Of a stretch of DNA of 55,025 bases, positions 1-55,025 are shown piece after piece (position 1 is the first letter of the stretch; each line of letters begins with the position of its first letter). Where the stretch lies: positions 1 through 55,025 of IMG/VR virus record IMGVR_UViG_3300027759_000115; one strand, written 5' to 3'. This stretch comes from a virus. Lineage: Duplodnaviria > Caudoviricetes. The notes under the pieces are model-generated. The model made no database searches and was not told the origin of the DNA. It saw nothing but the letters and a program-made list of their open reading frames with translations. The translations under genes were made by a program, and so were the position numbers.

Positions 1-8
1 GGTCATGA

Positions 9-641
9 TTAAGAGTCCACGGCGATGGCCTGACGATCACCGACTCGCGCCACATCTTCGACCTTCAAAGAGGTGATGGCTTCGGTGTACTTTTGCTGAA
101 AAACCTGCCGTGCATCATTCTTGAGGAATGGCATGGCCTGGAGCAACGTCCCATAAAGCATGGCATTGGGGGCGTTTTGAGTCAGCCAGTTGGTCTGGTT
201 TGTTGAACTCAGGGGGGCGATGCGCTCGTAGTACAGCACTTCAAAGTTGTATGCCTGACTGGGGGTGGGGGCCACATACCAGTGCTCATAGTCCGTGTCG
301 GCATAGTATTGAGGCAGACCGGTTTGTGTTTCATTTGGCCAGTAGTTGCGCAGGTACTCATACTTGCGCAAATAAACAGGCTGAGTGGAAGTGCCGGTAT
401 CGATGGTCATGGACACCGTTTTGCGCCACCGTGCAGGCTTCACAATCACCGGGTTGTTAATGTTCATGGTCGCATTTACAACCTGCAACTGACCCAATGT
501 CTTGATCTCCTGCGCGATCTCAAATTCGCACAGGGTGATAAAGGTCGGAATGGCGTTTACAACGGCGGCATCTTGGCGCTCCAAATACTGAAGGACAGTG
601 GAGGTCAGGCTGTCATATGTCATCACCCAGGACGGCGTCAT
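9..641 (-). CDS. Putative head-tail adaptor / tail tubular A-like virion protein
   Basis: ORF 9..665, likely ATG at 641 after AAAGGAA; lies directly upstream of the tail genes on the circle; YYA..YVAPTP..Y.FEVLYY pattern typical of podovirus adaptors. Confidence 0.55.
   Translation of the reverse strand: MTPSWVMTYDSLTSTVLQYLERQDAAVVNAIPTFITLCEFEIAQEIKTLGQLQVVNATMNINNPVIVKPARWRKTVSMTIDTGTSTQPVYLRKYEYLRNYWPNETQTGLPQYYADTDYEHWYVAPTPSQAYNFEVLYYERIAPLSSTNQTNWLTQNAPNAMLYGTLLQAMPFLKNDARQVFQQKYTEAITSLKVEDVARVGDRQAIAVDS
16..447. repeat. Terminal direct repeat, copy 1 (432 bp); circular/permuted genome or assembly overlap
   Basis: 16-447 reads identically to 54594-55025 (offset 54578); both translate to the same C-terminal protein segment. 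Confidence 0.95.
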
Positions 642-699
642 TTCATTCCTTTCGGTTCGGTGCAATTGTCACACCAGATGGTAAGTACATCAAGTGCGC

Positions 700-1176
700 T
701 CAACTTAGGAACAAAGCACGCTCATCGATGCGGCGATTCTGCAAGCCTTTGAGGATCTTCCCCCCGGCCATGCAGTACTTCAGGAATTCTTCCCCAGCAC
801 TCGTTTTATCGCCCCGAAGCAACTTTTGACGAAGCGTTGAACGCTGGAGTGTTCCAAGACCGACATTAAAACTAAAGCTAACAAGGCTATCATACATACC
901 TTGTGTAAGGGGAACGGGGCAGAACTGAGCCACCCCACGCTCAAACCTTGCAAGATCGCTTCTGAGAATCCCATCGACTTCATCCTTTGTCCACACACGA
1001 TTGTCTTCCGGGCGCAAAAGAAACTCGTCACGATTTTCGACCTTGAGTTTTCCTTGCTCAGGGTACATGACATGGCCCACGCCAATTGTCCAAAGCTTTG
1101 CAGGGCATTTGTAGGGTTTATACCGGATGCCCTCGTGGTGCTGGATCATGGCTATTGCCTTGGGGCTGACATTCAT
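700..1176 (-). CDS. Endolysin, GH24 phage lysozyme
   Basis: HEG..Y.C....WTIGVGH catalytic region, SFSFNVG, C-terminal GL.NRR..ER.LFL. Confidence 0.93.
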   Translation of the reverse strand: MNVSPKAIAMIQHHEGIRYKPYKCPAKLWTIGVGHVMYPEQGKLKVENRDEFLLRPEDNRVWTKDEVDGILRSDLARFERGVAQFCPVPLTQGMYDSLVSFSFNVGLGTLQRSTLRQKLLRGDKTSAGEEFLKYCMAGGKILKGLQNRRIDERALFLS

Positions 1177-1691
1177 TTGCCAAACGCCCTGCCGCCAAAG
1201 TGGAAGGCGATGATCGAGGCGAACAGAGCCTGGGTTTCGTCATCCCACAGTTGGTTTGCCATTTCCGCAAAGCTCACACTGCTGTTGAAGCCGTGCCAGA
1301 TCAGGGCGCAGTCAATGCCCACCAGAAGCAGGAAGAAGCCGTAGGTAATGACTGGCCGTACCGATGCCCTCAGATTCTTCATCCAGACGCTTGTGCCCTC
1401 GTTTAAAGCCGTGTCGTGGGCGTATATGGCCTGCATCTCAGCCTGCTGTGCGCCGATCAGGGCTTGCTTATCGTTGGACTTGGTTTCCATCTCCAATTGT
1501 TCGGACTTGATGTGTTCGACCCGCTCCTGGGCTTCAAACCCCAGTTTGCGCATCTCCAGTTCCCGCTGGATTTGAAGCTGGGCCAGGGCCATTTCGTGCT
1601 TTTTGTCACTGCGGTCTTGGAAAAATTCCAACAGCTTGGGCAAGCCGCCCATCAGGAAAGAAATCAGGGTTGAAAACAGGGTCAGCATCAA
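1173..1691 (-). CDS. Holin-like membrane protein
   Basis: N-terminal hydrophobic helix plus two C-terminal hydrophobic segments (ASVRPVITY...FHFGGR); overlaps the endolysin start. Confidence 0.6.
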   Translation of the reverse strand: MMLTLFSTLISFLMGGLPKLLEFFQDRSDKKHEMALAQLQIQRELEMRKLGFEAQERVEHIKSEQLEMETKSNDKQALIGAQQAEMQAIYAHDTALNEGTSVWMKNLRASVRPVITYGFFLLLVGIDCALIWHGFNSSVSFAEMANQLWDDETQALFASIIAFHFGGRAFGK

Positions 1692-2305
1692 GGGCTCCTT
1701 TTGGTAAGCATGGTGGCGGCGATCTCCATCATGGAGACTGTTCCGCTCAGGTCTTCAGGTTCACTCTTGAACCCAACGGTAATTTGTCCAACGAACCGGG
1801 ATAGCTCTGGTGGGACTGATGTTCGGCAAGTGAAGGCAACGCCTTGTGCCGTGTACCACAGGCCAACTTCGGATTGTGGTTTGAGGTATTCACCACACGG
1901 GGTTTCGTTTGCCATGAGCTTGATGACATCGTGGTTGTTTGCCGCATTGGAAGTAAATAAGCCAACATCAATCCCTTCAACAGATTTATCCCGACCCTCT
2001 CTGGTGTACGCCCGGTGAAGCACCCGACTGCCAAACAAGGGGTTGACCTTGAACACCGCCACCACAGTCGCTGGTGTCTGCTTGAACAGCATCCCAGCCG
2101 CATCCTCGACCCGCTCCTCATTGATGGACGGGAGCTTCCGATTTTCTTTGTATGCGCCGATCAGGAACTCTTGGTTGCTGTAGACGAAGTACCCGGCAAA
2201 AGCCACCACACCCATCACCAGGATGGCGATCAGCTTGAATGGGCTGTCCACATAGGCCAGCACCTTGCTCAAGGTGTCATTTGGGTTGAGCTTCTCTTCT
2301 GGCAT
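1688..2305 (-). CDS. Membrane-anchored hypothetical protein (lysis cluster)
   Basis: 205 aa ORF, one N-terminal TM segment, coupled to neighbours. Confidence 0.6.
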   Translation of the reverse strand: MPEEKLNPNDTLSKVLAYVDSPFKLIAILVMGVVAFAGYFVYSNQEFLIGAYKENRKLPSINEERVEDAAGMLFKQTPATVVAVFKVNPLFGSRVLHRAYTREGRDKSVEGIDVGLFTSNAANNHDVIKLMANETPCGEYLKPQSEVGLWYTAQGVAFTCRTSVPPELSRFVGQITVGFKSEPEDLSGTVSMMEIAATMLTKRSP

Positions 2306-2582
2306 CTTCTTCGACTTGTTTTCGCAACTTTTCGACCTTCTCCATTTGAGCCTTGGCCTCTCGCTTCACCACCATCGTATCCACATACATCATCCCAACA
2401 AGGGGGAGCACGAGCACAAAGACCAGTGCAAAAAGGATCAAGACAAGTATGTATCCAAGCGATCCCGACGATGAAGACTGATCAGCCACATCAGGCAGAC
2501 TAGGTAGGCGACCACGAAAGCTACCAGCACCGTTTCCAGCACCTTGTCCAGTATCTGATTTTTTAACCTTTGTCGCCGCCAT
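2277..2582 (-). CDS. Small single-TM protein with charged coiled-coil tail (true start probably downstream)
   Basis: Hydrophobic YILVLILFALVFVLVLPLVGMM followed by a charged helix. Confidence 0.5.
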   Translation of the reverse strand: MAATKVKKSDTGQGAGNGAGSFRGRLPSLPDVADQSSSSGSLGYILVLILFALVFVLVLPLVGMMYVDTMVVKREAKAQMEKVEKLRKQVEEDARREAQPK

Positions 2583-3007
2583 GCCTTCACCCGCTTTTCG
2601 TGCAATTCACGAGCCGCCTGTTCCGATTTCTGATCCAACAGCCGTTGATACTCTTCAACGATTTCCCGCCAGAGATCGGGCATCCCCATCTCCCAGCGCA
2701 CCATTCTCTCAAGATCGGCATAGAACTGCTTGGTCTGCCGCAGATACATCACATTGTCTATGGCTTGTGTGGCAAGGTCGTCTTTGATTCCCTTCTTCCT
2801 GTTGTCTTCCCGTTGAACCTCGGCCTTTTCGTGGCTGGTTTCCAGTTCCGCTTGACCCTTGAAGAAGCTTGACAGCGCCTCACCGACCTCGCTGGTGATC
2901 TTGGTCAGATCATTCCCGGTCTTCTTCAAGTCCTGATAAACAGCCACACAGCCTTTTATGCCCTCATATGCTGATTTGCACAAGGCAAAGGCCGTGATGG
3001 GGTCAAT
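2438..3007 (-). CDS. Coiled-coil protein with C-terminal TM; possible ATT start
   Basis: ORF 2438..3058; protein-like sequence begins at (I)DPITAFAL immediately after the upstream stop. Confidence 0.6.
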   Translation of the reverse strand: MDPITAFALCKSAYEGIKGCVAVYQDLKKTGNDLTKITSEVGEALSSFFKGQAELETSHEKAEVQREDNRKKGIKDDLATQAIDNVMYLRQTKQFYADLERMVRWEMGMPDLWREIVEEYQRLLDQKSEQAARELHEKRVKAWRRQRLKNQILDKVLETVLVAFVVAYLVCLMWLISLHRRDRLDTYLS

Positions 3008-3008
3008 T

Positions 3009-3209
3009 TCATATCCCCAGGATCTTTTTGACAAACTCTCCCGCAACCCCTGGGCCAAACAGCACAGCCACGATCAGCAGATACAGCAGTATCTCAATCT
3101 TGGTCATGCGCTTGTCGCCATCCCGCAAAGAGCGATCAATTGAGTTGTATCGCTCAGTGCAAATGGCTTCGTGTACAGCCAAACGGATTTCGACAGAGTC
3201 TGTCATCAT
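3009..3209 (-). CDS. Small coiled-coil plus TM protein (XhlA/holin-like)
   Basis: HEAICTERY...C-terminal hydrophobic helix; common type in phage lysis regions. Confidence 0.6.
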   Translation of the reverse strand: MMTDSVEIRLAVHEAICTERYNSIDRSLRDGDKRMTKIEILLYLLIVAVLFGPGVAGEFVKKILGI

Positions 3210-3430
3210 TGAACCACTTCTACCGGTTGTTCAGTCGTCAATGACTGCTTGAGCATGTTGAAGAATGTGTCACGTCCAACTTGAAGTTGATCCAAATTGA
3301 ACCGTGCTGAATTCACCTTGCGCTCCAGATCAACCACATGTTCCAGCATCATCTTCTGCTGGTCAGTGAAGGTATCCGTGTCATATTCAACGCCATCAAT
3401 CGTGAGTTGGGGTTTTGTGTTGTTGCCCAT
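3206..3430 (-). CDS. Hypothetical protein
   Basis: 74 aa ORF with AGGAG RBS. Confidence 0.7.
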   Translation of the reverse strand: MGNNTKPQLTIDGVEYDTDTFTDQQKMMLEHVVDLERKVNSARFNLDQLQVGRDTFFNMLKQSLTTEQPVEVVQ

Positions 3431-3474
3431 CTCTTACTCCTTGAATGCCGCCATCAGGGGCTGGCGGCTTGCCC

Positions 3475-3687
3475 TTATGCCGAAGCCGCTTGCAAAGGGG
3501 CCAAGTCTTCCGTTGTCCAGAAATCCTTTGCCAGCATGATCTTCAAATGCTCTTTGTTACGTGATAAGCAGTCTGCCCACTCAGCATCTTCCATGCCTTC
3601 GGGCTTGCCAGCATTGATGAGGTTCACGCTGTCCATTGCGGCACTGTAGTGCTTGGCGATTTGTTCTGCGGTGATTTCATTTTCCAT
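3475..3687 (-). CDS. Hypothetical tail-fibre-associated protein
   Basis: MENEIT... start with AGGAG RBS, downstream of the fibre genes. Confidence 0.65.
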   Translation of the reverse strand: MENEITAEQIAKHYSAAMDSVNLINAGKPEGMEDAEWADCLSRNKEHLKIMLAKDFWTTEDLAPLQAASA

Positions 3688-3689
3688 TT

Positions 3690-3896
3690 TTAGGCTCCTT
3701 TGGGATACTTGGCTTTGACTGCTTGGCAAGCGGCGATGTACGCATCAATCTGCGCTTGGTCACCCTTTACCACTGCATCAAGATAATCCGTGATTGGTGG
3801 ATATTCTTGCTGTCGCTTTGCTTTGTACGCATTGGCTTCCGCCTGTGCGAAAAATAATGCAATTTGTTCTTTGGTGAAAATTGATGTGTTGATCAT
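3690..3896 (-). CDS. Tail fibre assembly/chaperone-like small protein
   Basis: YKAKRQQEYPPI.D.LDA...VKAKYPK pattern, typically found after fibre genes. Confidence 0.6.
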   Translation of the reverse strand: MINTSIFTKEQIALFFAQAEANAYKAKRQQEYPPITDYLDAVVKGDQAQIDAYIAACQAVKAKYPKGA

Positions 3897-3904
3897 ATAA
3901 ATCC

Positions 3905-5932
3905 TTATCCAGTGTATGCGCCAGTTACCACAATAGCGCTGTAATTCATAGATGTTGTTTTACCCGCCGTTACAGTTAAAAATGAAGAAGTAAGCCCAAA
4001 TGTAAAACTATAACCAGAACTATTATGTGGCAAACCAGAATTTATTACAGTGACTGTATAAGTGCCAAATGCTTGAGTTAAAGATAAAATAAAATAGCCA
4101 GCGTAGCCGCCATCTAAGCTATTTGAACCAGTAACCACCACCGTCATAACTGCGGAATTTACAGCACTGACTACGGGGTATATGCTTTTAATTGGCACTA
4201 AATTGTAGGCTACACTAGCAGTCAAAGATGCAACTGCAAAATTGTAATTTGTGTTAACCGCATTTTGAGAATAATACTTTGGAAACCCATCCCCATCAGA
4301 CAGCACGATAGCGTTGTTTGATGTAAGGATGTTTATGCCTTCTTGATTGCCGCTGTAAGCTCCGAGGATGGTGTTCTTTGAACCAGTGGTCATTGACCCG
4401 CCGCAAGCCGTACTTCCAGTACCAAACGCTCCGACAAATGTGTTGTTGCTTCCCGTTGAAGAATAACCAGCGCCGTATCCAACATGAAGGTTTGACCCGC
4501 CAGTTGAGGAATACCCCGCAACACCGCCTAAAAACACATTGTTTGCGCCTGTGCTATTCGTATACCCCGCCTGATAACCTACAGCAGTGTTGTTTGAAGC
4601 TGTGGTGTTGGAGAGAAGGGCATCTTTACCCATAGCGGTATTAGATGACCCTGTGGTATTCAACACTAAAGAGTTTTGGCCCAAAGACGAATTTCCAGTT
4701 GCTGTAGTTGTATCTCTTCCAGAGCCTGAACCTACTGCTGTATTGTAGTTACCTGTATTTGTTCTTAATGCACTCCAGCCTAATGCAGTTGTTTCTGTGC
4801 CAGTAACATTTGAGTAACTTGCTTGATAACCTACAGCAGTGTTGTTAGAGGCTGTGGTGTTGGCTTGAAGGGCCAAATAACCAATAGCCGTGTTATTTGC
4901 TCCTGTAGTGTTGGCTAAAAGTGATGAAAACCCAAAGGCCGAATTGTATGACCCAGTGGTGTTTAACTTCATCGTCTCACGACCAAAAACGGAATTTTGC
5001 TGGCCTGTGGTATTTGTGTATAAAGCAGCCGAACCAACAGTAGTGTTGTAACTTCCTGATGTGGTTCCATAACCCGCTTGATAACCTACAGCAATATTTT
5101 CAACCCCACTCGTATTAGCCGCCAAAGCACTAGCACCCACCGCAGTGTTGGTGGATACAGCACCTGCGCCAAGACCTACAGTGAGTCCTTGAATGGTTGC
5201 TCCACCAACCACGGTGAGAAAACCAGTGGAAGCAAGGCGCATACGCTCTGCATAAGAGCCAGCAAATCCTTGCCAAACAAAATCCCCATAGCCGCTTGCG
5301 TTTTGCACTGTGCCAAAAAACTCTTGGCTTGTTGCCCCCGTGTTGCTGAAGTTGATACCCGCATACCTGCTGGTAGCGTTGGTGTAATTGACTTTAATCT
5401 GCCCACCAACAAAAACCGCCGCGTTATATGCAGTCGTTGCTGTGTTATCAACGCGAAGAATAGGCCCGGTTGTAGGGGCCGTTGATCCATTAACTTGTAA
5501 AGTAGTCCCGTCAAACAGCAAATTAGCAGAGTCAGTCAGCAACCCGGCGGTGGTGGCGTAAGTGACACGACCAGAAGTCAAGCTAGAGAATGTGATGGAG
5601 CCAGACGATGTGATGCCAGTCAAGCCAGTCAGAATACCTGCATCACTCAAAATACCAACAGAGTTCTGAATTAGCTTGCCGGTAGTCAAGTCAAAACGTG
5701 CCAGAGCATTGTCAGTGGCTGAGGCTGGCCCAACCACATCACCCAATGATCCTGCGGCAGAAGCCAGCAACGTGACCGTGCCAGAACTGTTTTTGTAATA
5801 CAGCTTGCCATCAGCATAGTTGAGCGCCAACTCAGCACCCAATGCACTGCTTGTCAAATTTATCGCCAGGGGGACGTTTGTAGCCGTGCCGCTTGCGTAG
5901 ACCAGGATCGGGGTGTAGCCAGTTTGTGCCAT
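3905..5932 (-). CDS. Tail fibre / receptor-binding protein with NTAVG..AL repeats
   Basis: 675 aa; GELALNYADGKLYYK N-terminus; many ~14-aa NTAVGxxAL beta-roll-like repeats. Confidence 0.8.
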   Translation of the reverse strand: MAQTGYTPILVYASGTATNVPLAINLTSSALGAELALNYADGKLYYKNSSGTVTLLASAAGSLGDVVGPASATDNALARFDLTTGKLIQNSVGILSDAGILTGLTGITSSGSITFSSLTSGRVTYATTAGLLTDSANLLFDGTTLQVNGSTAPTTGPILRVDNTATTAYNAAVFVGGQIKVNYTNATSRYAGINFSNTGATSQEFFGTVQNASGYGDFVWQGFAGSYAERMRLASTGFLTVVGGATIQGLTVGLGAGAVSTNTAVGASALAANTSGVENIAVGYQAGYGTTSGSYNTTVGSAALYTNTTGQQNSVFGRETMKLNTTGSYNSAFGFSSLLANTTGANNTAIGYLALQANTTASNNTAVGYQASYSNVTGTETTALGWSALRTNTGNYNTAVGSGSGRDTTTATGNSSLGQNSLVLNTTGSSNTAMGKDALLSNTTASNNTAVGYQAGYTNSTGANNVFLGGVAGYSSTGGSNLHVGYGAGYSSTGSNNTFVGAFGTGSTACGGSMTTGSKNTILGAYSGNQEGINILTSNNAIVLSDGDGFPKYYSQNAVNTNYNFAVASLTASVAYNLVPIKSIYPVVSAVNSAVMTVVVTGSNSLDGGYAGYFILSLTQAFGTYTVTVINSGLPHNSSGYSFTFGLTSSFLTVTAGKTTSMNYSAIVVTGAYTG

Positions 5933-5941
5933 GTTTCTTCC

Positions 5942-8107
5942 TTAGAATGCGCCACCCGCCAAACCACCAGTGATCTGGCCTGTTGACGGGTTGCAGGTTA
6001 TCGACGAGTTTACCAATTGCCCAAGATTTCCGGTAGTGGCTGACACGAATGTCAGATAGTTGGTGGCATTGGTTGAATTGGCGGTGATCGCCGTGTTTGT
6101 TGCATTGGTTGCGTTTGTGGCCGTCCCAGTCAAAGATGCAGTGATCGTCCCGGCAGTGAAGTCGCCCGATGCGTCCCTGGCAACAATTGCACTGGCCGTG
6201 TTGGCGCTGGTTGCCGTGGTGGCGCTGTTGGACACCTTCCCCGCAGTGGCAATGGTCGCCAAGTAAGTGTCGGTGATCGCCGTGGCGTTCCAAGTTCCTG
6301 CCGTCAGTGTCCCAACCCCAGTGATTCCGGTGTACGAGCCTGTGATGTAAGCAGAGCCCACAGTCCCAGAGGTGATCTGGTTGCCGTTGATCGCAATTGG
6401 CGTGGTCGCCGCCAAAGTCAATTGGCCCTGGGCGTTGACCGTAAAAGTCCCCACCGATGAAGCCGACCCATAAGCCGCCGCCGTCACCGCTGTGTTGGTG
6501 ATGCTGAACTGAGTGCCCGTCAGGGTCAGGCCAGTGCCAGCGGTGTATGCGCCAGAGCCTGAGAACTGAATCCATGTCACCGGGCTTGTGCCGACAACGG
6601 TCACCGGGTCGGTTTGCACCCAGCCAGTGTTGCCGTACAAAGTGCCGTTTGAGACAAAGGTGAAGTCACCGCTTGCCATCTCGGCGGCAGTGTCAAAGTC
6701 GGTTGCACGGGTGAGGACTGTGCCCCCAGTCGCCCAGGTGTAGATGCCGTTGTTGGCTTGCGTGGCTTCGTTCTTCACGAGCACACGGTCGCCATTGAGT
6801 AGCGTGTACCCATCCAAGGTGGTCAAGGCCACCGACAAGGTCAAGGTCGCCCCAACACCAGCCGTGCCGTTGTTGTAGGTCACCGTGCCGCCAGTGATTG
6901 ATGCAAGGGTTCCAGGGGTTGCCGCCGCACAAGCCGCATGGACATGAAGCCCCTCGGCCACCGCATCCACATACTGCTTGGTTGCCAACTGCAAAGCAGA
7001 GGTCGGGTCTTGCGTCACAGCAACGGAAGTCAGCCCACCCAGGGTCAGGCTTGAGCTTCCCAAGCTGATTGCGGTTGTACCAACGGTCAAAGATGAGTTG
7101 GTCAGGCCAGAATTGGGGATGTTGGAAAACGTGTTGGTTAAACCGCTGATCGACTTGCCGATCAGGGTCTGAGTTCCACCTAAAGTCACCACAGTGGAAT
7201 CAATCGATATTGTTCCGGTTGTGGTGATGGGCCCACCAGTTAAACCAGTGCCGGTGGCAATGTTGGTGACGGTGCCAGTTCCGCCAACTGCCGCCCAATA
7301 GGTCAAAGAGCCATCAGTGGCCAAAACACGACCGTTAAACCCGGTTTGACTGGGCAAAAGATTGGTCAAGGCACCATTTGCCGTGCTTGCGCTAGTGCCG
7401 CCACGAGCAATGTTGAGCGTGCCTGAGGTGATCTGTGTGGCAGAAATGCTGATTGCGGTGTCCGTCACCAAGGTCAATCGACCATAGGTGTCCACCGCAA
7501 AGACCGGAACAATACTTCCAGATCCGTAGGTTCCTGCAACCACACCAGAGGCTGACAGCCCAAAAGTTGGGTTGCCGCCAGACCCCGTCCCATTCGTGAT
7601 GGATATTTGGCCGCTCACACCGGTCAACGTCACCGGGCTGAATGTTCCGCTGGCCGTGGCCAAAATGCCCGTGCCGGTTATCCCGGCCACGTTGGACAAC
7701 ACGGCACCAAGGCCGATTGTGGGGTCACCAGCCACTCCATCGCCATTGGCAATGGTAAGACCTGCATTGACCGCCAAAGTGCGCCCTGTGAGCGTATTTG
7801 AGCCCGTTTTGACCTGTATACCGGTGGGGCTGGAGTTTAACGACAAGGCCGCACCAGTCAGGTTGATCTGAAGGGTTGATCCTGCGCCGTTGTCAGTGAG
7901 CGACAAACCGCTACCGGCGGCAATTTGCCTTGCATTGGTCAACCCAGCAGTCGATCCAACCGTCAAGAACGGGTAATTCAATGCCCCTGCACCAGAAATA
8001 GCGGCGGATGTGGTCTGTACAGTCACTCCATTTTGGACGATTGGTACAGCTTCCGTCCCAGTCAACGCCTGAGCCTGTGGGAGTTGGGTGATGGTAATTT
8101 GTGCCAT
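5942..8107 (-). CDS. Tail fibre / tail structural protein
   Basis: 721 aa G/T/S/A-rich; ATKQYVD and GDRVLVKNE...NGIY motifs typical of phage fibres. Confidence 0.8.
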   Translation of the reverse strand: MAQITITQLPQAQALTGTEAVPIVQNGVTVQTTSAAISGAGALNYPFLTVGSTAGLTNARQIAAGSGLSLTDNGAGSTLQINLTGAALSLNSSPTGIQVKTGSNTLTGRTLAVNAGLTIANGDGVAGDPTIGLGAVLSNVAGITGTGILATASGTFSPVTLTGVSGQISITNGTGSGGNPTFGLSASGVVAGTYGSGSIVPVFAVDTYGRLTLVTDTAISISATQITSGTLNIARGGTSASTANGALTNLLPSQTGFNGRVLATDGSLTYWAAVGGTGTVTNIATGTGLTGGPITTTGTISIDSTVVTLGGTQTLIGKSISGLTNTFSNIPNSGLTNSSLTVGTTAISLGSSSLTLGGLTSVAVTQDPTSALQLATKQYVDAVAEGLHVHAACAAATPGTLASITGGTVTYNNGTAGVGATLTLSVALTTLDGYTLLNGDRVLVKNEATQANNGIYTWATGGTVLTRATDFDTAAEMASGDFTFVSNGTLYGNTGWVQTDPVTVVGTSPVTWIQFSGSGAYTAGTGLTLTGTQFSITNTAVTAAAYGSASSVGTFTVNAQGQLTLAATTPIAINGNQITSGTVGSAYITGSYTGITGVGTLTAGTWNATAITDTYLATIATAGKVSNSATTATSANTASAIVARDASGDFTAGTITASLTGTATNATNATNTAITANSTNATNYLTFVSATTGNLGQLVNSSITCNPSTGQITGGLAGGAF

Positions 8108-8108
8108 T

Positions 8109-8480
8109 TCAGTTGCTCGGTGTGATGATGTTGGTGTTGCCGTTTTGCTGTGGTGTGGTGGTTCCGTTTTCCGTGCTGATGTACACCTCGGTTGGATTAC
8201 CCCCAGGGATGTTGGTGCCTGTTGGCGTCACCACCATACCATCATCATTTACCGCAACGCTAACATCGGGCCGTGGAAATTGCAAAGTGATACGCTCAGT
8301 CTTCCTCGCCGGTAACCGGTATGGATCTTTTTGATCCGCACAACCCTGCTGGCACACCTTCAACCCAGGAAAATTGGGGTCGGGCATGGCCTCAATAATT
8401 GCCCTCTTCATCCTGCAACGGTCGCAGATGAAGATTGCAATTACTGCATTGCCTTCGGTGTTGAGGAACCTTGGCATCAA
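8109..8480 (-). CDS. Hypothetical virion-region protein with CxxC and CxxxC motifs
   Basis: ICDRC...VCQQGC; tightly coupled in the operon. Confidence 0.7.
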   Translation of the reverse strand: MMPRFLNTEGNAVIAIFICDRCRMKRAIIEAMPDPNFPGLKVCQQGCADQKDPYRLPARKTERITLQFPRPDVSVAVNDDGMVVTPTGTNIPGGNPTEVYISTENGTTTPQQNGNTNIITPSN

Positions 8481-9539
8481 TTATCTCGTGTACACGCTGA
8501 TGTTGGGCGCGTAGTAGATCGGCGACTTGTCGCGGTTCTCAGCCTCAGCCATCTGGAAATACTTCTCAGCTTGGCCTTCCAGGTACTGAATCCTAACAAG
8601 CTCAACCTTGGGCAAGAGCAAGCCCATCTGGTGAGCCAGCATCATCTGGATCGCTTGGTAGAAGTACTGAGGAAGCTCCAACTCACCATTGAGGTCACCC
8701 ACATCCATCACTTGCCGGGAATACCAAATGGTCATCTGGTAGAACGGGTCGGACGGTGTTGGCCACAGAGTGATCTTGGCTTGCGGCAAAGTCCGGTTGA
8801 ACCAGTACTGATATGGCTGGTTGGCAGTGAAGTTTTTGTTGGGCAAATTGGTGTAATCATCTCGGTTTAACCGAGCCATGGTTACTTCGGTGGAGTTGTT
8901 GCCCACATAGAACTCAGCCACGTTCAGGGTGCCACCACCCGTTTCCCGCATGCGGTAAAACGGAGCGGTGACGCCGGGATCAATGTCGTACCACAGCCAA
9001 GTGCCAGACACCCAAGTGGTGACACCAGTATCTTCCAACAAATTCCATGTGACCCCATTATTCGACCACTCCAAAAGGATGTGGAACGACCCCGATGTGG
9101 CAGGCAGAATACCAATTGAACCGGCATAAATTGGGTTTCCCACCCCGTAATTGATGGTGATGTTGCCGTTGGGTGATGTTTGCGCATCGGACGTGGTGAC
9201 ATCATTGTCGAATGCCAATGCGGCATTACCAGACGATGCGGAAACACTTCCAGTGGGGCGTTCCATGCGGCGATACAGGGCATTGAGCACGTCATTGCCA
9301 CCCACGGGTAGCAAATACTCGTACTGATCCATGTTCAAGCCATAGACCTTCTTTTCAATCGCCCAGTAATTGATGCCCTGGTTGATCAGGTTGCTGAGGA
9401 TGAAAAAAAGCGCCTGCTTTGAGGCTTGAACCTGCTCAACGGTCAGTTCTTCGGCCAATTTTCCCGCTTGACGGGCACCCTGGTCAATGAATTGCTGTAC
9501 CGAAACGACAGTTTGGCCAACGGTTCCGCTGTATGCCAT
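8481..9539 (-). CDS. Putative neck / head-tail connector protein
   Basis: 352 aa; LWPTP...W.SR pattern of adaptor proteins, with an inserted beta-rich domain. Confidence 0.55.
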   Translation of the reverse strand: MAYSGTVGQTVVSVQQFIDQGARQAGKLAEELTVEQVQASKQALFFILSNLINQGINYWAIEKKVYGLNMDQYEYLLPVGGNDVLNALYRRMERPTGSVSASSGNAALAFDNDVTTSDAQTSPNGNITINYGVGNPIYAGSIGILPATSGSFHILLEWSNNGVTWNLLEDTGVTTWVSGTWLWYDIDPGVTAPFYRMRETGGGTLNVAEFYVGNNSTEVTMARLNRDDYTNLPNKNFTANQPYQYWFNRTLPQAKITLWPTPSDPFYQMTIWYSRQVMDVGDLNGELELPQYFYQAIQMMLAHQMGLLLPKVELVRIQYLEGQAEKYFQMAEAENRDKSPIYYAPNISVYTR

Positions 9540-9547
9540 GAATTACC

Positions 9548-9799
9548 TCACCAGCCGGGACAATTCCAGCGCTTCAATGATGCTTTGGCCCTTGGCGCAT
9601 CACCTTTGGAGTGCTCCACCACACCGCTCATACGGGCGCAGAAGGAGTCCTTGCGTGACCCACCTTGGGGTTGGGGTGCCTTCAGATTTGATCCGGTTTC
9701 ACGGTTGTATTTTGCCCGACCTTTGGCAGTTAATCCAGCGCCCTTTGACACTGAAAGCTTCTCGCCACGGCCAACTGCCAACGATGGATTTTTTGCCAT
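9548..9799 (-). CDS. Small basic virion-region protein
   Basis: GLTAKGRAKYN...RKDSFCARM...RWNC, a conserved-looking phage peptide. Confidence 0.7.
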   Translation of the reverse strand: MAKNPSLAVGRGEKLSVSKGAGLTAKGRAKYNRETGSNLKAPQPQGGSRKDSFCARMSGVVEHSKGDAPRAKASLKRWNCPGW

Positions 9800-9802
9800 G
9801 AC

Positions 9803-9979
9803 TTACCAGCAAGAATTTTTTGCCGATCCACCAGTTTTCATTTTGGCGGTTTTTGCTGATTGCTTGAAGGCGTCAGCCGTTGGCGCACCCTTTGTCCCAG
9901 GCTTACGCATTTTCTCGCCAGATCCTTTAGCAATTCTTTGCTTTTTTGCAAAAATGTTTGCATACAAACCCTTTTTCAT
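9803..9979 (-). CDS. Small basic protein, 58 aa (not in ORF track)
   Basis: Manual translation MKKGLYANIFAKKQRIAKGSGEKMRKPGTKGAPTADAFKQSAKTAKMKTGGSAKNSCW; fills the gap between neighbours. Confidence 0.8.
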   Translation of the reverse strand: MKKGLYANIFAKKQRIAKGSGEKMRKPGTKGAPTADAFKQSAKTAKMKTGGSAKNSCW

Positions 9980-9982
9980 AAA

Positions 9983-10483
9983 TTACCAACAAGATTTTGT
10001 CTTGCCGCCTTTGCTGTAGGTGGATGGGGTGGATTTCTTTGCGGCCTGAATTCTGCTGGAAAGTCTGCCCATTTCGGTTTCCATGCCACGGGCCTCGCGC
10101 TCGGCTGGGGAAAGGTTCTGCTCACGGTCGGCCATCTTGTAGCCGCCACCACCCAAGCTCTCATACTTGGCCTTCATGGCTTGGTGTTGCTTCTCAAGAC
10201 CAGACAACCCAGCAGTGTCTTCCTTCAATCGCTTTTGGCTTGCGGCCTTGTCCTTGGCCATCAATGCCGCGCGGCCAGGGCCTGGGCGGCTAATTTTTGC
10301 CGCATAGGCCTGCAAATCCTTGATCAAGTTGGGCTGTTTCACGCCACCACCATCAGCCTTTTTGGCCGCACGCTTGACGGCATAGGCGATGGCCACGGCC
10401 TGCTTCTGGGGCTTGCCAGCGGCAATCTCAGCCTTGATGTTGGACTTGAACGCCTTAGGTGATTTGGATTTGATGAGCGGCAT
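9983..10483 (-). CDS. Basic protein with GG motifs
   Basis: MPLIKSKS.KAF..NI..E..AGKP.KQAVAIA N-terminus; KADGG, YSKGG; ends SCW. Confidence 0.75.
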   Translation of the reverse strand: MPLIKSKSPKAFKSNIKAEIAAGKPQKQAVAIAYAVKRAAKKADGGGVKQPNLIKDLQAYAAKISRPGPGRAALMAKDKAASQKRLKEDTAGLSGLEKQHQAMKAKYESLGGGGYKMADREQNLSPAEREARGMETEMGRLSSRIQAAKKSTPSTYSKGGKTKSCW

Positions 10484-10486
10484 ACA

Positions 10487-10768
10487 TCACCCGCAGAAAA
10501 TGGTCACTGCCGCGCTTGCTGGCAATGTGACGTGAATATCTGTGTTGAAGCGAATACCGTTGCCAGGAATTAACGTATAAATCACCGCAGTGTTGGTTGT
10601 GATGTTTAAGCGCAAACGCTCAGTACCACCAGAACCGCCATCACGAAACACAATTTCCCCGGCAACACCGCCAGAGGCCAGTTGGTAACCAGCAAGGTTT
10701 GTTGCGCCAGCGTACATCGTGCCAGTCGCATCTTCATGGACGGCGAATACATTCGTCAATGTTGACAT
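10487..10768 (-). CDS. Small beta-rich virion protein
   Basis: 93 aa, IPGNGIRF motif, GGAGA RBS. Confidence 0.7.
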   Translation of the reverse strand: MSTLTNVFAVHEDATGTMYAGATNLAGYQLASGGVAGEIVFRDGGSGGTERLRLNITTNTAVIYTLIPGNGIRFNTDIHVTLPASAAVTIFCG

Positions 10769-10782
10769 ATCTCTCTCCGATT

Positions 10783-10806
10783 AAAAGCGGGGGCCGAAGC
10801 CCCCAC
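10783..10806 (-). terminator. Rho-independent terminator
   Basis: GGGGGC-TTCG-GCCCCC hairpin followed by a T-run on the - strand. Confidence 0.75.
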
Positions 10807-10812
10807 TTAGGT

Positions 10813-12096
10813 TTAGCACATCATGCCGCCGCGTTTCTTTCCTGCTGGAGATACTGTTACAGACTTTTCAGTTTGAGTAACAGAACCTTGCCCTTTAGAT
10901 GCACGGTCTGAATTTATTTTTTCAGCCGTTGCCCTACGGGCCTCTCCCTCAAACAGCTTCTTGCGCTCATCGCCCTTGAAGTAACCACTAGGGTCAAAAG
11001 ATTTGGCAATGTGACGTCCAACACTCTTGATTGGGTCAAGAATCATGTTGCGCATTGACTCATTCTCTGCCTTTTCATTAGCATAGTGAGCGTCATACGC
11101 ACCATCGGACATATCACCACCAGTAGCCTTCTTTACAACCTTGCCACCCTTTTTAAAGGTGCCAGACTGCAAGCTGTTGGCTATTGGCCTTGAGACGGGC
11201 TTGCGTGGCATTGCGACGGGCTTGCCTGTGTCAACAGTTCCCCCCGTCGCGTAGGCTTTTTTTGCGGCAAGCCCTCCCATGCTGTAGCCACCGCCATTGC
11301 CTTTTTTAACGGCACCAGTGGTGGTGTTGGTCACGCCGGGTTTGGCAGTGTTAGCAGGCCGGTTTTCCCAATCGACGTTGCCGCCTTTTGCAAAGCCACC
11401 TGCGTTGCCCATCCTCACGCCGCCGCCAGACTTGTAGCCACCGGGAGCGCCGTCTTTGACTTCGCCCGTGGTGCCGCCGGTCATGCCTTTTTTGGTCGTA
11501 ACCATTTTGGTCGTGCCGGTTTTACTCATGATGATGCCGCCCTTGGCTTTCTTCATGATGCCACCAGAAGTCATGCCATGCGCCCTTTTGGCCGACATGG
11601 ATTCATGGTGCTTCAGTTCTTTTTCCAGCGAAGCGCAATCAGCACTGGTCGAACCACCCTTCTTCATGCCAGTAAGGGCACGACGAACTTTGGCGGCACG
11701 AGACATGCGTGCGGAAGCAGGCATAGCGGCCAGGGCAGTGGGGCTCATGGCGCTCATGGGAGAGCGCATGCCACCAGCCATACCACCGGCCATAGGGGCC
11801 GCAGGGGCCGCAGGCATGGCCCCAGGCATCATCCCACCCATTTGCTTGTGAGCGACTTTGCCGCCCTTGGCATACTGGTTGGGGTTCATTGCCTTGCGAC
11901 GATCAGCCATGGAGGGCTTTTTCGGAGCTTTGCCATGTTCAGCGGCCTCAAAGTCAGCCGGTTCGCAATGCATGGCTTTGTGCCCTGCCATGCCACCAGT
12001 TGCCATCTTGGAGTGAACATTGCCACCTTTTTTGAGCTTCAGAATAACTGAAGGCTCAGTGGTCATCATTTTGACCATCGGTTTGAATTGACCCAT
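10813..12096 (-). CDS. Low-complexity K/G/M-rich protein with more than a dozen xxxGG motifs (putative internal head protein)
   Basis: LKKGG, MATGG, YAKGG, MKKGG, KAKGG, YKSGG, FAKGG, YSMGG, YATGG, FKKGG, KATGG, KKRGG. Confidence 0.75.
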   Translation of the reverse strand: MGQFKPMVKMMTTEPSVILKLKKGGNVHSKMATGGMAGHKAMHCEPADFEAAEHGKAPKKPSMADRRKAMNPNQYAKGGKVAHKQMGGMMPGAMPAAPAAPMAGGMAGGMRSPMSAMSPTALAAMPASARMSRAAKVRRALTGMKKGGSTSADCASLEKELKHHESMSAKRAHGMTSGGIMKKAKGGIIMSKTGTTKMVTTKKGMTGGTTGEVKDGAPGGYKSGGGVRMGNAGGFAKGGNVDWENRPANTAKPGVTNTTTGAVKKGNGGGYSMGGLAAKKAYATGGTVDTGKPVAMPRKPVSRPIANSLQSGTFKKGGKVVKKATGGDMSDGAYDAHYANEKAENESMRNMILDPIKSVGRHIAKSFDPSGYFKGDERKKLFEGEARRATAEKINSDRASKGQGSVTQTEKSVTVSPAGKKRGGMMC

Positions 12097-12108
12097 GATG
12101 CCCTCCTA

Positions 12109-13356
12109 TTAGGCTTGAGTTACACCAAGAGCACCAACGCGAGTTGCGTTAGGGCCAACAGCAATGCCGGGTAGGGCAATGGCCATCACCGTGCGAACGA
12201 TACCGTTCGATGAGGTTGCGGGAGCGTATGTACCGCGAACATCACCAGTGGTGGTCGTAGCAGTTGCAGTGTCAGCGGCCACAAACGTGCCAGCATCTTG
12301 TGCCAGGGTGTTGTTGCTCTTGACGCTTGCCACATAAGCCACGTTGGCCACACGAACCGGAATGCCCAACACGTTGGTTGTGCCAACAGTCAAAGCGGTA
12401 CCGGTGGCGGCACTTACCGTCACAGAAGTGATGAGGTAGAAGGCTTTCAAACCATTGACGGCAGTGCTTACAGCCGCGCTGGAGGTGATTGCTTCGCTCA
12501 TTGCTTGACCGTAGACATCAAAGCCCGACACAGTCACAGTCACAGGGGCCACACCCAAGGTGTAGGTCAAACCTGTTGGCGTGCCTGCGGTGGTCACAAC
12601 TGCCGCGCCTGCTGTAGTGGTCAGGGTTGCGGATGTAGCTGTCACAGCGGTCAGGATGTAGGTTGTTGGGTTGGTGTAGCCAGTGATAGTACCTGTGCCA
12701 CCTAAGGTGCCAGAGATAGTCAAACGCTGACCAGTTACCAAACCAGACTGTGAGGTGAAAGTGATTTGACCACCAGTGCCTGCGATCACGACGCTTGACA
12801 AGGTTGCAACTGCGGCAGTTGCGGTTGTCACGCTGACGCCGCGAGGAACATCAAGTGCCAAAGCAGAAGTGCCAGCGGTTGTAGTGACCGACCTCACAGA
12901 AGTACCAGCGGTCAAGGTCAATGAACCAGCGGCGGCAGGAGTTTGTGAAGCGGCAATGTTGTTTGCAACAGCGGCCTGAGGAACCACATCCCAAACGTAG
13001 ATACGACCCAAGGGGCCAATACCTAAGCTCATTGGGGCTGGATTGTCAAAAGGCTCTAAATCATGAAGAGTCAACGCAGTAGTGTTTGCCACGTTGATTG
13101 CTTGGTTCAGCGTGTAGGTGCCAGCGCCACCAGTACCAGTGCCAAAGGCAGTGATGTAGGTGCCATCGGTCACGCTAGTGCCGTCAACAAACATGCCGAC
13201 AGTAATTGGTGCGCCAAAGCCCACAGCAGTCACGGTCAGGGTTGTAGAGGAAGAACCACCAGTGCCGCCAATTGCGGTGGTGGAGTAATTGCGCAGACCC
13301 GTACCCATGTACGTTTGGGCAGGGCCTAAAAATAGGTCATCGGAAAATTGAGGCAT
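12109..13356 (-). CDS. Virion structural protein (capsid decoration/fibre-like)
   Basis: 415 aa T/A/G/V-rich, immediately after the capsid gene. Confidence 0.65.
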   Translation of the reverse strand: MPQFSDDLFLGPAQTYMGTGLRNYSTTAIGGTGGSSSTTLTVTAVGFGAPITVGMFVDGTSVTDGTYITAFGTGTGGAGTYTLNQAINVANTTALTLHDLEPFDNPAPMSLGIGPLGRIYVWDVVPQAAVANNIAASQTPAAAGSLTLTAGTSVRSVTTTAGTSALALDVPRGVSVTTATAAVATLSSVVIAGTGGQITFTSQSGLVTGQRLTISGTLGGTGTITGYTNPTTYILTAVTATSATLTTTAGAAVVTTAGTPTGLTYTLGVAPVTVTVSGFDVYGQAMSEAITSSAAVSTAVNGLKAFYLITSVTVSAATGTALTVGTTNVLGIPVRVANVAYVASVKSNNTLAQDAGTFVAADTATATTTTGDVRGTYAPATSSNGIVRTVMAIALPGIAVGPNATRVGALGVTQA

Positions 13357-13389
13357 TTGATCTTCTCCTTGAAAAGCTTGATCAGATTT

Positions 13390-13421
13390 AAAAAAAGGGC
13401 TGGCTTTTTACACCAGCCCTT
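13390..13421 (-). terminator. Rho-independent terminator after the major capsid gene
   Basis: AAGGGCTGG-loop-CCAGCCCTT followed by a T-run. Confidence 0.85.
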
Positions 13422-13427
13422 GTCACT

Positions 13428-14342
13428 TTACACGCCGGGTGTACCGTAGACTGCACGGGGATCGGTGAATCCGACCGTGTAGCGCTCGGTGGCCTTGTAG
13501 CGCATGGAGTCGGTTTCAAAGTCACCTTCCATGGTCTTCTCAAGGCGGCGACGCATCAACAGCTTCATGCCTTCAGGCGCGTCAGTCTGAACCCACCATG
13601 CGGCGGCATTGGTCAGACGCGACAGAACAGCGGCACCTTCGTCCAGCAAGCCGATAGACTTGACGGGGTTGATGTCGTTGTTGGCATTGCCGGTACGCAA
13701 AACGCTCTTCAACAGCACTTCGGCCTGGAAGATGTTGCCAGGAGCCACGATCAATTGACGGGGCACCAAACGAATCTTCTTGCCGTTGTTGTCCACTGCT
13801 TGGCGGATCTGAATCAGCATTTGCTCCAAGGAGGTCTGAGACAGGTTGGCGGCGGTGGTCAACTGGTTGCTGAAGGTGCCATTCACGATGGGGTGAGCGG
13901 TGTTGGTCAAAGACACACCGTCGCCGCCAGGATAGGCACTGTTGAAGGCTACGTTCAACACGTTGGCTGACAACAATTCTTTGGTTTCCACCAAGGATTG
14001 TGCCAAGTGGCGTGCATAAACTTGACCGATACGGATATGGTCGCCGTCTTCCACCAACACTTTGGTCAAAGCGAAGGCCAAGCCATACACCTTGTACACA
14101 TAGCGTTGCAGGAAGAGAACGCCACCTTGCTGATAGGTCACTGGGGTGCCATCGGGCAATTGGGGCGCGGCTCCAAATCCATAAAGGACGGGCTCTTCGT
14201 GATAGTTACGGGGAATGCCGTCTTCCTCGCGGAACACACGGCTCCACTCGTCGGCACGTTGGTCATAGACTCCATCGAAACACTCATTGAGGATTGGCTC
14301 AACGATTGAACGGAAGTCCGTACTGCGCATTGGTGCGGCCAT
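13428..14342 (-). CDS. Major capsid protein
   Basis: 304 aa; GGDGVSL...HP, LIVAP, DF.T..MRYKATERY..GF.DPR motifs; follows scaffold and is followed by a terminator. Confidence 0.88.
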   Translation of the reverse strand: MAAPMRSTDFRSIVEPILNECFDGVYDQRADEWSRVFREEDGIPRNYHEEPVLYGFGAAPQLPDGTPVTYQQGGVLFLQRYVYKVYGLAFALTKVLVEDGDHIRIGQVYARHLAQSLVETKELLSANVLNVAFNSAYPGGDGVSLTNTAHPIVNGTFSNQLTTAANLSQTSLEQMLIQIRQAVDNNGKKIRLVPRQLIVAPGNIFQAEVLLKSVLRTGNANNDINPVKSIGLLDEGAAVLSRLTNAAAWWVQTDAPEGMKLLMRRRLEKTMEGDFETDSMRYKATERYTVGFTDPRAVYGTPGV

Positions 14343-14358
14343 TTTCTAGCTCCTTGTA

Positions 14359-14955
14359 TTAAGCAATTGCGGTGACAGCACCGAAGAATTGCGAGTTGGC
14401 ACAAACAACGCGCACGATGGTGTATGCGTCACCCCAGTCATTGTCCACATAGGGAGCGATGTCAACGACACGCATCTGACCCTGGACACCGCTACCAACG
14501 GCTGATGCGGCATCCAAAGTTGCCTGCGACAAACCCGTGGTGGTGGAACCAGCAGTCACGTTGCTGAAGTTGTACTCGTTACCAATGGTGGTCTGAGCCA
14601 TCGAGCCGCTTGCCTGGATTTCATAAACGATGTTTTGGTCGTTGTAGAAATAGGCAACGCACGAACCAGCGATGTACGCTGTGTTGGCAGGCCAGTTGTT
14701 GGACACGCGACGACGACCAGTGGTATCAGTCCACTCGACACCTGCAAAAGCTCCAACCCACGCACCTGAGGTGGTGGCAGGCAGGATGGTGCCCAAGGTA
14801 CCGCCAATGGCAGTCGTTTGATAGCGCACGGGCTGGCCTTTGAGGATGGCCGTGTTGTACGCAGAGGGAATACCGCCAGCAAGCGCCTGAGCGCGATCCA
14901 GACCTGAGGGATGGAACGCAGGGCGCAAGCCAAACGGAGCAGAGGTTGAACTCAT
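14359..14955 (-). CDS. Putative minor capsid / cement protein
   Basis: APFGLRP...GAFAGVEWTD..G; directly upstream of the capsid gene. Confidence 0.6.
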   Translation of the reverse strand: MSSTSAPFGLRPAFHPSGLDRAQALAGGIPSAYNTAILKGQPVRYQTTAIGGTLGTILPATTSGAWVGAFAGVEWTDTTGRRRVSNNWPANTAYIAGSCVAYFYNDQNIVYEIQASGSMAQTTIGNEYNFSNVTAGSTTTGLSQATLDAASAVGSGVQGQMRVVDIAPYVDNDWGDAYTIVRVVCANSQFFGAVTAIA

Positions 14956-14964
14956 AGAGACTCC

Positions 14965-15513
14965 TTAACCGGAAAAAACCGGAGTGTTGGTTGGTTGCTG
15001 TTCAATAGAGCCAAAGCCTTCACCTTCCACGCTCACCAATCGCCGTCCGTTGCTGTCACGCTGATTTTGGAGACTTTCCTGTTGAACAAGGATCTTCTCA
15101 GCCTCTTCACGAGGTTTCTCGTGGTGCTGGTAAGTCATGATCTCTTGGTAAATATCCATCGGCAGTTTGAACAACAACATCTCATTGCAAGAGATGAAGC
15201 CAACATGCTCACCAGACTTCACGCGATATTCTTCATAGCCCGGTATCTCATCCGCTTTCACGGGAACGTACCCAAGGCGCATCCGTTTATCTATGCTGTC
15301 GTAGCTGTTGGTTGTGGAGAGCCAGCAAAGGTGCCAACCATCGACCGATGGAAGTTTTGGCAATGCTGATTGCGTCCATTCCTCGCTCCACATCTTTCGA
15401 CGTTCCTGCGCAGAAATGAACTTATCTTCGGGTGCTCGGCGGCTTGCGTCCTCGCTGGAGCGATCATTGCGACCACCAGCACCTAGAGATTTTTTTAAAC
15501 GAGTTTCAGTCAT
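14965..15513 (-). CDS. Conserved-looking hypothetical head-module protein
   Basis: 182 aa ORF between scaffold and capsid genes, GGAG RBS. Confidence 0.7.
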   Translation of the reverse strand: MTETRLKKSLGAGGRNDRSSEDASRRAPEDKFISAQERRKMWSEEWTQSALPKLPSVDGWHLCWLSTTNSYDSIDKRMRLGYVPVKADEIPGYEEYRVKSGEHVGFISCNEMLLFKLPMDIYQEIMTYQHHEKPREEAEKILVQQESLQNQRDSNGRRLVSVEGEGFGSIEQQPTNTPVFSG

Positions 15514-15527
15514 ATCAGTTCTCCGAT

Positions 15528-16508
15528 TCAGCGACCGCCTTGGCGGTCAAATTTAATGAATTGTTCTATCATTCGACGCTTGCGCTCGGGGTTCTCCCAT
15601 GCACCGGCTTCCTTCATTGCTTTGACCCTTTCAGGTGAAAGAACAAATTGGTTCCGGTTGGTTCCCCCGTATGCGGCAGACGCTTCACGACCTGAACTAC
15701 CCACTACATTCCTCGGTTTTCTGACGACTGGATTATCGTCGTTGTGGCCATTGTAACGATGGGGCAGTTCTTTTTGCAAACGGCTGTCAAGCTCGTCCCA
15801 ATAATCGGTATCCGCAGGATCCCAACCTTGGGTCACCATCAACTCATCAATCTTTTTTGCGACCTTTGAATCGGTGTCAGAGGCGTCGGGCCGGTACCAA
15901 GAATTGCGGCGCATCCAGTCTGCCGCACCACGCTGTACAGCAGGGTCTGGCAGGAAATCCTGGGTTGGTGCCTTGATCTCACGCTCGGCTTGCGACCGGT
16001 GGGTTTGGAGCTTGCGCACATCCTCCTGGGCTGACTGCCACAGGGTCTGCGCTTCGACCATTCCCTCACCATCGTTGTTGGATGTGGCCTCCATCATCTT
16101 CATCTTGGCGTATTCCAGGCGTACCTGGGCGTCCTCAATGTTCTTGTCGATGCGCACCAGGGATTGCTCCTTGGTGTTGCGCTCCAGACTGGCCAATCGA
16201 CGCTTGAACTCCTCGTTTTCACGGGCCAACGATTGAAGTCGGACGTCCTTTTCCTGGTTCGTTTTGCGAATCAGGTCTTTTTTGGCGCGTCTACGGCTCC
16301 TTTTGGCGTCCCTGAGGCTGTCAGAGTCGTCGGGATGATCATCATCCTCATCAGAGGGCTGTCCACCCTCCGCTTTTTGAGTGATTTGGGCCTGACCACC
16401 GTCAGAATTCCCATCAATCAGCAAATTTTCCGGTAATTCGACCACCGCAGAGCCATCTTGTGACTCCTGAATGTCCAAATCATCGACCTTTTGTTCGGTA
16501 GTTGCCAT
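15528..16508 (-). CDS. Putative scaffolding protein
   Basis: Acidic N-terminus, long coiled coil, W..RN.W and Y..ELD.RL motifs; position in head module. Confidence 0.7.
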   Translation of the reverse strand: MATTEQKVDDLDIQESQDGSAVVELPENLLIDGNSDGGQAQITQKAEGGQPSDEDDDHPDDSDSLRDAKRSRRRAKKDLIRKTNQEKDVRLQSLARENEEFKRRLASLERNTKEQSLVRIDKNIEDAQVRLEYAKMKMMEATSNNDGEGMVEAQTLWQSAQEDVRKLQTHRSQAEREIKAPTQDFLPDPAVQRGAADWMRRNSWYRPDASDTDSKVAKKIDELMVTQGWDPADTDYWDELDSRLQKELPHRYNGHNDDNPVVRKPRNVVGSSGREASAAYGGTNRNQFVLSPERVKAMKEAGAWENPERKRRMIEQFIKFDRQGGR

Positions 16509-16518
16509 GTTTTACCCC

Positions 16519-16974
16519 TTAAACGTAAGCTTTGAAGCTCAGAGGGTCATCCGTCACCTTGGCGATCAGTTCGTGATCGTTCAAAGTCATGAATAACACC
16601 GGATCTTCACCCTCTTCACCCGTAACCTCGCGCTCCCAGCGGTCGCCGCCCCATTTGGGGACGCGAACGTAGTCGCCGACCTGCGCCCATGAGCCCTCGG
16701 GCCATGATTGCATGGTGTCACGGTTTTTGAATGCCAAGGGGCCTATGGCTACAACTCTGCCGATCATGTTGTTCCACTTTTCGTTCTCTTTGGTTTCCTC
16801 CACCAAGATGATCCGACCAGAGGTTTTACGTTTGATGCGGCGCAATTGAACAATCACACGTCCACCGTATGGTTCTTGCCCCGGTTTAACCGGAGGGAAG
16901 GCCCATTCAAGTTCGACGGGATCGCTCACACCCTCATGCCCACTGATAGTGGGTATTTTTTCTTTCTCACTCAC
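16519..16974 (-). CDS. groES: GroES/Cpn10-like co-chaperonin
   Basis: P.GGRVIV, KTSGRIIL mobile loop, GRVVAIGP, VGD.V...KWGG, LND.ELIA; GTG start after AGGAG. Confidence 0.85.
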   Translation of the reverse strand: MSEKEKIPTISGHEGVSDPVELEWAFPPVKPGQEPYGGRVIVQLRRIKRKTSGRIILVEETKENEKWNNMIGRVVAIGPLAFKNRDTMQSWPEGSWAQVGDYVRVPKWGGDRWEREVTGEEGEDPVLFMTLNDHELIAKVTDDPLSFKAYV

Positions 16975-17052
16975 ACTTTTCTCCTGACACCATATTTCAG
17001 GTGCATTCACATTTAAGCGCCTTGCGGCGCGGCCTCAGCCCCGGAGTGGGGC

Positions 17053-17232
17053 TTAATCTTGATTTTTTTCTTCGTCGAGCATGTTGTCGATCATATCCAT
17101 GGCCGTTTGCAGGCCCTGGTACTCACCGACCATCCTCTGATACGCCTCCCAGGTTGCAGGGTTCCCTTGGGCCAGGGAAACGTGCATCTCTGCTTGGCGG
17201 ATTTTGATCATGTGGATCAATCGTTCAATCAT
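17053..17232 (-). CDS. Small head-module protein, 59 aa (not in ORF track)
   Basis: Manual translation MIERLIHMIKIRQAEMHVSLAQGNPATWEAYQRMVGEYQGLQTAMDMIDNMLDEEKNQD; ATGA overlap with upstream gene. Confidence 0.8.
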   Translation of the reverse strand: MIERLIHMIKIRQAEMHVSLAQGNPATWEAYQRMVGEYQGLQTAMDMIDNMLDEEKNQD

Positions 17233-17387
17233 TTTTTCTTTGCATGCGCCAGACCGCCAACGGGCTTCTTGGAACTTTTGCTCCCACCCTTGGGTTGCAT
17301 TGCGGTGCCGTCAAGCTTTTCACCCATGGCGATGCGCTTGTGCTGGGGCACGAGGATAGTGCGTTGTTCGTAATCACTGGTTGACAT
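17229..17387 (-). CDS. Small basic protein, 52 aa
   Basis: MSTSDYEQ...VPQHKRIAMG..., AGGAG RBS at the end of the portal gene. Confidence 0.65.
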   Translation of the reverse strand: MSTSDYEQRTILVPQHKRIAMGEKLDGTAMQPKGGSKSSKKPVGGLAHAKKK

Positions 17388-19851
17388 TTGGTACTCCTTG
17401 CGGTGGTTGCATTTCAGGTGCGGCGGGTGCCACGGGTTGTTCAGGCATTGCCTGAGGTTGAGCTTGAGCCTGAATAGTCTCATGCGTCAATTTTGCATTT
17501 TCAATTGCAATCTTGGTCTGATTATCCAGCGCCGTCTTCTGCACGTCAGCCTGCAATTTTGCCTGATCGTATTGGTTATCGGCCTGATCCTTTTGGGTCT
17601 TGCGCTGAGTCTCAGCCATGCTGGTTTCCTTGACCACTTGGGCATCAGGCGGCAGGGCTTGTTTGGCCGCTTGCTGGCGCTGTTGGGCCGCTTGGATCAA
17701 CTGCTGGAAGGGTTGGCCAAACTGCGAGAACACCTCTTGTGTATCGAGCATGACGTGGGCACCAACCGTGGTGTACAGCTTGTCAATGGTCGGGGTCAGT
17801 GCGGGGTCGTCGTAGTCCGTGATGGGCTTGCCACGGGCCTTGGTGACATACCCGTTGGAGCGGTTCAAGTACCACAAGGTCATGTGTTGCTTGATGTGCT
17901 CAATCAAGTTGTTCAAGAAGGCTGGATCTGCAAATGGACTTTGGCCAAAGAATGGGTTCAAGCCAAATTGCAAGTGGTCTTGGATGTGGGCAATGTGATC
18001 CTGCTGGAGGTAGGCGTATGAGGCCTGACCAATCAGCATGGCCGCATTCTCATCCGCTGAGGTGCGCTGTTCGGGTGCTGGCACGTTCTTCATCAGTTCA
18101 TTGATGTTGGGCACCTTCATCTGCTTGAGCACTCGGCTCAACACGCTGGGCATGTTGAACTGGTCAGGGTGCTTTTCAGCCAAAGACAGCACAGCTTGGT
18201 TTTGAGCCATGCGCTGGGTTTCGCTGAAGATGTGCGGATCGGACACCGGCACCACGTCAGTGACTTTGGCAAAGTCATCGCGGGTGATTTGCAAATCAAC
18301 GACCTCATCAGCCATCTTCATTTCATCAAAGTGCCATCGGTTTAACCGACACAGGATCTTCAAAACCCTGGCTTGGCTGGCATGCATCCGGGCATGGATG
18401 GCTGAGAACACCGCCGCCCCTTGCTCAATCAGGGCCTGGGTGGTGCCCACAGGGGCCTGTGCGCTCACGTCAGCGATCTTTTCCTCGCTGGTGGTCACTA
18501 CCCCCTTAGCCGCCTTGTCCAGGTAGCCCATAAGCTCAAATAGCACCTGTGAGGGTGGGTTGAATGGCATGGGCATAGCGATCTGGCGGATGTCGTTGAC
18601 GCCGGGTGCGCCTTCAATCTCCACGATCTGGGTGACTTCCACCTGTTGGCTTTGACCGCTGATCTTGGCACCCTTGAGTTTCAACATGGTGGCGGCGTTG
18701 TTGATGTGCGCCGAATCCAACAATGCACGCAAAGAGCCGGTCAGGGCCGCGGACAAGCCACCGATCAAGTGGGGCAGGCCAATGGCATAGGCACCACGCC
18801 ACGGGATAAATTTGAACTCCACCACCCAATCAAGCTTGGTCATGGTTTCATCTTGCTCTTCCCAATTTCGATACAGGCCAACAACCTCGCTGTCCAACTC
18901 ATCAATCATCAGGATGTACGGGGCCATCGTGCCCTTGGAGTACTTGTCGTCATCAAGCTCCAGGTAGGTGTAGATGTGATAGACCTTGCGCAGGCCATCC
19001 TGGTTGTCCTCCATCTTTTTGCCTTCGATCTTGTCGTTGGCCTTTTGGGTCTTGGAGGGCTCAAATTCCATCGTCGCTTTGACGATGTTGATGTCGCGGT
19101 ACATCCCCATGCGGATACGCCGCTCAAACTGCTGGGCGGTGATCTCGTGGACTTCAGCCGCACGTTGGGCGGTGTAGAAGTTGGTGGCCGCAAAGGGCAG
19201 GATCACCCGGTCAATTGGGAGGAACTCCACGCATGGGCGCTTCTTCTCTTCGTCAAACCACAGCTTGAAGTACTGCGACCCACCCAAGGGCAACTGGGTC
19301 AGCATTTGCTCTTGCTCATCCCTGAATTCTTCGATCTGCTCGGTGATCTGCCAGTTCAGGTAATCGCGCTTGCGCTCGGCAGTAGCCGTCTTCATGTCGT
19401 CCATTTTGCCCAGGATCTTGGTCTTCACCGGGCCATCGGGCGGGAACAACTCTTTGATCGCACGAGCGGCAAAGTCCACACAGCCCTCGGCCATGACGGG
19501 GTGAACCACTTTTGACGCACCCATGAAGGTTGCGCCACCGGGGGCGTCATTGCCCATGCCGGTGCGGCGGATGCCCTCTTCATACTGCTTGTCACGCAAC
19601 TCACGGGCCTGTTTGTCCGTTTCCAGCAGGTCGATGTATTCCATCGCCAGCGTGCTCAAGGTGCCGTTGCTGATTGAGTCTGCGAGGTTGGAATAGAAGT
19701 CCGGGTTCATCTCCGGGCCGTCATCGGGCATGGTGATGATTGCTGAACCGTCAGGCTGTTCCTCTGACTGGATCTCAGGCAAATCAATCAGCGCACTGCC
19801 GTCAGCTTGTTCGCTGATGCCCATTTCGTCGATGTTTTCTTCGTCCATCAT
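17374..19851 (-). CDS. Portal protein
   Basis: 825 aa; HPVMAE..VDF.ARA..ELFP..GPVK, FIPW.G.Y.IGL.HLIG, APVGTT.AL.EQ motifs of podovirus portals. Confidence 0.88.
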   Translation of the reverse strand: MMDEENIDEMGISEQADGSALIDLPEIQSEEQPDGSAIITMPDDGPEMNPDFYSNLADSISNGTLSTLAMEYIDLLETDKQARELRDKQYEEGIRRTGMGNDAPGGATFMGASKVVHPVMAEGCVDFAARAIKELFPPDGPVKTKILGKMDDMKTATAERKRDYLNWQITEQIEEFRDEQEQMLTQLPLGGSQYFKLWFDEEKKRPCVEFLPIDRVILPFAATNFYTAQRAAEVHEITAQQFERRIRMGMYRDINIVKATMEFEPSKTQKANDKIEGKKMEDNQDGLRKVYHIYTYLELDDDKYSKGTMAPYILMIDELDSEVVGLYRNWEEQDETMTKLDWVVEFKFIPWRGAYAIGLPHLIGGLSAALTGSLRALLDSAHINNAATMLKLKGAKISGQSQQVEVTQIVEIEGAPGVNDIRQIAMPMPFNPPSQVLFELMGYLDKAAKGVVTTSEEKIADVSAQAPVGTTQALIEQGAAVFSAIHARMHASQARVLKILCRLNRWHFDEMKMADEVVDLQITRDDFAKVTDVVPVSDPHIFSETQRMAQNQAVLSLAEKHPDQFNMPSVLSRVLKQMKVPNINELMKNVPAPEQRTSADENAAMLIGQASYAYLQQDHIAHIQDHLQFGLNPFFGQSPFADPAFLNNLIEHIKQHMTLWYLNRSNGYVTKARGKPITDYDDPALTPTIDKLYTTVGAHVMLDTQEVFSQFGQPFQQLIQAAQQRQQAAKQALPPDAQVVKETSMAETQRKTQKDQADNQYDQAKLQADVQKTALDNQTKIAIENAKLTHETIQAQAQPQAMPEQPVAPAAPEMQPPQGVPNVNQ

Positions 19852-19852
19852 T

Positions 19853-22186
19853 TCACTTTCGTTTGGTCAACTCAAGGCGCATTGTGTCCAGATCTTTGTG
19901 AATGGACACTTTCCTTGATTTTGCCTTGTATGGTTTTTCTTCGTCGTCACCGTAACGCATGGCCAAGTGACGCTGGGCCATGATGTTGCTTTCAGGGAAG
20001 GCGTGGAAGTCGTCATCGGACAAGCCTGGGTGACGGCCACCAATTAATCCGCCGCCTGCTTTGCGCACGATCTTGATGGGCTGGGGTGCCACATATTCCT
20101 TGCCACGGGCGGCTTCTTGCTCGTGCGGGGGATCAATCTCGTACTCACCATTGTTGGCCATGGCGTGCTTGATGTGAGCTTCGCCTACATGGTGGGTAAA
20201 CGATGTTTCATGGCCAACGTTGCTGGTTGATTCGGTGGGCGTGGTCATCAAAATGTGACCGGCCTCTTTACCGTTTTTGGACTTAAAACGATTCTTTGGC
20301 AAGAACTCAGTGTCCATGAACCGCGAGTCCGTGGGAATCATGTGATCCACGGTTTCCATCTTGCCCGTCTTTTTGTTTTTCTTCCGCTCAGGCACATTCA
20401 CCAAGCGCGGATGCAGGATGTGTTGCTTCTGGTAGTCGTACCGTCTTGCTACCTTGTCATCGCCAACAATGGTGGTGTGGCCATAGTGAGCGTCCTCAGG
20501 CGTGGTCGGCTTGCCATTGGGGCCAAAATGGCCCTCAGGAGCTTCATTTTGTTGCTCTTTAGGTAAACGTGCCACCTCATTCCCACGGCCCCAATATTTG
20601 GCATGAGTGATGTGCTCTTCCATCTTCTTAGCCATGGGTGAGCCACGCTTGACATCGGTGACTAAATACGATCCCTTCGGTGGTGTCTTATGACCCTGCT
20701 CATTGACAAAATCGCCTTTGTTGTTTTCCGCCAAAACGGTGTTGCTCACTCGGCCTTTATCACGGGAAATGTTTTCCTCAACCTCTTTTCCATGCTTGAC
20801 CTTTGGCCCCACATTGGAATGAGTGACGTGGTAACCATTCTCAGGGTCATGCAATTCAGTGGTTTTACCGTATGAGTTGGCAATGATGGGAGGCTTTTTG
20901 TCGGCTTTGCGTTGCTCATTCAGGTGACGGATCACATGACGTGATGAGGTGTCGGTTTCATCCACCACGTTGGGGCGGAACAACAGGCGCTTGTTGTTTT
21001 TATCCGACAGCCTTGCCGCATCACGCAGTGAGCCGGTGTGGGCCAAGATCCAATCTTTGGTCATTGCCGGGTCATGCTTGGCTTGCTCATGGCAGGCGCG
21101 GCGCACAGACGCATTGACATACTGTTGTTCGGCATTGGGTGCAAAGCAGGTGCCCTTACTGGTGTCAACAATGCCATTTGCATCGGTGCCGCCACCACAT
21201 CCAGTGGTTTGGCCGGGGCAAGTGTTGATGACGTGATGCTTTGCGTTTTCCCCGTGGCCAGATGTGTACAGGGCATGTCCAGCTACACCTTTTGAGGCAA
21301 AGCCCACATGGGTGCGGCCTTGCTCGTCGGTTTCATGACGCACGGTGTCGAGCTTTTCGGACTCATCCAGGGTGTTGGCGTCGCGCTTGATGTGCATCGC
21401 GTCCTGAAGCTTTTTCAATGCCGCATCTTCTGCCGCCTTTTGCTCGTGCAAGGGCTTGGCAAAGTGCTCTTGCAATGTTTGCCTGTGAATTCTTCCAACT
21501 TGACCGATGTCTAATGGATCGCGGTTCTCTGATCCATACACCCTTGCCCTGGCTTCGTTGATGTGTTTCATGCCAGGGTTAAAAAAGCTTTGGCCTTTTT
21601 GCTTGCCTTTTGTATATACGCCGCTAGATCCGTGCCACATGTGACGGGGAACCATGATTCCTTTAACGTCTTTAGGGCCTTCAGCATCAATTTTGATGCG
21701 TGTCGGTTGATCTTTTTTGGCTTTCAACTCGGCCTTCATTGCATCGACCGACTTGGCCGACCCACCTTTGGCCATTCCAGGGGGCGCAGGGGGCTTCATG
21801 GCGCTCATTGCCTGTCCCTGGGGGGTCATCTGCAAGATGTTGCTTGGAGGCTGTCCAAGGGGGTTTGACTGGCCTTGCAACTGGGGTGCGGTGGCTTGGG
21901 GTTGTCCAGGCTGACCGGGTGGGGCACCCATCGGTTGCTGTGACTGTGCGGTCATCATCTGGTGTCCAGGCTGGTCAACGCTCATGTCCACACCACCAAC
22001 GGGCAAGCCAGACTGTGTGGCCAATCCACCAGGGGGCACGCCGTCATTGTCTTCCCAGTCGTTGGAAGGCGGCAGGTAGGGCTTGGGGTCTACATTGGGA
22101 GCTTCATTCACGCCGATCTGCTGAATGTCGTAGGTGTTGGGGCGCTGGTTCAATGCCAAGCGCATTTGGGCAATGGTTGGTTGCAC
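19853..22186 (-). CDS. Large accessory protein; central Cys-cluster domain resembling GP88-type proteins, bracketed by GG motifs
   Basis: NTCPGQTTGC...TCFA...C, RPNVVDE, SYGK; MAKGG before and KAGGG after; P/Q-rich N-terminus. Confidence 0.55.
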   Translation of the reverse strand: MQPTIAQMRLALNQRPNTYDIQQIGVNEAPNVDPKPYLPPSNDWEDNDGVPPGGLATQSGLPVGGVDMSVDQPGHQMMTAQSQQPMGAPPGQPGQPQATAPQLQGQSNPLGQPPSNILQMTPQGQAMSAMKPPAPPGMAKGGSAKSVDAMKAELKAKKDQPTRIKIDAEGPKDVKGIMVPRHMWHGSSGVYTKGKQKGQSFFNPGMKHINEARARVYGSENRDPLDIGQVGRIHRQTLQEHFAKPLHEQKAAEDAALKKLQDAMHIKRDANTLDESEKLDTVRHETDEQGRTHVGFASKGVAGHALYTSGHGENAKHHVINTCPGQTTGCGGGTDANGIVDTSKGTCFAPNAEQQYVNASVRRACHEQAKHDPAMTKDWILAHTGSLRDAARLSDKNNKRLLFRPNVVDETDTSSRHVIRHLNEQRKADKKPPIIANSYGKTTELHDPENGYHVTHSNVGPKVKHGKEVEENISRDKGRVSNTVLAENNKGDFVNEQGHKTPPKGSYLVTDVKRGSPMAKKMEEHITHAKYWGRGNEVARLPKEQQNEAPEGHFGPNGKPTTPEDAHYGHTTIVGDDKVARRYDYQKQHILHPRLVNVPERKKNKKTGKMETVDHMIPTDSRFMDTEFLPKNRFKSKNGKEAGHILMTTPTESTSNVGHETSFTHHVGEAHIKHAMANNGEYEIDPPHEQEAARGKEYVAPQPIKIVRKAGGGLIGGRHPGLSDDDFHAFPESNIMAQRHLAMRYGDDEEKPYKAKSRKVSIHKDLDTMRLELTKRK

Positions 22187-22195
22187 GATTACTCC

Positions 22196-23896
22196 TTATT
22201 GGGTGGCCACTATGCCACCGGATTTGTAAAGTGGGATGCCGTTCTGCTTGACATCTTGGCGCATTTCTTCGGTGATGGGGAAGTAGTGGGTCTGAGCATA
22301 TTCCGGTTTGTCAGATTTCATTGGGCCAAAACCGGCAAAGCCGGGCACCATTTCATTACGACCTGTTTCAATTGGGTGCGCGTGCAACTCAGTTTTCACG
22401 CCGTACTTCTTGCCAATGCTGTTGAGGATGTTGGGCACCTTCTTGTCGTAAAAGCCTTTCATGCCTTCACCGCCAATGGTTAAGCCAGCGCCTGATATTG
22501 TTTGTGAATCGCCGCTCATGATGTTTTTGGCTACATCTTTGCCAACAACTTCACTAAGGCTCTTTCCCATAAAGTTTTGTATTGATGAGTCACTGACATA
22601 GTCAACAACACCATCGTTGTCAACGCCTAATTTCAATGATTTGCCATCAAAAGTATCCAAAGCAACTGTTCTTGTTTTTTTGCCAGTGCCTGCATGGGTT
22701 CTTCCAATTACGTTTATTTCATCAATAACATTTGCCAAACTATACCGATTAGCTTGCTCTGCACCCGGTGTTACCACCACGCCATGGTAGCCGTTCTCAG
22801 CCGCATGATGGATCAGGCGTTTGAGTGCCATCTCTTCCCAGTTCTTTTTGAATGGGGCGTCGGGGACAAGATTGCCAACTTTATTATTATTATCAATAAT
22901 TGAGCGCTCTACTCTGTTGGCCTCTTCCATCAGTGGCTGAATCTCAGCCTGACGATCTGGCCTGTGTGAGTTTCTGTTGAACTCGTTGTTCAATTCCATG
23001 GCCCGTTTTCTTGCGGCAATATATTCAGGATCGTTCCAATCTATTCTTTTGTGGTCACCACGGTACCCTTTGTCACGCCCTTGCTGGTGCCAGTCGGACT
23101 GCAACTCCTCAAGGTGCAATAGCTTCTCACCGTTGGGGCCTGTGCGGTCTTTGAGGCGCAGGCTGGCTAGGATGCCGGGTTCGCCACCGAAGTGGGCTCC
23201 AACGCCTTGAAATTGTTCTGGCAGTTCTTTTGTTTTTGCTTCAATTTCGCGTATTAACTTTGCAAGTTGACCAACACGCTTTTCTTGTTCTGGTGTTCTG
23301 CCATGGTAGGGCATATTGCGAAGTTCATTATGAGCAGTCTCAATCTGCTTCATGTAATCTGGTTGTTTTGGAGCTTTGATCAGCATCTCGCGGTAATTGT
23401 CGCCACCGGGTAAGGTGTATCCACCGTGATATGTTGAGCTTGGGTTTTCGGTTGCACGTTCTTCCGCAAGGCGCAAAGCCTGATCCATGTGGTTGGTGCG
23501 CAACCTTTGCATTTCTTCTGCCGCAAGTCTGCGGTATTCCTCCGATGTGTCAGCCCCTTCGCTGGCATATTCTCTGGCGCGTACCCTGATCAGATCGTTT
23601 GCATTTCTGCGAAGTATTTCTTTGCTTGGCAGGGCTGGCTTTTCGCCTAACACCTTTTCACCAATGGCTGGCGCAGGCTTGGAGCCCAATGCCGCCATGA
23701 ACTGCTCATGGGTCATCTTGGGGGCGTTGAGCAACTCACCCAGGCCACGCTCGGCCACCTCGGCTTGCTTCACCCCAGGGATGGACATCAGCTCCTTGAG
23801 GAACTCAGATCCAGTGCCGACCTTGCGGCGCAATAGCCCTGCGGCCTTGTCTAGGGAGGAATAAAAGGGCTTGCCTTGGCCAACCAGTTCTCTCAC
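22196..23896 (-). CDS. Large accessory protein with a domain of the kind seen in phage polyvalent/internal virion proteins
   Basis: FYSSL, LPGG.NYRE.L, EELQSDWHQ.GR, PDAPFK, GM.GFYD motifs; ends YKSGGIV. Confidence 0.6.
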   Translation of the reverse strand: MRELVGQGKPFYSSLDKAAGLLRRKVGTGSEFLKELMSIPGVKQAEVAERGLGELLNAPKMTHEQFMAALGSKPAPAIGEKVLGEKPALPSKEILRRNANDLIRVRAREYASEGADTSEEYRRLAAEEMQRLRTNHMDQALRLAEERATENPSSTYHGGYTLPGGDNYREMLIKAPKQPDYMKQIETAHNELRNMPYHGRTPEQEKRVGQLAKLIREIEAKTKELPEQFQGVGAHFGGEPGILASLRLKDRTGPNGEKLLHLEELQSDWHQQGRDKGYRGDHKRIDWNDPEYIAARKRAMELNNEFNRNSHRPDRQAEIQPLMEEANRVERSIIDNNNKVGNLVPDAPFKKNWEEMALKRLIHHAAENGYHGVVVTPGAEQANRYSLANVIDEINVIGRTHAGTGKKTRTVALDTFDGKSLKLGVDNDGVVDYVSDSSIQNFMGKSLSEVVGKDVAKNIMSGDSQTISGAGLTIGGEGMKGFYDKKVPNILNSIGKKYGVKTELHAHPIETGRNEMVPGFAGFGPMKSDKPEYAQTHYFPITEEMRQDVKQNGIPLYKSGGIVATQ

Positions 23897-25794
23897 AGTG
23901 GGCGCTCCTCGATCTCAAGGTGGTGGGCGTGGGTGACTCGACCGCCACGGGCTTTTTTGGCTTTGGCAAAAGCTCTGCCTGCCGCTGTTAAATCGGTACT
24001 GTGCTTGACATCAAAGTCTTTTCTAGCGCGATCAAGTAACTTGGATGCAATTCCTTGACGGCGGTTGGCTTCCGCAACATATAAGTTCTGAATCACGGCT
24101 TTTTTACTGCGAGGGCCTTGCGTGGCAATTTGCATCGCTCCAATTGGTGTTTGATCTTCGCCGTGATAAACATATCTGTACGATTTTTTGCTTGACGGAA
24201 ACATTGACAGGCCAGATTTAAAAGCCCCATCGTCAGCCACCAGCTTTTCGTCACCAACCATCTTAGAGGAGCCAATTGGTTGAAGAAGATCATTCTCGGG
24301 GTGCGGCTTCCAGTCAGCACCTCCAACGGCCATATGAGCCACGCCACCCTTGGCTTTGTAGTTCACATGCTCCTCAGCCATCCACTGCTGAGGGCCAACA
24401 CAGCCACCACCGGCAAAGCCAAAGGTCTTCTTCTTGAACGGTTGGGCGCGGGGCAGATCGGACATGCCAGCCGCCTTGTTGATTGACTTCACCTCGGCAT
24501 CAGTCAGCACCTTGTTGACCTTCATCGACCCGCCGATCAGCCAGTTCCCCGTCATGTTGGGGTTGGTCTTGTACCTGTAGTGCCCACCCTTGGGGATCTG
24601 GTCGGTGATGTGCGACTTGACGGGGATCACCTTGCCCTGGGCGTTGGTGCCACGTCTGGTGGCCTCTGACTGCCAATCCACATCGTCTGGCATCTCCACC
24701 TCAGCCCATGCGTGGTTGGCCGGTCGGCGGTCAGGCGCTGTCAGTTTGGGGTCAGACTTCTCGCCAATGTGCGTGGCAATGGGCAGGTCACCGGCATGCC
24801 AGCCTGGGCGGTAGGCCAAGGCACCGATCTTTGACTTGACTTTGCCATTGGCCATCTCGCCCTCTTTGGCATCTACCCACTTGTTCATTTCCACCGGGGT
24901 GTTGGCATCCACAAACAGGGGAAACAGCTTGCCAGGGTGATCGGTGTGGACACGGAAAAGCTTGTAGGCCTTGACGGTTTTCTTGGGCTCCACGGAGCCA
25001 CCCTTGGCCATGTTGAGGTCGTCTTTGGTCGTGTCGTAGGTGCCGCGGTTGCCGGTGGCTGACTTGATCATCTTGGGGTTGTAGTGAATCACCTCTTGGA
25101 TCTTGCCGTTGCGCTTGATGATCATTGCGTCATGGCCCAATGCCTTGGCCCTTGTATATACATGCTTGCCGGGGCCACCTTGCTTCTCATAGGCCTTTTC
25201 GACAATGTCATACGCCTTGTCTTTGGACACGCCCATCATCATGAGGGCCATCACGTTGGGGTCGCCGGGGCCAACCATGTCCACCACCAGCGGGTTCATG
25301 GTTCTGGCATGTAATGGCAACATATTGCCGCCGACCTCGTGGGACTCGACCTCACCCTTGTTTATGCGGTTGAGCATCTTGGTGGCACCGGCACGGGCGT
25401 AGTCTGAATCACCAGCCATATCCCGTTTGATCTGGCTCATGGCTGGTATGCCCGTATAGCCGGTGGCATATTCGGTGTCGGGGGTCATGTATACCCCAGG
25501 GCCAAATGCGCCCTCCTTGCTGGGTTTGAGGCGGCGCACGGCCTCTTGTCGCTTGCCACCCTCAGTCGCTGTCGTGCCGTGGTACAGGCGCATCGGGGTG
25601 TGACTGCCCTCAAGGAACTGATCAAGGTTGGCCGATCCACCATCAGCTTTTGGTTGTGGTTTTACCGGGGGCAGGCCATGCATCTTTTCCAGGTTGTCAT
25701 AAGCCTTTTGCTTCCTGCGCTGGGCTTCCACCACGGGCGCATAGGATTGCCTCAGGCGCTGAAAATCAGCCAGTTGCTGTGGGGTTAGTGGCAC
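23893..25794 (-). CDS. Multidomain protein: ADP-ribosyltransferase-like domain, unknown domain, GNAT acetyltransferase
   Basis: LYHGT...GPGVYMT...YA..Y...GHDAMI...E...IKSATGNRGTYD (ART-like); AYKLFR...LAYRPGWH; IQNLYV....RRQGIASKLL (GNAT motif A). Confidence 0.75.
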   Translation of the reverse strand: MPLTPQQLADFQRLRQSYAPVVEAQRRKQKAYDNLEKMHGLPPVKPQPKADGGSANLDQFLEGSHTPMRLYHGTTATEGGKRQEAVRRLKPSKEGAFGPGVYMTPDTEYATGYTGIPAMSQIKRDMAGDSDYARAGATKMLNRINKGEVESHEVGGNMLPLHARTMNPLVVDMVGPGDPNVMALMMMGVSKDKAYDIVEKAYEKQGGPGKHVYTRAKALGHDAMIIKRNGKIQEVIHYNPKMIKSATGNRGTYDTTKDDLNMAKGGSVEPKKTVKAYKLFRVHTDHPGKLFPLFVDANTPVEMNKWVDAKEGEMANGKVKSKIGALAYRPGWHAGDLPIATHIGEKSDPKLTAPDRRPANHAWAEVEMPDDVDWQSEATRRGTNAQGKVIPVKSHITDQIPKGGHYRYKTNPNMTGNWLIGGSMKVNKVLTDAEVKSINKAAGMSDLPRAQPFKKKTFGFAGGGCVGPQQWMAEEHVNYKAKGGVAHMAVGGADWKPHPENDLLQPIGSSKMVGDEKLVADDGAFKSGLSMFPSSKKSYRYVYHGEDQTPIGAMQIATQGPRSKKAVIQNLYVAEANRRQGIASKLLDRARKDFDVKHSTDLTAAGRAFAKAKKARGGRVTHAHHLEIEERPL

Positions 25795-25820
25795 CGCTCG
25801 TCCTCTTGGTGGTTTGCGGA

Positions 25821-25849
25821 ATTATGCCTTGCGTTGGGGCGCAGGTCTA
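25821..25849 (-). promoter_or_regulatory. sigma70-like promoter upstream of the accessory cluster
   Basis: TAGACC-17 bp-CATAAT, intergenic, just upstream of the 25794 start. Confidence 0.55.
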
Positions 25850-25897
25850 CCAGGGCACCCTTTGCACCGCGGCTTGACCTGACACACCCCAAGGCGC

Positions 25898-26071
25898 TCA
25901 CACTTGGTCATTCTTGCGTCGCCATACAACCCACTCTTTGAACAGTTGCCAGACCTGTTGCTCACTGATCTCGGCATGCGGCTGGCACAGCACCTCAAAG
26001 CGGTTTGCGCACATTGTGGTCACCACGCCCTCACGGTGGATGACCTTCTCGTAATCTTTGACTTCTTCCAT
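25898..26071 (-). CDS. Hypothetical protein, 57 aa (not in ORF track)
   Basis: MEEVKDYEKVIHREGVVTTMCANRF...; AAGGAG RBS. Confidence 0.7.
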   Translation of the reverse strand: MEEVKDYEKVIHREGVVTTMCANRFEVLCQPHAEISEQQVWQLFKEWVVWRRKNDQV

Positions 26072-26109
26072 GATGCTCCTTCTCGGTTTAACCGAACCTG
26101 ACAGTTAAC

Positions 26110-27537
26110 TTACGCTGAATAAGGGTTGACACGTTGGCGACGGTTGAAGTCATCGGCGTCCATCAAGTCGTCGCCATCGAAGGGGTCGCGGGGTGGTGCG
26201 TCAATGCTGATCCAGCCACCGTCACGCAGGTACCGTAGGCCTTGGCTGATGCAGTCGACAAACTCGTCATGGACGGTATCAGGGAAGCTACAGATCTGGC
26301 TGACCATGCCCTCGGCCCAGTCCTTGACGTAACCCTTGCGCACGGACGACTCAGGCACCCATACGCGGCCTGCTTTGATGATGTTGGCCACGATGCTCAG
26401 GCGCTGGATCTTGTCGGCCTTGCCGGGGTTGTACGCATGCACGGGCAGGTGGGCACGCTGTAAGTCTTGGATCAAGCTGATACCGGCGCTCTTGTCCTCC
26501 ACCAGGATCAAGTCCACCAGCTTGCGCTCACGGCCTTCACCATAGACCGTTTCAAACTCTTCAATGACCTTGGGGCGCAGGTCGGGGTACTGTAGGTGCT
26601 CTTGCCAGCAGTCCAGCACCATGACGCTCATGCCGCCATCCATGGGCTTGAATACGCCCAGGGTGATTGAGCCGGTGGGGTCGTTATGGGTCTTGTCGCT
26701 CGTTGCGCAGTCATAAGACTGGATGATGAACTCAAGCGGGGGGAAGGGCTTGCCATTGGGCCACAGGCGGAACCAGTCACGGCGGACGATGCCGCCCTCC
26801 TCGGGGTCGATGATCTCGGCGTGGATCTCCTGACGGCCAAGGTTGGTGCCCTCATACTGAAGGATCTGCTTTTGGAAGGATGGTGCGAGGTTGTTGATGT
26901 TGCTGTAGGTGCTGGCGCGGGTCACCACCACGTCGTCGCCCTCCCGGCTGATCAGATCCATCACCACCTCTTTGGGCTTGGGCGTGGTTGAGCAAATCAG
27001 CTTGGTGCGCTGGCCCAGGCGGATGCCGAATTGAATCATGTCCCACGACTCTTGGAGGTACTCCCATGCGGCCAACTCATCCAGCCAGCCACCATGGAAC
27101 TGCGGCCCCCGGAAGCGCTCGGGCTCCGACGCCGGTATGCCCTTGATAAAGCTCCCATTGATGAGCCTTATCTCATGCAGGCTCTTGTTGTAGTCGGCAA
27201 TTAGAACTTTTGGTATAACACTGAGCAGTCCTGAATCGCCTTCAAAACAGGTTCCCTTCAAGTCACCGCTGGTGGGGGCGGACACCAGCCACCGGGTGCC
27301 GGGTTGCTCCCATGCCCACTCAGCCAGCGTTTCAGCCGCGGCTCGGGTCTTACCGGCTCCACGGCCAGCCAGCATGAGCCAGATGTTCCACCACTCCCCT
27401 GGGGGCTCGATCTGGTGCTTGTGGGCCTTCTGGTACCACTCCATGCGCCAGTTGACCACCGCCTGCTCAGTTGGGTGGAGCTTTGCGAACTCCTCGACCA
27501 GGGCCGGGTCTTCCAGAAGTTCAGCTATTGCGCTCAT
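26110..27537 (-). CDS. terL: Terminase large subunit
   Basis: Walker A AGRGAGKT, Walker B GWLDE, TTP coupling motif, nuclease YD.A...HDEFVD. Confidence 0.96.
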   Translation of the reverse strand: MSAIAELLEDPALVEEFAKLHPTEQAVVNWRMEWYQKAHKHQIEPPGEWWNIWLMLAGRGAGKTRAAAETLAEWAWEQPGTRWLVSAPTSGDLKGTCFEGDSGLLSVIPKVLIADYNKSLHEIRLINGSFIKGIPASEPERFRGPQFHGGWLDELAAWEYLQESWDMIQFGIRLGQRTKLICSTTPKPKEVVMDLISREGDDVVVTRASTYSNINNLAPSFQKQILQYEGTNLGRQEIHAEIIDPEEGGIVRRDWFRLWPNGKPFPPLEFIIQSYDCATSDKTHNDPTGSITLGVFKPMDGGMSVMVLDCWQEHLQYPDLRPKVIEEFETVYGEGRERKLVDLILVEDKSAGISLIQDLQRAHLPVHAYNPGKADKIQRLSIVANIIKAGRVWVPESSVRKGYVKDWAEGMVSQICSFPDTVHDEFVDCISQGLRYLRDGGWISIDAPPRDPFDGDDLMDADDFNRRQRVNPYSA

Positions 27538-27905
27538 TCCACTTGCCGGGTCATCTTCATGTTTTTGAGCAGTTCACCGAACACATTGACGTTGTGCTCG
27601 ATGACGATAGGCTTGTTGTCGTCCCCAGCCACTTCCATCCTGGCCAGCTTGGGGATGTGGTACTCCACCACTGACTGGAATAGATCAAATGCCTTTGCCG
27701 GGTTGGGTGCCACCACAAACACCTCAACCGCTTGGCCATCCTTTGTGACCTCAGTGCCCTTCACACCCTCAGCAACCTTGTCGAGCCACTCAGTGAGCCT
27801 GTGAGCGTTTCCATCAACAAATGAGGCTATGGCCTGTCTGGCATCTGATGTGGCCTTGTTGGGCGTTCCTGGTGCCCTGCCGCCTGTCTTTACACCTATT
27901 GCCAT
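27534..27905 (-). CDS. terS: Terminase small subunit (putative)
   Basis: KTGGR.PGTPNK N-terminus, PKL.R.EV.G.D..PI C-terminus; overlaps the terL start. Confidence 0.75.
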   Translation of the reverse strand: MAIGVKTGGRAPGTPNKATSDARQAIASFVDGNAHRLTEWLDKVAEGVKGTEVTKDGQAVEVFVVAPNPAKAFDLFQSVVEYHIPKLARMEVAGDDNKPIVIEHNVNVFGELLKNMKMTRQVE

Positions 27906-28029
27906 GTCATGCTCCTCCAAATGAATCTACTTTAGATTCTTTGTGAGCGTCAACTAACTTTATTGTATAGGTCATATTCCAGTCCTTTGTCGCGCAGTCA
28001 TTTCAGCGCATAGTGTGGAAGTTTAACCT

Positions 28030-28275
28030 CTAGCCTTGTCCTTTGTGAAGGGCATACTCTTTGTCGAAAGCTAAGTTGATTTCATCCGGGCTTGATGGGA
28101 TGTGCATTGTTTGCGGCATGCGCAGATCATTGACCACCGCCACGATCTCCGCGACCATGCCGGGCCTTGTCTGCTGGAAATAGTCGTAGTTGACCCGCTG
28201 GCTGTACACATCCACGGATTGCTTGTAATCCTCGCCAATAAGCCTTATGGTGACCTCAACCCATTTGTGTGTCAT
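28030..28275 (-). CDS. Hypothetical protein
   Basis: 81 aa ORF, ATGA-coupled. Confidence 0.6.
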   Translation of the reverse strand: MTHKWVEVTIRLIGEDYKQSVDVYSQRVNYDYFQQTRPGMVAEIVAVVNDLRMPQTMHIPSSPDEINLAFDKEYALHKGQG

Positions 28276-28577
28276 TCTGCTTCGCTCCTCAGGATTCGGT
28301 GCTCGGCGAACTTCCGGTAAACCTTCAATTCTGCGTTCTCCCTCTTCAGGCGCTCAATCTCCGACTGCATGTGGCTCATGCGGCTCATGGCTTGGTCAAT
28401 CCAGTTGCTGACCTCTACCGGCATGCTGAACTTCTGCGTAGGCATCGTGACCTTGATTGGGCGTGACATGGCTTTGAGTTGCGGTTTAACCGCAGGTGCT
28501 GTTTTCGCGGGGTGCGGTTTAACTGCGGTTTTCTTTGCCGGGGCTTTTTTGGCCGCGGCCTTTTTTGCTGTTGCCAT
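28272..28577 (-). CDS. Protein with K/A/P-rich histone-like N-terminus and coiled coil
   Basis: MATAKKAAAKKAPAKK... Confidence 0.65.
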   Translation of the reverse strand: MATAKKAAAKKAPAKKTAVKPHPAKTAPAVKPQLKAMSRPIKVTMPTQKFSMPVEVSNWIDQAMSRMSHMQSEIERLKRENAELKVYRKFAEHRILRSEAE

Positions 28578-28584
28578 GATGATC

Positions 28585-28803
28585 CTAGTGTTGGTGGTGG
28601 GTACGGGCGACTTCTTCGGCACGCTTGAACTGGTTGGGGCTGACCTCGTAGGTCAGGTTCTGGGTGCCATTGAAGATGTACACATCGAAGTATTCGCCCT
28701 GGCCATGCTCAGGGTCGGGCTCGATGTGGTCGTATGCCACCGTCACAGGGCCGAAGCCCAGGTCGGTTGGCACACGGTGTTGGAATTGCTCTTGCGTGAC
28801 CAT
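28585..28803 (-). CDS. Hypothetical protein
   Basis: MVTQEQF start with GGAGG RBS. Confidence 0.65.
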   Translation of the reverse strand: MVTQEQFQHRVPTDLGFGPVTVAYDHIEPDPEHGQGEYFDVYIFNGTQNLTYEVSPNQFKRAEEVARTHHQH

Positions 28804-28813
28804 GGGTGCCTCC

Positions 28814-28972
28814 TCAAAGAATGATGATCTCGTCATCAGTGTGGATTTCGCGCACGTCATAGCTGATCTTGTCCAGCATCTTGTCAACGGCGGCATCCAG
28901 GGTGGCGGCGTACACCACATAGTCGTGGGCAACGCCGGTTTTGCTGATGATGGTGAGGGTGTAGTCTTGCAT
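28814..28972 (-). CDS. Hypothetical protein, 52 aa (not in ORF track)
   Basis: MQDYTLTIISKTGVAHDYVVYAATLD...; AAAGGA RBS. Confidence 0.65.
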   Translation of the reverse strand: MQDYTLTIISKTGVAHDYVVYAATLDAAVDKMLDKISYDVREIHTDDEIIIL

Positions 28973-28983
28973 GATGATTTCCT

Positions 28984-29202
28984 TTATCTCCAAACTGAAT
29001 ATGGCTCACCGCCGCTGAGGGCAATGTCGTAGGGCGAAACGATGGGTGTTGAGTTGCGACGATTCCTGAGGTGGACGGCGTTGTCGTAAAAGTCTTCCCG
29101 CAGATGGTCAATGCGCTTGCCGCCCACCTCAACCAGAGGAAAGTCGATGAGAACCATCATGGTGTTGATGGGGGCGCGGCGTTTGTAGCTGAATGCTTGC
29201 AT
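28984..29202 (-). CDS. Hypothetical protein
   Basis: MQAFSYKRR start with GGAG RBS. Confidence 0.6.
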   Translation of the reverse strand: MQAFSYKRRAPINTMMVLIDFPLVEVGGKRIDHLREDFYDNAVHLRNRRNSTPIVSPYDIALSGGEPYSVWR

Positions 29203-29216
29203 GTTGATCTCCGGGT

Positions 29217-29504
29217 TCAGTATGTGAAGAAGCCAGAGATTGCGCCAACGTAGCCACCCATGCAGGTTTTGCGACGGAACATCTCGCTGTAGTCCAGGGC
29301 ACCGACCCAACGGTTCCATGCGGGGACGAAAAACACCACATAGCGTGCCGGTTGCTTGTCGCTGTCAAAGTATTCGCCTGCACGCTTGGAGGCGGCATCC
29401 AATGCCTTTTCTGCGGCCTCCTTGGTTGCGTAGTTCTTGCAGGGTTGCTTGTTGGTGGCGCGATACTCTTCGATGCGTGCGATCAATGTGTCGATGATGT
29501 TCAT
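29217..29504 (-). CDS. Hypothetical early protein
   Basis: 95 aa ORF behind a repeated promoter/leader element. Confidence 0.7.
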   Translation of the reverse strand: MNIIDTLIARIEEYRATNKQPCKNYATKEAAEKALDAASKRAGEYFDSDKQPARYVVFFVPAWNRWVGALDYSEMFRRKTCMGGYVGAISGFFTY

Positions 29505-29510
29505 GTTGCT

Positions 29511-29598
29511 TCCTTGTTAAACCTGCTTCAGTGCAGTGCCTCTACTGTAACACCAAGTTAGAGCTTGCCAGACTTTTTTGCTAGGTGCTTTCCCTAAT
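29511..29598 (-). promoter_or_regulatory. Repeated early promoter/leader unit, copy A
   Basis: TAGGG-N6-CCTA imperfect palindrome, GTGTTACAGT extended -10-like box, 19 bp leader identical to 31404-31422. Confidence 0.7.
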
Positions 29599-29716
29599 GT
29601 TGTATTTCTGCATCAAGGTCGCCACACGAGCACGTCCAGGGCCACCACGATGACTGCCAGCAGGAACACAACCCGCTGGAGCCTCTCAAATCGATTGTGA
29701 GTGAATGGTGGCATGG

Positions 29717-30004
29717 TCACATCCTGTGCATTGATATGCGGTTCAGGATGGCCTCTGCGGCGTCCCTGAGGGCCGATGCCACCGCTCCCTCGTCTTCCAT
29801 GTCCGCAAGGTTGTTCACCACGTCTGCGCAGGCTTGGCGCTCAATGAACACCGCCCTCTTGGACGTTTCAATGGCCACCGTCATGATCTCGGCCTTGCCG
29901 ATGGCCAGGGCCTCGTCAAACTCCTGCTGGGTGTACAGGGTGACGTGGCCACCGCCACTCAAGATCTGTCTGGCCAGTTGGCTCACTTCTGGTTTTTTGC
30001 TCAT
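29717..30004 (-). CDS. Hypothetical protein
   Basis: 95 aa; ERQACA motif shared with other small genes. Confidence 0.65.
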   Translation of the reverse strand: MSKKPEVSQLARQILSGGGHVTLYTQQEFDEALAIGKAEIMTVAIETSKRAVFIERQACADVVNNLADMEDEGAVASALRDAAEAILNRISMHRM

Positions 30005-30189
30005 TTGAATCTCCTCAAAACGGTTGGCTCAACGTACCGCTCAGGCGGTGGGGGGTTCATCTTCTCGCTGGGTGGTGTCCACCCATACTTGCGCCAGATG
30101 GCCTGCACATCAGACCCGGACGACCACTTGAAGTCCCGGTTGGACACGCTGGGGTAGCTGATCTTTGAATGCGGTGGCAATTGGTTCAT
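30001..30189 (-). CDS. Hypothetical protein
   Basis: DVQAIWRKYGWTPPSE; AAGGAG RBS. Confidence 0.65.
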   Translation of the reverse strand: MNQLPPHSKISYPSVSNRDFKWSSGSDVQAIWRKYGWTPPSEKMNPPPPERYVEPTVLRRFK

Positions 30190-30199
30190 GCTTGTCTCC

Positions 30200-30427
30200 T
30201 TAAGGGTTTTGATCGGTCACAACACCGTGCAGGCTTCGCTTCCACAAGGGGAAGCCACTACGCTTGGCACCGGCATACACCAGTTGCTCTTCAGAATACC
30301 GGGTTTTGTTGAACACCGGGTACCCAGGCCCCACGAAGACGTGAGGGTTTCGGTAGTGGGGCACATAGGTGACCTCACCCAAGATGTACACGGTTTGCAT
30401 GAAGGTTTCTTCTTTGTTTTCGAACAT
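30200..30427 (-). CDS. Hypothetical protein
   Basis: MFENKEE start with AGGAG RBS. Confidence 0.65.
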   Translation of the reverse strand: MFENKEETFMQTVYILGEVTYVPHYRNPHVFVGPGYPVFNKTRYSEEQLVYAGAKRSGFPLWKRSLHGVVTDQNP

Positions 30428-30440
30428 GGTTTTCTCCTGG

Positions 30441-30695
30441 TTAAATTTGATAGACGGACAAGCGGCCTGGGTTGACCCACTCCGCATACAAGTTGTGCTG
30501 GGACAGCATGTTGTGCAACACCGGGTTCATGCTCTCGCCACGCCACAAAGGGAACTCGGCATAGTAATCAACCCACTTGAAGCTTTCGGGCTCTTCACTG
30601 CTGATGCTGAAGTTTCCATTGTCTTCAACGTGCTCGTACACGGGTACCCCCGCTTTTTTGAGGGCATTGAATGCCTTGATAAATGGCCGTTTCAT
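30441..30695 (-). CDS. Hypothetical protein
   Basis: 84 aa; AFNALKK.GVPV...LYAEWVNPG. Confidence 0.7.
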   Translation of the reverse strand: MKRPFIKAFNALKKAGVPVYEHVEDNGNFSISSEEPESFKWVDYYAEFPLWRGESMNPVLHNMLSQHNLYAEWVNPGRLSVYQI

Positions 30696-30874
30696 GTTGG
30701 CTCCTTTTCTTTGGCTGGTTTTTTGAAGTGGGCGTAACGCTCAGGCCAAAACAAATACATCCCAACTTCTGCCACGCTATCAAACTTCACACCGGCGGTG
30801 CTGTTGATGACTTCCAGGGCCAACTCCAAACCTCTGTCCAAGCCTCGTTCGTAATCTGATTTAGTTTTTTCCAT
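30692..30874 (-). CDS. Hypothetical protein
   Basis: 60 aa, AGGAG RBS, preceded by a UUCG hairpin (30889-30902). Confidence 0.65.
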   Translation of the reverse strand: MEKTKSDYERGLDRGLELALEVINSTAGVKFDSVAEVGMYLFWPERYAHFKKPAKEKEPT

Positions 30875-30907
30875 GGTGTTCTCCTGATGGGGCCGAAGCC
30901 CCGTGGG

Positions 30908-31063
30908 TTAAATAATCCAGCCGTCCAGAGTGGCTTTGATGGGGGTGTTGAGCCTGTCGTATGCCTCTAAGTCTTCGGGCCACTGGAGCGCCCTTTCAAG
31001 CCACTGGAGCGCCTCTTTTGGCATGGGCACTATGACCACGGCAGTTTTGGTTTCCTCGTTCAT
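30908..31063 (-). CDS. Hypothetical protein, 51 aa (not in ORF track)
   Basis: MNEETKTAVVIVPMPKEALQWLERALQWPED...; GGAGG RBS. Confidence 0.6.
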   Translation of the reverse strand: MNEETKTAVVIVPMPKEALQWLERALQWPEDLEAYDRLNTPIKATLDGWII

Positions 31064-31075
31064 AGTGGCCTCCAA

Positions 31076-31396
31076 TTAAGCGGTGGTGGTGACTTTGATC
31101 ACGGCGCTGGACTCGCCACGGAATTGCTTGTCGAATTCCTCTTCGGTGAGGCCAAGGGCCTTGATGACAGCTTCCACATCCACGGAACCAATGCGGTTCT
31201 CAATGGTCACACGCACACCATATTTCTCACCACGGTGCTTGCCTTCGCCCAAGGTGTTGGCAATGCCGTCCTTGAGGATTTTGGTTTGGGCGGTCAGAGT
31301 TTTGATCTGACGGTCGAGCACCGCAAGGGTGTCAATGTTGTTGGTCAGGGACTCGACAGTTGCGAGGGCTTGGATGGTTGCTTGAACTTCAGTCAT
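31076..31396 (-). CDS. Hypothetical early protein
   Basis: MTEVQAT start behind promoter copy B. Confidence 0.7.
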   Translation of the reverse strand: MTEVQATIQALATVESLTNNIDTLAVLDRQIKTLTAQTKILKDGIANTLGEGKHRGEKYGVRVTIENRIGSVDVEAVIKALGLTEEEFDKQFRGESSAVIKVTTTA

Positions 31397-31403
31397 TTGG
31401 AAC

Positions 31404-31502
31404 TCCTTGTTAAACCTGCTTCGTTTGCAGTGAATGAACTGTAACACGAAGTTTGAGGAAAAACTGGGTTGATCCAATTATTTACTAGGGACTTACCCTA
31501 AT
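31404..31502 (-). promoter_or_regulatory. Repeated early promoter/leader unit, copy B
   Basis: TAGGG-N5-CCCTA palindrome, GTGTTACAGT box, leader identical to 29511-29529. Confidence 0.7.
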
Positions 31503-31517
31503 ACGATTCCAGCAAAG

Positions 31518-31787
31518 TTAATACTTGGGTTTCTCGTTTAGCCGTTTGATGGTCACATTGAGGGCGTCAATTTCTTCCATCTTTGCGATGGCCCAAGCCC
31601 TTTTTTGGCCATGCCAGCCCATCATGCTTCCCTGGTGGCATGACTTGCACAGGGCCACGCAGGTGTATTGGCAGGACTGCTTGATGTGGTGCGCATCCGA
31701 GGGGCCAGGGGCATCACACACCGAACAGGGCAATTCCTTGACCCGTCCGATGTACTCACGCTCGACTGCGGTGAGCTTGTTGTTCAT
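31518..31787 (-). CDS. Ref/DUF968-like Zn-binding HNH-type nuclease
   Basis: LPCSVC....AHHI....ALCKSCH...GWHG. Confidence 0.7.
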   Translation of the reverse strand: MNNKLTAVEREYIGRVKELPCSVCDAPGPSDAHHIKQSCQYTCVALCKSCHQGSMMGWHGQKRAWAIAKMEEIDALNVTIKRLNEKPKY

Positions 31788-32122
31788 GCCACCGCCTTGT
31801 CCATCACCCGGTTGGATGCCTCTATGGAGCGCCAGCAGTCGATTCTGGCCTGGGCTGAGATCAGTCCCCACCGGTACCCTTCTTCGCGCTCTACAGCGGC
31901 TTTGAGGCCCTTCAGTAGCTCGATGTACTCGGGGTCGGCGTAGGCCTCCACCTCAGCCGCCGCGGCTGTCTTGGTGCCAGCCAATAGGGCCGTGCGCATG
32001 AGCAAAGCCTTTTTGCTTTTGCGGAACTCCTCGATGTGTACCCTCTCGGCCTTTGCCTCGGCATATTTCTGCCCGTGGGTGTACAGGTAGTCCACTGCGT
32101 CATTGATTGATTTCTGGTTCAT
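31784..32122 (-). CDS. Conserved helical phage protein
   Basis: MNQKSIND start; AYADPEY...WRS.EASNR; coupled to the RuvC-like gene. Confidence 0.65.
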   Translation of the reverse strand: MNQKSINDAVDYLYTHGQKYAEAKAERVHIEEFRKSKKALLMRTALLAGTKTAAAAEVEAYADPEYIELLKGLKAAVEREEGYRWGLISAQARIDCWRSIEASNRVMDKAVA

Positions 32123-32577
32123 TTGTCTGTTCTTCCGTGTTTTGCGATCAGTGCGGCATCGGCCAGTGCTTGGCCTTTGCCCTTCTTGTCCAGGTCGCGC
32201 CAATGTGGCCAGATCTGGATGGCTTTGGATCGGGCCTCGTCCTTGTCTTTGAGGGTCAATCCAGCCCTTTTCTTCCATGACTGAGGGGTCACCATGGTCA
32301 CGGGGATTTCAAGGGCTCCAAGGACGCCTGATACGCTCCCGCAGGCATGGCCAAAGGTGTACATGCTGGTCACCCCCTGTCCAGGCATTGCGCCGGTCAA
32401 TTCCATGAAGGCCTCGGTTAAACCGCACTGCTTGATCCAACTGGCCAGGGCGGCGCAGTTAACCCGGTTGTGGGAGCCCACGGCGTAAGTGGGCATCTCC
32501 ATCCACTCAATGGGCTGGCCGTCTTCCAGCATTACCAAGGCTCCGGTTAAACCGGGGTCGATGCCAAGTATCCTCAT
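32119..32577 (-). CDS. RuvC-like Holliday junction resolvase
   Basis: ILGIDPGL.GA, E...MPGQGV.S...FG, VTPQ.WKK, ADAALIA. Confidence 0.88.
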   Translation of the reverse strand: MRILGIDPGLTGALVMLEDGQPIEWMEMPTYAVGSHNRVNCAALASWIKQCGLTEAFMELTGAMPGQGVTSMYTFGHACGSVSGVLGALEIPVTMVTPQSWKKRAGLTLKDKDEARSKAIQIWPHWRDLDKKGKGQALADAALIAKHGRTDK

Positions 32578-32913
32578 GTGCTCTTCCCCTTAAGTTTGGC
32601 AAAAATATAATCCATCATTCTCAATGCGTCATCTTTAGTCATGCTTGTCCCCTTGTTTGTGCTTTTAGGATTCATTGAGGGCAAGCCAAACCATAAAACA
32701 GATGACAGAAATGGCTAGTGTGATTCCTAAGAATCCCAAACCAAAGATGATTAGAACGGTCTCAATCACAAACTCCCCTCATTTCCCAACCCAACAAAAA
32801 GTAATTCCATCTGCCCTGCATAGCGGGAACATCATACTTGTCGCCACTCATGGCTAAATCAGACTCTGTGTAGCCTTTGGAGGCCATCAACGCTGTAAAG
32901 ACTTGTCTTGCTT

Positions 32914-33231
32914 TCATGTGTTCTTCTCCTCGGCGTAGCCGTTCTTTTGCTTGAGTTTGGCTTCAATGGCTGCAATGACCTTCTTGCCTTTTTGAGACAC
33001 CGGGCCTGCACCACCATTCATGCCGTAGTAGTAACGCAAAGTGTCATCGGATAGGATTTCCTCATCCGTCAGCCCTACCCATGTGCGCTGTGGTTTGCAA
33101 TTAGGGCATTCAATCTCTGGTTCTTTACCAAAGCGTTCCTCCCACCATTCGCGCTGATCTCTGTCTCCGTCATAGATAAGTTTCACTTCACATTTGCAAC
33201 AAAGAATGTAGTCACCGATTGCCATTTTCAA
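32914..33231 (-). CDS. Hypothetical protein with CxxC pairs and a WVGLTDEEI module
   Basis: 105 aa ORF. Confidence 0.6.
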   Translation of the reverse strand: MKMAIGDYILCCKCEVKLIYDGDRDQREWWEERFGKEPEIECPNCKPQRTWVGLTDEEILSDDTLRYYYGMNGGAGPVSQKGKKVIAAIEAKLKQKNGYAEEKNT

Positions 33232-33724
33232 CTCCTATATTTGCAAACTCACCATGAATATTGATTGATGCCTGTATGTAAGACTTGTGTGCCTGTTCTG
33301 CTGTATCAAAATATCCAAGTGTCTTACGCTTTCCATCTTTCCAGATGCTTGCTGTAAATCGTTTTGCGTGTTCACGCCAATAAACACCCTTGAATCCGCT
33401 TTTGTTATCAGAGCGCACTTTCATGTTCATGCAATTTTCAGAGCGTGTTGCCTCTCTTAAATTACACAGTCGGTTGTCATGCTTTAAACCATTTATGTGG
33501 TCTATTTCATTGGCGGCCTCTGAACCATAAGCAATTACCCAACAAATGCGGTGCGCCCTGAAGTTGTGGCCTTTAACCATGATTTTTCTGTAACCACTGG
33601 AATCCACATTGCCAGCAACTTTTCCAACTCTGTCGCTTCTGCCTTTAACCCACACAAGTTCCCCTGTTTCTTGGTTGTATTTAAGTGAATCAATGCCGAC
33701 TTGTAACGCTTCTAGTCTAGTCAT
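33212..33724 (-). CDS. HNH endonuclease with AP2 DNA-binding domain (free-standing homing endonuclease type)
   Basis: AHRI.W, IDHING..HDNRL.NLREAT...N, SGFKGVYW, LGYFDTAEQA. Confidence 0.92.
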   Translation of the reverse strand: MTRLEALQVGIDSLKYNQETGELVWVKGRSDRVGKVAGNVDSSGYRKIMVKGHNFRAHRICWVIAYGSEAANEIDHINGLKHDNRLCNLREATRSENCMNMKVRSDNKSGFKGVYWREHAKRFTASIWKDGKRKTLGYFDTAEQAHKSYIQASINIHGEFANIGVENGNR

Positions 33725-34025
33725 GGTTGCTCCTTTGTGTAGAGAGGTATTGGAAAACACTTGATGGGTATGTGTGACCATTTGCACATTTGTCGTTGCC
33801 GTTTGGTCGCCGTTCACGCATCACGCCTTTTGCGCCACACTGAGGACAGTAGCCATATACCGCCACAGGCTCTTGCTCAATCTCTTGCCCAAGCCTCTGA
33901 ACTTCACGCATGGGGTCTGCCAATCGTGCTTTGAGTGCGGTGATTTCATTCTCATAATCACCATTCGGTGAGTTGGCACACTCCAACGCCTCAAGTGCCA
34001 TTGCCATTGCTTCTTTGTCAGTCAT
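33717..34025 (-). CDS. Hypothetical protein
   Basis: 102 aa; ALEALE...QEPVA, CPQC. Confidence 0.6.
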   Translation of the reverse strand: MTDKEAMAMALEALECANSPNGDYENEITALKARLADPMREVQRLGQEIEQEPVAVYGYCPQCGAKGVMRERRPNGNDKCANGHTYPSSVFQYLSTQRSNHD

Positions 34026-34190
34026 GCTTGTCCCCTTGCTTCAAGTATTCCAGTACATTGCCAGCAGAACACCACCTATCCCTGTCTTCCCTCAGTCTAA
34101 TTATTTCCACTCCGCACCATTCCAGTGCCTCTACTAATTTCTTATGGTCAAGTTCGTTAATCGGAACACCATACCAAGTAGAAAATTTAT

Positions 34191-34424
34191 TCATCTTTGC
34201 CCCCTTGCTCTAATTGCAGTGGCACATTCATTGCCATAAGCTGAATCTTCCGTTGCCATACCATTTGCTGGTGTGTCCCACAATGTTTCACACACCTTTG
34301 CACACGCCTCACGCTCTTTCTCTGCTACCAGTTTGGCAAAGTGATAGCGTGTATACATCTCACCATCTTTGATTGACTCTTTCATAGCCTGTTGCCACAT
34401 AGTGTCGATTTCGTCTTGTGTCAT
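34191..34424 (-). CDS. Hypothetical protein (EREACA...AIRARG type)
   Basis: 77 aa ORF. Confidence 0.65.
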   Translation of the reverse strand: MTQDEIDTMWQQAMKESIKDGEMYTRYHFAKLVAEKEREACAKVCETLWDTPANGMATEDSAYGNECATAIRARGQR

Positions 34425-34581
34425 GCTTCTTCCTCCAGTGGTACATCACGCCATTCACCGGGCGCATTCCATTGCGTGTGTTCCCAGTATTGCTGGAGGA
34501 TGCGAACTTTTTTGCCTATGCCTTCGCCGTGTTCAGGTGCAGGCACTGTGCGCTCAATGAAGCGCAGTTTTGGTGTTGGTG

Positions 34582-34890
34582 TCATGCTTCTCTCGCTTTC
34601 AGCATCGCGTCTGCTTGTTTGTATGCGGCGACGGCCGTGTCTTCAAAGTCCATGTTATTTCGCCAACGGGGGTCTGACAGCAGTCCTTGCATAGCCTTGG
34701 CCGCAAAGTAATCCCGTAAATCCATGCCGTCATCTTCCCTCCAAAACACGTTTGGAAATGCCTTGGATACTTTGGGGGGTAAATTCATTTCATGCTCCAT
34801 AATTTGTTTCTTTCTCCATCCTGATGTGTGTTGCCAATGACCTTGCCGCATGGCAAGTTCCTCAAATGCTTCGTCTTCTGGATCTTTCAT
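34582..34890 (-). CDS. Hypothetical protein (GM.LRDYFAAKAMQ type)
   Basis: Motif AFP...GMDLRDYFAAKAMQG...AY..ADAML.AR, common in phages. Confidence 0.75.
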   Translation of the reverse strand: MKDPEDEAFEELAMRQGHWQHTSGWRKKQIMEHEMNLPPKVSKAFPNVFWREDDGMDLRDYFAAKAMQGLLSDPRWRNNMDFEDTAVAAYKQADAMLKAREA

Positions 34891-35008
34891 TTGTTGCTCC
34901 TATCGTTTTCATCCATCCAAAACCAAAGCTCGGCCAACGCATACAGCACCAGCCCAGCCACCGCCACTGCCAGGGCACCCAGCAGAAAAATTGTCATTAC
35001 TGTTTCAG

Positions 35009-35464
35009 TCATTTGCCCACCACTATGTCGTGTGATTTTCTTTTGCCTTGAACAATCTTGGTGACCCGGCTCACAGTCTGGCGGTGGGCCTGGATCATCG
35101 TCCGTGCCGGTAAGTTGTCCAGCACCGTGCAGTAGTCCTCCAGGATCGCCCGGATGAGCTGTATGGCGTGTCCATCAAGTCGGATGGGGTGACCCTTCAA
35201 GGATCGGTTTCCAGCCTTAGCAAGGGCCATTGCGGCCTCGCCAATCAAGTCATCGGGGTCTTCCACCTGCCCCATGACCAAAAGTGTCTCCATCATGTTC
35301 AAGGCATCAGACACAACAACCCAATCGTCATAGGTCGGTGCCGGGTCTTTTTCCAGGGCGCTCAAGCCCTCAAACATCCGGGTCAACTGGAACATCCGTT
35401 TTTCCACCGGCAGGGGCTCTGTGGGGCTGGCCATCAATACATCCCAATGTGTGTAGGTCTTCAA
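35009..35464 (-). CDS. Hypothetical protein
   Basis: 151 aa, AAGGAG RBS, promoter box at 35502-35517. Confidence 0.7.
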   Translation of the reverse strand: MKTYTHWDVLMASPTEPLPVEKRMFQLTRMFEGLSALEKDPAPTYDDWVVVSDALNMMETLLVMGQVEDPDDLIGEAAMALAKAGNRSLKGHPIRLDGHAIQLIRAILEDYCTVLDNLPARTMIQAHRQTVSRVTKIVQGKRKSHDIVVGK

Positions 35465-35537
35465 TCACTTCTCCTTAATCCCACAGCGGTGTGGTGAATA
35501 AACTATAACATGGAATTAGAGTTTTGTGCAAAATTTT

Positions 35538-35741
35538 TTAAACCCAGCCCTTGAATTCCTTAACGTGTTGAGGGATCTCTCTGTACCCCTTACAGATCCT
35601 CAAAAAGTTTCCAATAATTTCAGGTATTTCCTTGCCGACATGATCGGTTCCCTTGCACCACTTATTGAGCAGGTACACCTGACCTTTGGTCAATCCCTGC
35701 TCATCGCTTATCTCATTCAAGTATTCCTGTGTAACTATCAT
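35538..35741 (-). CDS. Hypothetical protein
   Basis: MIVTQEYL start after GGAG. Confidence 0.5.
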   Translation of the reverse strand: MIVTQEYLNEISDEQGLTKGQVYLLNKWCKGTDHVGKEIPEIIGNFLRICKGYREIPQHVKEFKGWV

Positions 35742-36128
35742 TTCATTCTCCAAGTTTTTGATCGCAGAGGGCAGTGACTGAGCAATGGACAAAAGCCACC
35801 CCAGGCCCGGAGAACCGGGGTTGGCTGAAGATCAAAGTTCGCGTCGGTTGTTCCCTCGCTTCTTTGGTTGCGGTCATCTCTCAATGTTCCGCCGCAACTG
35901 TCAGACATTTAGACCCATTGTGAGGCCCCACCTTGGCGCACTGACCGAGCTTGACCTGGATGTTGCCGTTGCCCCGGATAACCCCAATCTCTCGACCTGG
36001 ATCCGTTCTGGCGGTTTAATCAACACCCAGCGCTATCTCCACCCGCGCCTGCCGCATCGGTTAGTTTTTACGGCTCTCGCCCCAAGCCAAAACGTTCGTG
36101 ATCACCAAAAGTCTTGGGGCAAGCTAGG

Positions 36129-36248
36129 CGTGGAAAACAAAAAAGCCGTTAAGACAGACCCCGGTGGAACCACACCCTCTTTTGAAGGATATGCACCCCA
36201 TTCGGGGTCGGAGTCTGACTTAACGGCTTTCATGCTCAGAGTTCCACG
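36129..36248 (-). promoter_or_regulatory. Structured leader / attenuator-like RNA element
   Basis: 12 bp stem AAAGCCGTTAAG/CTTAACGGCTTT, inner GACCCCG/CGGGGTC, T-run on the - strand, alternative GTGGAAC/GTTCCAC pairing. Confidence 0.65.
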
Positions 36249-36265
36249 TCTTTGCATTTGCTGAA

Positions 36266-36295
36266 ATTCTATCAACACGTCTCAGGACGTGTCAA
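36266..36295 (-). promoter_or_regulatory. Near-consensus sigma70 promoter with overlapping palindrome
   Basis: TTGACA-18 bp-TAGAAT; ACACGTC-N4-GACGTGT at 36275-36292. Confidence 0.75.
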
Positions 36296-36300
36296 GAGCT

Positions 36301-36565
36301 ACCAACACGGCTGGGGACTGGTGAGGAATTACCAGAGGCGGCGCAAGAACTCAAGAGAGTCGGCAACCGCATGAACCAGTCAGTCCCCATGCGTGTAGGT
36401 TGTTGGTGGGGTTTGGATTTCATGGGCTGTCCATTCTCCCGTGCGCCGTTGCGAACCCAACGGTAAGCGGCCTTTGTCTATCGCACTACACCAACACGGC
36501 TGGGGACTGCCCACTCGCTTGCGAGGCGTTGGTTGGGTTGCACCCACAATCCCCATGCGTGTTGG
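36301..36565 (-). ncRNA. Candidate structured RNA array: two conserved long stems with different inserts
   Basis: CC(A/T)ACACG-CA-TGGGGA(C/T)TG...CAGTCCCCA-GC-CGTGTTGG occurs twice (36301-36400, 36491-36565); strand inferred from the flanking operon. Confidence 0.6.
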
Positions 36566-36592
36566 CCCCACCTAAGGGGCCTGAAAATCATA

Positions 36593-37450
36593 TCACTTCT
36601 TTCGGCACTCCATAATTTTTTGCACCACAGCCCACAAACTGCTCTTGGTGTGAAGGTCATTTGCATCCCACCCCATCTCGTTGGCCATCGTCCAAGGCAG
36701 GCCGGTGGCCACAGCACTGTTTTCCCCGGTCTTTGACTCGTCGTTGTCAGCAAATACAAACCGCCTGCCCTTGATCTGCGGGGCCACTTGCACAAGGTTG
36801 GAAGCCGAAAAGCACACCACTACGCTGGCCAAAGAACCGGTGCTCCGCAGGGCATGGCTCAACGACAAACCGGTGGCGTAGCCCTCCACCAGCCAAACCT
36901 CAGCGGCATCTTTGACCCCCAGCCACAGCACAGCATGCTTGGCCCTCATCCCAGCCAGCATCTTCTTGTGGTATTTCCGCAACTCCCCATCCCACCAGAT
37001 CTCCTGGTAGCCCTGGAGGACATTGGTTGCCACGTTGCGCATCGGCACCAAAAGCTTTTCATCCAGCACCAGCCCCTTCATCTCGGGGAACCCCTTCAAA
37101 TGCAGGTAGTTGTGCAACTCCATCTTGGCCGACCGCAGAATGATGTCGGCCTTTTGGGCGGTCAACTGGTACCGGCGCTCCTGGGTATCCTCAGCAGACC
37201 GCTTTTTAGCCCCCCAGGCGCGTTTTTCTTCATCAGTCCATGGTTTGGCATTGCCATCCTGGTACCACGTCACTGAAGAGCCGTCTGCCCAGTTTTGAAC
37301 CCAGCCCCGGCGACCGTCCCAAAAGTAAGCCCCATTGTCCGACCTGGGCTTGTCCACCGTGCCACAGCGCTTGATCCGATCGGAAGCGATCAACCGGTTG
37401 GGGTCGATCTCCACCCCGTGGATGCGTGCAAAAGAAATGAAGTCGCTCAT
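36593..37450 (-). CDS. Toprim-domain primase-like protein
   Basis: LVPMR, GYQ.I, LVEGYATGLS, FADND, DANDL. Confidence 0.85.
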   Translation of the reverse strand: MSDFISFARIHGVEIDPNRLIASDRIKRCGTVDKPRSDNGAYFWDGRRGWVQNWADGSSVTWYQDGNAKPWTDEEKRAWGAKKRSAEDTQERRYQLTAQKADIILRSAKMELHNYLHLKGFPEMKGLVLDEKLLVPMRNVATNVLQGYQEIWWDGELRKYHKKMLAGMRAKHAVLWLGVKDAAEVWLVEGYATGLSLSHALRSTGSLASVVVCFSASNLVQVAPQIKGRRFVFADNDESKTGENSAVATGLPWTMANEMGWDANDLHTKSSLWAVVQKIMECRKK

Positions 37451-37635
37451 TTGTTCCCCGCAAAATATTTGATCGTGGTATCAGTATATTGAGGTTGTTT
37501 GCTGGGTTTGCGCCGAACGTCGTTCTCATGCAACTTCTTCCGAATTTTTGAGCATTTGTCTTTTTCTAATTCGTTGTGTTGTTTTCTGTGCTTGCCGCAA
37601 ATCTCGCAAATCCAGCTTTCAAAATATGAACTCAT
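37447..37635 (-). CDS. Small basic Zn-finger-like protein
   Basis: MSSYFESWICEICGK...; ATGA-coupled on both sides. Confidence 0.6.
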   Translation of the reverse strand: MSSYFESWICEICGKHRKQHNELEKDKCSKIRKKLHENDVRRKPSKQPQYTDTTIKYFAGNK

Positions 37636-39155
37636 TTGCTCATCCCCCGCTTGAACGCCATGTTCAACGACTGGATCTTGTTGTATACGTTCTTGCTGAT
37701 CTCCACCGTGGGAGCCTTGCTGAACTGCCAACGGGTTTCCTGGCCGGTGATCTTCTGAAACAGGTGCCACGCCCGACCAGACTGCTTGTCAGGTTGGCTG
37801 TGATGCCGGGCGTATGAGCACACTTGATTCCACAAGTGCTCGGCGTTGTCGGCCAACTTCTTCTTGTTCTTTCCCTCACCGATGTAGATTTCTTTCATGT
37901 GGCCGGGCAGGGCCTCTTGGATCGCAGGCGACACCTTCTCATACCCGCAGGCCATACAGCGCTTGCTGAAGAGTTTGTAGCCACAGCGTGGGCATCCCTT
38001 GAGTTCATAGTCCTCGTCCTTGCGGATCGCCTTGTCAAGCTTTTCGCCATCATCGAGCTTGGCCAGCCCGTTGAAAAAGACCTCAGTGAAGTCATCGGCA
38101 AAGCGCACGATGTTGCCGCTGAAGTCCAGCAAATAGCAATCCTTCTTGCCGGGTGAAGATCTTAGGCCGCGGCCCCACATCTGAATGGCAGTGGACAACG
38201 ACTTGCGAAGGGGGCGTGCATCGCACACACAACCCACGTCAGGCACGTCAAACCCCTTGGCCAAGGCTTCCACACTGATCAAGATCTTGAGCATACTGTT
38301 GGGCTTGCGGTACTCCTCCAATAGGGTCTTGCGCTCAGTGTCGGTCGTTTCAGAGGTAAACACCGCGGCCATGACACCTTGGTCGATGAACTGTTGGGCC
38401 AGTTGCTGGCAGTGCTTGATGGTGGCACCAAAGATGATGGTCTTGCGGTTTTCAGCAAATCGAATCCACTCAGTGACCACGTCCCCCACAATGGCCATGC
38501 CGCGCTCCTCAGCGGCCTTGTCCGTCCACTCCCCACCGGCAGTCTTGGCTCCGCTCATGTCGGGCTTGGTGCAGGAAAATATCCGCATCGGCACCAACAC
38601 ACCGGACTCGGTCAACTCGTGCATGGTGGTGGCGTTGATCAGGTTGGTGAAGATCTTCCCCAAACCCGTGCTGAACGGTGTAGCCGACAACCCAATCACT
38701 GCGGCACCGGTGGTTTGGGCAAATTCAGTCCAAGCCTTGTAGGTGGTATGGGCCTCATCGACCACGAGCACATCCAGCTTTGGCCAGAACTCCCGCTTGG
38801 CAATCGTTTGCACTGAGGCGATCTGGAGCAACGCCTCTGGCCTGCGCCGCCAGTGCTCGGCTTGGATGACTCCGTGAGAGCTCAATCCGTAGGCATCAGC
38901 GACCTCAGAGGTCTGGTTGATCAGTGTGGTGCGGTCGCACAGGAAAACTGCACGCTTGCCCCTTTGCATGGCCTCATGGCAGATCCGCAAACCCAGGTAG
39001 GTTTTACCGGCCCCCGTGGGGGCCATGATGATCTGGTTCTTGTGGCCATCACGGAAGCCCTTGCGTAGGGAATAGTGGGCATCGACCTGGAAGGGGCGGG
39101 GAGCGGGGAAGGTAGTTCCATCATCACACCCCTTAGGTGCTAGGAGGTCAGTCAT
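37632..39155 (-). CDS. Superfamily 2 DNA helicase with C-terminal Zn ribbon
   Basis: APTGAGKT, VVDEAH, GLSATP, GFDVP, QMWGRGLR, CPRC...CMAC. Confidence 0.93.
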   Translation of the reverse strand: MTDLLAPKGCDDGTTFPAPRPFQVDAHYSLRKGFRDGHKNQIIMAPTGAGKTYLGLRICHEAMQRGKRAVFLCDRTTLINQTSEVADAYGLSSHGVIQAEHWRRRPEALLQIASVQTIAKREFWPKLDVLVVDEAHTTYKAWTEFAQTTGAAVIGLSATPFSTGLGKIFTNLINATTMHELTESGVLVPMRIFSCTKPDMSGAKTAGGEWTDKAAEERGMAIVGDVVTEWIRFAENRKTIIFGATIKHCQQLAQQFIDQGVMAAVFTSETTDTERKTLLEEYRKPNSMLKILISVEALAKGFDVPDVGCVCDARPLRKSLSTAIQMWGRGLRSSPGKKDCYLLDFSGNIVRFADDFTEVFFNGLAKLDDGEKLDKAIRKDEDYELKGCPRCGYKLFSKRCMACGYEKVSPAIQEALPGHMKEIYIGEGKNKKKLADNAEHLWNQVCSYARHHSQPDKQSGRAWHLFQKITGQETRWQFSKAPTVEISKNVYNKIQSLNMAFKRGMSK

Positions 39156-39946
39156 TTTTTGGCCTTGTCGAGTTGTTTTTGGAGCTTCTTGCATTCCTTG
39201 ACCAGTTCGTTCTTTTCCCTCATGAGGGCATCGATCCGAAGTTGCATCTGGGCATTGAGGAAGTTCAATTTTTCAATCTCTGCATGCTGTTGGGCCAACT
39301 TGTCATCAGCCTCAAGGAAGCGGTGCATGGCCTCGATGTCAGCGGCCAGGGCCATGTCATTGGCTTTCAGCTCATCGGCGTCGGGAGCAAAGTCATCCTC
39401 AGGTCTTGTAAGTTTCGGCTCAGGTTCGGTTAAACCGGGTTCGGTTAAACCGAGGTTTGCCTTTTCAGCCAACTTTTTCTCAAAATGGCGCTCAATCTTT
39501 TCAGCCTGCTTGGCCTTGGCCTCAGGGTTGCGCACAGCGGCTACAAAGGTGTCTGACACCTTGCACAGCTTGGCAATTTGGTTGTTGCTCAGGTCTTTGG
39601 TGTCCTCATGGATCAAAGCCGCTTCAACCACCCGGCGTTTGGTGGCGTTGTTGCGTTGCAGGCCATGGTTGCCATTGACCCCCATAGCAAGCACCTGGGC
39701 CTCGCGCTGGGTGCCTGGGGTGTACTCCACGGGAACCATTTTTGCGCCAGCCGCCATGTAGGCAAAGTAGCGGTGAAACCCGTCAACCAGCCAATGGGTT
39801 GACCCATCAAACACGGTTTCCATGTAGGGAAATTCATCCCCATTGCGCATTGCTTCAGTGTAGTCCCGCACAACATCTTGGTTGATCTGATCGCGGTACT
39901 GCGTACCACCGTCGATGCGTATGTCTTCCAGTTTTACTTTCTTCAT
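39152..39946 (-). CDS. ParB/Srx-domain protein with HTH and C-terminal coiled coil
   Basis: IRID.GTQ.R, LVDGFHR..A (ParB GxxR box), LSNNQIAKLCKVSDTFVAAVR HTH. Confidence 0.8.
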   Translation of the reverse strand: MKKVKLEDIRIDGGTQYRDQINQDVVRDYTEAMRNGDEFPYMETVFDGSTHWLVDGFHRYFAYMAAGAKMVPVEYTPGTQREAQVLAMGVNGNHGLQRNNATKRRVVEAALIHEDTKDLSNNQIAKLCKVSDTFVAAVRNPEAKAKQAEKIERHFEKKLAEKANLGLTEPGLTEPEPKLTRPEDDFAPDADELKANDMALAADIEAMHRFLEADDKLAQQHAEIEKLNFLNAQMQLRIDALMREKNELVKECKKLQKQLDKAKK

Positions 39947-39976
39947 CTTCACTCCTTTAAACACTCAACATTGAGT

Positions 39977-40177
39977 TCATGCGAAAAGATCCGGGCGCAA
40001 GTCTTTGCGTTTGACCTTGCCCTTGGTTTCCTTTTCAATCCGTTTGGCCAACTCAGCAGAACAGTTACGTCTACCGCTAATCAGCAGGCCCATCCAAGTC
40101 GGCGTGATGCCCAAACGAGCGGCCAACTCTTGCTTGGCACCTCGCGGTTCATCATCAAAATATTTGTGTAGTTTCAT
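39977..40177 (-). CDS. Cro/YdaS-like HTH regulator
   Basis: LAARLGIT......SGRR.CS.ELA..IE..T.G.V...DLRPD. Confidence 0.85.
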   Translation of the reverse strand: MKLHKYFDDEPRGAKQELAARLGITPTWMGLLISGRRNCSAELAKRIEKETKGKVKRKDLRPDLFA

Positions 40178-40206
40178 TTGTTGCTCTCTAACATGGGGTT
40201 TGAAAA

Positions 40207-40241
40207 AACTATAACACAATTTCAAATTCCGTGTTATAGTT
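40207..40241. promoter_or_regulatory. Divergent promoter region with 11 bp inverted repeat
   Basis: AACTATAACAC-N13-GTGTTATAGTT between the divergent operons; each arm reads TGTTATAGT (extended -10-like). Confidence 0.7.
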
Positions 40242-40296
40242 TGCCTACGGTCACAAGACCGGGTTTGTCCGATAAGGACGTTTTTCAGGAGTTAAT

Positions 40297-40938
40297 ATGA
40301 GTTTTTACGTTGAAGATAAGGGTGGCGATTTTGAACGTTGTCCATCCGGTATGCATCTTGGTCGGTGTTACCGAATAATTGACTTGGGTACCCAGAAGTC
40401 AGAGTATATGGGGCAGGTCAAATACCTCCACAAAGTGATGCTTGGCTGGGAGCTTCACGGCTCAAACGATGCCGGTGAACCCCTCAAGATGAAAGATGGT
40501 CGCCCGTTTGCAATCTTCAAAAACTACACCCTATCTTGGTCGGAAAAAGCCAACTTGCGGCTTGACCTTCAATCATGGCGTGGCAAGCAATTCTCTCAAG
40601 AGGAAATGCGCCGCTTTGACCTGAAGACCATCCTTGGTGTGTGGTGCATGTTGAACATCATTGACCGTGTCGGCACGGATGGAAAGACCTACACCAACGT
40701 CAATGGCATCACTCCAGTGCCCTCAGTGATCAAGCAAGCTGGTTTGCCTGCGCCCGTGAACAAGAATGAGTTGTTCAACATCGGCGACCCCGACATGGCC
40801 ATGTTTGAAACCTTCAGCGAAAACTTGAAGAAGAAGATTTCATCTTCACCAGAGTGGCAAAGACGCAACGCACCGATAAACAGTGCGCCTGAGCCTCTTG
40901 CCTCGTATCCTGATCAAGATGATGACATTCCCTTCTGA
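40297..40938 (+). CDS. Putative single-stranded DNA-binding protein
   Basis: P.G.H.GRC..IIDLGTQ, YTLS.SEKANLR.DL.SWRG, acidic DDDIPF tail. Confidence 0.7.
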   Translation: MSFYVEDKGGDFERCPSGMHLGRCYRIIDLGTQKSEYMGQVKYLHKVMLGWELHGSNDAGEPLKMKDGRPFAIFKNYTLSWSEKANLRLDLQSWRGKQFSQEEMRRFDLKTILGVWCMLNIIDRVGTDGKTYTNVNGITPVPSVIKQAGLPAPVNKNELFNIGDPDMAMFETFSENLKKKISSSPEWQRRNAPINSAPEPLASYPDQDDDIPF

Positions 40939-40948
40939 GGAGCACAAC

Positions 40949-41305
40949 ATGGACGTGAAACAAATAGCCCTTGAAAAAGTCATCAAGATGCTCAACAACA
41001 TCGGCGTTGAATTTGCTGTGATCGACTTTGATGGAAAGAAGCACGGCACCCTTGAGGTGGCCCCACCCAAGCCTGAGCGCACCCGCACAAAGTATGACAA
41101 CCCTCATGGCGAACTCACCCAGTATGTCAAGGGTTACATCGGTGAAATGAAGCCCGGTGATGTGATTGAGGTGCCCATCAAGTACGGTCGAAGACGAACC
41201 CAATCAGCCTTGTCTGGATATGCGTGTCGGATATTTGGTAACAGCAACACTGTCACCTCGTACAACACCGCCAAAGACACCCTTGAAATCATGCGCATTT
41301 TGTAA
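40949..41305 (+). CDS. Hypothetical protein
   Basis: MDVKQIA start with GAGGAG RBS. Confidence 0.7.
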   Translation: MDVKQIALEKVIKMLNNIGVEFAVIDFDGKKHGTLEVAPPKPERTRTKYDNPHGELTQYVKGYIGEMKPGDVIEVPIKYGRRRTQSALSGYACRIFGNSNTVTSYNTAKDTLEIMRIL

Positions 41306-41316
41306 GGAGCCACAAC

Positions 41317-41625
41317 ATGACCGCGCCAGAAAAACTGAAGAAGCTCAAAACAGACATTGATTACATTGATCCCAAGACAATGCAAAAGGTCTGTTCTTTT
41401 AATCAGTGCATTGAAAAATTCACCATCACTGGGCAAGAAGAAATAACGACTTACCCCAAATGGAGAGATGGCAATCCACTCATAAAAACAACGCATTACC
41501 ACGTTTGCTCTGATTGCGGCAGAAAGCACAGATCACAAAAAGACAAGTCAAAGAATGTGAGTAGTTTTTATGAAGCCGCCGCTGGTGGCGGAAATGAATT
41601 AAACAGAAAAGAGAAAAGCACATGA
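41317..41625 (+). CDS. Hypothetical Zn-ribbon-like protein
   Basis: CSFNQC...CSDCG; AAGGAG RBS. Confidence 0.6.
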   Translation: MTAPEKLKKLKTDIDYIDPKTMQKVCSFNQCIEKFTITGQEEITTYPKWRDGNPLIKTTHYHVCSDCGRKHRSQKDKSKNVSSFYEAAAGGGNELNRKEKST

Positions 41626-42419
41626 CCACAATCATTGCAAGATCGGCTGAATCCGTTCACTGGTACCGCCAGGACGGTGGGCCTCAATACACGGTCAAGG
41701 CCAAAGATGGCTCAGACCGCTCCACGACCCTCAGGGACGCACGAAAGATGAACTTGGTACCTTCGGTCACCACGGTCATGAAAATCGCCGCAAAGCCCGG
41801 TTTGGAGGTCTGGAAGCTGGAGCAAATGCTCCTTGCCGCCCTGACCCTGCCAAGGCTCCCCCAGGAGCCCGAAAAGTCCTTCATCGCTCGAGTGGTGGCC
41901 GACTCCAAGGAATCCGCAAAGATGGCCGCTGAACGGGGGACTCGTATCCATGAGTCCATCGAAAAGCACTATCGAGGCGAGGCCAACGAGCACAGCGCCA
42001 TTTCCAAAGCCTTTGAAGAAAAGATCTTCGACCACTTCAAGACCCACCCCCATCAAAAGTGGGAAACAGAGGTATCGTTTGCCCACCCCATGCAATTTGG
42101 TGGGAAGGTGGACTTGTTCACCCGACCAGATGAATCCGCACCCAACGGGATCATGCTGGACGCCAAGTCAAAGGAATTTGGCCCAGATGATGATGTGATT
42201 GCTTATGACGAACACCTCATGCAGTTGGCCGCATACCGCAACGGCGTGGAGATGCCTTATGCGCGGTGCGCAAACGTGTTTGTGTCCGTCACCCACCCAG
42301 GCCTGATCAAGGTTCATGAGTGGTCTGAGGAGGATCTACAAAAGGGCTGGAATATGTTCCAGGCTTTGCTTACCTATTGGAAGCTGAAAAACAACTTTGG
42401 AGAAATCAATGGACAGTGA
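41622..42419 (+). CDS. PD-(D/E)XK (Cas4/RecB-like) exonuclease
   Basis: PSVTT, RGTRIH, GGKVDL, DAK, QLAAY. Confidence 0.85.
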   Translation: MTTIIARSAESVHWYRQDGGPQYTVKAKDGSDRSTTLRDARKMNLVPSVTTVMKIAAKPGLEVWKLEQMLLAALTLPRLPQEPEKSFIARVVADSKESAKMAAERGTRIHESIEKHYRGEANEHSAISKAFEEKIFDHFKTHPHQKWETEVSFAHPMQFGGKVDLFTRPDESAPNGIMLDAKSKEFGPDDDVIAYDEHLMQLAAYRNGVEMPYARCANVFVSVTHPGLIKVHEWSEEDLQKGWNMFQALLTYWKLKNNFGEINGQ

Positions 42420-42624
42420 AAACAAATTTTGGTTGTGCGCTTGGGGCATTGCGTTGGCGTTCTTAACGACGGTCATCGTGTGTCTCACAGTCCACGCTTG
42501 GAACAAGCTCGACAAGTGGGAAAAAGCCGTCAGCAATGGCGCTGATCCCATGGTCACCACCTGCGCTTTGCACGGCGATGCAAACATTGCCATCTGCACA
42601 ATCTTGGCTCAAAACCGTAAATAA
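42409..42624 (+). CDS. Small membrane protein
   Basis: MDSENKFWL... TM segment; GADP..T.CA. Confidence 0.65.
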   Translation: MDSENKFWLCAWGIALAFLTTVIVCLTVHAWNKLDKWEKAVSNGADPMVTTCALHGDANIAICTILAQNRK

Positions 42625-42633
42625 GGAAACATC

Positions 42634-42840
42634 ATGTCAGCACAACGCATCTACATCGTCGGCACACCCTCTGGAGAAATCCGTTTGGTTCGTGCATCCA
42701 TCCGCCAGCAGGCCTTGAGCCATGTGGCCAACAGCGTATTCACGGTGCGCGTGGCATCTCAAGATGACCTCGTGAGCGCCGTGACCAAAGGCGTCCCCGT
42801 GGAAACCTATAAAGCCCCTGAACAACTGGAATTGACATGA
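42634..42840 (+). CDS. Hypothetical protein
   Basis: RIYIV....RLVRA....AL.HVA; AAGGA RBS. Confidence 0.7.
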   Translation: MSAQRIYIVGTPSGEIRLVRASIRQQALSHVANSVFTVRVASQDDLVSAVTKGVPVETYKAPEQLELT

Positions 42841-43064
42841 ACCCATACCTCACCACTGAAGAGATCCGCGACACCTTCATCAACACCAAGCTGGAGGAGA
42901 ACTACAACTTCCTTGAGGAAGATTTGGAAAAGCTTGCCAGTGCCTTTGTGATGGCCGCAATGCCCAAGATCGTCCGCACTGAGCGCACCATGTGCATTGA
43001 CTTTGTGCGCACCCTCAATGGGCCTGTGGCACAAGCCCTGGAAGACAAACGAGGATCACTGTAA
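42837..43064 (+). CDS. Hypothetical protein
   Basis: 75 aa, ATGA-coupled. Confidence 0.65.
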   Translation: MNPYLTTEEIRDTFINTKLEENYNFLEEDLEKLASAFVMAAMPKIVRTERTMCIDFVRTLNGPVAQALEDKRGSL

Positions 43065-43092
43065 AAAAAACCCCCTGCCGCGAAGCAGGGGG
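43063..43092 (-). terminator. Rho-independent terminator at the convergence of the operons
   Basis: CCCCCTGC-N6-GCAGGGGG followed by T8 on the - strand. Confidence 0.8.
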
Positions 43093-43124
43093 AAACGGGA
43101 GGCAACTGCTTTGCCCTTTAAATC

Positions 43125-43223
43125 ATGGAAATAATTATTCTTTTTCTTTTGTGGGTTGTAGTTCAAATTTTGGTATCAACATCTTTTTGGACTGCATTCT
43201 GGATTTGGATATTTCGCCGCTGA
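43125..43223 (+). CDS. Putative 32 aa membrane peptide (not in ORF track)
   Basis: MEIIILFLLWVVVQILVSTSFWTAFWIWIFRR; no well-spaced RBS. Confidence 0.45.
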   Translation: MEIIILFLLWVVVQILVSTSFWTAFWIWIFRR

Positions 43224-43230
43224 AAACCAA

Positions 43231-44583
43231 TTAAGGTTTGGCGGGTTCTGAATTTAAAAATTCTTCCGCCCCAATGTATGCAGACGGCAAATTGAGAAGC
43301 ATGCCCAAGCCTGACAGCGGTGGATTGCCAGTCATCATCAATGTGCTACCAAGGGCACCCGCGCCATGAGCGGCCATTTTCCCGTACTCTTTTGCTTGGA
43401 GAGCTTTGTAAGCCTCACCTGCTTGCTCAGGCGCAACTGCTCCAGCCAGCACAGGTGAAAAGCGCGGTAGGATTTTTCGGCCCATATAGCCAAGCATCTG
43501 ACCAGCTTTGCCTGAACCTCCATATCTTTCCGTTTCTTTTCTCAGGCGATCATTGTCAGCCGATGAAGTTGGTGGCACACCGGGCGCAGTATGGGCATCA
43601 ATTGCCTTGTTTGCATCGCGCAAAGCCTTCATGTTGCTTTCATAGGCTTTTTGTGCGCTATCCAAATTGAATTGCATTTGGGCCTTTTGTTCAGCCAATC
43701 GCCTTTTGGCATCTTCCTCAGCGGCTACACGAGCCTTTTGTTGATTGTCTTGCTGAGACTTTTGCTCTGTGGCATATTTTTGACCTTCGGGGCCAAGCAA
43801 CAAAGGGCTTTCTGCAAATTTTTGAAATGCTGGGCCCACCTGTTGTGCCCGTTCAATTGAACTGGCCATGCCGGGTATGCTCTTTTGGACTTTGCTCATG
43901 CTCGGAGCATCCAAACTTTCCAAAGGTGTTAGACCAAATTTCTGTGCATATTTGCTGGTGGCTTCACCGCCAATAGGTTGCCTTGACAAAACAGACTCAG
44001 GAGCACTTGGGGTTGTGCGAAATTCTGGTGGCAAAAATTCATTGATTCCCAAGTTTTGAACAAGCGTGTTGTACTTAAAAGCTTCTGCCAATTGTCGTTG
44101 ACTTTGATTGAATCTTTCTTGTGCAAGATTTCTTTGCTCCATCAAATTCTTTGATGTGGTTTCATATTCTTGGAATGGATTGTATTTCCCTGCTTTTTCC
44201 AGTTCTTTCAAATTCTGTTGGTATCGAAGTTCATTTGTAGGACTTGCTGTTGAACCCGGTGCGATTGCCTCAAGTGCTTTGGACGTGGTATATCCCGCAA
44301 CCGCGCCTGCCCCCATGGTTTTAAGATCTTCTTTTGTTACGTTACCAAGTTTGTCCAAAAGTTTTGTTTCAGGACTTTTATCATCATCATCGCCAATCAA
44401 ATCCAAAAAAGCTTGCTTGGGATCTTTTTCAGTTTTGTTTGGCGCTTCAACATCAGATTTCACATCTGCTTGCTGATCAGATGTCGAGCTTTTGCTTGCA
44501 ACACCAGCCTCATTTTTAGGCTGTTTTTTCAGCACCTCTGCATCATCTTCCATCAGTGCAAGGAATGGGTTGCGATCAGTCAT
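43231..44583 (-). CDS. Putative DNA ejection / internal virion protein
   Basis: 450 aa helical, G/A-rich hydrophobic segments, last gene of the structural operon. Confidence 0.55.
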   Translation of the reverse strand: MTDRNPFLALMEDDAEVLKKQPKNEAGVASKSSTSDQQADVKSDVEAPNKTEKDPKQAFLDLIGDDDDKSPETKLLDKLGNVTKEDLKTMGAGAVAGYTTSKALEAIAPGSTASPTNELRYQQNLKELEKAGKYNPFQEYETTSKNLMEQRNLAQERFNQSQRQLAEAFKYNTLVQNLGINEFLPPEFRTTPSAPESVLSRQPIGGEATSKYAQKFGLTPLESLDAPSMSKVQKSIPGMASSIERAQQVGPAFQKFAESPLLLGPEGQKYATEQKSQQDNQQKARVAAEEDAKRRLAEQKAQMQFNLDSAQKAYESNMKALRDANKAIDAHTAPGVPPTSSADNDRLRKETERYGGSGKAGQMLGYMGRKILPRFSPVLAGAVAPEQAGEAYKALQAKEYGKMAAHGAGALGSTLMMTGNPPLSGLGMLLNLPSAYIGAEEFLNSEPAKP

Positions 44584-46217
44584 GGTTTTTTACCCTTTGA
44601 ATCTGATTTCCTTTTTTCTTTCATAGCTTGAATTGCTTCGGAATGCAATCTTTCTAATTTTTCTTGATCTTCTTTTGCTTTTTTATTTATTTCTTTAAAA
44701 TATGAAGACTGGGTCAAAATGTCGGTATACGGAGTTGGGCTCATTGTGTCCAGTTGTACTGGGTACTCTTTCACAATCTGATCATGCAGGGCTTTATTTT
44801 GTTTGAATGTTATGTAGTCTTTGGACAAATTAAGAAAAGCTGTAGCAGGGTTTTGACTTAACGATGCTTTAGTGCCATCCAAAATTTGTTTGTAAGCATC
44901 CTGTCCTTTTTCGGGTGTAATTCCTTGCGATGCAAGTTTGGCGTTTCCAACCACCAGCATGGCCCTGAGCATACGATCCGCAACCATTTGTTGCTCAGGA
45001 TTTAAACCGGCGGATAAAAAAGCGTTGACGGGCAAGTTTAAATTTGCCGTCATGCCGTTAAAATTTATTCCAAATCCAGCTTGTGCCGCTGATGCAAATT
45101 GATTCAGAAGAGTACCATCTTTGCGCAATAGGTTAAACACTTGCCTTGCCACATCTGGGTGATCGTTTAAAAGGCCAATGGCCGCTTTGTATTCGCTGTC
45201 CACTGACGTAAAGTTTGGCTCCTCAGACAACAGCCTCCATTGATTGGCGGTTGCTTCAGAACGTGCCTCTCTTATCTTTGCATTTTCCCTGTATTGCTCT
45301 TTCAGTGTTTCGCGCTCTGCATCAGATTTACCAGAAAGATCAGGGTATTTGAATAATGAGGGATAGGGCTTTAGCTTTTCATCTTTGACCGCTGGCGCAG
45401 GCCGACCAGGATTAAGCTGAGATTCCAAAGCTTCCGTAGCACGAGCACGCTCAACGGGGTCGGTAATGTTTGCAATGCCTTTGCGCACGCTATCAAGCGC
45501 ACCAGGGGCACTGAGGTCAAACATGCCAACCGGCGCATTGGATGGTGCTCCGGTGGCGGCAGGTGCGGCGGCAGGCCCCTCTGCGCCCGTTGGTTTTCCA
45601 CCCGGCAACAACGGTTGCGCCTCCTGGCGCAAAGACAACTGCCCCGGCAGGTTTGCCAAAAAGTCTTGCTCTGCCTTGGACAGCGACATGCCCTTGGCCT
45701 GTTTCATCTGGATAGCGTCCAACATCAGGCGTTGCTGTGACGACGTGAACTCCAGATCCTTACGCTGACCCTCATAGGCCGCTTTGACGGCCTCCGCAAC
45801 CGGCGTCTGTGGGTTGAGCGAAAACAACCTTGTGAAGGTGGCCTGATCCATGGGCTTGCCACTGGAGCGCCATTTCTCATACTCATCCGCTTGTGTTTTG
45901 TTTGCACCAGTCAGAATCTTGGACTGTGCAAGCTGTGTGCGCATCTGGGCGATGGGAAGCTCTGCTTCACGGCGTCTTTCTTCGGTTTCACCCAGGGATT
46001 GGGATGCACTGCCCAGGGACGCAAGAAAACCGCCCAATTGGGGCTTGGCAAAGCCTGCGGCCACGTTGAACCAGTTGGGCTGGGCATAGCGTTGCTCAAG
46101 CGCCTTGATCTGTGCATCAAGCGACTTCTGGTACTCCTCCAGATCCGTCTGGGAAGCGCCAACAGGGTTGATCTTTGCGGGGTCTGTGACCAGACTCAAA
46201 GGTGATTGGGTTGCCAT
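44580..46217 (-). CDS. Putative DNA ejection / internal virion protein
   Basis: 545 aa helical; PNWFNVAAGF.KPQLGGF N-terminal motif. Confidence 0.55.
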   Translation of the reverse strand: MATQSPLSLVTDPAKINPVGASQTDLEEYQKSLDAQIKALEQRYAQPNWFNVAAGFAKPQLGGFLASLGSASQSLGETEERRREAELPIAQMRTQLAQSKILTGANKTQADEYEKWRSSGKPMDQATFTRLFSLNPQTPVAEAVKAAYEGQRKDLEFTSSQQRLMLDAIQMKQAKGMSLSKAEQDFLANLPGQLSLRQEAQPLLPGGKPTGAEGPAAAPAATGAPSNAPVGMFDLSAPGALDSVRKGIANITDPVERARATEALESQLNPGRPAPAVKDEKLKPYPSLFKYPDLSGKSDAERETLKEQYRENAKIREARSEATANQWRLLSEEPNFTSVDSEYKAAIGLLNDHPDVARQVFNLLRKDGTLLNQFASAAQAGFGINFNGMTANLNLPVNAFLSAGLNPEQQMVADRMLRAMLVVGNAKLASQGITPEKGQDAYKQILDGTKASLSQNPATAFLNLSKDYITFKQNKALHDQIVKEYPVQLDTMSPTPYTDILTQSSYFKEINKKAKEDQEKLERLHSEAIQAMKEKRKSDSKGKKP

Positions 46218-46237
46218 TGTGTTTCCTTCAGAATCTT

Positions 46238-47428
46238 TTATTCATTGGGGTTTACTAAGCCCGGATCGGCTGGCTCTAGGTTTCTGTAGTGATACCCAGT
46301 ATCTTCATATTCATCTGGAAGAGTGGGAGTTGGTAAGTTTGGATAGGGTAATTCAAACTCATCTGGAAGAGTGGGATTTATCATTGGCGGCAATTCAGGA
46401 TTTTCAAATTCATTATCCAAAATGGGCCTTGTCGGTAATCCGGGGCCGGGTGGTGTTGGCGTATTGAATTGACCCTTGATCTGATCAAACAGCGAAGTGC
46501 CTTTGATCGGATTTCCAAAAGAATCCAATTTCTGCGTGAACAAGCCAGCCGCACCAGCGCCAATCGTACCAAGCGCAGACAACGGTGACATGTTGAGCTT
46601 GGTTTCTGTGGTGGTCGGGATCTGGTAGCCCTGCATGATGTTCGACAGTTGAGCCAAACGGGTCAATGGGAACAATTCTTGTTGCTGTTGGATCTGACGC
46701 TGTTGCTCACCCATGGTGGACAAGGCATTCACAGCACCCAAACCAAGGTTTTGTTGGGTACCAGCCAAGGCACCCATCTGCTGGCCAATTGCGCCCAGGT
46801 TTTGCTGGCCCTGAGCGGCCTGTTGGCCTGCGGTAGACCCCAACTGCCCAAGCATTTGATTTTGGGCTGTAGCGGCCTGCAAAGCCTGTCCATAGCCCTG
46901 ATTCATCAATTGGGCGATCTGGCTGTTCAGGTTCTGCCGCTCATTTGCTTGCAACTGCCCCAATACCTGGGCACCACGCATGGAACCGTATTGGCCAGAA
47001 CCCACTGCGGCGGCAGTGGCGTTGGGTGACACGTTTTGCTGGATGTTGCGCTCGGCAATGTCCGACAAGCCCTGGGCGGCAGTCCGCGCATAGGGGTTCA
47101 TGAATTGGCTTGCCATCTCAGCCGGGTTGTAGCCTGCCGCTTGACTCAGGTACTGGGCACCAGCCTCCAAGGGCGACACGGCCCCCGCGGCTTGGCCAAG
47201 TGTCTGGCTGGCCTGGGTAAGCTGTGGCACATACGAGCTACCGGCACCGGCAACCTGTTGGAAGGCTTGCTCCTGAAGGGGCTGGGCTCCGACATACTTG
47301 GCAGTTTGGACTGGCTGACCCAACCCTGCGGCCTGGGAACCAGTGGTGGCCAGATTGCTCAGGTACTGGTTGTAGAAGCTTGGTGCGGTAGTCGCTTGTG
47401 TTTGACTGGACTCGAGCAAATTTGCCAT
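46238..47428 (-). CDS. Putative DNA transfer (pilot-like) protein
   Basis: Q/A/G-rich, FMNPY, G.YGS.RG; P/E-rich tail. Confidence 0.6.
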   Translation of the reverse strand: MANLLESSQTQATTAPSFYNQYLSNLATTGSQAAGLGQPVQTAKYVGAQPLQEQAFQQVAGAGSSYVPQLTQASQTLGQAAGAVSPLEAGAQYLSQAAGYNPAEMASQFMNPYARTAAQGLSDIAERNIQQNVSPNATAAAVGSGQYGSMRGAQVLGQLQANERQNLNSQIAQLMNQGYGQALQAATAQNQMLGQLGSTAGQQAAQGQQNLGAIGQQMGALAGTQQNLGLGAVNALSTMGEQQRQIQQQQELFPLTRLAQLSNIMQGYQIPTTTETKLNMSPLSALGTIGAGAAGLFTQKLDSFGNPIKGTSLFDQIKGQFNTPTPPGPGLPTRPILDNEFENPELPPMINPTLPDEFELPYPNLPTPTLPDEYEDTGYHYRNLEPADPGLVNPNE

Positions 47429-47430
47429 TT

Positions 47431-50196
47431 TTAACCTTTCACCATCTTGAGGTAGTCAAGAGGAGATTTTGCCTTTGGAGGGATTTTAGATGTAGGAGCC
47501 GATCTTTTGTGCGCTCGGATTTCCTCTCTCATTGCATCAAGCATTTGCGCACCTTTTTTGTTGTCGCCACCACCCAGTGCAGTTACCAGGGGCTCGGGGA
47601 AGACATATTCACCGTCAGCAATCTTGGCGGGGACGGCGTTGCCACCCTCCTTGTACTGATGGGGCACCTGACCCTGGAAGTTGGCCAAAGTCAAGGCACC
47701 AGCCTTGCTCGACCCATCCCCCAGTGCCGCCACGGTGTCGGCGTCCATGACATAGTCCCCATCATGGAGCATTGCTGGGATGTCATCGGACTGCCCAGTA
47801 CCCCGCCCATTGGCGTAGAACCCGGTTAAACCGGTGATGAATTCAGGGTTGTGACCCTTGGGTGCCGCCTTGGCATATTTCTCTGGCAAACCGCCCTTTG
47901 CGTGGCCGACCAACCCCTGTTTAAGTTGGGGGAGCTTGGCAGGTTCGGTAGAGGTGGCTTTGCGTGAACCCATGGACAAAAACGGGTTTTTGCTTTCAGC
48001 AAACTTGGGCAAAGACTTGTCCAATTCAGATGAAAACTGGGATAAAACACTGCTCACAGAAGATCCCTGTGAGTATTCCTGAGGGGCAATACCTCGATCA
48101 GCCAGCACGTTCATCAATGTGGGGTCTACGTTGTCATAAAGCTGTTTCAACGGCTGGAATGGGTTCATGACAGATGGCGCTTTTTTGGTTTCCAACATCT
48201 GAGCTTTTGTGTCCAGCCATGGGATATTGCCCATGGTATTTTGTTGGGTCGCAGGCAAGCCACCAGTTGGAGTGGTTGAAGTGGTTGGGGTAGTCGAAGT
48301 GGTTGGGGTAGTCGAAGTGGTTGGGGTAGTTGTTGGTGTTGCAGTCGGCGTTTTAGGATTAATTGGCGTAGAGGGCAACGGTGAAGTTGGTTTGGTTGGA
48401 TCATCAGAAACAGGCACGCATGATCGGCTTTCCAAGTCATACACATACCCATCAGGGCATTCAATAGGCTCTGGTGGTTCATCCTCATCTGCCACGCACA
48501 TACTGCCATTCCAGTGGTACCCCGGTGCGCAGTCCTCAGGGCCTTCTTCAGGAGGTTCCTCGGGCGGCTCCTCAGGAGGCTCCTCAGGAGGTAATTCAGG
48601 TGGTGGCTCTTCGATGGGCAATGCGCCTATTGGTTCAACAGGAATTTGATCGTCAATGGGCAAAGCCCCAATCTGCTTCTTTTTGTTTTCTTCATCTATG
48701 CGATTTTGCTCATCAATAGCGGCTTGTCGTGCGGCGGCTTCCGCATCTAACCTGTTTTGCTCATCAATAGCCTTTTGCCGTGCATCAGCTTCTGCATCAA
48801 GTCTATTCTGCTCATCAATGGCTCTTTGTCGTGCGGATGCCTCCGCATCTGCCCTGTTTTGAGCATCGATCTCAGCCTGCCGCGCAGAATCCTGAGCGGC
48901 TGTGGTTTTCATGTACTGATCAAAACTTTGATTCAATTCATCTTGGTTTTGTACATACGCAAAGTTGTTCAACTCTTCCGGTGTTGCGTCCCGCCCATAA
49001 TTTGATTGAAACTTAGCGTTTGCATCCATGCCATTTTTGATGGCCTGCAAACCAGATGTGGTTGCCGCAAGCAAGGCGGCTTTGCTTGGATCTTTACCAC
49101 TCAACTCAGCACGCAAAGTGGCATTGAAAACCTTTTGAACGCTTGGGGGAAGCTGTGAAAAACCGTCAATCTTCCCCATGATCGTGCCGACAGCGCCACC
49201 AACCCCGCCATTGACAAAGGCCGCAAGCGGATCACCTCCGGTTAAACCGGCAACAACAGCATTTCCCGCCGCACTGCCAACAATGCTATTTGCAACAGCA
49301 CCCATATCCACGGCACTGCCCAAAGCTCCACCCACATAGTCGGCAACATACGGCGCGGCCATGATGGTGCCAATGGTGGTTGCGGCTTTGTTCCAGTCCC
49401 CAGTGTAGGTTGCCTCGCCAGCGGCCCTGGACATTGTGTATATCGCGCCCGTGCCTGGGCCAGCAAACACATCCAACAATATGGGCGTCAGTGGGCCAAG
49501 TTCTTTCAATGCGCCTCGGGCCATATCAGCAAATGGCCCTTGGTACTTGTAGTAGGCGTATTGACCCAATCCACCTGTACGACCATCTGCCGTTATCCAA
49601 TCTTGCTGAACACGCTCACCGCCTGGGGCAAGTTTTGGCTGGGTAATGTATGAAATTGGAGCGCCAACTTGCATACTTGGGTGAGGGTTCCCAAGGCCAA
49701 GAATAGGTGGATTGTTGGCGTCAATTTTGTAGCCGCCATGAGTGTTAAGACCAAGCTTATTCCAATCATCAACCGACCAAACATAGCCATTGGGGTTCAT
49801 TACACTTTGCATACCCTCCGGTAAGCTGTACTGAACGGCATTCTTGAACGTGGCAGGATTAAGAAATTGTTGGGTGTAAAGCTGGTATCCATCGCTTGTG
49901 ACTAAGCCTTTTTTGACATAGTCATCGGGTATAAAAACATATTCTTTACCGTCAACCCCGGTAATGTTTGCGTATTTGCCCTCGCCATCCCAATAATTCC
50001 ACGTTGGTTTATTGCTAGCCGCAGTTGGCAGTTCTGAGTTGAGGTACTTGGCGCTTTCAGCTTTTTTTGCTTTTAGCTCTTCCGCTTTCTTTGCTTGCGC
50101 CGCTTCATACTCTCTTGCTACACGCGCATCATTTTCCGCATGTTGCGCCGCAAGATCTGCATTGATTTTGTCGATTGCCGCTCTTAGATTGCTCAT
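47431..50196 (-). CDS. Large internal virion protein with repeats and a duplicated C-terminal SDDIPAML/DGEYV domain
   Basis: 921 aa; A/G-rich hydrophobic region, 17-aa repeats, EEPP and TTPTTS repeats, two DG[DE]YV...ALG.G modules. Confidence 0.65.
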   Translation of the reverse strand: MSNLRAAIDKINADLAAQHAENDARVAREYEAAQAKKAEELKAKKAESAKYLNSELPTAASNKPTWNYWDGEGKYANITGVDGKEYVFIPDDYVKKGLVTSDGYQLYTQQFLNPATFKNAVQYSLPEGMQSVMNPNGYVWSVDDWNKLGLNTHGGYKIDANNPPILGLGNPHPSMQVGAPISYITQPKLAPGGERVQQDWITADGRTGGLGQYAYYKYQGPFADMARGALKELGPLTPILLDVFAGPGTGAIYTMSRAAGEATYTGDWNKAATTIGTIMAAPYVADYVGGALGSAVDMGAVANSIVGSAAGNAVVAGLTGGDPLAAFVNGGVGGAVGTIMGKIDGFSQLPPSVQKVFNATLRAELSGKDPSKAALLAATTSGLQAIKNGMDANAKFQSNYGRDATPEELNNFAYVQNQDELNQSFDQYMKTTAAQDSARQAEIDAQNRADAEASARQRAIDEQNRLDAEADARQKAIDEQNRLDAEAAARQAAIDEQNRIDEENKKKQIGALPIDDQIPVEPIGALPIEEPPPELPPEEPPEEPPEEPPEEGPEDCAPGYHWNGSMCVADEDEPPEPIECPDGYVYDLESRSCVPVSDDPTKPTSPLPSTPINPKTPTATPTTTPTTSTTPTTSTTPTTSTTPTGGLPATQQNTMGNIPWLDTKAQMLETKKAPSVMNPFQPLKQLYDNVDPTLMNVLADRGIAPQEYSQGSSVSSVLSQFSSELDKSLPKFAESKNPFLSMGSRKATSTEPAKLPQLKQGLVGHAKGGLPEKYAKAAPKGHNPEFITGLTGFYANGRGTGQSDDIPAMLHDGDYVMDADTVAALGDGSSKAGALTLANFQGQVPHQYKEGGNAVPAKIADGEYVFPEPLVTALGGGDNKKGAQMLDAMREEIRAHKRSAPTSKIPPKAKSPLDYLKMVKG
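48271..48330. repeat. 18 bp tandem repeat (TTPTTS) in a CDS
   Basis: GTGGTTGGGGTAGTCGAA about three times. Confidence 0.85.
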
Positions 50197-50585
50197 TACA
50201 GAACCACCTCTGCTCTATATGTGCGGTACTGCCCACCATCAATCTTTTCAATTGTGTGGGGCACGCCAAGCCATTTGTAAATGTTCATGAGCTTCAGATT
50301 ATCAAAATATGTTTCGGCCTTTTTGAAGCCTTCTTTGGACATGCAATCCAAAAACTCATGAAGGTTGGAAGCAAACTTTGTCCAGTGATCTGCGTTTGCA
50401 GGATGCCACTCAACCACATCGTCTTTGGGGATCACGGTAAACAGTGAGTTGCCGATCTTTTTGATCTGTCCCTTGGCGTCAAAAAGCATCGTGCCAGCGT
50501 AGTAGGCATCCAGCTTGTCTTCTTCGCCCTGGTAGTTCTTTGCCAAGTCAATGGCAAGGATTTCTTTGATGGTCATCTTTTCCAT
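50196..50585 (-). CDS. Hypothetical tail-region protein
   Basis: MEKMTIKE start after GAGGG. Confidence 0.65.
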   Translation of the reverse strand: MEKMTIKEILAIDLAKNYQGEEDKLDAYYAGTMLFDAKGQIKKIGNSLFTVIPKDDVVEWHPANADHWTKFASNLHEFLDCMSKEGFKKAETYFDNLKLMNIYKWLGVPHTIEKIDGGQYRTYRAEVVL

Positions 50586-50586
50586 G

Positions 50587-50820
50587 TTATCCCTCAAGCA
50601 CCATGATTCCACACATGGCCATGGCCCAGTCCTGCCAATCGGTGTATGTGCGGTGATCTGGTATTGCAGATTGCGTGAAAAACCCAATACCGTTTATGCC
50701 ATCAACCCAATTGCGCCATAGATCCTCGGGCACATTGCCGATCTGTTGGGGGGCAAATAGCTCCTCCATCAGCTTGCAATATTGCTCCCAGGTCATACCA
50801 CGAGGGTCGTAGGTGATCAT
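50587..50820 (-). CDS. Small Trp-rich tail-region protein
   Basis: DPR.MTW..Y...W..W...WQDWA; ATGA-coupled. Confidence 0.7.
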   Translation of the reverse strand: MITYDPRGMTWEQYCKLMEELFAPQQIGNVPEDLWRNWVDGINGIGFFTQSAIPDHRTYTDWQDWAMAMCGIMVLEG

Positions 50821-52835
50821 GGGTTGCCCGTTCCACGGACATCGCCGGTTTCCAATGACAACAAGATACGACCGGCAAAGTAATTGCCGTTTTGGGTGTT
50901 GCTTCCAAAGCGCAAACGCATCTCACGGCGTTGCTCACGCATGTCCACCTTCAGTGTGGTGTCGTCAAAGTAGTATGGATCAGACGGCTGGTCTGTGTCG
51001 TCAGCATAGCCCTTGCCAGTGACTATGAGGTACATCTGCTGGGCCTGTACAAAGTCAGGCTCAACCCGCTCACAGCGTGTCCACAGGTTATCCCCAGCGC
51101 CCTGGTTGGAGCCGACCAACCCGGTCATGGCACCCAGCGTGGGGGTTTCAAAGAACGAGTCAATGGCGTTTACCGTGTTGAGGTAGATCTGGTTGGTGCC
51201 GGTTTCATGTTGCCACATGGTGTATTTGCCGGTGCTGTTGGCCTCCGTACTGCCCCACACGGGGAAGCGGAAGACCTCGGAAAAGGTGCCTGCTGAACGA
51301 CGAGCGCCCAGGGCCTCACCGGCGTCATACCAGCACTTCTCACGCACGTTGTAGATGATCGCATCCGTGCATTCGGTTGCATCCCCGCGGGGGTAGAACC
51401 ACCAGACCTCGCCCCAGCGCGGAACCTTGGTACACCATACTTTTTGCCGCTGGTTGTAATTGACGTTGTCAAAGAACCAGTTCATGTTTTGCGTGTTTGG
51501 AACCTCTTGGACAACACCGTTGTACATCAGGAAGCGATCCACACCAGCCCAATAAAAGATGCCGTCATACTCCACCACGCACTGGCTGGACATGATTGAA
51601 GACTGGCTGGTTATCAGGTCATACCGCCAGTAGAAGGTGGCACCGCCCACGGTTGTGGGGCTGTAGGACACCCTAACCACTGAATCTGTCGTCCAAAACA
51701 ACCCGGCAGGAGAGGTGGTACCACCACGCAGTGGGAGGCCCTTGATCACCTTGCCGGTGGACACTGAGGTTTCGTTGGCGTCCGCCGCAGTCCAATTGTT
51801 GAAGTCGCCTGCGGAACAGTTCTTGATCAACCCGTAATTGCCATAAACAAACAAATACGGGTGCAACATCACCACCCCACCGGATATGGACACGTTGTTG
51901 TCAAAGGTCAGGGTCACGGTCGCAGATGCGGTGGCCGCTTGGCTCAAAACCGCCGTCCAAACGCTTGAAACGAGGGACGCCGACACCACGGTGGTGCCTG
52001 CCGGGATACCCGACCCAGTCACTGCAACCCCTGGCCCAATGGCCAAAATGGTCGTTGCAAAGGTCACACTGGTCGAGGCGTTCGTGGTGGTGCCAGAGGC
52101 CGTAAAAACGCCGACAGCGGCCACTGTAGCCCCTCCAAACACCCCAAACAGGGGTCTGGTGTTGATGGTGCTGGTGATGTCATTCAAATTCTGGCCGGGA
52201 TGGGCAATTATTTGGTTCACCCCACCGCCGGTGGAGTCGTATCCAATGTCAAACTGCCACAAGTTATCTGAGCTTGGGCTGAAGGTGGTCAGGGCGCTCA
52301 CAGTCCCCACAAACCCCGATCCAGTGCCACCAACGCTTGCGGCCAACACAGTCAATGTGTCGGTCAGAGCGTACCCAAAGCCAGCCGTTGTGATGGTCAC
52401 GCTGGCGATCTTGTTCAAAGCCACCACAATGGTCGCCAAGGCACCCGTTCCAGTACCGCCCTGGAGAGCTACAGCGGTGTAGGTTCCGTTGGTGTACAGC
52501 GACCCTGCGTTGGTGATTGTGACCGTCAGAATGGGGCCTGTTGGAAGGATGGGAGTGGGGCCAAACCCCACGCCATCATCGTTGTCAGTTGTCCACTGCT
52601 CCAACCCAGCGCTGTAGCCTGAAACCACATAGTTCAAGCCGTTTTGGGAGGACATGGTCATTCCACGGGATATGCCGGTGCCGTTCAGGAACATCCCACG
52701 GTACCCGCCCATCTTCCTTGGGAGCTTGTTTTGGAAACGCACCCATGAACCGTTCACATAGGACGGAGCATTGAATAAGGTTCCATCCCTTTGGATGCCG
52801 GGAAGGACGGTTAACTGAACAACCTTTGCGGTCAT
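50817..52835 (-). CDS. Tail nozzle / tubular protein B-like (DNA stabilisation) protein
   Basis: PGIQRDGT...WVRF...PRKMGG N-terminus, GEVWWFYP, beta-propeller-like composition. Confidence 0.7.
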   Translation of the reverse strand: MTAKVVQLTVLPGIQRDGTLFNAPSYVNGSWVRFQNKLPRKMGGYRGMFLNGTGISRGMTMSSQNGLNYVVSGYSAGLEQWTTDNDDGVGFGPTPILPTGPILTVTITNAGSLYTNGTYTAVALQGGTGTGALATIVVALNKIASVTITTAGFGYALTDTLTVLAASVGGTGSGFVGTVSALTTFSPSSDNLWQFDIGYDSTGGGVNQIIAHPGQNLNDITSTINTRPLFGVFGGATVAAVGVFTASGTTTNASTSVTFATTILAIGPGVAVTGSGIPAGTTVVSASLVSSVWTAVLSQAATASATVTLTFDNNVSISGGVVMLHPYLFVYGNYGLIKNCSAGDFNNWTAADANETSVSTGKVIKGLPLRGGTTSPAGLFWTTDSVVRVSYSPTTVGGATFYWRYDLITSQSSIMSSQCVVEYDGIFYWAGVDRFLMYNGVVQEVPNTQNMNWFFDNVNYNQRQKVWCTKVPRWGEVWWFYPRGDATECTDAIIYNVREKCWYDAGEALGARRSAGTFSEVFRFPVWGSTEANSTGKYTMWQHETGTNQIYLNTVNAIDSFFETPTLGAMTGLVGSNQGAGDNLWTRCERVEPDFVQAQQMYLIVTGKGYADDTDQPSDPYYFDDTTLKVDMREQRREMRLRFGSNTQNGNYFAGRILLSLETGDVRGTGNP

Positions 52836-54052
52836 TAAAACGCCCCGCCAAGGATACCGGCAGGCACCAAAAGCCCGGTGGTTGTGAAGGTGGCCGCATT
52901 TGCCCCTGCAACCGCAATACCAAACTGGTTGGATGCTGGCAAATACAAGCCCGTTGTTGCGTCCCCTACGAACGACAAAGATGGGTTTGCGGCTGTGCCG
53001 TTGCCAATGCTCAATGCATTGATGAAGCTTGATGTTGAGGTTTGAGCGTTGTAGACGTTAGTGCCATCGCAAATGGCAATGATCGTTTGACCCTGGGGCA
53101 GGATGATGGTTGATGCGCCAACAGACCCCGTCTTGAAGGTCAGCGTAAATGCCCCTGTGGTGTTGTTTTGCAAACTGTAAAGCTGAACCGTAGCGGGAAG
53201 GATCACATTACAGTTGGATGTGAGGACACCCTGGTATTCCTGAATGATGCTTGAAGCCTCGGCAGAAGTCAATGTCACCGTCCCGCCAGTGACGTTTTTG
53301 GTCAACTGGGTGAAGAAGAACGTGGCTGATCTGCCGTAGGCATAGCTGAAGTAATTGGTGCCGTTGGAGGCCACCACAAACGACTCGTCAATTTGAAGCT
53401 GTGCGCTGGCATTTCCATCAATGGTGTTGGCTCCATTTGTGGCAATGTTCAAAATGCCGGTGCCATCGTTTTTGATAATTACATACCAGCTTGCACCAAC
53501 GCCCGATGCGGATGGCAATGTCAAAGTCCCCGCACCACTTGACCACACATACATTGATGCGCGATCAGAGGGTAAAAATGTGTAGTTGGAATACGAAAGC
53601 GTCACGGGCACACTGCTGTTCAGTGTGGTGTTGATTGCGGTTAAACCGAACCCGGCCAAGGTGGCGGCATTGGCCTGAGACACCCCAGCACCAAATGTCA
53701 CCGATGCCCATACCCCGTTTTGTGTGGAGTTGTTGGTCAAGTAAATGTACTGAGCAATACCTGATGCAACGCTGACCACGGTGGCCAGTGCAGGATTGGT
53801 CACTGTGAATGAGTTAGCACCAGTGTTTCGGATCAGCACTGATTGACCCGTAGATACTTCCGTTGCCGGTGGAAGAATAAGCTTCAAGTTGGCGACAGTG
53901 GCCGACACATCAATGATGTTTGCCACAACACTTGAGGTGTTGCCGTTGACTGGCCACTGCAAAGTGGTGTCGGCGGATATGGTCAGGCTCTCATAGCCCA
54001 CCTGGGATGGGCTGATGGTCTGGCCAGTGTAGGGATTTACATATGAGGTCAT
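52835..54052 (-). CDS. Tail structural protein
   Basis: 405 aa S/T/G-rich; TLTLP.A, DGTN, PSLSF.GD..TGLY. Confidence 0.7.
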   Translation of the reverse strand: MTSYVNPYTGQTISPSQVGYESLTISADTTLQWPVNGNTSSVVANIIDVSATVANLKLILPPATEVSTGQSVLIRNTGANSFTVTNPALATVVSVASGIAQYIYLTNNSTQNGVWASVTFGAGVSQANAATLAGFGLTAINTTLNSSVPVTLSYSNYTFLPSDRASMYVWSSGAGTLTLPSASGVGASWYVIIKNDGTGILNIATNGANTIDGNASAQLQIDESFVVASNGTNYFSYAYGRSATFFFTQLTKNVTGGTVTLTSAEASSIIQEYQGVLTSNCNVILPATVQLYSLQNNTTGAFTLTFKTGSVGASTIILPQGQTIIAICDGTNVYNAQTSTSSFINALSIGNGTAANPSLSFVGDATTGLYLPASNQFGIAVAGANAATFTTTGLLVPAGILGGAF

Positions 54053-54585
54053 GCTGATTCCTTCATGGCTTTTTGAATGGCTTTAGCGGCCCTCATTTTT
54101 GCCTTGGATTCTTCCGTGTGCTTTCTGCCGGTTTGAGCAACTTTCATTTTTGCCTTGGTTTCTGGTGAATGAAATTTTCCCAAACTGTTTTTATTACCCT
54201 TCAAAGCAATAGAACGCTTCATATTTGATTCTGCGCTACGGGTTTGGCCTTTTGCAGAATCTCGCATTTTTTGTTTTGATTCTTCAGAATAAACAAACCC
54301 AATCGTTCCTTCGCCGCCGTCCGTCAGGTTGTAACCATATGGGACTTTTGTATTTCGCTCTGCAATCAAAAGTCTTTCAATCATTTGCGCTGATTCCAAA
54401 TCAAATGCGTCTGCGATATGAGTGAATACAAAATTTTCTATGCCATAAATTTTGATTGATGCGTGCAAATACTTTGCTGTGCCATTCATCCTGCGATGTT
54501 GACCCCATCTTGCTTCCAAGCTTTTTGTTAGGCCAACGTATTGCTTGGAAGTAATTAAATTAGTGACGATGTAAATATGATGCAT
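54049..54585 (-). mobile_element. GIY-YIG homing endonuclease gene with NUMOD3 repeats
   Basis: HIYIVTN...YVG...RW..H...YG.ENF...E...GYNLT.GG; HSPETKAKM and HTEESKAKM repeats; AT-rich relative to flanks. Confidence 0.9.
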
Positions 54586-54593
54586 GTCAACTA

Positions 54594-55025
54594 TCCACGG
54601 CGATGGCCTGACGATCACCGACTCGCGCCACATCTTCGACCTTCAAAGAGGTGATGGCTTCGGTGTACTTTTGCTGAAAAACCTGCCGTGCATCATTCTT
54701 GAGGAATGGCATGGCCTGGAGCAACGTCCCATAAAGCATGGCATTGGGGGCGTTTTGAGTCAGCCAGTTGGTCTGGTTTGTTGAACTCAGGGGGGCGATG
54801 CGCTCGTAGTACAGCACTTCAAAGTTGTATGCCTGACTGGGGGTGGGGGCCACATACCAGTGCTCATAGTCCGTGTCGGCATAGTATTGAGGCAGACCGG
54901 TTTGTGTTTCATTTGGCCAGTAGTTGCGCAGGTACTCATACTTGCGCAAATAAACAGGCTGAGTGGAAGTGCCGGTATCGATGGTCATGGACACCGTTTT
55001 GCGCCACCGTGCAGGCTTCACAATC
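54594..55025. repeat. Terminal direct repeat, copy 2 (3' part of the adaptor gene)
   Basis: Identical to 16-447. Confidence 0.95.

Follow-up and report, generated by a model that had tools for sequence, protein, structure and literature searches.

Dispersed palindromes in a 55 kb phage genome as probable cognate sites of a phage-encoded orphan ParB-family protein

In this analysis, we examined a 55,025 bp phage genome (hereafter the window, which is the entire record, with a CheckV value of 98%) in which the palindrome CGGTTWAACCG recurs at dispersed positions. Judged by sequence comparison, these 11-mers are very probably the cognate DNA sites of an orphan ParB-family protein that the phage itself encodes at 39152-39946. 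The original prediction had assigned the palindromes to this protein, and the assignment is now supported by co-variation of the site with the helix-turn-helix (HTH) of the protein, by copies of the site inside its gene, and by the confinement of the sites to the gene-bearing contig of a bacterial metagenome-assembled genome (MAG). We found no published description of this protein-site pair in the literature searched. According to the available text of PMC12704722, mobile elements commonly carry orphan ParB-fold proteins, almost all of which have an unknown DNA target and an unknown role.

A rescan of the window reproduced all of the copies listed in the prediction: the exact 11-mer starts at 8863, 16882, 18338, 26084, 28482, 32415, 32544, 39427, 39442, 47823, 49239, and 53638 (n = 12), and copies with one mismatch start at 7135 and 28515 (n = 2). 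Eleven of the twelve exact copies lie within coding sequences, where they are read in three frames as GLT (seven copies), VKP (two), or RLNR (two), and the copy at 26084 is intergenic. The longer palindromes that had been reported are present as well, with four copies each of TCGGTTnAACCGA and CCGGTTnAACCGG, and 15-mers at 28482 and 39442. The sites are distributed along the window as follows:

7135-7145: copy with one mismatch (TGGTTAAACCG), inside the tail-fibre gene 5942-8107
8863-8873: in CDS 8481-9539, encoding RLNR at aa 223; position kept in the relatives G001, G002, and G015
16882-16892: in CDS 16519-16974, encoding VKP at aa 28; kept in G001 as TGGTTTAACCA
18338-18348: in the portal gene 17374-19851, encoding RLNR at aa 502
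26084-26094: post-terL site, intergenic, 15 nt past the terL stop, with the ribosome-binding site of a small ORF following immediately; second conserved anchor
28482-28492 (exact) and 28515-28525 (one mismatch): in CDS 28272-28622, encoding VKP, upstream of the terminase genes; positions retained in G001, while G002 has a site close by
32415 and 32544 (span 32415-32554): in the RuvC-like resolvase gene 32119-32577, encoding GLT; kept in G001
39427-39437 and 39442-39452: tandem pair, 15 bp apart, within the ParB-like gene, where it specifies the disordered-linker residues GLTEPGLTEP; conserved 'self' anchor
47823-47833: in the 921-aa virion gene 47431-50196, encoding GLT at aa 788
49239-49249: in the same virion gene, encoding GLT at aa 316
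53638-53648: in the tail gene 52835-54052, encoding GLT at aa 135

In 100 dinucleotide-preserving shuffles of the genome, the expectation was 0.03 exact copies versus the 12 seen, and 0.62 copies when up to one mismatch was allowed; none of the 100 shuffles attained the observed counts. The enrichment persisted under the Markov correction that had been proposed as a check, with models of orders 1-5 expecting 0.006-0.25 copies per strand variant, and this palindrome ranks first for enrichment among the 9-, 10-, and 11-mers of the genome. Nor did it disappear under a codon-aware null, in which 1000 synonymous-codon shuffles within 74 CDSs (93% of the genome) yielded 1.13 copies on average and never more than 3, counting each time the lone intergenic copy, which stays unshuffled. 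The remark that the sites often use TTA also held: nine of the eleven coding copies do, and this codon accounts for 87 of the 1244 Leu codons. We therefore rejected chance, a composition or codon-usage artefact, and spread by a small mobile element as sources of the copies, a reading with almost no probability left to it given that every null was exceeded, that the copies have unrelated flanking sequences, and that a rare codon is used at the sites.

The candidate binder is encoded in a module whose gene order (ParB-like, helicase, primase) is shared with all relatives and with the cultured Acidovorax phage AP1, the gene overlap recurring in relatives and in AP1 too:

36593-37450: primase, next after the helicase
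37632-39155, minus strand: SF2 helicase, whose start overlaps the stop of the ParB-like gene
39152-39946, minus strand: orphan ParB-family gene, 264 aa, matching PHROG 1033 'ParB-like partition protein' (6.6e-20)
39977-40177, minus strand: YdaS/Cro-like HTH gene, PF15943 (6.4e-12), directly upstream of the ParB-like gene

In the AF2 model of the ParB-like protein (pLDDT 80.5), a ParB/Srx nucleotide-binding domain (residues 1-112) is followed by HTH helices at 121-128 and 132-139, the recognition helix beginning at residue 132, then by a helix at 141-164, a disordered linker at 166-187, and a coiled-coil helix at 190-263. By this model, the N-terminal ParB/Srx fold is present; its best Foldseek matches are M. 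xanthus ParB-CTPgS (2e-7), B. subtilis ParB, Noc, and KorB, with sulfiredoxin also matched, and the alignments extend through the HTH, over about 138-147 columns. The HTH that follows the nucleotide-binding domain would read a palindromic site. At the sequence level, the best profile match in the PDB is sulfiredoxin (4.9e-4), with ParB at 0.011, and the segment GFHRYFA fits GxxRxxA. Pfam ParBc (PF02195) gave no match to the window protein at E<=0.01 and is precomputed for 5 of the 120 homologues listed. When aligned with HMMER to 7bnk, the protein retains Q16, R18, G36, R59, and N91, as compared with the MxParB nucleotide-contact and hydrolysis residues Q52, R54, G73, E93, R95, and N127 (as given in the available text of PMC13229309), whereas catalytic E93 is replaced by F57, a Phe that is invariant in A1, and R94 by H58. 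These two replacements, the missing ParBc match, and the closeness in the PDB to sulfiredoxin, an ATP user, argue against a canonical CTP clamp.

Every complete relative examined carries a ParB-like gene, and the enriched palindrome differs from phage to phage, co-varying with the recognition helix of the ParB HTH in the comparison of relatives that the original prediction had called for. The syntenic relative MW202545.1, for instance, holds no copy of the window motif and eight of ACTAGTCWGACTAGT, two of them inside the linker of its ParB homologue. Across 80 IMG/VR loci, 55 have an odd palindrome of at least 13 nt in the stretch of the ParB ORF that encodes aa 140-215 (chance, 0.056 per locus; density, 12.7x that of the rest of the ORF), and a perfect embedded palindrome of this length is missing from the other 25. 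In eight of eight genomes, the embedded palindrome is also the top arm-5/6 palindrome of its genome, with 3-14 copies. Two relatives weigh against the assignment: the site of G014, present in 16 copies, is non-palindromic, and that of G011 is an imperfect 25-mer.

Residues 1 and 2 of the recognition helix, which are D132 and T133 in the window (x1 and x2 below), track the bases of the half-site. Counted over 48 non-redundant loci, which are related sequences and not independent events, Pro at x2 goes with A at half-site base 5 (18/18), Ser with G (15/15), Thr with G (9/11), and Lys or His with GA (4/4), while Gln at x1 goes with ACT (20/21); the x2 rule repeats whether the background is Q, H, K, or A. 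Of the 264 positions, D132 scores highest in summed mutual information, a measure that is also high at many non-HTH positions. The rule was obeyed at eight of ten held-out loci taken from bacterial genome records, the two failures being L198, which is without a palindrome, and L203, which has a different one. G001 catches both states at once: its protein carries D132S, and four of its sites read CTGGTT..AACCAG where the window has C-type or near-C-type copies, yet it still holds nine C-type sites despite the Ser at x1. We considered the Cro-like HTH protein as the specificity determinant and rejected it, given that its HTH stays constant across genomes with unrelated palindromes.

The positions of two sites are kept while their sequences change. 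A site in the ParB-like gene and a site just past the terL stop occur in all 12 genomes that hold both genes, including two with a swapped N-terminal module, and the post-terL site is of the lineage's own type in each of them. In G012, which has a different ParB-like N-terminus, an unrelated palindrome occurs exactly twice, in the gene and after terL. A search of host sequence for the motif, also proposed at the outset, found the sites of one Roseateles MAG confined to the phage-bearing contig, with 9 of 9 on the 72 kb contig that bears the gene and none in the remaining 4.7 Mb. As a point against the assignment, we found no repeated site in phage AP1, which has a related module.

We propose a mechanism in which the C-terminal coiled coil would hold a dimer that places one HTH on each half-site, with D132 and T133, at the start of the recognition helix, probably reading half-site bases 3-5 (C-G-G). 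By analogy with ParB, Noc, and KorB, the site-bound dimer may then engage and spread via its nucleotide-binding domain, and such spreading would mark or organize the phage chromosome. Protein and sites evolve as one unit, the site having changed many times within this group of phages along with residues 132 and 133. Two positions are always filled, one in the stretch of the ParB-like gene that codes for the linker and one in the interval directly following terL, and a further 1-14 copies are placed mostly in coding sequence. Were the site assignment right, genome marking or organization linked to replication and packaging would be, in rough terms, a plausible but tentative role, KorB-like regulation a possible one, and replication initiation a less than likely one, with partition improbable and other roles making up the rest.

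The KorB/OB system of the IncP plasmid RK2, in which KorB binds about a dozen dispersed palindromes with a variable central base, resembles the window in pairing a ParB-fold HTH protein with several palindromes over one replicon and an adjoining small HTH gene, the last being directly upstream in 12 of the 12 genomes checked. RK2 has a ParA (IncC). In the available account, KorB works as a CTP clamp from OB sites located distally, and KorA locks the clamp. We regard a comparable global regulator as unlikely but worth weighing: clamps would slide from the dispersed sites to promoters and repress or time transcription, and the Cro/YdaS-like protein would possibly latch the clamp as KorA latches KorB. 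Such regulation would fit the invariant post-terL site, which has a conserved promoter-like TxGACx-17-CATAAT 40-240 nt downstream of it, and the embedded site, which could allow autoregulation. KorB sites relate to promoters, however, whereas 11 of the 12 exact sites here are within genes rather than at promoters, and a promoter scan performed at chance (13 found versus 9.9 expected); the window protein also differs in its missing catalytic Glu equivalent, its coiled-coil C-terminus, and its occurrence in a phage without ParA. Noc is a host chromosomal protein of Bacillus with a membrane-targeting N-terminus. Like the window protein, which counts it among its best fold matches, Noc is a ParB paralogue without a ParA partner that has many dispersed palindromes (NBS), and its specificity diverged from that of ParB via a few HTH-region residues (according to the available text of PMC7383237). 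Unlike Noc, the window system is viral, with a dozen sites in 55 kb, and its specificity has been reset many times.

A rather doubtful proposal is that the ParB-like protein is a replication initiator of the lambda O or SPP1 G38P type, with the tandem pair as the origin, a handover to the translationally coupled helicase and primase, and the other copies as secondary origins or control sites. In lambda O (ori within O) and SPP1 G38P (oriL within gene 38), the sites lie inside the gene of their binder, where the DNA encodes a flexible segment between domains; these genes adjoin replication genes, and the sites and N-terminal domain co-vary between relatives. The window likewise has sites in linker-coding DNA of the candidate binder's gene, beside a helicase and primase, and the N-terminal DNA-reading module can be exchanged with no change in the C-terminal coiled coil or the helicase. 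Against initiation, the fold is that of ParB and not of a known initiator, the helicase belongs to SF2 and not to a known replicative hexamer family, and the embedded sites number one or two, often one, short of an iteron array. There is also no strong AT-rich or clear unwinding element, the lowest 40-nt GC within 300 nt being 0.35 (the 1st-5th percentiles of the genome), and the ten further single sites in late genes and the invariant post-terL site are left unaccounted for.

N15 has dispersed centromere sites, and a plasmid-prophage partition system of this kind would be suggested by a ParB-family protein with several separate palindromic sites and by the lack of an integrase. N15 SopB uses four sites, IR1-4, in the account available, but N15 is a plasmid prophage with SopA, and we consider partition very improbable here. 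A six-frame search of the 98%-complete genome gave no ParA (AAA_31) match at E<=1 and we found no tyrosine integrase in it, as the prediction had stated; the ParB-like protein starts at the first strand of its nucleotide-binding domain, so that an N-terminal ParA-contact peptide would have no place; and no repressor, protelomerase, or plasmid replicon was recognized in the proteins scanned. Furthermore, large chromosomal contigs contain full-length homologues, one example being a 616 kb contig from Zeimonas arvi, and so does phage AP1, which has an integrase. It is also improbable that the palindromes belong to another factor, be it restriction-modification or methylation, a base-modification target, a terminase, or the Cro-like protein. 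The location of one invariant site next to terL would suit such a factor, as would the report that phage ParB homologues activate 5mYOX thymine dioxygenases (in the available text of PMC13229309). Those activators are described there as a nucleotide-binding domain, a short helical segment, a long disordered linker, and a C-terminal dimerization domain, without an obvious DNA-binding domain. Compared by description only, the window protein is likewise an orphan phage ParB homologue of the same layout, but its helical segment behaves as a specific HTH. No Tet_JBP (PF12851) match was found in the window at E<=1, the 2OG oxygenase of the relatives (PF13759) is absent from it, and no methyltransferase was found among the 50 proteins scanned. 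The Cro-like HTH is unchanged across different sites. The site follows two residues of the ParB-like HTH and is entirely different where that module has been swapped.

Returning to the site assignment to the ParB-like protein, we offer a speculative and rather unlikely extension, in which the protein-site pair would be a private identity tag by which each lineage marks its own DNA with a fast-changing, self-encoded ParB 'barcode'. The in-gene copy would keep protein and site inseparable by recombination and another copy would sit at the terminase gene, so that replication, organization, or packaging may be reserved for matching DNA, to the exclusion of the host chromosome and co-infecting relatives. 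If true, this would explain the frequent specificity resets despite a portal identity of 77-83% among relatives versus 42-60% for ParB, the kept positions with changing sequences, and mixed states such as that of G001.

The site assignment would make the DNA target readable from the gene's own linker-coding DNA across a large family of uncultured phages, with 909 homologues at E<=0.001, and the two invariant positions point to a job that joins the replication module and the terminase region. The two-residue recognition rule is open to mutagenesis, and the family may serve as a ready source of orthogonal protein-site pairs and be relevant to the phage ParB proteins that activate thymine dioxygenases. 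It also appears to offer a set of naturally occurring changes in the specificity of a ParB-type HTH.

The enrichment on which the original prediction was built held up on recount: all 12 exact copies of CGGTTWAACCG are present at their claimed starts, together with two one-mismatch copies, at 7135 and 28515. Dinucleotide-preserving shuffles give an expectation of 0.03 exact copies and reached 12 in 0 of 100 runs, Markov models of orders 1-5 expect only 0.006-0.25 copies per variant, and it leads the rankings of 9-, 10- and 11-mers by over-representation in the window. Enrichment also persists under a codon-aware null (mean 1.13, maximum 3, n = 1000 runs), in which synonymous codons are permuted inside each of 74 CDSs covering 93% of the genome, and the intergenic copy, never shuffled, contributes one to every count. 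The CDS list used for this null and for position mapping holds one wrong, out-of-frame entry, 40008-40175, which contains no motif copy and cannot materially change the counts. As originally noted, 11 exact copies lie within genes in three frames (GLT in seven, VKP in two, RLNR in two), and 9 of these 11 use TTA, a codon that makes up 87 of the 1244 leucine codons. Sequences flanking the copies are unrelated to one another, and their spacing is not significantly even (largest gap 8522 bp; median in simulations 12128; P = 0.058).

On the circle, the central base is T in the arc 8863-28515 and A in the arc 32415-7135, an arrangement expected in about 0.5-1.5% of cases when arrangements are counted by hand. 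Coding-strand T sites are all in the GLT frame and occupy one arc, while the VKP, RLNR and intergenic sites occupy the other. The central base used follows from the reading frame, since GLT is imposed by frame 2 and VKP by frame 1, but the existence of the arcs does not follow from it; the pattern does not repeat in the related phage genome G002, whose sites read G G C G C C.

The candidate reader of these sites is the 264-aa ParB-like product of 39152-39946 (minus strand), which matches PHROG 1033 (ParB-like, 6.6e-20) but has no Pfam hit at E<=0.01. The AlphaFold prediction from 30 homologues (pLDDT 80.5) divides it as follows:

Residues 1-112: N-terminal domain
Residues 121-128 and 132-139: two short helices
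Residues 141-164: helix
Residues 166-187: disordered stretch (linker)
Residues 190-263: single long helix

Foldseek matches the first ~140 residues to CTP-bound ParB from Myxococcus and Bacillus, Noc and KorB, with sulfiredoxins ranking lower; by sequence profile, the top PDB match is a sulfiredoxin. In the alignment, equivalents of M. xanthus ParB Q52, R54, G73, R95 and N127 are retained, the catalytic E93 is replaced by an invariant Phe, and R94 by His (residue roles as given in section 9 of PMC13229309). The predicted fold is accordingly that of ParB.

The gene for this protein contains its own putative sites. The tandem pair at 39427 and 39442 lies within it and codes for GLTEPGLTEP of the disordered linker. 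The phage collection contains a single related record, MW202545.1, which is syntenic and whose ParB homologue shares about 51% identity; it has 0 copies of the window motif and 8 of ACTAGTCWGACTAGT, two of them in the same ParB linker, coding TSQTS twice. Scanning IMG/VR with the homologue alignment returned 80 loci, of which 55 have an odd palindrome of at least 13 nt at residues 140-215 of the ParB ORF, against a chance of 0.056 per locus and at 12.7 times the density in the remaining ORF. These lineage-specific palindromes fit a common frame, NNN-R-R-T-Y-n-R-A-Y-Y-NNN, with a central base that is exclusively W in some lineages and exclusively S in others, and in 8 of 8 whole records no palindrome of the genome ranks above the embedded one (3 to 14 copies). 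ParB-less relatives were sought through portal homologues: five of the seven long contigs (at least 44 kb) outside the ParB list were tested, four hold a ParB-like gene, and the fifth, G015 (86% complete), is missing the whole replication region.

The anticipated covariation of palindrome and HTH in related phages was found in the recognition helix, V-S-x1-x2-F-V, where x1 is D132 and x2 is T133 in the window.

Recognition-helix residues and half-site bases, counted over 48 non-redundant loci
x2 = P: A at base 5, 18/18
x2 = S: G at base 5, 15/15
x2 = T: G at base 5, 9/11
x2 = K or H: G-A at bases 4-5, 4/4
x1 = Q: ACT at bases 1-3, 20/21
x1 = H: mostly TGG, 6/7
x1 = D: C-G at bases 3-4

Because the sequences are related, these counts are not independent events; the x2 rule is seen whether the background is Q, H, K or A, and kinship alone would not give this. 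D132 has the greatest summed mutual information among the 264 positions, several others being high too. Among held-out loci from bacterial genome records whose dipeptide was already tabulated, 8 of 10 have the half-site expected from the rule in their linker; of the other two, one lacks a palindrome and one has a different one. Comparison across these genomes is taken to establish the palindromes and the predicted HTH as one co-evolving unit, and the proposed assignment of the palindromes to the ParB-HTH protein, as its putative sites, is strongly supported by computation. The Cro-like protein encoded next to it was also considered as reader and rejected, its HTH being constant across genomes with unrelated sites.

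The window is a whole record of 55025 bp (CheckV completeness 98%) from a tailed phage with nearly all genes on the minus strand, laid out as follows:

700-1149: endolysin
13428-14342: major capsid protein
17374-19851: portal
23893-25794: probable packaged cargo protein of 633 aa between terL and portal; has a PHROG 30118 domain and resembles an acetyltransferase at its C-terminus
26110-27537: terL
32119-32577: RuvC-like resolvase
33212-33817 and 54049-54633: homing endonucleases, HNH-AP2 and GIY-YIG
Early block: Cro/YdaS-like, ParB-like, SF2 helicase, primase
Also present: tail spike and tail fibre genes

When the sites are mapped through orthologous genes, their positions persist and their sequences change. 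In all 12 genomes with both genes, the ParB-like gene contains a site of the lineage's own type and another follows the terL stop at a distance of no more than ~50 nt; further positions recur in subsets (near aa 170 of the tail fibre, near aa 225 of a 352-aa protein, and in the ORF that lies upstream of terminase). In two relatives, G011 and G012, the same C-terminal coiled coil is preceded by a different ParB-like N-terminus; the G012 palindrome, CCGCACCnGGTGCGG, has exactly two copies, in the ParB-like gene and after terL, and an imperfect 25-mer in G011 also falls exactly at these two places. G014 (L186-L188) has 16 copies of a site of 14-16 nt that is not a palindrome and looks like two different half-site types fused without a central base; the linker and the stretch after terL contain two copies each. 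The closest relative, G001, whose ParB is 86-87% identical and carries D132S, retains every window site position, with nine copies of CGGTTnAACCG and four of CTGGTTnAACCAG (CTGGTT..AACCAG); its mixed sites (L083-L085), compared with window sites 16882, 28482, 28515 and 39427, may represent a specificity switch caught midway.

Homologues of the ParB-like protein occur in Burkholderiales genome records, some within large contigs. The suggested host search covered one Roseateles MAG (4.8 Mb); the palindrome of the element there occurs nine times, always on the 72 kb contig that bears the gene, so the motif belongs to the element and not to the host.

We favour a role in marking or organising the phage chromosome, since the two invariant anchors, in the ParB-like gene and after terL, bracket the replication-to-terminase block and the remaining copies cover the genome. 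A dimer joined by the coiled coil would sit on each palindrome, and we class the protein-site pair with ParB-parS, KorB and Noc, with spreading as a nucleotide-gated clamp suggested here by analogy only. Regulation from dispersed sites, with KorB as the precedent, would suit a post-terL site upstream of a conserved promoter-like element, but the majority of sites lie within genes. A lambda O-type replication initiator would account for the embedded sites and for the coupling with helicase and primase, whereas single sites and a ParB fold do not fit it, and no clear AT-rich element was found at the embedded sites. A modelled complex of the ParB-like protein with the helicase scored 0.01 (mark 0.32), which counts neither for nor against such a complex. 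Plasmid partition is unlikely, given that chromosomal homologues exist and that, as claimed, the window lacks ParA: six-frame searches found neither a ParA-type ATPase nor a tyrosine integrase, the integrase class tested.

The literature (PMC13229309, PMC12704722, PMC11790492 and PMC7205306) describes ParB-fold orphans carried by mobile elements as well as phage ParB homologues that activate thymine dioxygenases. A search of full-text literature found no published account of an orphan ParB of a phage with dispersed, self-embedded sites that co-evolve with it. A thymine-dioxygenase link was rejected here, as a six-frame search of the window found no Tet/JBP dioxygenase and the oxygenase of the relatives is PF13759. 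This 2OG-Fe(II) oxygenase is absent from the window; in many relatives (31 loci, e.g., L048:13681-14310) it is encoded at a distance of 3-9 kb from the gene for the ParB-like protein. In a ParB associated with 5mYOX, the thymine dioxygenases activated by phage ParB homologues, changing the linker to Ser-Gly lowered activity 4-8 fold in vivo (PMC13229309, section 9); if such genes carry a site in their linker-coding DNA, that construct would have deleted it.

Pfam and PHROG scans took in 50 of the 74 CDS calls; small ORFs among the others could hide a DNA-binding or modifying gene. The cultured Acidovorax phage AP1 was rejected as a model: its module is of the G011 type, but neither a repeated palindrome nor a shared word exceeds chance in it. 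Of the 16 site copies of G014 (e.g., L186:7105-7137), 12 point one way and 4 the other, and the G014 helicase ORF (L188:7360-9705), at 781 aa versus about 507 elsewhere, bears an insertion, an intein or endonuclease. A promoter-like TxGACx-17-CATAAT with a conserved AAGGCATAAT is found at window 25821-25849, with equivalents in G002, G011, G012 and G014, 40-240 nt downstream of the post-terL site; the cargo and portal genes come after it. An inverted repeat in the divergent early promoter region, AACTATAACAC...GTGTTATAGTT (window 40206-40245), probably serves as operator for the Cro/YdaS-like protein, and a related -10 region, TGTTATAGTTT, occurs again at window 35500-35512.
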